This document shows, in pieces, positions 1-18,834 of a stretch of DNA of 18,834 nucleotides. A program made the position numbers and the translations under genes. Below the pieces are notes generated by a model. The model was not told where the DNA came from. It saw nothing but the letters and a program-made list of their open reading frames with translations, and made no database searches. Numbering within the stretch: the first letter of the stretch is position 1; each line of letters starts with the position of its first letter. The stretch spans positions 36,331 through 55,164 of the forward strand of contig JBBDRO010000017.1 in NCBI GenBank assembly GCA_040905425.1, in the 5' to 3' direction. Origin of the DNA: Gemmatimonadota bacterium. Lineage in GTDB: Bacteria; Gemmatimonadota; Gemmatimonadetes; Longimicrobiales; RSA9.

Positions 1-179
1 CGCTTGCCGTCGGCCGGCATGAACGGATCACGCGGGCGCCCCTCGGCGCCCCAGGGCACCGTCCATTCCTTGATGACGGGTTCCGGATCGGCGGGCGGCG
101 CCATCATCTGGGCCGCCAGGGGAGCGGCGGCCGTCAGGGCCAGGGCCATGCCCGTCAGGGTGAGGGCGGTGCGGCGCAT
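1..179 (-). CDS. N-terminal part (runs off the window edge) of a secreted Vgb/streptogramin-lyase-like beta-propeller protein
   Basis: Not in the ORF track. Manual translation from ATG at 179: MRRTALTLTGMALALTAAAPLAAQ-MMAPPADPEPVIKEWTVPWGAEGRPRDPFMPADGK... GGAGG RBS just upstream; Sec-type signal peptide; IKEWxVP...RPRDP..DG resembles the first blade of Vgb-family proteins (family call from recall). Confidence 0.65.
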   Translation of the reverse strand, partial: MRRTALTLTGMALALTAAAPLAAQMMAPPADPEPVIKEWTVPWGAEGRPRDPFMPADGK

Positions 180-461
180 TGGGACCTCCCGGGAGGGTAG
201 GAGTGCCGAGCGAAGGACTTCCATGGGTGTGACGCATGCCGGCGGTGACGTGTTGGAAGCGCCCCCACGAAAGTCGTGGACTGTAGGGGAATCTACCACC
301 CGGCCGCGCGATCCGCTCACCACAGATTTTCCGCCATCCCCCGACAGATCGCAGCGGCTCGCGCGCCTACCTTCTGGACCAGTAATCGGCGGCGGCCTCT
401 CCCAGCGCGGAGACCGACCGACCCGAAAGGCCGACCCCGACGCAACGGCCTGTGCACGGCG

Positions 462-487
462 CCCGCCGGCACGCTCGGGCTGGCGGG
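462..487 (+). other. GC-rich hairpin in the korA leader / divergent intergenic region
   Basis: CCCGCCGGC (462-470), 8-nt loop, GCTGGCGGG (479-487): 9-bp stem with one G-U pair, ~70 nt upstream of the korA start; no U-tract; function unknown. Confidence 0.3.
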
Positions 488-559
488 AGTCGATCTGGGA
501 GAGCCGCTGCATCACGAGCCACCCCGATAACTACCGAGTCCAGGACTGAAAGGCGGATC

Positions 560-2473
560 ATGGCCACCACAGAGGCCGGTCTCCGGGAGAGCCCGGGCAC
601 AGCCATGGCGCCAGCGGCGCCCACTCCGGTCCGTGTGGACCTCCACACGGTGGAAGTGGTCTCCGACGCCGGCGAAGGTGCGCAGAAATGCGGGCAGATC
701 TTCGGCTCCGTGTCCGCCAAGATGGGCAACGGGGTGTGGACGGTGGAGATCATCCCCGCCGAGATCCAACCCCCGCCGCGCAACGCCGAGGGCGCCAGCG
801 GCAACCGCATCCGCATCGGCTCGCGGGAGGTCACCAACTGGGGTGACGAGACGGACCTCATGGTGGCGTTCAACGAACAGGTTCTGCTGGGCCGCCATCA
901 CCTGGGTGCCATCGGCCAGGACGCCATCATCCTGCTGGAGGACATGTGGGCCACCCACGCCGACGCGGACATCCGCACGGCGTGGGCCGAGGCCATGGCG
1001 GAGCTCTCCGAGGCCAGCTACCGCATCGTGCTGGTGCCCATGGAGGAGCAGTGCCTCACCGTGGTGGACAACGCCCGCAAGGGCAAGAACATGTTTGCCC
1101 TGGGCATGCTGGCGTGGATCTACGACCGGGACGTGGAGCGCATCAAGGAAGAGATTGCCTTCCAGTTCCGCAAGAAGAGCCAGGAGATCTACGACCGCAA
1201 CGTGGAGCTCCTGGAGCTGGGCTACGGGTGGGCCGCCGAGCACCTGGACTTCCGCTTCGAGGTACCCGCAACCACGGATCAGACCGCCAAGGTGGTCATG
1301 AACGGCAACCAGGCCGCGGCGCTGGGCGCGGTGGCGGCCGGGATGGAGCTGGCGGCCATGTACCCCATCACCCCCGCCACCTCCGTTTCCCACCACCTGG
1401 GTGAGGTGTTCGAGACGTATGGCGGCATCGTGCATCAGGCGGAGGATGAGATCGCTGCCGTGGGCGTGGCCATCGGCGCCTCGTGGGCCGGCAAGGTGGC
1501 GTTCACCATCACCTCGGGGCCGGGCCTGGCGCTGAAGACGGAATTCCTGGGGCTGGCCGCCATGACCGAGACGCCGCTGGTGCTGCTGGACGTGCAGCGC
1601 GGCGGCCCCAGCACCGGGCTGCCCACCAAGGTGGAGCAGTCGGACCTGCTGGCGGCCATCTACGGCCAGCCGGGGGACGCGCCCCACGTGGTCATGGCGG
1701 CGGCCACCATCGAGGAGTGCTTCCACGCCATGATCACCGCCCGGCGCATCGCGGAGACCTTCCGCATGGTGGTCATGGTGCTCACGGACGCCAATCTGGC
1801 CACCGGCGTGCAGCCCTTCGCGCGGCCCGATCCGAGCACGGCATGGCAGGGCGCGCCCATCGATCTGTCCGCCCCACCCGAGGGGCTCCGGCCGTACGAC
1901 TGGGACACCCGGACCGGGCTCTCCCGCCGCTTCGTGCCGGGGATGGTGGGCGGCGCCCACACCGCCACCGGGCTGGCGCACGACGAGCGCAGCAAGGTGG
2001 CCTACGACGCCGCCACCGTGCAGCGCAGCCACGCCATGCGCAGCCGCAAGCTGGCGGTCTTCCAGCAGACGCTCCGCCCACCGGAGCTCTACGGCCCGGC
2101 GGAGGGTGACCTCCTGGTGGTGGGCTGGGGCAGCACCAAGGGCGCCATCGAGGAGGCGGTGGATCGGGGGCGCGCCGCGGGACTCGAAGTCTCCTCACTG
2201 CACCTGACCTTCCTGTCCCCGCTGCAGCCGGGCCTGAAGGAGATCTTCCAGCGCTTCGGCAGGGTCATGACGGTGGAGATCAACTACAGCGACGAGCCGG
2301 ACGACCCCTTCATCACGCCCGAGAACCGCCGCTACGGGCAGCTGGCGCTGCTGCTGCGGGCACAGACGCTCGTGGACGTGGATTGCTGGACGCGGGTGCT
2401 GGGCGAGCCGCTCCGACCGGGCGCCATCCTGCGCGCCATGCAAGCAAAGCTGACCAGGGGAGGTGCCGCGTGA
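560..2473 (+). CDS. korA: 2-oxoacid:ferredoxin oxidoreductase alpha subunit (gamma-alpha fusion, KorA/OorA type), 637 aa
   Basis: N-terminal gamma domain (SDAGEGAQKCG, KNMFALG); motifs GNQAAALG, YPITPA, QAEDEIAA, TSGPG, QRGGPSTGLPT, GWGST. Start placed at ATG 560 after GAAAGG, not at the track's 452. Substrate specificity not determinable. Confidence 0.92.
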   Translation: MATTEAGLRESPGTAMAPAAPTPVRVDLHTVEVVSDAGEGAQKCGQIFGSVSAKMGNGVWTVEIIPAEIQPPPRNAEGASGNRIRIGSREVTNWGDETDLMVAFNEQVLLGRHHLGAIGQDAIILLEDMWATHADADIRTAWAEAMAELSEASYRIVLVPMEEQCLTVVDNARKGKNMFALGMLAWIYDRDVERIKEEIAFQFRKKSQEIYDRNVELLELGYGWAAEHLDFRFEVPATTDQTAKVVMNGNQAAALGAVAAGMELAAMYPITPATSVSHHLGEVFETYGGIVHQAEDEIAAVGVAIGASWAGKVAFTITSGPGLALKTEFLGLAAMTETPLVLLDVQRGGPSTGLPTKVEQSDLLAAIYGQPGDAPHVVMAAATIEECFHAMITARRIAETFRMVVMVLTDANLATGVQPFARPDPSTAWQGAPIDLSAPPEGLRPYDWDTRTGLSRRFVPGMVGGAHTATGLAHDERSKVAYDAATVQRSHAMRSRKLAVFQQTLRPPELYGPAEGDLLVVGWGSTKGAIEEAVDRGRAAGLEVSSLHLTFLSPLQPGLKEIFQRFGRVMTVEINYSDEPDDPFITPENRRYGQLALLLRAQTLVDVDCWTRVLGEPLRPGAILRAMQAKLTRGGAA

Positions 2474-3414
2474 GCTGCTCACTGCTGGGCTGCGCCGTGG
2501 ATGACGACCGCGTCTTCGAGATGGACGACTACGAGGGCGCCATGGCCCGCTGGTGCCCGGGTTGCGGGGACCACTCCGTGCTCACGGCGGTGGAGAAGCT
2601 GCTCACCGCCGAACAGCTGCGGCCGGAGAACACGGTCTTCGTGTCGGGGATCGGCTGCTCGAGCCGCTTCCCGCACTATCTGAAGACCTTCGGTTTCCAC
2701 GGCCTGCACGGGCGCGCGCTGCCGGTGGCCACGGGCGTGAAGCTGAACCGGCCCGAACTGGACGTCTTCGTGGTCATGGGAGACGGGGACTGCACCTCCA
2801 TCGGCGCGGGCCACTGGCTGCACGCGGTGCGCTACAACATGAACCTCACCGCGCTGATGCTGGACAACAACATCTACGGGCTGACGAAGATGCAGACGTC
2901 ACCCACCACGCCGCAGGGCTTCAAGAGCAACACGCAGCCCACGGGCAGCTACCTGCCGGCGCTGAATCCCATCGAGGCCACGCTGGGCATCACCAACGCC
3001 TCCTTCGTGGCGCAGACGGCGGAGTGGATCCCCGCCCATCTCTACGCCACCATCGAGGCCGCCTATCGCCACAAGGGCTTTGCCTTCGTGCGCATCCTCC
3101 AGCGCTGCCCGGTCTTCACGCCGCTCATCTACGCCGAGGCGGTGCGGCGGCCGGACGTGGTGGAGTTGATGGTCCATGAGGACGGCGTGCAGGTCCCCTC
3201 GCTCGAGGCCACGTACAAGAACCGGATCGCGCATGACCCCCTCGACCTGGACGGGGCGCGGCGGCTGGCCGAGACGTCGGACCGCATCCGCCTGGGCGTG
3301 TTCTTCCGGGACGAGTCCCGGCCCCGCTACGAGGAACTGCGGCGCGTGGCCAGCAGGAGTGCGGAGGAAAAGGTGACGCTGCTCAACCAGGAGCTGGATC
3401 GCTATGCCGTCTGA
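2470..3414 (+). CDS. korB: 2-oxoacid:ferredoxin oxidoreductase beta (TPP-binding) subunit, 314 aa
   Basis: WCPGCGD, SGIGCSSR, HGR, GDGD...DNNIYG TPP/Mg motif, ILQRCP. GTG start overlaps the korA stop (GTGA 2470-2473), with a GGAGGT RBS upstream. Confidence 0.92.
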   Translation: MSCSLLGCAVDDDRVFEMDDYEGAMARWCPGCGDHSVLTAVEKLLTAEQLRPENTVFVSGIGCSSRFPHYLKTFGFHGLHGRALPVATGVKLNRPELDVFVVMGDGDCTSIGAGHWLHAVRYNMNLTALMLDNNIYGLTKMQTSPTTPQGFKSNTQPTGSYLPALNPIEATLGITNASFVAQTAEWIPAHLYATIEAAYRHKGFAFVRILQRCPVFTPLIYAEAVRRPDVVELMVHEDGVQVPSLEATYKNRIAHDPLDLDGARRLAETSDRIRLGVFFRDESRPRYEELRRVASRSAEEKVTLLNQELDRYAV

Positions 3415-4393
3415 GGATCGGACCACCCGGGCCCTGGCGGCGCTGGCCGCCCCGAGGGAGAGCTTTCACGCGGCGGTGGCCGCGGCCGTGGACCAGGTAC
3501 GCGCCCTGGTGGATGCGAACCGCGCGCCCGCGGCCGGTCCCGCCGCCCGTGCCGCGGACGGCCTGGGTGCCTTCGCGGCGGGCCGCATCGACGCCGAGCG
3601 CTTTGCCGGCCTCTTTGCCGGTGAGCGCGTGCTGGATGATCGCGCGCTGGACGGGATGGAGGCCGCGCTCGCGGTGCTCACCGAAACGGCGGCGGCCGCC
3701 GATGACGCCTATCGGGTGGACGTGCCCTCAGGCGGGTCGCTGGGGGTGGAGGTGGACCGGGTGCTGGCCCACCTGGGGCGCGCCTTTGCGGCGGCCCGGG
3801 CCGTGGAGAGGGCGCGCACGGGCGGAGCGGCCGGGGAGGATCCGGCGGCACCCTGGCCCTTTGCCCGCTGGAACCGGGCAGAGCGGGCCATCGCGCCGCC
3901 GCTCGTGGTGGAGGTGGACGGCGCCGACCTGGCCGCCGGCGGCCTGGCCGCCTTCCTGGACGGTGGGCAGAAGCTGGTCCTGGTGGTGCGCGGCCCGGCG
4001 GCGCCCGCCCCGCTCGTGGGCATGATCACGCCGGGCACGCTCGTACTGCAGGCCACCAGCCCGGCGGCGCTCGGCCAGCTGGACGGCTGGGACGGCCCGG
4101 CCGTGGCGGCGCTGCTGCCCGCGGGCGCGGCCGAGTTCGCGCACCGGCCGCTGGCGGGCCAGACGCTGCGGGAGCGGCTGGCGGTCACGGCACTGCCCGA
4201 CGCGGCGCCGGTGCGCTGGCTGGGCGGGCGCTCGCCCTGGCAGCAGGGTCAGGAGTTGGCGCAGCTGCGCTCGCTCGCGGCGGAAGGGGTAGCCCCGCAG
4301 CAAGCGCCCGCCGAGCCCGATCAGGATGTGCAGCCCACCGATCGGCTGGCCGCCTGGCTCCTGCGGCAGACCCATCTCCCCGACGTGGCGTAG
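3404..4393 (+). CDS. Hypothetical 329-aa protein; degenerate, Cys-free paralog of the C-terminal TPP-binding half of the adjacent PFOR
   Basis: Overlaps korB by 11 nt and ends 12 nt before rnfB; AGGAG upstream. Collinear by-eye similarity to the PFOR, e.g. AFAAARAVERARTGG vs AFVAVRRAELILDGG, ERAIAPPLVVEVDG vs EFQLCPPIMAIGGDG, QLRSLA vs QLRELA. Confidence 0.8.
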   Translation: MPSEDRTTRALAALAAPRESFHAAVAAAVDQVRALVDANRAPAAGPAARAADGLGAFAAGRIDAERFAGLFAGERVLDDRALDGMEAALAVLTETAAAADDAYRVDVPSGGSLGVEVDRVLAHLGRAFAAARAVERARTGGAAGEDPAAPWPFARWNRAERAIAPPLVVEVDGADLAAGGLAAFLDGGQKLVLVVRGPAAPAPLVGMITPGTLVLQATSPAALGQLDGWDGPAVAALLPAGAAEFAHRPLAGQTLRERLAVTALPDAAPVRWLGGRSPWQQGQELAQLRSLAAEGVAPQQAPAEPDQDVQPTDRLAAWLLRQTHLPDVA

Positions 4394-4405
4394 GACGGGG
4401 GCGCC

Positions 4406-5260
4406 GTGCAACCGCTGCTGATCCTAAGTTCCGCCGCCATCCTGGGCGGTGTGGGGCTCACCTTTGGTGTGCTCATCGCCGCGGCCAACCGCAAGCTGCG
4501 CGTATGGGAGGATCCCCGCATCGACGCCGTCAATGACATGCTCCCCGGCGCCAACTGTGGCGCCTGCGGCTTTGCCGGCTGCCGGGCCTTCGCGGAGGCC
4601 ACGATCACCGGCCAGGTGGCGCCCGCCGTGTGCACCGTCATGGGTCCGGATGAGCGCCAGGACGTGGCCGCCTTCCTGGGCGTGGACGCGGGGCAGGCCA
4701 ACAAGCGAGTGGCGCGGCTGCTGTGCGCCGGCGGCAGTGACGTGGCGGTCCAGAAGGCCACCTACCGCGGGCTGGCCAGCTGCGCCGCCGCCGTGGCGGT
4801 GAGCGGGGGTGGGAAGGGATGCGCGTGGGGTTGCGTGGGCCTGGCCGACTGCGCCGTGGTCTGTGACTTCGACGCCATCACCATGAACGAGCACGACCTA
4901 CCGGTCGTGGATCCCGAGAAGTGCACGGCGTGCAACGACTGCGTGGAGGCCTGCCCGCTGGGCCTCTTCACGCTCATGCCCATGGATCAACACCTCCTCG
5001 TGCAGTGCCGCAACCTGCTGCACGGTGAGGACGCCACGGACGTCTGTGCCGTGGCCTGCAATGCCTGCGGACGCTGTGTACAGGACGCGGCGCCCGGCCT
5101 CATCGAGATGCGGACCAACCTGGCCGTGATCGACTACTCGAAGATCGAACTGGAGAACGCCGCCGCCATCGCGCGCTGCCCCACCGGTGCCATCACCTGG
5201 CTCGACGGGATGCAGTTCGCGGAGGAACCGGCCGCCCCAGCCGGGAGTGAAGCGCGATGA
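4406..5260 (+). CDS. rnfB: Rnf/Rsx electron transport complex subunit B (membrane-anchored polyferredoxin), 284 aa
   Basis: N-terminal TM helix; EDPRI...LPGANCGACGFAGC FeS domain; CAWGCVGLADCAVVCDFDAI, KCTACNDCVEACP, CNACGRC...CPTGAI; GTG start. Confidence 0.93.
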   Translation: MQPLLILSSAAILGGVGLTFGVLIAAANRKLRVWEDPRIDAVNDMLPGANCGACGFAGCRAFAEATITGQVAPAVCTVMGPDERQDVAAFLGVDAGQANKRVARLLCAGGSDVAVQKATYRGLASCAAAVAVSGGGKGCAWGCVGLADCAVVCDFDAITMNEHDLPVVDPEKCTACNDCVEACPLGLFTLMPMDQHLLVQCRNLLHGEDATDVCAVACNACGRCVQDAAPGLIEMRTNLAVIDYSKIELENAAAIARCPTGAITWLDGMQFAEEPAAPAGSEAR

Positions 5261-8200
5261 TCATGAAGCGGAAGTCCAACGCCCCCGAGTCCGGCCCTCG
5301 GTACCCCGGGGTCCCCGAAGCCACCGATGGCAGCGGCGCCGTAGTATACGTGGAGACGGCCGCCAGCGAGGCGGCGGGCGCGTATCCCATCACGCCGTCC
5401 ACCCAGATGGGTGAGGGGTGGGCGCTGGCCGTGGCGGCCGGCCACGAGAACGTGCACGGCCGGCGCCTGCTCTTCTTCGAGCCGGAGGGTGAGCACGCCG
5501 CGGCCGCGGTCACGGCGGGCATGAGCATGACCGGGCTCCGGGCCACGAACTTCTCCAGTGGCCAGGGCATAGCCTACATGCACGAGTCGCTCTACGCGGC
5601 GGTGGGCAAGCGCCTGACCTACGTGCTGAACGTGGCGGCGCGCGCCATGACCAAGCACGCGCTGAACGTGCACGCCGGCCACGATGACTACCACGCCGTG
5701 GATGACACCGGCTTCCTGCAGTTCTTTGCCAAGGACGTCCAGGAGACCGCCGATCTGACGCTCATCGCGCACCGCGCGGCGGAGCTCTCGCTGACGCCGG
5801 CGCTGGTGGCGCAGGACGGCTTCCTCACCAGCCACGTCATCGAGTCCATCAAGCTGCCGGAGCGGGAGCTCATCGCCGAGTACCTGGGTGATCCCGCGGA
5901 CATGATCGAGTGCCCCACGCCGGCGCAGCGGCTGACCTTCGGGCCCACGCGGCGGCGCATTCCCGAGATGTTCGACGTGGACTACCCGACCATGCTGGGG
6001 CCCGTGCAGAACCAGGACGCCTACGCCCAGGGCGTGGCCGCCCAGCGCCCCTTCTACTTCGATCACGCCCGCGCGTTGATCGACCGGTCCTTCGAGGAGT
6101 ACGCCGCGCTCACGGGCCGCCGCTACGAGCGGGTCATGGGCTACCGGCTGGAGGATGCTGAGTACGTCATCGCGGGGCAGGGCTCCGTGGTGCCGAACGC
6201 CGAGGCCGTGGTGGATTTCATGCGCGCGCAGGGCGTCAAGGTGGGCGTGCTGAACCTGACGCTCTTCCGGCCTTTCCCGGCCGACCTGGTCACGCAGCTG
6301 CTGCGCGGCAAGCAGGCCGTGGCCGTGCTGGAGCGCGTGGACCAGCCGCTGGCCGTGGACCCGCCGCTGCTGCGGGAGATCCGGGCCGCCTTCGGCCAGG
6401 CGCAGGAGAATGGCCGGGCCGAGGCCGTCAACGTCCGCAAGGGCCGCGGGGTGCCGGCCCTGGCCAAGCCGCACGCCGACCTGGCCTCGGTGCGCGCGGA
6501 CGAGCTGCCGGACTTCTACTCGGGCGGCTTCGGCTTTGGCAGCCGCGATCTGCAGCCGGGCGATATCGTGGCCGCGGTGCGGAACATGATGCCGGAGGGT
6601 GCGGGGCGTCGTCGCTTCTACCTGGGGCTGGACTTCATCCGCAAGGATACGAAGCTGCCCAAGCTGCAGGTCTGGCAGGAGGAGCTGCTGGAGAACTACC
6701 CGCACCTGGCCCACCTCTCCCTGGAGGCGGTGGAGGGCGTGGATCTGAGCGGCGAGGGATCGGTGGCGCTGCGCATCCACTCGGTGGGCGGGTGGGGCGC
6801 CATCACCACCGGCAAGAACGTGGCGCTCACCGCCTTCGAACTGGCGGGGCTGCACATCAAGGCCAATCCCAAGTACGGGTCCGAGAAAAAGGGGCAGCCC
6901 ACCACCTTCTACGCCACGCTCTCCCGCGAGCCGATCCGGGTGAACGCGGAGCTGAAGAACGTCAACGTGGTGCTCTCGCCCGATCCCAACGTCTTCCGCC
7001 ACTCCAACCCGCTCGCGGGGCTGGGGCAGGACGGCGTGTTCGTCATCCAGAGTGATCTCGAGCCGGCGGCCCTCTGGGCCGTGCTCTCGGAGGACGCCCG
7101 CCGCACGGTGCGGGAGAAGAACATCCAGGTCTACGTGCTGGACGGCTTCAGCATTGCCAACGAGGAGGCCAGCGATCCGGAGCTCCGCTACCGGATGCAG
7201 GGCGCTGCCTTCATGGGGGCCTTCTTCCGCACCGGACCCCTGGCCCGCAACGAGAACCTCTCCGAGGAGCGCATCTTCGAGGGCATCGAGACGCAGCTAC
7301 GCGCCAAGTTCGGCAAGCTGGGCGAGCGGGTCATCCAGGACAACGTGCGCGTCATCCGGCGGGGCTGGGACGAGGTCCTTCAGGTGGACACCAGCGTGGA
7401 GGTGGCGGTGGAGGCGGAGGTCCACGACACCATGCGGCCGATCCCCGCGCTGCTGAACCATCCCGACGCCGAGCAGGGGCTGGGCAATCCGGGCAGGTTC
7501 TTCGAGCAGGTGTGCGCCGTCTGCGCCGTGGGCCAGGACGTCATCGCGGATCCGTTCACCGCCGTGAGCGCCATGCCCGCCGCCAGCAGCAGCGTGCGGG
7601 ACATGACGGACATCCGCTTCGAGGTGCCCGACTTCATTGCGGAGAAGTGCACGGGCTGCAGCCAGTGCTGGGTGCAGTGCCCCGACGCGGCCATCCCGGG
7701 ACTGGTCACGCCCGTGGAGGACCTCATCGACCGGGCCATCGACCACGCCGCCAACGGCCGCGCACTGGAGCGAGTACGGCAGATCTCCAAGCACCTTGCC
7801 AAGGAGTCAAGGAAGGTGATGGAGGCGGTGCCGTTCCACGACTTCGGCCAGGTGGTCTCCGCCGCCTACCACAACGTGGCGGACAAGCTGGGCTGGGAGC
7901 CGGAGCGGCGCGCCGAGCTGGACGAACAGTTCGCGGCCGTGCACTCCGTGCTTGCCGAGTTCCCGCTGGCCCGGACCGCGCCCTTCTATGACGTGCACGA
8001 GGGCAAGGCCAAGGGGACCGGAGGCCTCCTCTCCATCACCATCAATCCCGAGGCGTGCAAGGGCTGCAACATCTGCGTGGAGGTGTGCCCCGAGAACGCC
8101 CTGATCACCATCAAGCAGGACGAGGAGGTGGTGGAGCGGCTGCGCCGCAACTGGAACTTCTGGGAGGCGCTGCCCGACACGTCGGACCGCTACGTCAACG

Positions 8201-10362
8201 TGAGCAACGTGGACGAGGGCATCGGCGTGCTGAGTTCGCTGCTGCTGAAGAAGAAGACGTACCGCTCCATGGTGGGCGGAGACGGCGCCTGCATGGGCTG
8301 CGGTGAGAAGACCACGGTCCACCTGGTGACGAGCACCATCGAGGCGCTCATGCAGCCCCGCGTGAAGCGCTTCGTGGCCCGCCTGGAGGAGCTCATCGGC
8401 CGGCTGGACGAGCAGGCGCGGGACCTCCTCTCCGCGGATGCGGACCTGGATCTGGCGGCGCTCGCGGAGGGCGCGCATGTGGACGTGCCGCTGGACGACG
8501 GGAAGCGGGAGACGCTGCAGCGCATCGTCGCCACGCTGAAGGCGCTGCGGGATCTCAAGTGGCGCTATGAGGACGGCCCGAGCGGCGAGGGGCGCGCCAG
8601 CATGGGCATCACGAACAGCACCGGGTGCTCGTCGGTGTGGGCCAGCACCTACCCCTACAACCCGTATCCGTATCCCTGGGCCAACCACCTCTTCCAGGAC
8701 GCGCCCTCGCTGGCCATCGGCGTCTTCGAGGGGCACATGCGGAAGATGGCGGACGCCTTCGTGGCGGTGCGCCGGGCGGAGCTCATCCTGGACGGCGGCT
8801 ACGACGCCGTGCGCGACGAGCCGTTCTTCACCGCCTTCGACTACCGGGAGTTCACCGACGAGGAGTTCCAGCTGTGCCCGCCCATCATGGCCATCGGCGG
8901 GGACGGGGCCATGCTGGACATCGGCTTCCAGAACCTCTCGCGGCTGCTGGCCTCCGGCAAGCCGATCCGCGTCATGGTGCTGGACACGCAGGTCTACTCG
9001 AACACGGGCGGCCAGGCGTGCACCAGCGGCTTCACCGGCCAGGTGGCCGACATGTCCGCCTACGGCAAGGCGCAGCATGGCAAGACGGAGACGCGCAAGG
9101 AACTGGCGCTGCTCGCGCTGGCGCACCGCGGCGCCTTCGTGCACCAGTCATCCCAGGCCAACGCCAGCCACCTCATCGCGGGCGTCATCAAGGGCCTGAA
9201 CTCGCGGCGCCCGGCCGTCTTCAACATCTACACGCCGTGCCCGGTGGAGCACGGGCTGCCCGACGAGTGGGCGCCCTACGGCGCCAAGCTGGCGCTGGAA
9301 TCGCGCGCCTTCCCGTTCATGACCTATGACCCGGACGGCGGCGCCTCCATCGCGGAGTGCATCTCCCTGGAGGGCAACCCGGCCATCGACGACCCGTGGC
9401 CCACCTACGAGCTCACCTTCGTGAATGACGAGGGGGAGGAGGAGACGCTGGAGCTGCCGCTATCCACCGCCGACTGGGCGGCCACGGAGGGCCGCTTCAA
9501 GAAGCACTTCAAGGAGCTGAAGCGGGAGGCGTGGACCGAGGACATGGTGCCCTTCCACGAGTTCGTCTTCATGGGTGCGGCGGAGCGTGAGGGCAAGGAG
9601 CCCTTCATCCACGCCCTGGGCAAGGACCGCCAGCTGGTGCGCAAGTCCGTGTCCATGGAGATGGTCACGCTGGCGGAGGACCGGCTGCTCTTCTGGGGCC
9701 AGCTCCGGGAGCTGGCCGGCCTGGCCGCGCCCGAGGTGGTACGGGACGCCGTGCGTGATCAGCTGGAGGCCGAGTTCGATGCCCGCGCGGAGGCGCTCAG
9801 GACCGAGTACGAGGGCCGCATGGCGGAGCTGAAGGCCGCCTACCCGCCGCTCATCGCGCGGCGCATGGCGGAGGGCCTCCTCAAGGCCGGCGCCGGCGAC
9901 CGCACGGTGGCCGAGCTGCTGGAGGTGGCGGACCGGACCCCGGGCCTGCAGCCCATCCGTCTCTCGGACATCTCCTCCGCGCTGGCCGCCGAGCCGGCGC
10001 CCTCCGGCAACGGCGGCGGCGTGGCCGTGGCGGAGGCGCCGGCGGCGGTGGAGGCCGGTGCGGCGCCCGCCCCCGCGCCGGCCGCGGTGGAGGAGGATGA
10101 GGACGGCGGCCTGGCCATGGAGCCGTACATCGACACGGCCCGCTGCACCACGTGCAACGAGTGCACGAACCTGAACGGCAAGATGTTCGCCTACAATGAG
10201 GACAAGCAGGCCTACATCAAGGACCCGAAGGCCGGCACCTTCGCGCAGCTCGTGCAGGCCGCGGAGCGCTGCCCGGCGGCACTCATCCACCCCGGCACGC
10301 CGCTCAATCCCAAGGAGAAGGACCTGGAGAAGTGGCTCAAGCGGGCGGAGCCGTTCAGCTGA
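5257..10362 (+). CDS. por: Single-chain pyruvate:ferredoxin/flavodoxin oxidoreductase (Por/NifJ-like), unusually large (1701 aa), with C-terminal tethered ferredoxin
   Basis: AYPITPST, EGEHAA, VGGWGAITTGKN, YGSEKKGQPT, two CxxCxxCxxxCP motifs (7648-7683, 8056-8091), ACMGCGEK, STGCSSVW, GGDGAMLDIGFQN, DTQVYSNTGGQ, YTPC. ATGA overlap with the rnfB stop. Pyruvate specificity is inferred from the family. Confidence 0.9.
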   Translation: MIMKRKSNAPESGPRYPGVPEATDGSGAVVYVETAASEAAGAYPITPSTQMGEGWALAVAAGHENVHGRRLLFFEPEGEHAAAAVTAGMSMTGLRATNFSSGQGIAYMHESLYAAVGKRLTYVLNVAARAMTKHALNVHAGHDDYHAVDDTGFLQFFAKDVQETADLTLIAHRAAELSLTPALVAQDGFLTSHVIESIKLPERELIAEYLGDPADMIECPTPAQRLTFGPTRRRIPEMFDVDYPTMLGPVQNQDAYAQGVAAQRPFYFDHARALIDRSFEEYAALTGRRYERVMGYRLEDAEYVIAGQGSVVPNAEAVVDFMRAQGVKVGVLNLTLFRPFPADLVTQLLRGKQAVAVLERVDQPLAVDPPLLREIRAAFGQAQENGRAEAVNVRKGRGVPALAKPHADLASVRADELPDFYSGGFGFGSRDLQPGDIVAAVRNMMPEGAGRRRFYLGLDFIRKDTKLPKLQVWQEELLENYPHLAHLSLEAVEGVDLSGEGSVALRIHSVGGWGAITTGKNVALTAFELAGLHIKANPKYGSEKKGQPTTFYATLSREPIRVNAELKNVNVVLSPDPNVFRHSNPLAGLGQDGVFVIQSDLEPAALWAVLSEDARRTVREKNIQVYVLDGFSIANEEASDPELRYRMQGAAFMGAFFRTGPLARNENLSEERIFEGIETQLRAKFGKLGERVIQDNVRVIRRGWDEVLQVDTSVEVAVEAEVHDTMRPIPALLNHPDAEQGLGNPGRFFEQVCAVCAVGQDVIADPFTAVSAMPAASSSVRDMTDIRFEVPDFIAEKCTGCSQCWVQCPDAAIPGLVTPVEDLIDRAIDHAANGRALERVRQISKHLAKESRKVMEAVPFHDFGQVVSAAYHNVADKLGWEPERRAELDEQFAAVHSVLAEFPLARTAPFYDVHEGKAKGTGGLLSITINPEACKGCNICVEVCPENALITIKQDEEVVERLRRNWNFWEALPDTSDRYVNVSNVDEGIGVLSSLLLKKKTYRSMVGGDGACMGCGEKTTVHLVTSTIEALMQPRVKRFVARLEELIGRLDEQARDLLSADADLDLAALAEGAHVDVPLDDGKRETLQRIVATLKALRDLKWRYEDGPSGEGRASMGITNSTGCSSVWASTYPYNPYPYPWANHLFQDAPSLAIGVFEGHMRKMADAFVAVRRAELILDGGYDAVRDEPFFTAFDYREFTDEEFQLCPPIMAIGGDGAMLDIGFQNLSRLLASGKPIRVMVLDTQVYSNTGGQACTSGFTGQVADMSAYGKAQHGKTETRKELALLALAHRGAFVHQSSQANASHLIAGVIKGLNSRRPAVFNIYTPCPVEHGLPDEWAPYGAKLALESRAFPFMTYDPDGGASIAECISLEGNPAIDDPWPTYELTFVNDEGEEETLELPLSTADWAATEGRFKKHFKELKREAWTEDMVPFHEFVFMGAAEREGKEPFIHALGKDRQLVRKSVSMEMVTLAEDRLLFWGQLRELAGLAAPEVVRDAVRDQLEAEFDARAEALRTEYEGRMAELKAAYPPLIARRMAEGLLKAGAGDRTVAELLEVADRTPGLQPIRLSDISSALAAEPAPSGNGGGVAVAEAPAAVEAGAAPAPAPAAVEEDEDGGLAMEPYIDTARCTTCNECTNLNGKMFAYNEDKQAYIKDPKAGTFAQLVQAAERCPAALIHPGTPLNPKEKDLEKWLKRAEPFS

Positions 10363-11735
10363 TGTTCAAGCCGCCTTCGCTGGTCCAGCTTCCCGGGGTG
10401 CGCGGCATGGCGGCCCGGCCCGGTTTCCGGCACGGCGTGCATCCGCCGGACGCCAAGGAACTGTCCAGGGCCAGGACCATCCGGCGCATGCCTTTCCCGG
10501 CGGAGGTGGTGCTCCCGCTGCGGCAGCACACGGGCAAGCCGGCCCGGCCGCTGGTGAAGCCCGGCGACCGGGTGGAACGCGGGGACAAGATCGCGGCCGC
10601 CGACGGCTTCGTGTCCGTGCCCATCCACGCCTCGGCGGCGGGGGTGGTGAAGTCCATCGGCTGGTGGCCGCACGCCGACGGCACCATGGCCGAGGCCATC
10701 CGCATCCAGGTGGCGCGCTTCAGCGCCCAGCTGCCGCGGCCGCGCATGGTGCCGCACTGGGAGGGGCTCACCCCCGCCCAGGTGGTGGCGGCCGTACAGG
10801 AGGCGGGCGTGGTGGGGCTGGGCGGCGCCGCCTTCCCCGCGCACGTGAAGCTGCAGCCGCCGCCGGACTGCCCGATCGAATTCCTGCTCGTCAACGGCGC
10901 CGAGTGCGAGCCCTACCTGACCAGCGACCACCGGGTCATGGTGGAGTACGCGGAGCGCGTCTGGTTCGGCGTGCGCATCATGATGCACGCGCTGGGCGTG
11001 CCCCGGTGCGTGGTGGGCGTGGAGAAGAACAAGCCGGACGCCATCGAGGCGCTCCGGGCCGCCGCGCCCACTGGTCTGGACGTGCGCGTGGAGGCGCTCA
11101 CGGTGAAGTATCCGCAGGGCGCCGAGAAGATGCTCATCCACGCTGTCACGGGGCGCGAGGTGCCCTCGGGCAAGCTGCCCATGCACGTGGGCACCGTGGT
11201 GCAGAATGTGGGCTCGATTGCCGCCATTGCCGAGGTCTTCGAGACGGGCATGCCGCTCGTGGAGCGCATCGTCTCGGTCACCGGCCCCGCCATCAAGGAC
11301 CCGCAGAACCTCATCGTGCCCGTGGGCACCAAGCTGCGCGACGTGCTGGACTACTGCGGCGGGCTCACGGAGGACGTGGCGGAGATCGTCTTCGGCGGCC
11401 CCATGATGGGCATTGCCCAGCCGGATCTGGACGCGCCACTCATCAAGGGCACGAGCGGCGTGGTGGCCCTCACGAAGGCGCAGGCGCGGCCGCGCACGGT
11501 GCACCCCTGCATCCAGTGCGCGCGCTGCCTGGACGCCTGCCCGGTCTTCCTGAACCCATCCAAGCTGGGGCGGCTGGCGCAGGCCGGCCGCTACGAGGAG
11601 ATGGCCAAGCACCACCTGGCCGACTGCATGCTGTGCGGCTCGTGCTCCTACGTGTGCCCGTCCAGCATTCCGCTGTCCCAGATGTTCGCCCTGGCCAAGG
11701 CGGCCGAGCGCCGCAGGAAAGAGCAGGCCGCGTGA
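10362..11735 (+). CDS. rnfC: Rnf/Rsx complex subunit C (NAD/FMN-binding, 2x[4Fe-4S]), 457 aa
   Basis: GVHPP, PLRQHTG, PIHAS, AGVVGLGGAAFP, NGAECEPYLTSD, KYPQGAEK, GGPMMG, CIQCARCLDACP, CMLCGSCSYVCPS. TGATG overlap with the por stop. Confidence 0.95.
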   Translation: MFKPPSLVQLPGVRGMAARPGFRHGVHPPDAKELSRARTIRRMPFPAEVVLPLRQHTGKPARPLVKPGDRVERGDKIAAADGFVSVPIHASAAGVVKSIGWWPHADGTMAEAIRIQVARFSAQLPRPRMVPHWEGLTPAQVVAAVQEAGVVGLGGAAFPAHVKLQPPPDCPIEFLLVNGAECEPYLTSDHRVMVEYAERVWFGVRIMMHALGVPRCVVGVEKNKPDAIEALRAAAPTGLDVRVEALTVKYPQGAEKMLIHAVTGREVPSGKLPMHVGTVVQNVGSIAAIAEVFETGMPLVERIVSVTGPAIKDPQNLIVPVGTKLRDVLDYCGGLTEDVAEIVFGGPMMGIAQPDLDAPLIKGTSGVVALTKAQARPRTVHPCIQCARCLDACPVFLNPSKLGRLAQAGRYEEMAKHHLADCMLCGSCSYVCPSSIPLSQMFALAKAAERRRKEQAA

Positions 11736-12823
11736 GCACGGTGGACCGGGCCACTGCAGCCGCGCGCCTGCGGGGCATCCCCGGGCCCGGCGCGGGGCGG
11801 GGCGCCAGCGAGCGCACGCCCGACTGGGGCCGTGTGGCGCTGCAGCTCACCGCCTCCCCGCACATCAAGGCGCCCGACAGCACCGAGCGCATCATGTGGA
11901 CGGTGGTGGCCAGCCTGCTGCCCGTGGTGCTGGCGGCTGGCTGGTACTTCGGCGTGAGCGCCTGGCTGGTGATCGGCACCGCCACCGTGGGCGCGGTGGG
12001 CACCGAGCGGCTGCTCAGCGGCGGCGCAGCCGTACGGGACGGCTCGGCGGCCATCACCGGCATCCTCCTGGGGCTCACGCTGCCGGCGGGCATGCCGCTG
12101 TGGATGGCGCTGCTCGGCGGCGTGTTCGGCATTGCTTTCGGCAAGCTGCTCTTTGGCGGGCTCGGGCAGAACGTGTTCAACCCCGCGCTCGTGGGGCGGG
12201 CTTTCCTGCAGGCGGCCTTCCCGGTGGCCATCACCACCTGGCCGGCGCCCCGCCAGGGCTTCCTGGCGCAGGTGGGGGACACCTTCGCGCTGCCGCTCAT
12301 GAGCCCGGCCGTGGACGTCACCACCACCGCCACGCCGCTGGCGGAGATGAAGTTCGAGGGCACTACCACGGCGCTGAATGACCTGGTGCTGGGCAGTACA
12401 GCCGGTTCGCTGGGCGAGACGGCGGGCATCCTCATCCTGCTGGGCGGCGCCTACCTGGCGCTCCGCAACTATCTGGACTGGCGCATTCCGGTGGGCATCC
12501 TGGGGACGGTGGCGCTGCTCTCGGCGGCGCTCAACCTGGTGGACCCCGCGTTCCCCGATCCGCTCTTCATGATCTTTTCCGGCGGGTTGCTGCTGGGCGC
12601 GGTCTACATGGCCACGGACATGGTCACCTCTCCGGTCACCCGCGCCGGCGCCTGGATCTTCGCGGCGGGGATCGGCTTCCTGGTGGTGCTCATCCGCGTG
12701 TGGGGCGGGCTGCCGGAGGGGGTCATGTACGCCATCCTGCTCATGAACGCCATGGTGCCCTTCATCGACCGGGCCACCCAGCCCCGGGTGTTCGGCACCG
12801 TCCGCGGCAGGGAGGGCGCGTGA
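11732..12823 (+). CDS. rnfD: Rnf/Rsx complex subunit D, 363 aa
   Basis: SPHI, DGSAAITG, KLLFGGLGQNVFNPALVGRAFL, FMN-attachment site DVTTTATPL, GSLGET, ATDMVTSP, PEGVMYAILLMN. GTGA overlap with rnfC. Only the last 363 aa of the track's 875-aa ORF. Confidence 0.95.
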   Translation: MSTVDRATAAARLRGIPGPGAGRGASERTPDWGRVALQLTASPHIKAPDSTERIMWTVVASLLPVVLAAGWYFGVSAWLVIGTATVGAVGTERLLSGGAAVRDGSAAITGILLGLTLPAGMPLWMALLGGVFGIAFGKLLFGGLGQNVFNPALVGRAFLQAAFPVAITTWPAPRQGFLAQVGDTFALPLMSPAVDVTTTATPLAEMKFEGTTTALNDLVLGSTAGSLGETAGILILLGGAYLALRNYLDWRIPVGILGTVALLSAALNLVDPAFPDPLFMIFSGGLLLGAVYMATDMVTSPVTRAGAWIFAAGIGFLVVLIRVWGGLPEGVMYAILLMNAMVPFIDRATQPRVFGTVRGREGA

Positions 12824-13503
12824 GCACGCAGCCCGTACCCGGCAACGGCCCTGGGGTGGCGGAGGTGCAGTCCTGGCGGCTGGTCACCACGCTGGCGGTG
12901 GCGGGGATGCTCGCGGGGCTGCTCATCGTGCTGGTCTTCCAGTGGGCGCACCCGCGCATCCTGGATCACCAGGAGCGTGCCGTCACGGCCGCCGTGGACG
13001 TGGTCCTCTCCGCGCCGGAGCGGACGGAGCGCTACTTCGTGGTCGACGGTGAGCTCCGCGCCGAGGCCCCCGAGGGCAGTGACACCCTCAGACTGGAGCG
13101 GGTCTTCCTGGGCTTCGACGCGTCCGATGCACCGATAGGCTACGCGGTGCGCGGCGGGGAGGCGGGCTTCCAGGACATCATCACCGTGCTCTTCGGCTAC
13201 CACCCCGCGCGCGACGAGGTGCTGGGCATGCTGGTGCTGGACAACAAGGAGACCCCCGGCCTGGGAGACAAGATCGTCAAGGACACGGCGTTCGTGGCGG
13301 CGTTCCAGGGTGTGCGCGCGCCGATCCAGGGCGTCAAGGCGCGGGCGGGCAGCGGCGCGGAAACCGAGGTGGACATGATCACCGGCGCCACCATCTCCTC
13401 GCGCGCCGTCATCGACATCATCAACCACCGCATCGAGGCGCTCGGGCCCATTCTGAAGCGTCATCTGGAAACGCGGGTAGCCGGCAGTGGAGCGTCCACA
13501 TGA
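12820..13503 (+). CDS. rnfG: Rnf/Rsx complex subunit G, 227 aa
   Basis: N-terminal TM helix, GFQDII, ETPGLGDKI, covalent-FMN motif DMITGATISSRAV. GTGA overlap with rnfD after GGAGG. Confidence 0.93.
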   Translation: MSTQPVPGNGPGVAEVQSWRLVTTLAVAGMLAGLLIVLVFQWAHPRILDHQERAVTAAVDVVLSAPERTERYFVVDGELRAEAPEGSDTLRLERVFLGFDASDAPIGYAVRGGEAGFQDIITVLFGYHPARDEVLGMLVLDNKETPGLGDKIVKDTAFVAAFQGVRAPIQGVKARAGSGAETEVDMITGATISSRAVIDIINHRIEALGPILKRHLETRVAGSGAST

Positions 13504-14192
13504 GGGCCACGACCCCGACGGAGGACCTGCTCCGCGGCATCTGGCGGGAGAACCCCGTGCTGATCCAGCTCCTGGGGCTGTGCCCCGCGCTGGCGGTCAC
13601 CAACACCGTGGCCAACGGCATTGCCATGGGGCTGGCCACCACTTTCGTGCTGCTGGGCTCCAGCCTCCTGGTCTCCCTGCTGTCCGACTACATCCCCAAG
13701 GAAGTGCGCATCAGCGCCTACATCCTGATCATCGCCACCTTCGTGACGCTGGTGGACCTGATCCTGGCGGCGGTGGTGCCTGACATCCACAAGGCGCTGG
13801 GCGCCTTCATTGCGCTCATCGTGGTGAACTGCATGATCCTGGGCCGCCAGGAGGCGTTCGCGTCCCGGCGCCCGGTGGGCCGGGCCCTGCTGGATGCCGC
13901 GGGCACGAGCGCGGGCTTCATGATCGCGCTGCTCCTGATGAGCGGCTTCCGCGAGCTGCTCGGCAACGGCTCGCTCCTGGGCGTGGACGTCATGGGCCCC
14001 GGCTTCGAGCCCTGGATCATCATGATCCTGCCCGCCGGCGGCTTCTTCATGCTGGGCTTCATCCTGCTGGCGCTGGCCTGGTGGCAGGGGCGCGCCCAGC
14101 CGCCGGTCAAGCCGCGGCGCTGGCCGAACGGCGTGACCACGACCACGCATGCCAACGCCGCCCCGCGCGAGCGTGACAAGGTGGTGGCCTGA
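13500..14192 (+). CDS. rnfE: Rnf/Rsx complex subunit E, 230 aa
   Basis: ENPVLIQLLGLCPALAVT, EVRI, LIVVNCMILGR, RELLGNG, ILPAGGF. ATGA overlap with rnfG. Confidence 0.95.
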   Translation: MRATTPTEDLLRGIWRENPVLIQLLGLCPALAVTNTVANGIAMGLATTFVLLGSSLLVSLLSDYIPKEVRISAYILIIATFVTLVDLILAAVVPDIHKALGAFIALIVVNCMILGRQEAFASRRPVGRALLDAAGTSAGFMIALLLMSGFRELLGNGSLLGVDVMGPGFEPWIIMILPAGGFFMLGFILLALAWWQGRAQPPVKPRRWPNGVTTTTHANAAPRERDKVVA

Positions 14193-14767
14193 TGAATGAG
14201 CTGATCTGGATCCTGATCAGCGCCATGGTGGTCAACAACTTCACCCTGGCCCTCTTCCTGGGACTGTGTCCCTTCCTGGGTGTGTCCGGGCGCGTGGCCA
14301 CGGCGCTCCGCATGGGCGCGGCCAACATCTTCGTCATGGTCATCACGTCGCTGGCCGCGTGGTTCCTGAACAGCTACGTGCTGGCCGACGCGCCCTACCT
14401 GCGCATCATCTCCTTCATCGTGGTGATCGCCTCGCTGGTGCAGATCGTGGAGATGGCCATCAAGAAGCTGAGCCCCGCGCTCTTCCGGGAGCTGGGCATC
14501 TTCCTGCCGCTCATCACCACCAACTGCGCCATCCTGGGCCTGGCCATCTTCCAGACCAATCGTGGCTACGGACTGGCGGAAGGGCTCTTCTTTGCCGTGG
14601 GCGCCGGCCTGGGTGTGACCCTGGCCCTGGTGCTCATGGCTTCCATCCGCGAGCGCATCGAGCTCTCGGACGTTCCGGCGCTGGCCCGCAACATGGGGCT
14701 GGTGCTCATTCTGGCCGGCACGCTGTCGCTGGCCTTCACCGGCTTCGCGGGATTGTTCAGCTCATGA
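14192..14767 (+). CDS. rnfA: Rnf/Rsx complex subunit A, 191 aa
   Basis: VNNFTLALFLGLCPFLGVS, LGIFLPLITTNCAILG, IRER, LSLAFTGFAG. TGATG overlap with rnfE. Confidence 0.95.
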   Translation: MNELIWILISAMVVNNFTLALFLGLCPFLGVSGRVATALRMGAANIFVMVITSLAAWFLNSYVLADAPYLRIISFIVVIASLVQIVEMAIKKLSPALFRELGIFLPLITTNCAILGLAIFQTNRGYGLAEGLFFAVGAGLGVTLALVLMASIRERIELSDVPALARNMGLVLILAGTLSLAFTGFAGLFSS

Positions 14768-14913
14768 TCGAACCCCTGATCGGCATAGGCATCTTCGCCG
14801 CGCTCTTCGCGGCGTTCGGCGCTCTCAAGCCCCGGAGCTGCGGCAGCGGGAGCTGCGGCGCCTGCTCCGGCGGCCCGTGCTCGTACGAGAAGTCCGGGGA
14901 GGGGAATCCGTGA
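14764..14913 (+). CDS. 49-aa single-TM Cys-rich small protein (NqrM-like or FeoB-associated Cys-rich peptide-like architecture)
   Basis: ATG overlaps the rnfA stop (ATGA 14764-14767). MIEPLIGIGIFAALFAAFGALKPRSCGSGSCGACSGGPCSYEKSGEGNP: hydrophobic helix followed by Cx4Cx2Cx4C. Confidence 0.72.
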   Translation: MIEPLIGIGIFAALFAAFGALKPRSCGSGSCGACSGGPCSYEKSGEGNP

Positions 14914-14996
14914 TGGCGCCCGACGACTGTCCGGTCCGTCCCGGCTTCCAGCCCGCCGCTTCCAGTGACGCCGCCCGACGGCGGCAGGAGGACAGA

Positions 14997-15383
14997 ATGG
15001 AGACCCAGACCGCCTACTGCTCCGCGTGCGACCAGCAGGTGCGCATCGTGGTGACGCCCCAGCCGGTGCACGGCGGCCAGGCCACGCTGGATGACGGCCC
15101 CGACGTGGTGTGCCTGGATTTCGGCCACAAGTGCACCGGCTCCCTGTGCCCCATGTTCGGCCTGCCGCGCATCCTCATGGGGGTGAAGCTGGCGCAGAGC
15201 GGCCTCAAGCCGGACGAGGAGTGGGAGTCCTTCCGCGCCCCCTGCCAGGGGTGCTCTCAGATGGTGGACCTCCGCATCATCGACGCGCTCTACGCCCTGT
15301 GCCCCTCCTGCTCCGCGCGCAACCGCTACGCCCGGGTCACCGTGGGTGACGAGCAGTACGTGGGGCTGGCCCAGGAGCCCTGA
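14997..15383 (+). CDS. Hypothetical 128-aa Cys-rich (zinc-ribbon-like) protein
   Basis: AGGAGG RBS at 14986-14991 before ATG 14997; CSAC, CLDFGHKCTGSLC, CQGC, CPSC. Alternative in-frame starts at 14910 (GTG) and 14913 (ATG) overlap the upstream stop. Confidence 0.75.
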   Translation: METQTAYCSACDQQVRIVVTPQPVHGGQATLDDGPDVVCLDFGHKCTGSLCPMFGLPRILMGVKLAQSGLKPDEEWESFRAPCQGCSQMVDLRIIDALYALCPSCSARNRYARVTVGDEQYVGLAQEP

Positions 15384-15409
15384 CCCGACGGCCCCTGTCC
15401 GCCGGCGGG

Positions 15410-15439
15410 TGGACACCAACGGGCCTTGCCGGGTACTAT
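15410..15439 (+). promoter_or_regulatory. Putative sigma70-type promoter for dsbD
   Basis: TGGACA (15410-15415), 18-nt spacer, TACTAT (15434-15439): 5/6 match to both consensus hexamers, intergenic, in very GC-rich DNA. Confidence 0.5.
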
Positions 15440-15505
15440 CGCTGTCAGCGGTCGGAGCCGGTCCGGAGCGGGCCGGCCACTCCTCGATCCCGGAATGAAC
15501 TCTCG

Positions 15506-17836
15506 ATGAGCCAGCACGGGAAGCGCACCCCGGTGGGTATGCTAAGCGACGTCGCCTGGAAACTCCCGCGTCTGCTCCGCCCTGCGCGCTGCTTCCACTT
15601 CGCGGCGGCGGCGCTGGCCGTTGCGGCGCTCCCGTTGGTCGCGGCTGCCATCCCGCTGGCGGCTGGAGCGCTTCCGCTGGCCGCGCAGCAGGCGGACGAC
15701 CCCAACCCGCACAGTGATCTCGAGCTGGTGGCGGAGGTGGCGGCGGTCCAGCCCGGCCAGCCGTTCACGGTGGCGCTGCGCATGACCATGGACGAGGGCT
15801 GGCACACCTACTGGATCAACGCGGGTGATTCCGGCTTCCCCCTGGTCATCGACTGGCAACTCCCGGACGGCTTCAGCGCCGGCCCGCTGCAGTGGCCCAC
15901 CCCCGAGCGCATTCCCGTGCCGCCGCTGATGAGCTTCGGTTACGAGGACGAGCTCTTCCTGCTGGCCGAGATCACGCCGCCCGCGGCGCTGGCGCCGGGC
16001 ACCACCGTCCGGCTGGCGGGCCAGGCCGACTGGCTCGTATGCGCCGACGTCTGCATCCCCGACCAGGGCAGCGTGGCGCTGGAGCTGCCCGTGCGGGCTG
16101 GCGCTCCGGCGGACGGCCCGTTCGCGTCGAGCATCCGGGAAACGCGTGCGCGCGTGGCTGCCCCCGCCGCCGACTGGGCCGTGCGGGCGTGGAGCACGGA
16201 CGAGGGCTACGTGGTGGAGCTGGCGCCGCCCGGCGGCACGGACGCCCTGCCCGCACCCTACATCTTCCTGGACTCCATGCTGGTGGTGGAGCATGCCATG
16301 GCGCAGCGCGTGGTGGCGGCCAGCGGCGCGGTGCGCGTGGGCATGCCGCGCTCGGCGTTCGCGCTGGGCGAGCCGGCGCGGCTGAGCGGCATCGTGGTGG
16401 GGGACGCGGAGGCGGAGCACGAGGGCGGCTGGCGCTTCGACGTGCCGCTGCTTGCGGAGGCGCCGCTGGACGTGGCGGACGCCGATCCTTTCCAGGTGGC
16501 GGGCGCGCTCGAGACGGGCGGGATTCCGGCCGGCATGGCGGCCGCTTTCGGCGGCGATGTGGGTCAGGAGGTCACGGCGGGCGTGGCCGGCGCCGCCGGC
16601 GGACTGGGTCTCCTGCTGGCGCTGCTCTTCGCGTTCGCGGGTGGCGTCATCCTGAACCTCATGCCGTGCGTCTTCCCGGTCCTCGGCGTGAAGGTGCTGG
16701 GCTTCGTGGAGCAGGCGGGGCAGGATACGGCCCGCGCGCGCAATCACGGCCTGATCTTCGGCGCCGGGGTGGTGGTGGCCTTCTGGGTCCTGGCCGGGCT
16801 GCTGCTGGCGCTGCGCGCGGGTGGCGAGAGTCTGGGCTGGGGCTTCCAGTTGCAGTCACCCACCATCGTGGCGCTGCTGGCCATGCTGCTCTTCGGGCTG
16901 GGCCTCAGCCTGAGCGGCGTCTTCGACATCGGCCTGGGCCTGACGCGTCTGGGCGCCGCCGGCGCCGGCCGCGGCTACGGTGACTCCTTCCTGACCGGCG
17001 GGCTGGCGGTGCTGGTGGCCACGCCGTGCACGGCCCCCTTCATGGGCGCGGCGCTGGGCTTTGCCCTGGTGCAGCCGCCGCTGGTGGGCATGGCCGTCTT
17101 CACCGCGCTGGCCCTGGGGCTGGCCGCGCCCTACGTGGTGCTGGCCTCGGCACCGGGGCTGCTCCGGCGGCTGCCCCGGCCGGGCGCCTGGATGGAGACC
17201 TTCAAGCAGGTGCTGGCCTTTCCCCTCTACGCCACCGTGGTGTGGCTGGTCTGGGTCTTCGGCCAGCAGGTGGGGATGAACGCCGTGGCTGTGCTGCTCC
17301 TGGGGATGACGCTGCTGGCCTTCGCGGCGTGGCTGGCCGGGCGGGCCGGCACCGGGCGCACGGGCATGGCCCGGGTGGCCGCCCTCGTCCTGGCGCTGGC
17401 GGCGGCGGGCGTGTCGATCTGGGGCGCCCGCGCCCTGTCAGCCCCACCGCTGGCCGCGGCCACCGTGGGAGACTGGGAGCCGTGGTCGGAGGCGCGGGTG
17501 GCGGAGCTGCGCGCCGAGGGGCGGCCGGTGTTCGTGGACTTCACCGCGGCCTGGTGCCTGTCCTGCCAGGTGAACGAGCGGGTGGCGCTGAACAGTGACG
17601 CGGCGCGCCGCGCTTTCGCGGACGCCAACGTGGCGCTCGTCAAGGCGGACTGGACCTCCCGCAACGAGGAGATCGGCGCCGCGCTCGAGGGCTTCGGACG
17701 CAACGGCGTGCCGCTCTACGTCCTCTATCCGGCGGACCCGGCCGGCGCGCCCGAGATCCTGCCCGCCCTGCTCAGTCCCGGCATCGTGGTGCGGGCGGTG
17801 GAGCGGGCGGCGGCACGGGTGGCCGCGGGCGACTGA
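15506..17836 (+). CDS. dsbD: DsbD/ScsB-family transmembrane protein-disulfide reductase (N-terminal Ig-like domain, CcdA-like TM domain, C-terminal thioredoxin)
   Basis: Signal peptide; GWHTYWINAGDSG; WLVCADVCIP; NLMPCVFP and ATPCTAPF TM Cys pair; LPRPGAWM; VDFTAAWCLSCQVNE; GVPLY. Start uncertain (15506 or 15539; no strong RBS). Confidence 0.9.
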   Translation: MSQHGKRTPVGMLSDVAWKLPRLLRPARCFHFAAAALAVAALPLVAAAIPLAAGALPLAAQQADDPNPHSDLELVAEVAAVQPGQPFTVALRMTMDEGWHTYWINAGDSGFPLVIDWQLPDGFSAGPLQWPTPERIPVPPLMSFGYEDELFLLAEITPPAALAPGTTVRLAGQADWLVCADVCIPDQGSVALELPVRAGAPADGPFASSIRETRARVAAPAADWAVRAWSTDEGYVVELAPPGGTDALPAPYIFLDSMLVVEHAMAQRVVAASGAVRVGMPRSAFALGEPARLSGIVVGDAEAEHEGGWRFDVPLLAEAPLDVADADPFQVAGALETGGIPAGMAAAFGGDVGQEVTAGVAGAAGGLGLLLALLFAFAGGVILNLMPCVFPVLGVKVLGFVEQAGQDTARARNHGLIFGAGVVVAFWVLAGLLLALRAGGESLGWGFQLQSPTIVALLAMLLFGLGLSLSGVFDIGLGLTRLGAAGAGRGYGDSFLTGGLAVLVATPCTAPFMGAALGFALVQPPLVGMAVFTALALGLAAPYVVLASAPGLLRRLPRPGAWMETFKQVLAFPLYATVVWLVWVFGQQVGMNAVAVLLLGMTLLAFAAWLAGRAGTGRTGMARVAALVLALAAAGVSIWGARALSAPPLAAATVGDWEPWSEARVAELRAEGRPVFVDFTAAWCLSCQVNERVALNSDAARRAFADANVALVKADWTSRNEEIGAALEGFGRNGVPLYVLYPADPAGAPEILPALLSPGIVVRAVERAAARVAAGD
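15626..15688 (+). repeat. Three degenerate tandem 21-bp repeats in the DsbD signal peptide
   Basis: gcgctcccgttggtcgcggct / gccatcccgctggcggctgga / gcgcttccgctggccgcgcag = ALPLVAA / AIPLAAG / ALPLAAQ. Confidence 0.5.
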
Positions 17837-17884
17837 GGCCGCGGGCGCCACGGGACTCCGCCGCCGCTGCCACACCGCCCCCGC

Positions 17885-18373
17885 TTACTCGTCCAGCTCC
17901 GCCAACTCCGCACGCAGCCGCGGGTGCGCCCACCACAGGTAGCCGCCCATGGTTCCGGCCGCTGCCAGCACCGCCAGCGTCACCGACCCCCAGGACACCG
18001 CCCCCGCCACCGACGCGCCGAGCACGCCCAGGACCACCGTCACACCCACCAGACCCACGATCAGCGCCGCCAGCACCGCGTAGTACTGCCGGGGGTGCAG
18101 CTCGGTCTCGAAGAAGAGCCAGCTGGCCGCCATGCCGGCGGCCAGCGACACCAGAAGATGGACCCCGTTGAAGGCCACGACAGGCCCGAACTCCGCGCCC
18201 GGTTGGCCGATCCGGGAGGGGCCCAGCAGCTCAGCGCCCAGCCGTGCCGCCGTCTCCCACGGGGCCTGACCGGCCGCCATGTTCACGACCCCGTAGAGCA
18301 CCACCACGGTACCGTAGCCGATGAGTCCCGCCGTCAGTCCCTGAATCAGCGTCTCGCTCGTGCTCTTCTGCAT
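17885..18373 (-). CDS. Hypothetical integral membrane protein (~4 TM), 162 aa
   Basis: GGAGGGAGG RBS before the ATG; four hydrophobic segments; convergent with dsbD; no recognised family. Confidence 0.8.
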   Translation of the reverse strand: MQKSTSETLIQGLTAGLIGYGTVVVLYGVVNMAAGQAPWETAARLGAELLGPSRIGQPGAEFGPVVAFNGVHLLVSLAAGMAASWLFFETELHPRQYYAVLAALIVGLVGVTVVLGVLGASVAGAVSWGSVTLAVLAAAGTMGGYLWWAHPRLRAELAELDE

Positions 18374-18395
18374 GGTAGCCTCCCTCCGGAAGCAC

Positions 18396-18433
18396 AGACC
18401 GGCCGCCGCCGCGGGTGCGGCAACGACCGGTCT
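18396..18433 (-). other. 17-bp strand-specific RNA hairpin upstream of the membrane-protein gene
   Basis: Minus strand AGACCGGUCGUUGCCGC-ACCC-GCGGCGGCGGCCGGUCU: continuous stem whose three non-Watson-Crick pairs are all G-U. Confidence 0.55.
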
Positions 18434-18449
18434 CGTTCGGTACGGCGGT

Positions 18450-18474
18450 CCCGCGCCCCGGGGCGGGGCGCGGG
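18450..18474 (-). terminator. Perfect 11-bp inverted repeat just after the stop of the 18488 gene; possible terminator or stabilising hairpin
   Basis: CCCGCGCCCCG-GGG-CGGGGCGCGGG, 13 nt downstream of the stop codon; no U-tract on the minus strand. Confidence 0.45.
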
Positions 18475-18487
18475 TTGGATTCTGCTG

Positions 18488-18834
18488 CTACTTGCCCAGG
18501 ATGTTCTCCAGGTTCACGCCGGCCCGCACCGCCACTCCGTAGTCTGTCTTGACCTGACGGATGGAGGAGGTCAGCAGCGCCTCGAGCAGGAACGGGTTGT
18601 GGATGGCCGATCCCGGATAGAGCGCCAGCTCGTAGTTGAACGTGGCGCCCTCGGCCGTGGTGTAGACGCCGTCATCCGTGTTCCATGGCGAACCGGCGCC
18701 GCAGGAGTTGTTGCTGCGGCAGGTCTTCCAGTTCGGATTGATCTGCGTGAGCAGCCGGTCCAGTTCCTCGGCCAGGAACTCCAGCCGGTTCTCGGCCGTC
18801 AACTGGAGCGAGCGGGCCACGGCCTCGCTGCCAT
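18488..18834 (-). CDS. C-terminal part (start beyond the window) of a probable multiheme c-type cytochrome
   Basis: Frame is open to the window edge (GSEAVARSLQ...). GATFNYELALYPGSAIHNPFLLEALLTSSI resembles the C-terminal helical 'A.FNY...HNP....LL..SI' segment of cytochrome c552-like multiheme proteins. No CxxCH within the visible part, so the product call is tentative. Confidence 0.5.
   Translation of the reverse strand, partial: GSEAVARSLQLTAENRLEFLAEELDRLLTQINPNWKTCRSNNSCGAGSPWNTDDGVYTTAEGATFNYELALYPGSAIHNPFLLEALLTSSIRQVKTDYGVAVRAGVNLENILGK

Follow-up and report, generated by a model that had tools for sequence, protein, structure and literature searches.

A conserved Gemmatimonadota operon with two ferredoxin-dependent 2-oxoacid oxidoreductases and their likely coupling to the ion-translocating Rnf complex

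Organization of the locus

We identified a run of 11 co-directional genes at positions 560-14913 of the forward strand in the 18.8-kb window (the whole stretch of DNA analysed): korA, korB, orf329, rnfB, por, rnfC, rnfD, rnfG, rnfE, rnfA and a gene for a 49-residue peptide (pep49). When the ORFs were re-derived, all 11 were recovered in the order given by the original prediction, each in frame and with one terminal stop, and their GC3 (0.87-0.96) and GC2 (0.42-0.64) values match coding sequence expected in a 70% G+C genome. At eight junctions neighbouring genes overlap by 4 nt (GTGA/ATGA) or 1 nt (TGATG), korB and orf329 overlap by 11 nt, and orf329 and rnfB are separated by a 12-nt gap, exactly as predicted. 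Gene identities were assigned with Pfam and NCBIfam, which agree with the names given earlier; the products of orf329 and pep49 matched no family in either database.

The ~400 nt on the 5' side of korA (150..559, +) show no codon periodicity, with no GC3 signal from ~150 to 560 in phase-specific G+C, and are likely the operon start. An ORF overlapping this leader had no Pfam family, and no Rfam match or sigma-70-like site was found in the leader itself. At the other end, a Cys-rich ORF of 128 aa (cys128, 14997..15383, +; GC3 0.96, GC2 0.47) is the probable twelfth gene of the unit. In 23 of 37 loci of relatives, a homolog follows rnfA at a distance of no more than 2.5 kb. No family match for cys128 was found in NCBIfam or in a further family scan, and its Atlas neighbours were hypothetical proteins of Gemmatimonadota.

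The original prediction also held that the locus has no stand-alone ferredoxin or flavodoxin, and our scans agree. A Cys-motif scan detected no stand-alone ferredoxin in the 18.8-kb window (genes for soluble ferredoxins may lie in other parts of the genome), and ferredoxin-type Cys motifs were present only inside Por, RnfB and RnfC, in addition to one antisense artefact. Neither flavodoxin nor ferredoxin families were detected in the other window ORFs scanned.

KorAB and the accessory protein Orf329

korA (560-2473, +) encodes one of the two subunits of a 2-oxoacid:ferredoxin oxidoreductase (OFOR), a 637-residue protein in which gamma and alpha are fused. KorA scored 528 bits against TIGR03710 (cut-off 482.75) and contained the Pfam domains POR and POR_N; its best solved relative was 6n2n_A (E 5.8e-76), which is the alpha subunit of the 2-oxoglutarate:ferredoxin oxidoreductase from Magnetococcus marinus. 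korB (2470-3414, +), which has a GTGA overlap with korA, encodes the TPP- and [4Fe-4S]-binding beta subunit of 314 aa. TPP_enzyme_C and PFO_beta_C were above their Pfam cut-offs in KorB, and TIGR02177 gave 240 bits, under its cut-off of 261.9. Four Cys residues (29, 32, 63 and 213) and the G104-D105-G106 motif were invariant (37/37). Judged by its sequence, KorAB has two subunits and a single cluster and comes closest to a 2-oxoglutarate enzyme.

orf329 (3404-4393, +) encodes an accessory protein that contains no Cys; its N-terminal part is helical and is followed by an alpha/beta domain at the C-terminus (AF2 model, pLDDT 89.8, pTM 0.83). Foldseek gave no match at E<=0.001; the nine best matches were all OFORs, but weak (E 0.013-0.05, TM 0.24-0.30). 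In a profile comparison with hhalign, residues 118-271 aligned to the TPP module of Por (1158-1378; E 1.8e-4, probability 48%). The C-terminal domain looks like a degenerate, cofactor-less OFOR TPP module (pseudo-beta) with homology of moderate strength, and the pseudo-subunit role originally proposed for Orf329 is plausible. Homologs comprised 617 cluster representatives at E<=1e-3, and every named one among the 120 listed was annotated as 'hypothetical protein'.

Por carries its own ferredoxin

por (5257-10362, +) encodes a 1701-residue, single-chain, PFOR-type protein with several insertions and a C-terminal extension. Pfam detected POR_N, PFOR_II, POR, Fer4 and TPP_enzyme_C, and the three-cluster Cys and GDG motif were invariant in 27/27 homologs. 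Against TIGR02176, the curated PFOR equivalog, Por scored 408.6 bits, below the cut-off of 911.35, and its substrate is therefore only putative. The protein is ~500 aa longer than solved PFORs, and residues ~384-483, 823-919, 1027-1115 and 1361-1701 were unmatched in the alignment with 6cin_A. The last of these stretches is the C-terminal extension of ~340 residues, in which the predicted model places ~220 structured residues besides a ferredoxin.

The original prediction of a tethered ferredoxin agrees with the anatomy of this extension. An Ala/Pro/Gly-rich linker (residues ~1578-1617; 9988..10107, +), ending in an acidic run, was hypervariable in both sequence and length among the 27 homologs and had pLDDT <50 (residues 222-261 of the modelled fragment). 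It is followed by a domain (residues 1620-1701; 10114..10359, +) with a single-cluster CxxCxxC...CP pattern that matched Pfam Fer4_13 and was modelled with pLDDT 90-97; its four Cys were invariant in 27/27 and 53/53 homologs. phmmer matched this domain to ferredoxin I of Desulfovibrio africanus (1dax) with E 2.1e-5, and in Foldseek it superimposed on 1fxr_A with a target TM of 0.84 and an rmsd of 0.9 A. The PFOR of D. africanus naturally pairs with this ferredoxin. By homology and predicted structure, the C-terminus of Por is a single-cluster ferredoxin on a disordered linker of ~40 residues.

Rnf subunits and a candidate maturation factor

All Rnf genes except rnfB follow por. rnfB (4406-5260, +), located between orf329 and por and thus displaced from rnfCDGEA, encodes the membrane-anchored polyferredoxin input subunit (284 aa; Pfam FeS and Fer4). 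RnfB aligned over its full length with the Clostridium tetanomorphum (7zc6_B, E 4.5e-50) and Acetobacterium woodii (9eri_B, E 2e-57) proteins. All of its 20 Cys were invariant in 71/71 homologs; in the last ferredoxin-like domain, all four Cys of one cluster site are replaced in comparison with 7zc6_B, again in 71/71. rnfC (10362-11735, +) encodes the NAD(H)-binding FMN/2x[4Fe-4S] subunit (TIGR01945, 521 bits, cut-off 246; Pfam RnfC_N, Complex1_51K, SLBB and Fer4) and rnfG (12820-13503, +) the FMN-binding subunit (Pfam FMN_bind; TIGR01947, 93.7 bits, under the cut-off of 102), whose translation contains a D-x-x-T-G-A-T flavinylation-type motif. Membrane subunits are encoded by rnfD (11732-12823, +; TIGR01946, 310 bits, cut-off 207; PF03116), rnfE (13500-14192, +; TIGR01948, 218.7 bits, cut-off 213.4; PF02508) and rnfA (14192-14767, +; PF02508, 180 bits; TIGR01943, 220.1 bits, slightly under the cut-off of 229.3).

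pep49 (14764-14913, +) has one transmembrane helix and a Cys-rich tail. Its membership of the operon, proposed originally, is supported by relatives: a similar small ORF of this conserved type, selected by a TM-plus-four-Cys filter, was found behind rnfA in 34/40 loci, usually followed by apbE, which was present behind the operon in 29/37 loci of relatives; the window itself has no apbE. PF12669 (FeoB_associated) was matched by 20 of the 34 pep49-type members (best E 8.9e-6), the NqrM family by none (0/34), and the window's own pep49 had no PF12669 match. This tail parallels the Vibrio nqr operon, in which nqrM and apbE are encoded behind the nqr structural genes according to the available text of a review. 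By this analogy, pep49 is a candidate iron/FeS maturation factor for Rnf and a positional analogue of NqrM.

Conservation of gene order and coupling

The synteny search covered the best 80 of 507 relatives in species-representative genomes, which are the closest relatives and not a random sample (62-73% identity to the window Por; one locus, L008, showed 80% over a short 339-residue match). Among these 80 loci, 67 were labelled Gemmatimonadota. The order korAB-orf329-rnfB-por-rnfCDGEA, whose conservation the original prediction proposed as a check, holds across a phylum and was intact for all ten larger genes in 33 of the 35 long-enough loci. Within the same best 80 of 507, adjacency was also high for the individual pairs: korA-korB 63/63, korB-orf329 68/68, orf329-rnfB 68/74, rnfB-por 75/80, por-rnfC 52/53, rnfC-rnfD 46/47, rnfD-rnfG 43/44, rnfG-rnfE 41/42 and rnfE-rnfA 40/41.

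Start/stop overlaps were kept at most junctions (korA/korB 59/63, rnfB/por 61/75, rnfC/rnfD 33/47, rnfD/rnfG 40/43, rnfG/rnfE 39/42, rnfE/rnfA 40/40), in counts based on a heuristic that favours the start nearest the upstream stop, and an identical 11-nt overlap of korB and orf329 was present in 67/68 relatives; the arrangement goes beyond chance. The exception was por/rnfC, which overlapped in 3/53 relatives and lay within -12..+15 nt in only 15/53. Insertions of 7.6 kb at por/rnfC (L074), 1.6 kb at rnfC/rnfD (L004) and 1.2 kb at rnfG/rnfE (L055) were observed, and five loci (L002, L008, L015, L036 and L075), four of them labelled Chloroflexota, contained a korAB-orf329-por module without rnfB. 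L015, the one locus of the five with a full-length Por, kept the tethered ferredoxin and had no rnfC in ~460 nt downstream of por; the tether is thus not specific to the Rnf-linked form. Of the original claim of one translationally coupled, stoichiometric operon, the coupling was borne out at most junctions, but the loose por/rnfC junction, the 1.2-7.6 kb insertions and the rnfB-less modules speak against a single rigid 11-protein unit.

Functional interpretation

On balance, we think it somewhat probable that this conserved Gemmatimonadota operon hard-wires two ferredoxin-dependent 2-oxoacid oxidoreductases to an ion-translocating Rnf. Functional OFOR-Rnf coupling is likely, given the gene identities, the conserved order, the invariant catalytic residues of Por and KorB, and the Por tether, and the arrangement suggests that a dedicated route, possibly a ferredoxin-free one, leads from pyruvate/2-oxoglutarate to NADH. 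In addition to the standard TPP site and its three [4Fe-4S] clusters, Por would have a fourth cluster in the tethered ferredoxin, which we infer feeds RnfB in place of a soluble ferredoxin. In the oxidative direction assumed by the original prediction, electrons would pass from the 2-oxoacid through TPP and the [4Fe-4S] chain to the swinging ferredoxin domain and the RnfB polyferredoxin, and then via RnfA/E, RnfG, RnfD and RnfC to NAD+, with ion export; the opposite flow, in which membrane potential would drive NADH-dependent reductive carboxylation, would be equally possible. Orf329, translationally coupled to KorB, would most likely be a structural adaptor for the OFOR pair, and pep49, together with ApbE in most relatives, may serve maturation of Rnf cofactors. 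A literature search found no description of this OFOR-Rnf operon system, in keeping with the novelty assumed in the original prediction.

Three other explanations should be considered. The operon might work mainly in reverse, with membrane potential allowing Rnf to move electrons from NADH to the tethered ferredoxin, Por acting as pyruvate synthase and KorAB as 2-oxoglutarate synthase in anaplerotic or acetate-assimilating CO2 fixation by mostly aerobic hosts; we regard this as a real, if tentative, possibility. OFORs are reversible, and Rnf1 serves nitrogenase in aerobic Azotobacter by reverse operation, whereas aerobes, mycobacteria and haloarchaea among them, use two-subunit KorAB-type enzymes oxidatively. 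The available portions of Rnf papers describe reverse operation supplying reduced ferredoxin, and those of a PFOR review say of PFORs in aerobes that their presence 'remains enigmatic'. However, the window has no sign of autotrophy (citrate lyase and fumarate reductase are absent from the 18.8 kb), and the available text of a genome paper on Palauibacterales, a Gemmatimonadota order to which one of the best 80 of 507 loci (L046) belongs, reports no carbon-fixation genes in the order. Another explanation is co-expression of independent ferredoxin producers and a consumer, with a soluble ferredoxin from elsewhere carrying the electrons and the Por C-terminal domain being an extra internal cluster or an O2-protective or regulatory appendage. 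PFOR and Rnf work in this way in anaerobes, according to the available review text, and the PFOR review describes domain VII of the D. africanus enzyme as a C-terminal addition that protects against O2; moreover, the extension contains ~220 structured residues besides the ferredoxin, and the ferredoxin search covered the 18.8-kb window only. Nevertheless, a disordered linker of ~40 residues before an intact, invariant ferredoxin fold is the anatomy of a mobile carrier and not of a fixed internal cluster, and rnfB consistently sits among the OFOR genes instead of with rnfCDGEA, which makes independent action unlikely.

The same features bear on the original prediction, a stable supercomplex in which KorAB, Orf329 and Por are permanently docked on RnfB and RnfC at the membrane as an ion-pumping 2-oxoacid:NAD+ oxidoreductase replacing the pyruvate and 2-oxoglutarate dehydrogenase complexes. 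All points in favour of functional coupling apply equally here. Since a tether would keep the carrier from diffusing off, Por would have to reach its acceptor within the linker length, as judged from linker variability and pLDDT; rnfB is embedded among the OFOR genes and coupled to por, the pseudo-subunit Orf329 suggests a scaffold role, and, more speculatively, a docked ferredoxin domain might replace the lost cluster site of RnfB. However, compact high-G+C operons often show translational overlap, which by itself is no indication of a complex, the por/rnfC junction is loose and interrupted in relatives, and Orf329 and the tethered ferredoxin are kept in Rnf-free variants. We consider permanent assembly unlikely, and functional coupling of the two oxidoreductases to Rnf remains the preferred reading.

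Comparison with known systems

KorAB resembles the two-subunit OFORs of M. marinus (6n2n) and Sulfolobus tokodaii (5b46) in having a gamma-alpha KorA fusion, a KorB with TPP and a single [4Fe-4S] cluster, and no delta (ferredoxin) domain, and differs in the KorB score below the TIGR02177 cut-off and in the third coupled protein, Orf329, behind korB in 68/68 loci. Precedents for dropping a free carrier include the pyruvate:NADP+ oxidoreductase of Euglena and Cryptosporidium, a PFOR fused to its acceptor reductase, and two OFORs with built-in NAD(P) reductase subunits, phenylglyoxylate:NAD+ oxidoreductase (PadEFGHI) and Azoarcus 2-oxoglutarate:NADP+ oxidoreductase; Pad family names also appeared among weak NCBIfam matches. 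These enzymes are soluble and conserve no energy. In the present operon, by contrast, the membrane pump Rnf would serve as the reductase, and the oxidoreductase is fused to a ferredoxin, not to a flavoprotein.

Por shares domains I, II, III, V and VI, the TPP motif and the three-cluster Cys with single-chain PFORs of the NifJ type (Moorella thermoacetica, 6cin; D. africanus, 1b0p), and its added C-terminal domain comes closest to ferredoxin I of D. africanus in sequence as well as fold. In contrast to solved PFORs, it has three extra internal stretches and the 340-residue C-terminal extension, and its score falls far short of the curated PFOR cut-off; the available text of the PFOR review (November 2026) describes domains I-VII only. 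As in relatives of the window, the nqrABCDEF-apbE-nqrM operon of Vibrio cholerae, in the portion of the literature available, has genes for a flavin transferase and for a small, Cys-rich membrane protein directly behind Rnf-type pump genes, but the pep49-type proteins match the FeoB-associated Cys-rich family instead of NqrM, and the window lacks apbE.

Methanogen Hdr-Vhu/Mvh-Fwd/Fmd super-assemblies follow the same concept, passing low-potential electrons via fixed or tethered polyferredoxin modules and not a free ferredoxin pool; as described in the available text, they consist of unrelated enzymes, use flavin-based bifurcation, are cytoplasmic and are assemblies shown by cryo-EM, whereas assembly is inferred here. 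The closest functional parallel is the anaerobe route of C. tetanomorphum, A. woodii and Thermotoga maritima, in which, in the available literature, electrons pass from a 2-oxoacid via ferredoxin and Rnf to NAD+ with ion translocation. All six Rnf subunits of these anaerobes are present in the window, including an RnfB that matches those of C. tetanomorphum and A. woodii along its full length. However, the anaerobe enzymes are encoded apart and use a diffusible ferredoxin, whereas in this soil bacterium of a mostly aerobic phylum, the Gemmatimonadota, the rnfB gene is placed among the OFOR genes and its product is one cluster site short, the OFOR genes are interleaved with those of Rnf, and Por carries its own ferredoxin on a tether.

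Gene Content and Boundaries of the Operon

The original prediction described an operon of 11 consecutive genes on the plus strand (560–14913), korA, korB, orf329, rnfB, por, rnfC, rnfD, rnfG, rnfE, rnfA and a gene for a 49-aa peptide (pep49), and our analysis bore this out. Each of the 11 open reading frames (ORFs) is in frame, ends with one terminal stop and has a GC3 of 0.87–0.96, in a window whose G+C content is ∼70%. At eight of the ten junctions, the stop codon of one gene and the start codon of the next overlap by 4 nt or 1 nt. At the other two, korB and orf329 share 11 nt and a 12-nt gap separates orf329 from rnfB. Pfam and NCBIfam models identified korA, korB, rnfB, a PFOR-type por, rnfC, rnfD, rnfG, rnfE and rnfA, and neither database gave a family match for orf329 or the 49-aa peptide. 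The lack of a stand-alone ferredoxin gene, noted in the original prediction, also held within the 18.8-kb window, where ferredoxin-type Cys motifs are confined to Por, RnfB and RnfC.

Codon periodicity is missing over ∼400 nt 5′ of korA. A scan for promoters and terminators detected nothing credible within the operon; terminator-like sites in the window were no more frequent than in shuffled sequence, and Rfam gave no match in the window. The single promoter-like (sigma-70-like) site of the window was located at 15410–15439, upstream of dsbD. The latter gene (15506–17836, plus strand) encodes a 776-aa DsbD-type thiol:disulfide interchange protein with DsbD_N, DsbD_TM and thioredoxin-like domains and, lying behind this site, probably forms a separate transcription unit. 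We also observed a gene for a Cys-rich 128-aa protein (designated cys128, 14997–15383, plus strand), which begins 83 nt past pep49, has a clear coding signature and contains two CxxC...CxxC-like pairs. No family match was found for this protein, and its Atlas neighbors were Gemmatimonadota hypothetical proteins. Of 37 loci, 23 had a cys128 homolog no more than 2.5 kb downstream of rnfA, and in one locus (L004) a homolog was present upstream of korA on the opposite strand. Two minus-strand ORFs at the end of the window (17885–18373 and 18488–18832) have a coding signature (GC3 0.90–0.91) and belong to no Pfam family.

Conservation of Gene Order among Por Relatives

A profile built from Por and 26 homologs was scanned against one genome per species, and at least 507 stretches were found to encode a Por relative. 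The best 80 of these (designated by L-numbers) were kept for comparison; they are the closest relatives rather than a random sample, with 62–73% identity to the Por of the window and 80% for the shorter match in L008. Sixty-seven of the 80 loci were labeled Gemmatimonadota, Longimicrobiales included, and one more represented a Gemmatimonadota candidate genus. The other labels were Chloroflexota groups (4), Acidobacteriota groups (2), Rokubacteria (1), Deltaproteobacteria (1) and unclassified (4), and for short contigs such labels may reflect binning errors.

To count adjacent genes, the proteins of the window were compared by local tblastn with these best 80 of at least 507 loci. On the same strand, korA and korB were adjacent in 63/63 loci (4-nt or 1-nt overlap in 59/63), korB and orf329 in 68/68 (4-nt or 1-nt overlap in 0/68, the identical 11-nt overlap in 67/68), orf329 and rnfB in 68/74 (overlap of 4 or 1 nt in 13/68, spacing within −12 to +15 nt in 57/68), and rnfB and por in 75/80 (61/75 with the 4-nt or 1-nt overlap). 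The next pair, por and rnfC, was adjacent in 52/53 loci, with a 4-nt or 1-nt overlap in 3/53 and a spacing within −12 to +15 nt in 15/53. Within the rnf part, adjacency on the same strand and the short overlaps of 4 or 1 nt were found, respectively, in 46/47 and 33/47 loci for rnfC–rnfD, 43/44 and 40/43 for rnfD–rnfG, 41/42 and 39/42 for rnfG–rnfE, and 40/41 and 40/40 for rnfE–rnfA. These counts reveal two tightly coupled blocks, korAB-orf329-rnfB-por and rnfCDGEA with its tail, joined by a looser link, and rnfB is embedded in the OFOR (2-oxoacid:ferredoxin oxidoreductase) block. The synteny search agreed with the prediction: all ten genes were present in the same order in 33 of the 35 loci that were long enough. 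The operon is kept in at least several hundred species-level Gemmatimonadota genomes.

Several loci depart from this arrangement. Insertions in the rnf part separate por from rnfC (L074, 9405–17060, ∼7.6 kb), rnfC from rnfD (L004, 16664–18295, ∼1.6 kb) and rnfG from rnfE (L055, 18291–19526, ∼1.2 kb), and the rnf tail is incomplete in L024 and L029. L047 (1–2000), the locus labeled Deltaproteobacteria, contains rnfB-por-rnfCDGEA with no pep49-type ORF found after rnfA, and korAB and orf329 were undetected in the 1.2 kb upstream. Another variant, in which korAB-orf329-por has no intervening rnfB, was found in five loci on short contigs (L002, L008, L015, L036 and L075), four of them labeled Chloroflexota. 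One of these, L015, encodes a complete Por of 1673 aa, and no rnfC was found in the ∼460 nt downstream of por. The flanks of L015 and L075, both on short contigs, contained no rnf genes and no informative families beside the Rnf-free module; the genes upstream of it in L075 encode a short-chain dehydrogenase and an amine-oxidase-like flavoprotein.

Por, KorAB and the Tethered Ferredoxin

A database entry from a metagenome-assembled genome of Gemmatimonadota has the identical Por sequence (1701 aa), and its only name is “2-oxoacid:acceptor oxidoreductase family protein”. Domains I, II, III, V and VI of single-chain PFORs are present according to Pfam and to an alignment with the PFOR of Moorella thermoacetica (6cin_A). 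In this alignment, residues 21–383 correspond to domain I/II, 484–822 to domain III and the first ferredoxin motif, 920–1026 to the second ferredoxin motif and the start of domain VI, and 1116–1170 and 1208–1360 to the TPP region. Residues ∼384–483, 823–919 and 1027–1115 and a 340-residue C-terminal extension are unmatched in solved PFORs. The cluster and TPP residues, which comprise two CxxCxxCxxxCP motifs (C798/801/804/808 and C934/937/940/944), four proximal-cluster Cys (C1012/1015/1124/1328) and GDG (G1215-D1216-G1217), are invariant in 27 of 27 sequences. These are all the ligands expected, and Por is probably an active enzyme. Assignment to the TIGR02176 equivalog was rejected (408.6 bits against a cut-off of 911.35); Por has a PFOR-like architecture, and with a score this far under the curated PFOR cut-off its substrate is unproven.

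The second OFOR, the two-subunit KorAB, is without a ferredoxin domain and is closest, among solved structures, to a 2-oxoglutarate enzyme (6n2n). KorA is a gamma-alpha fusion that scores 528.4 with TIGR03710 (cut-off 482.75). KorB matches Pfam TPP_enzyme_C with 95 bits and TIGR02177 with a score of 240, under the cut-off of 261.9, and its C29, C32, C63, C213 and GDG are invariant. The N-terminus of KorB (2470–2490) carries an x-C-S-L-L motif, of which Cys 3, a residue outside the four cluster ligands, is invariant (37/37) and Leu 5 and 6 are almost invariant.

In a model based on 53 sequences (mean pLDDT 84, pTM 0.49), the C-terminal extension of Por comprises a beta-rich domain and long helices, then 40 residues with pLDDT <50 (∼1578–1617) and a confidently predicted terminal domain (pLDDT 90–97). 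The low-pLDDT segment, predicted to be disordered, is the most variable part of Por and is rich in Ala, Pro and Gly, with an acidic run at its end. The terminal domain (residues 1620–1701) matches Pfam Fer4_13 and contains a CxxCxxC...CP motif whose four Cys are invariant in 53/53 sequences, the Rnf-free L015 included. By sequence it matches ferredoxin I of Desulfovibrio africanus (1dax, E = 2.1e-5). The same ferredoxin heads the fold matches (1fxr_A, target TM 0.84, rmsd 0.9 Å, 58 columns), followed by other single-cluster ferredoxins. Thus, the tethered ferredoxin of the original prediction was confirmed at the end of Por in both sequence and model, with its four invariant Cys, ferredoxin fold and disordered linker, and as modeled it has the anatomy of a swinging arm. 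A single helix of ∼52 residues is predicted between the beta-rich domain and the linker (Por ∼1493–1544, residues 137–188 of the modeled fragment), and Foldseek found no structural match for this helix and the beta-rich domain.

Orf329, a Probable Pseudo-Subunit

The Orf329 family has 617 representatives (E ≤ 1e-3) among 1.84 billion. Among the 150 matches listed, lengths ranged from 320 to 457 aa and no fused forms were present; among the 120 homologs listed in a second set of matches, all named ones were annotated as “hypothetical protein” and none had a Pfam domain. Mean column identity was 42%, versus 72–76% for Por, KorA and KorB, indicating that Orf329 evolves faster than its neighbors. 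In a confident structural model based on 49 sequences (pLDDT 89.8, pTM 0.83), the N-terminal part of Orf329 is helical and the C-terminal part forms an alpha/beta domain. Foldseek gave no match to this model at E ≤ 0.001; the top nine weak matches were all OFORs (E 0.013–0.05, probability 0.54–0.89, TM 0.24–0.30), among them the PFORs of Moorella and Desulfovibrio and the beta subunit of oxalate oxidoreductase. In a profile comparison by hhalign, residues 118–271 of Orf329 were placed on the TPP-binding module of Por (residues 1158–1378; probability 48%, E = 1.8e-4, 154 columns). The alignment is in motif register, with PPLVVEVDGADL over PPIMAIGGDGAML, ITPGxxVxQ over HRGAFVHQ and HxPxxG over YDPDGG.

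An intact GDG...N Mg/TPP motif and proximal-cluster Cys were rejected for Orf329: relative to Por, GDG is replaced by VDG, the Mg/TPP loop and the strand after it are deleted, and the Orf329 of the window has no Cys. Given these missing motifs and ligands, Orf329, if related to OFORs, would be a pseudo-enzyme. The pseudo-subunit of the original prediction found support in the similarity to the TPP module of Por and in the weak Foldseek matches to OFORs, but not in comparisons with the other candidate relatives. Profile comparison with KorB and KorA gave probabilities of 0.6% and 0.4%, respectively, and sequence comparison with KorB was also not significant. The Orf329 profile had 0 matches among PDB sequences at E ≤ 10, its N-terminal 120 residues did not match the Por profile, and the ESM Atlas provided no usable match. 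On this evidence, moderate rather than strong, Orf329 is probably a pseudo-subunit, related to the TPP module of OFORs but degenerate and without cofactor. Its occurrence follows that of korAB, as it is kept in the Rnf-free variant and missing together with korAB in L047. This co-occurrence and the overlap with korB in 67/68 loci suggest that its partner is more likely the OFOR pair than Rnf, and, hypothetically, it may serve as an adaptor.

Rnf Subunits and the Tail of the Operon

All six Rnf subunits are encoded, and each matches the expected Pfam family. RnfC, RnfD and RnfE exceed their NCBIfam cut-offs, as does RnfB (74.4 with TIGR01944, cut-off 68.7); RnfA (220.1, cut-off 229.3) and RnfG (93.7, cut-off 102) score just under theirs. 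The RnfG translation contains a D-x-x-T-G-A-T motif of the covalent-FMN type. In RnfB, a membrane helix and a [4Fe-4S] domain at the N-terminus are followed by C-terminal ferredoxin-like domains; the protein aligns end to end with the RnfB of Clostridium tetanomorphum (7zc6_B) and over 221 residues with that of Acetobacterium woodii (9eri_B). Compared with 7zc6_B, four Cys have been exchanged for other residues (∼218–258), one being the fourth of the penultimate motif and the others the first three of the last motif. By the standard ligation pattern of the 2x[4Fe-4S] ferredoxin fold, these four Cys are the ligands of one cluster. The remaining 20 Cys are invariant in 71/71 homologs and there is no further Cys column; the last domain of this RnfB therefore holds one cluster fewer than that of C. 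tetanomorphum. According to a 2025 review, the C-terminal region of RnfB is the ferredoxin acceptor site, and the number of clusters in this region ranges from two to seven among organisms.

Of the 40 loci whose rnfA is complete, 34 had, directly behind it, an ORF of 44–74 aa that encodes a single hydrophobic helix and four or more Cys; two of the six loci that failed this filter had a tblastn match. PF12669 (FeoB-associated Cys-rich membrane protein) was matched by 20 of these 34 pep49-type peptides at E ≤ 1 (best 8.9e-6) and not by the window's own peptide. Membership in the NqrM family was rejected, as 0/34 peptides matched the NqrM model at E ≤ 1. In 29 of 37 relatives, the pep49-type ORF behind rnfA is immediately followed by an apbE gene (e.g., L044, 19766–20755). 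This gene is absent from the 18.8-kb window, and none was present downstream of rnfA in 8/37 loci, one of which carries apbE elsewhere in the locus. The tail of the operon resembles that of the nqr operon of Vibrio cholerae. There, according to the 2025 review, nqrABCDEF is followed by apbE and nqrM, which are transcribed together with it and function in flavinylation and in inserting the intramembrane [2Fe-2S] cluster. Thus, pep49 is a candidate analog of NqrM, by resemblance in position and make-up only.

Proposed Coupling of 2-Oxoacid Oxidation to Rnf

Dedicated functional coupling between the OFORs and Rnf is the best-supported reading of these data: the position of rnfB among OFOR genes, the tethered ferredoxin and the probable pseudo-subunit together suggest a dedicated OFOR-Rnf hand-over. 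A 2-oxoacid would be oxidized at TPP, and electrons would pass through the clusters of the OFOR itself to the tethered ferredoxin, then to RnfB, from which the known Rnf route to NAD+, coupled to ion translocation, would take over; electron flow in the opposite direction is also possible. Elsewhere in aerobes, Rnf is known to operate in reverse. The lineages concerned are mainly aerobic chemoorganotrophs. Carbon-fixation genes are described as lacking in one Gemmatimonadota order in the available part of a published report. Aerobic chemoorganotrophy and this reported lack favor oxidation with energy conservation.

The original prediction went further and had both OFORs, the pseudo-subunit and the tethered ferredoxin assemble on Rnf. 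The data establish the identities of the genes, the tether, the conserved order and the place of rnfB within the OFOR block; we infer that the Por ferredoxin may hand electrons to RnfB, possibly independently of soluble ferredoxin and within some stable assembly. A tethered carrier can serve only an acceptor within reach of its linker, which argues for at least transient proximity of Por and Rnf. Three observations speak against a single rigid OFOR-Rnf machine: the por/rnfC link is loose, insertions within the rnf part are tolerated, and the Rnf-free module retains both Orf329 and the tethered ferredoxin. We regard as rather unlikely a ferredoxin-free, membrane-docked 2-oxoacid:NAD+ oxidoreductase, in which Orf329, as a dead copy of the TPP module of Por, would glue KorAB to Por and a swinging arm loaded by both enzymes would plug into the RnfB with one cluster fewer. 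If such docking did occur, oxidation of pyruvate or 2-oxoglutarate in an aerobic soil phylum would pump ions en route to NADH and save the ∼150–200 mV that dehydrogenase complexes waste; run backwards, it would allow a respiration-driven membrane potential to power reductive carboxylation.

A dedicated hand-over between the OFORs and Rnf, if confirmed, would show that aerobes conserve energy in low-potential 2-oxoacid chemistry or else assimilate CO2 by means of Rnf. The presence of OFORs in aerobes, which a 2026 PFOR review treats as enigmatic, would be explained in part. The operon would also offer a tractable structural system for the docking of ferredoxin on RnfB, a step that, as the 2025 review points out, present Rnf structures resolve poorly. 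In addition, functions would be provided for three “hypothetical” families, Orf329, pep49 and cys128.

Relation to Known Systems

Both Rnf and OFORs have a central place in the energy conservation of anaerobes, and they have been regarded as separate enzymes linked through a pool of diffusible ferredoxin. In the full-text literature (subscription-only papers and supplements excepted), we found no description of an OFOR-Rnf operon, of a ∼1700-aa PFOR or of Rnf in Gemmatimonadota. The available sections of PMC6704655, PMC5736913 and PMC10469786 contain nothing on an OFOR-Rnf operon. Similarly, a review of PFOR diversity (November 2026), in its accessible portion, covers domains I–VII only, mentions Rnf solely as a ferredoxin consumer and has no occurrence of “Gemmatimon” or “extension”.

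Anaerobes use the chemistry proposed for this operon in their PFOR-ferredoxin-Rnf route. Removal of the free carrier has its closest precedents in fusions of PFOR with flavoprotein reductases and in OFORs with NAD(P) reductase subunits. What is new here, compared with these systems, is the interleaving of OFOR and rnf genes in one operon, the ∼1700-aa Por with its predicted swinging ferredoxin, the probable pseudo-subunit, an RnfB with one cluster fewer, and the breadth of the arrangement across a soil phylum.

Follow-up and report, generated by a model that had tools for sequence, protein, structure and literature searches.

Orf329, a protein of 329 residues encoded between korB and rnfB in a conserved operon of Gemmatimonadota, is probably a non-catalytic paralogue of PFOR domain VI that would serve as a structural accessory subunit of a module formed by KorAB, PFOR and Rnf; a probability of roughly 0.55 is assigned to this reading. 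The PFOR to which Orf329 would be homologous is the single-chain enzyme encoded 0.9 kb downstream. Orf329 appears to have kept the core strand and helix order of domain VI, whose Cys ligands, Mg/diphosphate motif and three cofactor loops it no longer has; purifying selection would keep it as a structural subunit of an electron-transfer module. The features on which the analysis rests, in the coordinates of the window (the whole 18,834-nt stretch of DNA analysed), are the following.

632 to 2473, forward strand: korA, alpha subunit of a two-subunit 2-oxoacid:acceptor oxidoreductase, with POR, POR_N and PFOR_II domains and a TIGR03710 match of 528.7 bits, above the cut-off.
2383 to 3414, forward strand: korB, beta subunit, with TPP_enzyme_C (6.2e-27) and PFO_beta_C.
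3404 to 3414, forward strand: overlap of 11 nt between korB and orf329 (orf329 ATG at 3404-3406, korB TGA at 3412-3414).
3404 to 4393, forward strand: orf329, an intact ORF of 329 aa with an ATG start and no Pfam or NCBIfam match; AF2 model with pLDDT 87.4 and pTM 0.79, comprising a helical N-terminus (residues 1-100), an alpha/beta core (104-263) and a tethered, conserved C-terminal helix (311-322).
3785 to 3916, forward strand: strongest homology segment, orf329 codons 128-171 (FAAARAVE...RWNRAER..APPLVVEVDG), matched with PFOR 1167-1210.
4136 to 4201, forward strand: second significant segment, orf329 codons 245-266 (FAHRPLAGQTLRERLAVTALPD), matched with PFOR 1354-1375 (FMTYDPDGG...ISLEGNP).
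4406 to 5260, forward strand: rnfB, coding for a long, multi-cluster RnfB matched by FeS, Fer4 and rnfB models and starting 12 nt past the orf329 stop.
5257 to 10362, forward strand: por, coding for a single-chain PFOR of 1701 aa with domains I, II, III, V and VI and a C-terminal Fer4_13.
8257 to 9936, forward strand: live domain VI of this PFOR, residues 1001-1560; AF2 pLDDT 79, Foldseek E 1e-12 to 6cin.
10332 to 11735, forward strand: rnfC, with RnfC_N, Complex1_51K, SLBB and Fer4 and a TIGR01945 match of 521 bits.
11837 to 12823, forward strand: rnfD, start approximate; it forms the 3' third of a spurious 875-aa ORF at 10196-12823, in which the RnfD match covers residues 548-868.
12700 to 13503, 13500 to 14192 and 14192 to 14767, forward strand: rnfG, rnfE and rnfA, respectively, with FMN_bind and, twice, Rnf-Nqr.

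In KorA, domain III precedes domains I and II. The longest korA ORF begins at 452, and the homologues begin near 620-650. The true korB start is probably near 2500. KorB carries a live PP domain with CPGCGD, GCSS, GDGD and RCP motifs, of which the Cys residues and the GDG are invariant. The relatives of the por product are proteins of about 1700 aa from Gemmatimonadota, and alignment of the PFOR to 6cin and 1b0p places a helical insertion of about 89 residues (1027-1115) between its GCGE and TGCSS motifs, an insertion that the Moorella and D. africanus PFORs do not have. The 875-aa ORF was also considered as an RnfD with an N-terminal extension in an operon missing rnfC; this was rejected on account of its out-of-frame text and of the normal rnfC at 10332-11735. 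An Rfam scan of the whole window returned 0 matches.

The orf329 frame is intact, as the original prediction held, and its predicted coupling to korB is read in the sequence as the 11-nt overlap; overlap occurs in 75 of 75 loci, the last korB codon ending 7 nt past the orf329 start each time. This arrangement suggests translational coupling, by which KorB and Orf329 would be made together. The family is large and unnamed: its profile matches 588 clusters (50% identity) at E<=1e-3, the best 150 of the 588 representative matches measure 320-457 aa throughout, and all the members that bear a name are labelled 'hypothetical protein'. Orf329 gives no Pfam match at E<=0.01 and no NCBIfam match, and none of the Pfam and NCBIfam models for Rnf (RnfA-G or RnfH homology) recognises it. 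A profile search of the PDB sequences yielded 0 matches at E<=10, and an ESM Atlas search yielded no usable match. Literature searches, mostly of listings and abstracts, found no report that deals with the orf329 family, with a domain-VI subunit that is dead or with a korAB-orf329-rnfB-por operon.

The gene order korA-korB-orf329-rnfB-por-rnfCDGEA is invariant across 80 loci, mostly from Gemmatimonadota and all chosen as containing orf329. When only the loci whose contig reaches far enough are counted, korA is present upstream in 70/70 and korB in 77/77, and rnfB (79/79), PFOR (70/70), rnfC (47/47), rnfD (42/42), rnfG (37/37), rnfE (34/34) and rnfA (34/34) are present downstream. Apparent natural losses of korAB (locus L020) or por (L035 and L066) beside orf329 were rejected, since the breaks at these loci coincide with 100-N scaffold gaps and are thus no natural deletions. 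A full ORF of 326-363 aa is found in 74 of the 80 loci; two of the other six are cut by contig ends, and four have a tblastn match that does not start at residue 1. Across 15 independent closest pairs, orf329 has a dN/dS of 0.09-0.30, as compared to 0.014-0.21 for korB and 0.054-0.22 for rnfB, and this 1.5-3 fold elevation over the neighbours indicates a looser constraint. Purifying selection and strict synteny establish that orf329 is not a decaying pseudogene; the decay held out as a counter-possibility to the original prediction is seen neither in the dN/dS of the 15 pairs, nor in the 588 clusters, nor in the 74/80 full ORFs.

The protein had been predicted from by-eye blocks to be a dead copy of the TPP half of PFOR. 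Pairwise alignment with shuffled controls does not reach significance: the best BLASTP match of Orf329 to the 1701-aa PFOR has E 1.4 and lies outside the claimed region, the Smith-Waterman score against PFOR 1035-1543 is 49 (shuffles 40.2 +/- 5.7, reached by 19/300, z 1.5), and the semi-global alignment has z 2.2 with 9/300 shuffles reaching the real score. The best pairwise path nevertheless retraces the central predicted blocks. Profile comparison, carried out by hhalign with a 46-member family alignment of Orf329 as the query and seven profiles from related loci as targets, singles out PFOR 1001-1560 with a score of 37.1 (P 6.2e-4, probability 28%), and the six other profiles (PFOR I, II, III, IV-V, C-terminal tail and KorB) score 12.1-22.7, KorB itself reaching 18.2. 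None of 198 column shuffles attains 37.1 (mean 16.5, sd 2.8, maximum 25.6), and the reversed Orf329 alignment scores 20.5. When hhalign is run on a second, independent alignment pair, the match extends over 158 columns (Orf329 119-273, PFOR 1159-1383) and has E 5.6e-4. The hhalign probability is only 28-30% for the whole protein and 66% for the best segment.

The similarity is concentrated in two segments that are collinear in PFOR. The first, residues 128-171 (score 37.2, P 5.8e-5, 0/40 shuffles), runs up to the vestigial GDG (V171-D172-G173), and the second, residues 245-266, has a score of 28.8 (P 8.5e-4, 0/40 shuffles). The ends of Orf329 taken alone are not significant, the score being reached by 8/40 shuffles for the N-terminal 110 residues and by 7/40 for the C-terminal 59; the best N-terminal path is the block originally predicted, Orf329 76-95 with PFOR 1077-1096. 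PFOR residues 1172-1207, which lie within the strongest match, are not aligned by phmmer to the Moorella or D. africanus PFOR, and the stretch therefore looks specific to this PFOR lineage. The Pfam model PF02775 (TPP_enzyme_C) matches 0 of 46 Orf329-family members even at E<=10, and it recognises both neighbours in the window (KorB 6.2e-27, PFOR 1.1e-6). Seven of the nine by-eye blocks, SLGVEV partly, recur in the low-threshold hhalign alignment, and QLRSLA~QLRELA and DRLAAWLL~RRMAEGLL are absent from it. As judged from these profiles, Orf329 and bona fide domain VI share a detectable common ancestry, and Orf329 is closer to the adjoining long PFOR than to KorB.

The cofactor-binding features of domain VI have been lost, in agreement with the prediction of a Cys-free protein with a broken GDG and without the TGCSSVW and DTQVYSNTGGQ loops, as evident from composition, family alignments and gaps. 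The ThDP Mg2+/diphosphate motif has the form GDG-X(24-27)-N(N). At the GDG site the Orf329 family has V/L-D-G, the first G being always replaced by V, L, I, T or A, the D kept in 32/46 and 40/61 members and the last G invariant. The TGCSSVW, DTQVYSNTGGQ and PCPxEHG loops of PFOR are gaps in the Orf329 alignments. Orf329 itself contains 25% Ala and 0 Cys; Cys is absent from 27 of 46 family members, the count per member is 0-5 (0-3 in one family alignment, up to 5 in the other), and Cys stays at or below 34% in every column. The Cys quartet that ligates the proximal [4Fe-4S] cluster in domain VI (CxxC..., TGCSS, ...C-P) is not found in the family. Because there is no conserved Cys, the GDG is broken, and the TGCSS and DTQVYSNTGGQ loops are missing, Orf329 is expected to bind no ThDP/Mg and no Fe-S cluster, and the loss of these motifs suggests that it would be no oxidoreductase by itself.

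The nine best PDB matches of the Orf329 model in Foldseek are all PFOR or oxalate oxidoreductase (OOR) beta, headed by 6cin_D (E 5e-3, prob 0.96, TMq 0.30); no match reaches E<=1e-3, and the TM-scores are 0.24-0.30 with an RMSD of 7-15 Å. For calibration, the true PFOR-VI model itself reaches no better than E 6e-3 to 4e-2 against genuine ThDP families other than its own. About 12 secondary-structure elements follow the same order in the AF2 models of Orf329 and PFOR-VI. The strands of Orf329 are 104-106, 167-172, 190-196, 213-217 and 233-237; the four from 167-172 onwards map in order to strands of the PFOR-VI model, and the correspondence of 104-106 to PFOR-VI strand 117-120 is approximate only, being offset in the hhalign alignment. 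The claim that helical segments peculiar to this PFOR are retained holds at the level of secondary structure, at which alone the N-terminal helices of Orf329 align with the insertion of about 89 residues, and is not significant by sequence; the lineage-specific helical hairpin of PFOR is probably kept in Orf329. The model further contains a conserved region of low pLDDT at residues 41-70, with the loop LGxFAAGRIDxERF at about residues 50-70, and the conserved, tethered C-terminal helix (DKLAAWLL).

Partners of Orf329 were sought by mirror-tree analysis of 29 taxa. The partial correlation is highest with RnfB (0.29, 5/2000 permutations), PFOR-V (0.29, 16/2000) and PFOR-VI (0.25, 26/2000), and the weakest positive values are those with KorA (0.19, 91/2000) and KorB (0.13, 176/2000). 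The known pair KorA-KorB tops all pairs at 0.51. When 70% of the taxa are drawn 300 times, RnfB, PFOR-V or PFOR-VI comes out as the top partner of Orf329 in 288 draws. The signal is weak and comes from 29 related taxa, and it could reflect a shared rate class or a shared history. It conflicts with the korB partnership suggested by translational coupling. For the adaptor originally proposed, which might make PFOR asymmetric or bridge it to KorAB or Rnf, the partner evidence is thus indirect and consists of this coupling and the mirror-tree signal. A database search for fusions and longer proteins found no genuine fusion of Orf329 with any partner; the sole candidate, a KorB+Orf329 fusion of 651 aa, was rejected as a frameshifted assembly, because Arg/Ser/Pro-rich out-of-frame text is read at its junction and again within its Orf329 portion.

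The overlap of 11 nt, present in the window and in 75/75 loci, together with korB upstream in 77/77 loci, also speaks for Orf329 as a third subunit of KorAB, a dead PP domain packed on KorB/KorA and making no contact with PFOR or Rnf, which might for instance stabilise or shield the single-cluster enzyme in an aerobe; extra OFOR subunits (epsilon) are already known (PMC13768988). This explanation retains a small but real share of the probability and is considered unlikely, as KorA or KorB is the top mirror-tree partner in only 12/300 subsamples, the likeness of Orf329 is to PFOR-VI, the score with KorB being 18.2, and the only KorB-Orf329 fusion found looks like a frameshifted assembly.

If Orf329 is instead a structural accessory subunit of the whole KorAB, PFOR and Rnf module, it would most probably dock onto its partners via the vestigial cofactor face, the conserved loop LGxFAAGRIDxERF and the tethered C-terminal helix. 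Docked in this manner, it may position a ferredoxin-like module (RnfB and/or PFOR domain V/VI) relative to the oxidoreductases, and the electrons from 2-oxoacid oxidation could then pass to Rnf without free ferredoxin. A bolder extension, to which only a slim chance is given, makes Orf329 the keystone of a supercomplex in mostly aerobic Gemmatimonadota, in which a two-subunit oxidoreductase and the 1701-aa PFOR would be bolted onto Rnf. The dead domain VI would there mimic the VI-V contact and grip RnfB, and 2-oxoacid oxidation would drive NAD+ reduction and ion pumping through a direct connection that needs no soluble ferredoxin.

The distribution of invariant residues raises the question of a regulatory sensor, which would adjust the activity of PFOR, KorAB or Rnf when a small molecule, such as CoA, a nucleotide or a compound resembling ThDP, occupies its vestigial pocket. 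Many of these residues lie at or after the C-terminal ends of core strands or before strand 233-237, which are ligand-site positions of alpha/beta proteins: G173 and D175 after 167-172, P201-L204 after 190-196, Q216 in 213-217, and G231/P232 before 233-237. Purifying selection on orf329 is consistent with such a role, but the loops of the ThDP/diphosphate site are deleted rather than mutated, no ligand-binding family matches Orf329, and the conserved face is equally explicable as a protein interface, which makes a sensor improbable. A role in assembly or maturation, in which Orf329 would stand in for the PP domain transiently, while PFOR or KorAB receives its cofactor or clusters, and would not remain in the finished complex, is less probable again. 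Such a role would suit a paralogue of the domain in which ThDP and the proximal cluster sit, the strict operon membership and a constraint looser than that on the catalytic subunits, but no observation is specific to a chaperone, translational coupling suggests that Orf329 is made in stoichiometric and not in catalytic amounts, and OFORs elsewhere are not known to need such a factor for their maturation. Least probable of all is a convergent or compositional likeness to domain VI, with Orf329 an unrelated Ala-rich alpha/beta protein of Rossmann-like strand-helix pattern: the pairwise results (BLASTP E 1.4, Smith-Waterman z 1.5), the hhalign probability of 28-30%, the Foldseek output (no match at E<=1e-3, RMSD 7-15 Å) and the 25% Ala speak for it, but it is opposed by the composition-keeping column shuffles (0/198 at the real score), the two collinear and individually significant segments, the specificity for PFOR-VI among seven profiles that include another PP domain, the nine top Foldseek matches, all of them OFORs, and the position of the strongest match in a stretch seemingly specific to this PFOR lineage (PFOR 1172-1207).

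As a non-catalytic domain VI paralogue, Orf329 can be set beside several known systems. It appears to have the core strand and helix order of PFOR domain VI and OFOR beta (PF02775; 6cin, 1b0p/2c3y, 5exe chain F, 9bt4 chain C), and its profile-profile similarity to domain VI is significant in two places, the segment before the GDG and the F-x-x-(Y/H)-D-P hairpin. Unlike domain VI, it is a stand-alone protein of 329 aa that fails the Pfam model and lacks the Cys ligands, the GDG...NN, the TGCSS and DTQVYSNTGGQ loops, the PCPxEHG helices and a beta-rich subdomain of about 90 residues. The isolated beta half of a split-gene transketolase (6yaj), a weak Foldseek match to Orf329 (E 1.1), also has a ThDP fold that is non-catalytic alone; however, it is half of a live enzyme and active with its partner, whereas Orf329 has lost the cofactor-binding elements themselves. 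The orf329 gene sits among a full rnfB and rnfCDGEA set, and its product is homologous to no Rnf subunit; unlike plain Rnf operons, this one has por and orf329 embedded in it, por separating rnfB from rnfC. Like Orf329, epsilon and PorE are small extra proteins within OFOR gene clusters. Epsilon, of the five-subunit PFOR/OGOR of Aquificales, and PorE of methanogens are of unknown role and position; PorE is a polyferredoxin, and epsilon has no counterpart among the seven domains of PFOR (PMC13768988). By these descriptions Orf329, a recognisable dead copy of domain VI without clusters, is set apart from both. A 2026 review, which regards OFOR subunit composition as still poorly understood, lists one-, two-, four- and five-subunit forms only (PMC13768988).

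An unnamed family now has a description, a degenerate PFOR domain VI in a conserved korAB-orf329-rnfB-por-rnfCDGEA operon, which provides a name for annotators. Orf329 is also a further clean example, from bacteria, of a pseudoenzyme that descends from one domain of the neighbouring gene's product. If Orf329 is only a stabilising subunit, the result is a useful annotation and little more. It is a concrete candidate for the physical coupling of two oxidoreductases and Rnf in a phylum widespread in soil and sediment, and if the supercomplex proves true, the picture of ferredoxin-dependent energy conservation in aerobes would change.

The gene orf329 lies within a single long operon on the + strand, korA-korB-orf329-rnfB-por-rnfC-rnfD-rnfG-rnfE-rnfA, as evident from Pfam and NCBIfam matches.

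Genes of the window (coordinates, strand, description)
about 632-2473, +, korA (Pfam/NCBIfam)
to 3414, +, korB (Pfam/NCBIfam)
3404-4393, +, orf329, without Pfam or NCBIfam match
4406-5260, +, rnfB (Pfam/NCBIfam)
5257-10362, +, por, 1701-aa single-chain PFOR (Pfam/NCBIfam)
10332-11735, +, rnfC (Pfam/NCBIfam)
about 11837-12823, +, rnfD (Pfam/NCBIfam)
to 14767, +, rnfG, rnfE and rnfA (Pfam/NCBIfam)
15506-17836, +, DsbD-like gene, 776 aa, 3' of the operon (DsbD_N, DsbD_TM, Thioredoxin_7)

The top NCBIfam model for the DsbD-like protein is selenoprotein TsoB, far under the cut-off, and the flanking ORFs (1-549 and 17924-18832) are without any family match. The longest ORF at 10196-12823 (+; 875 aa) is a high-GC frame artefact that opens with ~540 residues of Arg/Pro/Gly-rich nonsense; the genes actually encoded there are rnfC, in another frame, and rnfD, in its last third, so that a naive longest-ORF call gives a giant-extended RnfD and no RnfC. 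The G+C content is 0.74-0.77 across orf329 (3001-4500) as compared to about 0.68-0.70 in korA/korB, por and around the operon, and the AT skew goes negative over the same interval; both fit a gene that is Ala-rich, evolves faster and is less constrained.

Orf329 (25% Ala, no Cys) matches no model of Pfam or NCBIfam. The original prediction of a catalytically dead copy of the TPP domain of PFOR was based on nine blocks aligned by eye, against which stands the reading that Orf329 is not homologous to domain VI of PFOR (PFOR-VI, residues 1001-1560) at all. Pairwise methods on their own do not support the by-eye alignment. BLASTP against PFOR gave a top E value of 1.4, and in another region; Smith-Waterman alignment to PFOR 1035-1543, the optimal path of which retraces the central blocks, scored 49 against 40.2 ± 5.7 for shuffles (reached by 19/300), and semi-global alignment gave a z of 2.2 (9/300 shuffles). 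The family is large enough for profiles to be used, with 471 proteins at E ≤ 1e-3 among the 8000 candidates scored, none with a Pfam domain and all the named ones 'hypothetical protein'. A family alignment of 46 members (A1), taken from 120 relatives listed, was compared by hhalign with profiles of six PFOR segments and KorB built from 46 and 60 related loci. PFOR 1001-1560 scored 37.1 (P 6.2e-4, probability 28%) and the six other profiles, KorB included, 12.1-22.7. When the columns of A1 were permuted, keeping composition and per-column conservation, the mean score was 16.5 (sd 2.8, maximum 25.6) and 37.1 was reached by 0/198 shuffles; the reversed alignment scored 20.5. Two pieces are significant alone and collinear on PFOR, Orf329 128-171 with PFOR 1167-1210 (37.2, P 5.8e-5, 0/40 shuffles) and 245-266 with 1354-1375 (28.8, P 8.5e-4, 0/40), whereas residues 1-110 and 271-329, each alone, are not (reached by 8/40 and 7/40). 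A second pair of alignments built from loci only (A2, 61 rows, and its PFOR partner A5, 47 rows) gave E 5.6e-4 across 158 columns. The profile scores and the two collinear pieces support homology to PFOR-VI, and seven of the nine by-eye blocks recur in low-threshold hhalign.

The AlphaFold2 model of Orf329 obtained from A1 (pLDDT 87.4, pTM 0.79) retrieved nothing from the PDB at E ≤ 1e-3 by Foldseek. The top nine entries are OFORs (2-oxoacid:acceptor oxidoreductases) only, from Moorella PFOR (6cin_D; E 5e-3, prob 0.96, TMq 0.30), oxalate oxidoreductase beta (5exe_F; E 2.7e-2) and D. africanus PFOR, and other ThDP enzymes (DXS, E1-beta, transketolase) rank under them. As a yardstick, the model of window PFOR 1001-1560 (pLDDT 79) matches 6cin at E 1e-12 (TMq 0.40) and other genuine families of ThDP enzymes (acetolactate synthase, benzoylformate decarboxylase) at only E 6e-3 to 4e-2; by this measure Orf329 matches as a real, remote member of the superfamily would. 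Placed in register by hhalign, the two models share about twelve secondary-structure elements in the same order. Orf329 strands 167-172, 190-196, 213-217 and 233-237 correspond to PFOR-VI strands 210-215, 238-242, 294-299 and 320-325, the hairpin at 244-263 has a counterpart, and strand 104-106 matches 117-120 approximately. The long N-terminal helices 15-40 and 79-96 correspond to PFOR helices 16-59 and 81-105, which form a mostly helical ~89-residue insertion (residues 1027-1115, window 8335-8601) between the GCGE and TGCSS motifs. The PFORs of Moorella and D. africanus lack this insertion, that of Moorella having ~5 residues in its place. Judged by secondary structure, Orf329 plausibly retains the helices peculiar to this PFOR, but sequence gives no proof of it. 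The strongest-match stretch, PFOR 1172-1207, could not be aligned to solved PFORs by phmmer and KorB gave no match, which argues for this PFOR lineage, and against a generic beta subunit, as the origin of Orf329. Two further features of the window PFOR are a single helix of ~50 residues, predicted at 1493-1543, and a Fer4_13 domain at the C-terminus (1625-1678).

The family alignments bear out the predicted loss of cofactor sites. There is no conserved Cys (27/46 members of A1 are Cys-free, and the richest Cys column of A2 reaches 34%); the first Gly of GDG is Gly in no member, the Asp is kept in 32/46 and 40/61, and the last Gly is invariant. The TGCSSVW and DTQVYSNTGGQ loops, the PCPxEHG helices and a ~90-residue beta-rich PFOR subdomain are absent from Orf329. 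Given known OFOR cofactor binding, these motif losses predict that Orf329 would bind neither ThDP/Mg nor the proximal cluster. Orf329 fails the tests that define a functional PP domain (HMM, GDG...NN, Cys ligands) and passes that of common ancestry, and is thus a degenerate PFOR-VI derivative, not a member of the enzyme family; the dead-copy claim is supported.

A pseudogene is ruled out. The fetched loci are the best 80 of 144 encoding a relative among 173 matched stretches, and orf329 is complete (326-363 aa) in 74 of them; two of the other six are cut by contig ends and four have a tblastn match starting past residue 1. Nei-Gojobori dN/dS, calculated for 15 closest pairs that do not overlap, spans 0.09-0.30 in orf329, 0.014-0.21 in korB and 0.054-0.22 in rnfB, clearly indicating purifying selection, somewhat looser than on the neighbours. 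The profile found 588 clusters at E ≤ 1e-3 among 1.84 billion representatives (324 at E ≤ 1e-30), and among the matches listed (150 of 588) all are stand-alone proteins of 320-457 aa. The sole KorB-Orf329 fusion found (P0266, 651 aa) has an Arg/Ser/Pro-rich, out-of-frame-looking junction and a like stretch inside its Orf329 part, and looks like an assembly with frameshifts.

Gene order is invariant wherever the contig extends: korA 70/70, korB 77/77, rnfB 79/79, PFOR 70/70, rnfC 47/47, rnfD 42/42, rnfG 37/37, rnfE 34/34 and rnfA 34/34, all counted among loci that contain orf329. Three apparent breaks (L020, L035 and L066, 'chromosome' records) coincide exactly with 100-N scaffold gaps, beside which gene absence should not be taken for loss. 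The lineage-specific region of the long PFOR has 2116 relatives at E ≤ 1e-5; among the 120 listed, identity to the window PFOR there is 64-99%, most are about 1700 aa (shorter ones, some named as partial, go down to 936 aa), and every named one is from Gemmatimonadota. Several of these relatives lie on contigs equal in length to contigs that carry an Orf329 match. The 80 loci are labelled Gemmatimonadota (69, including Gemmatimonadales and Longimicrobiales), Methylomirabilota/Rokubacteria (6), and Planctomycetia, Deltaproteobacteria, Acidimicrobiia, Acidobacteriota and 'uncultured bacterium' (1 each). The whole operon with orf329 occurs under non-Gemmatimonadota labels in L014, L024, L045, L046, L048, L051, L025, L054, L074 and L076, which reflects either lateral transfer or mis-binned contigs, all 80 loci being from MAGs.

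A 2026 review of PFOR diversity describes, in the parts consulted, one-, two-, four- and five-subunit enzymes, a polyferredoxin PorE, and an epsilon subunit corresponding to none of the seven PFOR domains, and calls OFOR subunit composition far from understood (PMC13768988). Orf329 differs from epsilon, so described, in being traceable to PFOR-VI. By term search, the review's main text does not contain 'Gemmatimonad', nor a 'pseudo' or 'inactive' subunit of relevance, and its section 3 does not discuss the 1027-1115 insertion, the 1493-1543 helix or the Fer4_13 domain. Literature searches at title and abstract level gave nothing on the Orf329 family or its operon.

The orf329 ATG sits within the final korB codons (ATGCCGTCTGA), in the same register in 75/75 loci; this coupling, noted originally, suggests that Orf329 is made together with KorAB, and is in line with Orf329 being a third subunit of KorAB only. 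A mirror-tree analysis of 29 taxa, with the mean divergence of all the remaining proteins of the operon as control, places KorA and KorB lower among the partners of Orf329 (partial r 0.19, 91/2000 permutations, and 0.13, 176/2000) than RnfB (0.29, 5/2000), PFOR-V (0.29, 16/2000) and PFOR-VI (0.25, 26/2000); PFOR I-II and RnfC are at about -0.08. When 70% of the taxa were drawn 300 times, Orf329 paired best with RnfB in 110 draws, PFOR-V in 105, PFOR-VI in 73, KorA in 7 and KorB in 5. The known KorA-KorB pair is strongest of all (0.51), followed by neighbouring PFOR domains (V-VI 0.45, I/II-III 0.43); the Orf329 signal is weak and, among related taxa, may mirror shared rate behaviour. Just under KorA-KorB are also PFOR-VI/RnfC (0.43), RnfB/PFOR-V (0.38) and RnfB/PFOR C-terminal ferredoxin domain (0.31), which hints at co-evolution between PFOR and subunits of Rnf.

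Outside the core of Orf329, conservation is highest in loop 41-70 (LGxFAAGRIDxERF), unplaced by AlphaFold (pLDDT about 58-61), and an invariant helix (D313, L315-L320) hangs on a variable linker; in the model both look like putative docking elements. Many invariant residues of the core lie at the ends of strands, on the former cofactor face. A ligand sensor and an assembly factor are further rival readings.

The favoured reading is that Orf329 is a structural accessory subunit where the oxidoreductases meet RnfB. Within PFOR, domain VI packs on domain V, which is ferredoxin-like; a copy of VI that has no cofactor could grip the homologous ferredoxin-like part of RnfB in the same way, or could alternatively dock onto PFOR V/VI in like manner. 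The por gene lies between rnfB and rnfC in 47/47 loci extending that far (window 4406-11735; loci L001-L080) and there is no free ferredoxin gene within the operon, which hints at direct PFOR-Rnf coupling via the C-terminal ferredoxin domain of PFOR. The proposed adaptor role of Orf329 is plausible.

Follow-up and report, generated by a model that had tools for sequence, protein, structure and literature searches.

A 1701-aa protein encoded between rnfB and rnfC of a Gemmatimonadota bacterium joins a PFOR-like catalytic core to a C-terminal domain with the cysteine pattern and predicted fold of a monocluster [4Fe-4S] ferredoxin, the two being separated by an Ala/Pro-rich linker that is predicted to be disordered. 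We propose that this enzyme, through its tethered ferredoxin, probably hard-wires 2-oxoacid oxidation to the Rnf pump. The window analyzed here is a stretch of 18,834 nucleotides, and its features are collected in Table 1.

Table 1. Features of the window (positions in nucleotides; residues refer to the PFOR-like protein unless stated otherwise)
Feature	Positions	Strand	Residues	Basis and remarks
korA-type 2-oxoacid:acceptor oxidoreductase alpha subunit, domains III-I-II	452-2473	+		Pfam POR and POR_N; ORF limits, true start uncertain
korB-type beta subunit, TPP-binding domain VI type	2383-3414	+		Pfam TPP_enzyme_C and PFO_beta_C; ORF limits
Cofactor-less PFOR domain VI relic (P0272), no tail, no ferredoxin	3404-4393	+	329 aa (own numbering)	
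rnfB, Rnf electron-input subunit	4406-5260	+		Pfam FeS and Fer4; TIGR01944, 74.4 bits (cut-off 68.7)
PFOR-like gene	5257-10362	+	1-1701	ORF
PFOR-like core, domains I, II, III, V, VI and three inserts of ~100 aa	5257-9513	+	1-1419	Pfam
Compact alpha/beta block, family-specific, contains QLRELAG	9514-9735	+	1420-1493	Conserved in 120 tails
Long amphipathic charged helix, 52 residues	9736-9888	+	1493-1544 (contains 1501-1526)	AF2
Short helical segment, lower confidence	9889-9990	+	1545-1578	AF2; partly conserved
Ala/Pro/Gly/Glu linker, predicted disordered, acidic patch at end	9991-10113	+	~1579-1619 (~40-42 aa)	
Single-[4Fe-4S] ferredoxin domain and stop	10114-10362	+	1620-1701 (82 aa)	Pfam Fer4_13
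rnfC	10362-11735	+		Pfam RnfC_N, Complex1_51K, SLBB, Fer4; TIGR01945, 521 bits
rnfD	11849-12823	+		Pfam
rnfG	12700-13503	+		Pfam
rnfE	13500-14192	+		Pfam
rnfA	14192-14767	+		Pfam

Gene content of the operon

The genes are ordered korA-korB-relic-rnfB-PFOR-rnfCDGEA. The Rnf set is complete, with all six subunit genes (rnfBCDGEA) recognized by Pfam; B, C, D and E score above their NCBIfam cut-offs (TIGR01946, 311 bits for rnfD; TIGR01948, 218.7 bits for rnfE), and rnfA (TIGR01943, 220.1 bits against 229.3) and rnfG (TIGR01947, 93 against 102) fall slightly below theirs. RnfB has 20 Cys that are invariant among 48 homologs. The PFOR-like gene overlaps both of its neighbors, its start sharing ATGA with the rnfB stop and its stop sharing TGATG with the rnfC start.

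The korA product scores above the cut-off of TIGR03710 (528 bits against 482.75), and the korB product under that of TIGR02177 (239.6 against 261.9). Neither contains a ferredoxin domain according to Pfam and NCBIfam, in agreement with an earlier, sequence-only note on this DNA that KorAB has no delta subunit. With domains III-I-II in alpha, domain VI in beta, and no Fer4, domain V or delta subunit by Pfam, the pair fits a two-subunit OFOR of the KorAB type, for which 2-oxoglutarate is the putative substrate. The same architecture is described for StOFOR in passages of PMC5020499, which also report an open pocket for external ferredoxin in two-subunit OFORs.

The relic that separates korB from rnfB has no match in Pfam or NCBIfam. 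Full-length homologs (39-53% identity) occupy the same slot in 15/16 Gemmatimonadota loci, and in hhalign comparisons its family aligns with the 840-aa class described below (probability 98.7, E 3e-16) as well as with PFOR domain VI plus tail (98.4, E 5e-15).

The PFOR-like catalytic core

Pfam places POR_N at residues 35-258, PFOR_II at 301-391, POR at 511-703, Fer4 at 787-813 and 927-949, and TPP_enzyme_C at 1209-1323. The best solved relative of the core is 6CIN (E 2.9e-91), with the alignment falling into five stretches. The TPP motif (G1215-D1216-G1217 and N1249) and the cysteines C1012, C1015 and C1124 are conserved in 46/46 members of the clade; domain V has its full set of eight Cys, and C1328, which we take to be the fourth Cys ligand of the proximal cluster, is in place as well. 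Among the domain-I residues that align with 6CIN, T46 is kept in 103/104 sequences and E79 and R129 in 104/104; presumably these bind TPP and the substrate carboxylate, as in the D. africanus structure. The Arg and the Thr of domain I are named in PMC5020499.

The protein thus shares with the homodimeric single-chain PFORs (M. thermoacetica 6CIN; D. africanus 1B0P/7PLM; the NifJ/YdbK type) the arrangement of domains I, II, III, V and VI in one chain, the TPP GDG...N motif, the proximal Cys, the two domain V clusters and the domain-I Thr/Glu/Arg. It differs from them in being ~500 aa longer, with inserts near 384-483, 822-920 and 1027-1115 and a 280-aa tail that holds a fourth cluster domain, and in lying inside an rnf operon; moreover, canonical PFORs use a free ferredoxin or flavodoxin as partner, whereas here the ferredoxin is fused. 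The earlier note called the protein a PFOR. Its domains and motifs bear this out, but its score against the PFOR equivalog TIGR02176 (408.6 bits) misses the cut-off (911.35), and we therefore file it as PFOR-like, the name PFOR denoting family resemblance. The low score and the three inserts, which mean that the substrate and the partners could differ, count against our preferred explanation. Judging from the conserved residues, we lean towards an active enzyme, a PFOR-type 2-oxoacid:ferredoxin oxidoreductase in a single chain with a built-in ferredoxin, a preference stated jointly for the explanation as a whole; the substrate is probably pyruvate.

Anatomy of the tail

The earlier note described the region behind the core as a charged helix, an Ala/Pro-rich linker and a single-cluster ferredoxin. 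This anatomy holds, and every motif quoted there is found where it was placed: QLRELAG at residues 1482-1488 (nt 9700-9720), the charged helix at 1501-1526 (nt 9757-9834), CTTCNEC at 1630-1636 (nt 10144-10164) and ERCP at 1670-1673 (nt 10264-10275). We modeled the tail alone (residues 1420-1701) with AF2 from a 56-row alignment, obtaining a mean pLDDT of 85.6 and a pTM of 0.44.

The tail begins with the block of residues 1420-1493, which is modeled with strands and helices at pLDDT 92-98. QLRELAG had been read as the usual end of a PFOR; similarity to solved PFORs stops near residue 1360 and no sequence in the PDB was found to match residues 1420-1488, so this reading is unsupported. The charged helix is present but longer than first drawn, AF2 giving one single helix (model positions 74-125, pLDDT 86-98), and it is found in both paralog classes. 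What the earlier note called a coiled coil is thus, in the model of the tail, one long predicted helix. The block and the helix probably lie on the enzyme dimer. The ~50 residues ahead of the linker (1527-1577) are conserved and partly helical, with helices at 1551-1560 and 1569-1577 (pLDDT 67-79).

The Ala/Pro stretch starts at residue 1577 and ends with EEDEDGG at 1612-1618. Between domains at pLDDT 92-98, residues 1580-1619 have a pLDDT of 44-50; this low confidence, together with the tail pTM, predicts but does not measure the disorder for which an AlphaFold check had been suggested. Across 120 homologous tails the linker has a length between 38 and 71 aa (median 54), is unconserved in sequence and gap-rich in the alignment (A7), and is composed of 31% A, 12% P, 12% E and 11% G.

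The last domain matches Pfam Fer4_13 at residues 1625-1678 (E 1.7e-6, 29.1 bits against a cut-off of 24.5), the kind of match that had been predicted for the last ~85 residues. Its ligands for one [4Fe-4S] cluster, C1630, C1633, C1636 and C1672 (followed by P1673), form a CxxCxxC...CP pattern and are kept in 120/120 homologous tails. A conserved 25-aa C-terminal extension (HPGxPxNPxE...RAxxF) follows. The best solved relative is D. africanus ferredoxin I (1DAX/1FXR), both with a single sequence (E 1.5e-4) and with a 69-row profile (E 3.7e-9). The AF2 model of the domain (pLDDT 93-98) matches 1FXR in Foldseek over 58 columns (E 2.7e-4, target TM 0.84, rmsd 0.9 A), and the next matches are other monocluster ferredoxins. 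By pattern, score and predicted fold, then, the C-terminal domain is a monocluster [4Fe-4S] ferredoxin. Ligands, Fer4_13 family and fold are those of D. africanus ferredoxin I (1FXR/1DAX/1DFD) and of the P. furiosus, T. maritima and B. thermoproteolyticus ferredoxins; these are free 60-aa proteins, whereas the present domain ends a 1701-aa enzyme and carries the extra extension. In D. africanus, a ferredoxin of the monocluster type is the redox partner of PFOR.

Distribution and alternative carriers

In a sample of 301 Gemmatimonadota genomes, the tail occurs in 51/51 rnfC-bearing genomes of families f1-f9, and in 50 of the 51 no more than 0.4 kb separates it from a downstream rnfC (in the exception, G279, it is ~15 kb away), counts that are drawn from related genomes and hence are not independent. 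In the sister class f10, by comparison, rnfC is found in 13/13 and the tail in 0/13, indicating that Rnf does not need the tail. The order korA-korB-relic-rnfB-PFOR with ferredoxin is seen in 15/16 fetched Gemmatimonadota loci, 14 of which run on into rnfC..A. Overall, the tail is carried by 1279 representatives at 50% identity.

In other phyla (79 loci), a homologous tail is found on a PFOR relic of 840 aa that is catalytically dead; this form is present in at least 558 loci among species representatives. The dead relic directly follows korB in 59/62 loci with enough upstream DNA and precedes rnfB in 31/69; the long PFOR-like proteins encoded between rnfB and rnfC in such loci (n=19) are also dead and have no ferredoxin domain. 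Three of these loci (L017, L030 and L073) are from sulfur-oxidizing Chromatiales and symbiont MAGs. Where Rnf is missing, NfnAB-like genes lie upstream of korA (4/4 examined). On this gene content, the partner in every locus examined is a ferredoxin oxidoreductase linked to NAD(P), either Rnf or NfnAB-like, and there is one ferredoxin arm per operon, on alternative carriers. The link to KorAB, raised only as an aside in the earlier note, turns out to be the strongest one family-wide. Tandem ferredoxin modules, each with its own linker, occur in 3/150 relatives and fit a mobile carrier, not a fixed wire. No clean case of a homolog with the ferredoxin split off into its own gene was found, the short matches having the appearance of fragments.

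Proposed electron path and alternatives

The comparative pattern agrees with a private, mobile carrier that takes electrons between 2-oxoacid oxidoreductases and a module linked to NAD(P). From the TPP site, electrons would pass to the three internal clusters, and the tethered ferredoxin, on its disordered arm of ~40 residues, would pick them up at the distal cluster and swing over to the cluster-rich C-terminal domain of RnfB. In passages of PMC12174285, this domain is described as taking electrons from cytoplasmic ferredoxin. Rnf would then hand the electrons to NAD+ and pump Na+ or H+. The neighboring KorAB, which lacks a ferredoxin domain of its own, would probably be served by the same arm. 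The net result would be a self-contained, energy-conserving 2-oxoacid:NAD+ oxidoreductase whose low-potential electrons stay out of the free ferredoxin pool of an oxygen-respiring organism. That a tethered, mobile ferredoxin serves PFOR and Rnf had been proposed in the earlier note, and the proposal gains support of a comparative kind from the overlaps with rnfB and rnfC, the 51/51 co-occurrence, the variable linker and the tandem modules (3/150). What the analysis shows is how the domains are built and conserved, where disorder is predicted, which genes overlap, what co-occurs and how the paralogs compare; we infer the mobility, the docking sites, the electron flow and its direction, and the formation of a complex, and we hold the explanation as a whole (a PFOR-like enzyme with a built-in swinging ferredoxin feeding Rnf, NAD+ reduction and ion pumping) with moderate confidence.

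Gemmatimonadota are a mostly aerobic group, and the host respires oxygen. Its genome contains four COX1 (heme-copper oxidase) genes and no NifH, so that Rnf does not serve a nitrogenase here. Two findings from the same genome count against the preferred explanation: the presence of two E2-type 2-oxoacid dehydrogenase genes, which make the need for this route less evident, and that of a flavodoxin-like gene and one or more candidates for a free ferredoxin (an 86-aa frame with Fer4), owing to which the tether is not the sole possible carrier.

The hardware is reversible, with the oxidative direction having a slight edge. An unlikely but serious alternative is that electrons run the opposite way, NADH and the ion gradient driving Rnf to reduce the tethered ferredoxin for reductive carboxylation, with the PFOR-like protein as pyruvate synthase and KorAB as 2-oxoglutarate synthase, for anaplerosis or CO2 fixation. 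Both OFORs and Rnf are treated as reversible in portions of PMC12174285 and PMC13768988, and in sulfur-oxidizing Chromatiales and symbiont MAGs, where dead-relic loci occur, korAB and rnf are discussed for the reverse TCA cycle in part of PMC6315080. A tether would also help to retain, next to the carboxylases, a carrier that is scarce and of very low potential. The oxidase and E2-type dehydrogenase genes of the host and its lack of NifH speak against reverse flow, and none of these points to autotrophy; reverse flow would in any case change the direction of the current and not the role of the tether.

Rather improbable is the view that the ferredoxin is immobile, docked permanently on PFOR domain V, RnfB or KorAB as a fourth fixed cluster, with the linker as a spacer. 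Fixed ferredoxin-like domains are common in Fe-S enzymes, and the strong conservation of the domain and its 25-aa extension is what a permanent interface would produce. However, the linker varies in length and is unconserved in sequence, the AF2 model does not settle the domain in any one position (pTM 0.44, linker pLDDT below 50), tandem modules exist, and the same module is found on two different carrier proteins.

We regard as very improbable a regulatory or protective role, in which the tail would, for instance, sense redox state or O2 or act as a shield, and would not carry electrons to a partner. As a shield it would resemble domain VII of D. africanus PFOR, a C-terminal arm that guards against O2 (PMC13768988 and PMC5020499, in the passages concerned), and the host respires oxygen. 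The tail is kept, however, on catalytically dead carriers with nothing to protect, and it always accompanies an NAD(P)-linked ferredoxin oxidoreductase. Its domain is, moreover, a complete ferredoxin of the type that partners D. africanus PFOR. Finally, although the sequence comes from a metagenome-assembled genome in 115 contigs, we reject an artefactual fusion (frameshift, assembly chimera or read-through of a separate ferredoxin gene), since the long form is represented by 751 related proteins (counted as clusters; of the 120 matches listed, the majority measure 1,640-1,738 aa and the others seem truncated), further Gemmatimonadota genomes contain 49 open frames of 1,674-2,011 aa, and the whole junction (9412-10500) is covered, with three differences and no gaps, by a contig that the study assembled from a different sample.

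The swinging-ferredoxin explanation can be extended further, to a version that we entertain as a real but lesser possibility. Here the ten genes would encode one membrane-bound 2-oxoacid:NAD+ oxidoreductase-ion pump supercomplex, with KorAB, the PFOR-like protein and the relic seated on Rnf and the tethered ferredoxin as the only moving carrier. The arm would be a portable module, moved between active PFOR, dead half-PFOR and tandem forms and plugged into Rnf or NfnAB, and in most phyla the PFOR-derived proteins would be pure scaffolds and wires for KorAB.

Relation to known carriers and fusions

The mobile lipoyl domains of 2-oxoacid dehydrogenase E2 and ACP/PCP are swinging carriers. Common to these and the present tail are a small carrier domain and a long, Ala/Pro-rich linker of variable length, and tandem carriers appear in some of its relatives; the cargo here, however, is an electron on an Fe-S cluster and not a covalently held acyl group, and there is no sequence relation, Pfam finding only Fer4_13 in the tail and no Biotin_lipoyl or PP-binding domain. 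By this analogy the ferredoxin may act like a swinging arm, with visits to several sites as a presumed feature, but it is not a member of the lipoyl/ACP class. Also comparable are the tethered ferredoxin-like domains of RnfB and NqrF in Rnf and Nqr, likewise small Fe-S domains on a flexible tether that shuttle single electrons between fixed sites (PMC12174285, in part). Those domains belong to the input subunit of the pump, whereas here the arm is that of the donor enzyme.

Among enzymes with a fused redox partner, the pyruvate:NADP+ oxidoreductase (PNO) of Euglena and Cryptosporidium is a PFOR with a reductase at its C-terminus, the end at which the partner is fused here as well. Another is CYP51fx of Methylococcus capsulatus, a P450 with a C-terminal ferredoxin (as described in part of PMC7947880). 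Partners and direction differ from the present case in both, and neither is known to lie in an rnf operon. We know of no fusion of the CYP51fx or PNO kind that has a dead-paralog carrier. KorABC of Azoarcus evansii, a three-subunit 2-oxoglutarate:NADP+ oxidoreductase, similarly has an additional subunit that connects a KorAB-type enzyme with NAD(P); that subunit is a flavoprotein and not a tethered ferredoxin, and Rnf is not known to be involved.

Implications

In the textbook view, PFOR, ferredoxin and Rnf are linked through a pool of freely diffusing ferredoxin, and a full-text literature search found no published description of a PFOR-tethered ferredoxin in an rnf operon. The PFORs of aerobes are called "enigmatic" in a passage of a recent review (PMC13768988). 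A built-in ferredoxin arm in an rnf operon would make 2-oxoacid oxidation a closed, ion-pumping path to NADH. Along this path more energy would be conserved than by pyruvate dehydrogenase, and low-potential electrons would be protected from oxygen and from side reactions. With 751 long-form protein clusters, 1279 tail-bearing representatives and at least 558 dead-carrier loci, the arrangement is a common one. It offers a natural test bed for electron channelling, and circuits with a tethered ferredoxin could be designed after it for engineered CO2 fixation or NADH supply. If true, the supercomplex with its portable arm would represent a hitherto undescribed kind of hard-wired ferredoxin circuit, and could explain O2-sensitive, very low-potential chemistry in oxygen-respiring bacteria.

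A PFOR-like enzyme built into an rnf operon

The window, with a G+C content of about 70%, carries one long block of genes that all run in the same direction, in which a 1701-aa PFOR-like ORF lies between rnfB and rnfC (Table). The start of this gene overlaps the stop of rnfB (ATGA) and its stop overlaps the start of rnfC (TGATG); it is thus built into the rnf operon. In a scan for promoters and terminators, matches within the operon were at chance level. Downstream lies a gene for a DsbD-type thiol:disulfide interchange protein (DsbD_N, DsbD_TM, Thioredoxin_7), preceded by the sole sigma-70-like match in the window. Five other ORFs have no Pfam match; the minus-strand ORFs at 12604-13464 and 13461-14150 overlap rnf genes and probably reflect chance open frames in DNA rich in G+C.

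Table. Features of the window, of its 1701-aa protein, of the host genome and of compared loci (L, fetched loci; C, contigs)
Feature	Located in	Position	Strand	Remark
ORF	window	1-549	+	no Pfam match
korA	window	452-2473	+	
korB	window	2383-3414	+	
329-aa ORF	window	3404-4393	+	no family match
rnfB	window	4406-5260	+	
1701-aa PFOR-like ORF	window	5257-10362	+	
rnfC	window	10362-11735	+	ATG at 10362
rnfD, rnfG, rnfE, rnfA	window	last ends at 14767	+	
ORF	window	12604-13464	-	no Pfam match
ORF	window	13461-14150	-	no Pfam match
ORF	window	14757-15419	-	no Pfam match
Promoter-like site	window	15410-15439		sigma-70-like
DsbD-type gene	window	15506-17836	+	
ORF	window	17924-18832	+	no Pfam match
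Compact alpha/beta block	AF2 model	residues 1420-1486		pLDDT 92-98
Single 52-residue helix	AF2 model	residues 1493-1544		pLDDT 86-98
Two short helices	AF2 model	residues 1551-1560, 1569-1577		pLDDT 67-79
No structure	AF2 model	residues 1580-1619		pLDDT 44-50
Ferredoxin domain	AF2 model	residues 1620-1701		pLDDT 93-98 (last residues 89)
nfnA/nfnB-like genes	loci without Rnf	L039 4359-6920; L051 4584-7037; L060 4463-6987; L082 4695-7103		
Long PFOR-like ORFs after rnfB	L014, L015, L017, L018, L024, L030, L035, L036, L049, L055-L057, L065, L076, L077, L079, L085, L086, L089			
Further OFOR alpha-type genes	host genome	C96:11605-14497; C67:15100-17423; C46:12535-14337		

Pfam places POR_N, PFOR_II, POR, two Fer4 motifs and TPP_enzyme_C on the 1701-aa protein in the order found in PFOR. 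The closest solved relative of this core is the M. thermoacetica PFOR (6CIN; E 2.9e-91), relative to which the protein carries three inserts, each about 100 aa long (residues about 384-483, 822-920 and 1027-1115); one of them separates the two cluster motifs in domain V. The protein is PFOR-like and fails the cut-off of the NCBIfam PFOR equivalog (408.6 bits vs 911.35). Among homologs of its clade T46 is kept in 103 of 104 and E79 and R129 in 104 of 104; the GDG motif, N1249, Cys1012, Cys1015 and Cys1124 are each kept in 46/46, and all eight cysteines of domain V are present. Because the residues needed for catalysis are in place and conserved across the clade, we read the protein as a putatively active PFOR-type 2-oxoacid:ferredoxin oxidoreductase.

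A tethered single-cluster ferredoxin

Beyond about residue 1360 the protein no longer resembles solved PFORs in sequence, and the stretch that the earlier note took for the usual PFOR end (residues 1420-1488) has no sequence match in the PDB, either singly or as a profile. PDB sequence searches with residues 1330-1500 or with a pre-tail profile returned nothing besides the ferredoxin match; weak apolipoprotein A-I rows (E 0.7-0.9) reflect mere amphipathic helix composition. The motifs quoted in the note all lie where it had placed them, and the linker and single-cluster ferredoxin domain that it describes are borne out by prediction. An AlphaFold (AF2) model covering residues 1420-1701, with 56 aligned tails (mean pLDDT 85.6, pTM 0.44), predicts a folded block and a long helix, followed by a stretch without structure that leads to the ferredoxin domain (Table). 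The disordered arm comprises about 42 residues and, fully extended, would span about 150 A by calculation (42 x 3.6 A).

The C-terminal domain belongs to the monocluster ferredoxins. Pfam recognizes it as Fer4_13 (29.1 bits vs a cut-off of 24.5), by sequence it matches D. africanus ferredoxin I (E 1.5e-4 singly, E 3.7e-9 as a profile), and Foldseek matches its fold to the same protein (E 2.7e-4, target TM 0.84, rmsd 0.9 A, 58 columns), with other monocluster ferredoxins as the subsequent matches. Across 120 homologous tails the four ferredoxin cysteines are invariant (120/120); the linker, 38-71 aa long (median 54) and rich in A, P, E and G, is unconserved, and the conserved blocks on either side of it include a 25-aa extension at the C-terminus of the ferredoxin. 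An assembly artefact as the source of the fusion is ruled out because the stretch 9412-10500 recurs, with three differences and no gap, on a contig from a second sample of the same study. With the ferredoxin domain as query, no paralogous free copy was found in the host's own genome, where one further Fer4_13 match lies in a 287-aa frame.

Distribution in the Gemmatimonadota and linkage to Rnf

A word-seeded protein search restricted to 935-2977 aa returned 751 proteins with the tail; most among the 120 matches listed are 1,640-1,738 aa long, and the named proteins among these 120 are labelled Gemmatimonadota or Longimicrobiales. We screened 301 evenly sampled Gemmatimonadota genomes for the tail and for RnfC_N, finding the tail in 53 (34 of 128 genera) and RnfC_N in 64. 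In family groups f1-f9, all 51 genomes with rnfC also have the tail, and in 50 of them the rnfC match begins no more than 0.4 kb downstream of the tail, in the same orientation, although these counts are not independent events because the genomes are related. The exception (genome G279, contig C84, locus L097) has rnfC about 15 kb from the tailed PFOR. Two genomes have a tail hit and no rnfC: G267, with a contig-end fragment, and G136 (contig C1, locus L106), where a PFOR-like gene lacks the ferredoxin as well as kor or rnf neighbours. The order korA-korB-relic-rnfB-PFOR+ferredoxin is kept in 15 of 16 fetched Gemmatimonadota loci, the relic being the 329-aa ORF; rnfC to rnfA continue in 14, with RnfD matches left out of the locus comparisons.

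The sister class f10 (G002, G008, G011, G014, G017 and others) has rnfC in 13/13 sampled genomes and the tail in 0/13. In 4 of 5 f10 genomes tried, the ferredoxin profile retrieves only small free ferredoxins, matched weakly (E 2.7e-4 to 8.1e-10) in frames 66-164 aa long, one of which contains an internal stop. We reject these as a stand-alone form of the tail domain; none is a close homolog. The possibility raised earlier, that some homologs split the domain into a separate gene, found no support among tail-search matches shorter than 320 aa, which mostly lack a start Met or have tail or frameshifted sequence upstream and look like fragments.

Dead carriers in other phyla

An exhaustive search finds the tail in 1279 representatives, 240 of them at E<=1e-30. 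Among the best 150 of the 1279, 57 are complete, with lengths of 780-900 aa, and have a C-terminal Fer4_13 as their sole Pfam match; by BLASTP, such a protein aligns to PFOR residues 1001-1701 at 30% identity. G1215 and G1217 of the GDG motif, N1249, Cys1012 and Cys1124 are lost in 40/40 examined proteins of this 840-aa class, with Asp at 1216 in 4/40 and Cys at 1015 in 9/40. Judged by these alignments, the class comprises dead copies of domain VI that carry the homologous helix, linker and ferredoxin (dead carriers); the ESM Atlas holds only 'hypothetical protein' clusters for it.

At least 558 stretches of species-representative genomes encode the 840-aa class. We kept 80 of these loci, from the Proteobacteria, Bacteroidota, Rhodothermota, Calditrichota, Acidobacteriota, Chloroflexota, Actinomycetota, Verrucomicrobiota and others, and based neighbour counts on the 79 with a ferredoxin-tail match. 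Of the 62 loci with 3.5 kb or more of upstream DNA, 59 have korB before the dead-carrier gene, and among the 69 with 1.2 kb or more on the downstream side, rnfB comes after it in 31; where at least 8 kb of downstream DNA is available (n=47), rnfB is found in 19, a long PFOR-like gene in 18 and rnfC in 17.

Nineteen long PFOR-like ORFs between rnfB and rnfC in these phyla (Table) end 82-169 aa past domain VI, with the helix and without the ferredoxin. T46, E79 and the four proximal-cluster cysteines are each kept in 0/19, GDG in 2-5/19 and N1249 in 1/19; all eight cysteines of domain V are kept in 19/19, and a TPP_enzyme_C match is absent from 6 of 6. The long PFOR-like protein of these loci is accordingly a pseudo-enzyme, and the clade of the window would be the one whose carrier remains an active enzyme. 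Since the long PFOR-like proteins of these Rnf loci lack the ferredoxin and the dead carriers have it, there is exactly one tethered ferredoxin per operon, on one of two paralogous carriers.

In the window, the second paralog is the 329-aa ORF between korB and rnfB. Its family (16 members) aligns by hhalign with the 840-aa class (probability 98.7, E 3e-16, 258 columns) and with PFOR domain VI (probability 98.4, E 5e-15, PFOR residues about 1032-1378). The ORF has no match of its own in the PDB, where the family profile was also tried, in Pfam or in NCBIfam, and the ESM Atlas returned nothing for it. It is the counterpart of the 840-aa carrier minus the N-terminus and tail, a conserved relic of domain VI without cofactor; a docking adaptor is one possible role.

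Loci without Rnf and a tree of the ferredoxin domain

The downstream neighbours of dead-carrier loci without Rnf are unrelated genes; the conserved partner is found upstream. Directly upstream of korA, all four examined loci, from four different lineages, encode NfnA-like (DHODB_Fe-S_bind) and NfnB/GltD-like (Fer4_20 + Pyr_redox_2) proteins in the order nfnA-nfnB-korA-korB-carrier (Table). Given the Rnf loci and these upstream Nfn-like genes, the tail module is invariably accompanied by KorAB and by an NAD(P)-linked ferredoxin oxidoreductase, the latter being the membrane-bound Rnf at some loci and soluble Nfn-like proteins at others. Three of the best 150 representatives (proteins P0132, P0176 and P0187) have two tandem ferredoxin modules, each behind its own Pro/Ala/Glu linker. 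The host genome itself has three further OFOR alpha-type genes beside Fer4_20 (GltD/NfnB-like) matches (Table), which hints at other OFOR-NAD(P) modules.

In a tree of the 84-aa ferredoxin domain (69 rows), the 15 PFOR-fused domains form one clade (support 95/96), nested in a starred set that also holds Rnf-linked carrier domains from Bacteroidota and Gammaproteobacteria, and the Nfn-linked domains form one 21-row clade (99/92). As the tree has few columns and is unrooted, it does not decide which carrier is ancestral.

Relation to known systems

The ferredoxin arm would work like the swinging arms of lipoyl and ACP systems without being a member of them. Pyruvate:NADP+ oxidoreductase is a known fusion of an enzyme to a redox partner. 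CYP51fx is another (PMC7947880). For a ferredoxin-tailed PFOR or its dead-carrier relatives we found no description in a full-text search that covered articles outside subscription journals, without their supplements. Passages from a November 2026 review of PFOR diversity (PMC13768988) do not mention 'Gemmatimon' or 'C-terminal', and those of a 2025 Rnf/Nqr review (PMC12174285) do not describe such a PFOR.

A proposed electron shuttle and its direction

According to published descriptions, the acceptor for cytoplasmic ferredoxin is the C-terminal multi-cluster domain of RnfB (PMC12174285), domain V is missing from two-subunit OFORs, whose open pocket can accommodate an external ferredoxin, and in D. 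africanus PFOR the C-terminal domain VII extends as an arm across the other subunit (PMC5020499). Taken together with the anatomy of the tail, the best reading is a tethered ferredoxin that would shuttle among the PFOR-like enzyme, probably KorAB, and RnfB. The folded block and helix would anchor the tail on the enzyme, and the disordered arm would let the ferredoxin domain swing from the PFOR-like enzyme, at its distal cluster, to RnfB and probably also to the KorAB pocket. The tethered arm need not be the sole electron carrier in the host, whose genome also has a candidate free ferredoxin (86-aa frame) and a flavodoxin-like gene.

Electrons could run through this system either way. Rnf-driven reductive carboxylation as the main direction is somewhat the less likely, because the host genome has four heme-copper oxidase genes and two E2-type dehydrogenase genes, and no NifH was found in it. 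On these grounds we lean modestly towards the oxidative direction, in which the tethered ferredoxin would feed an ion-pumping Rnf.
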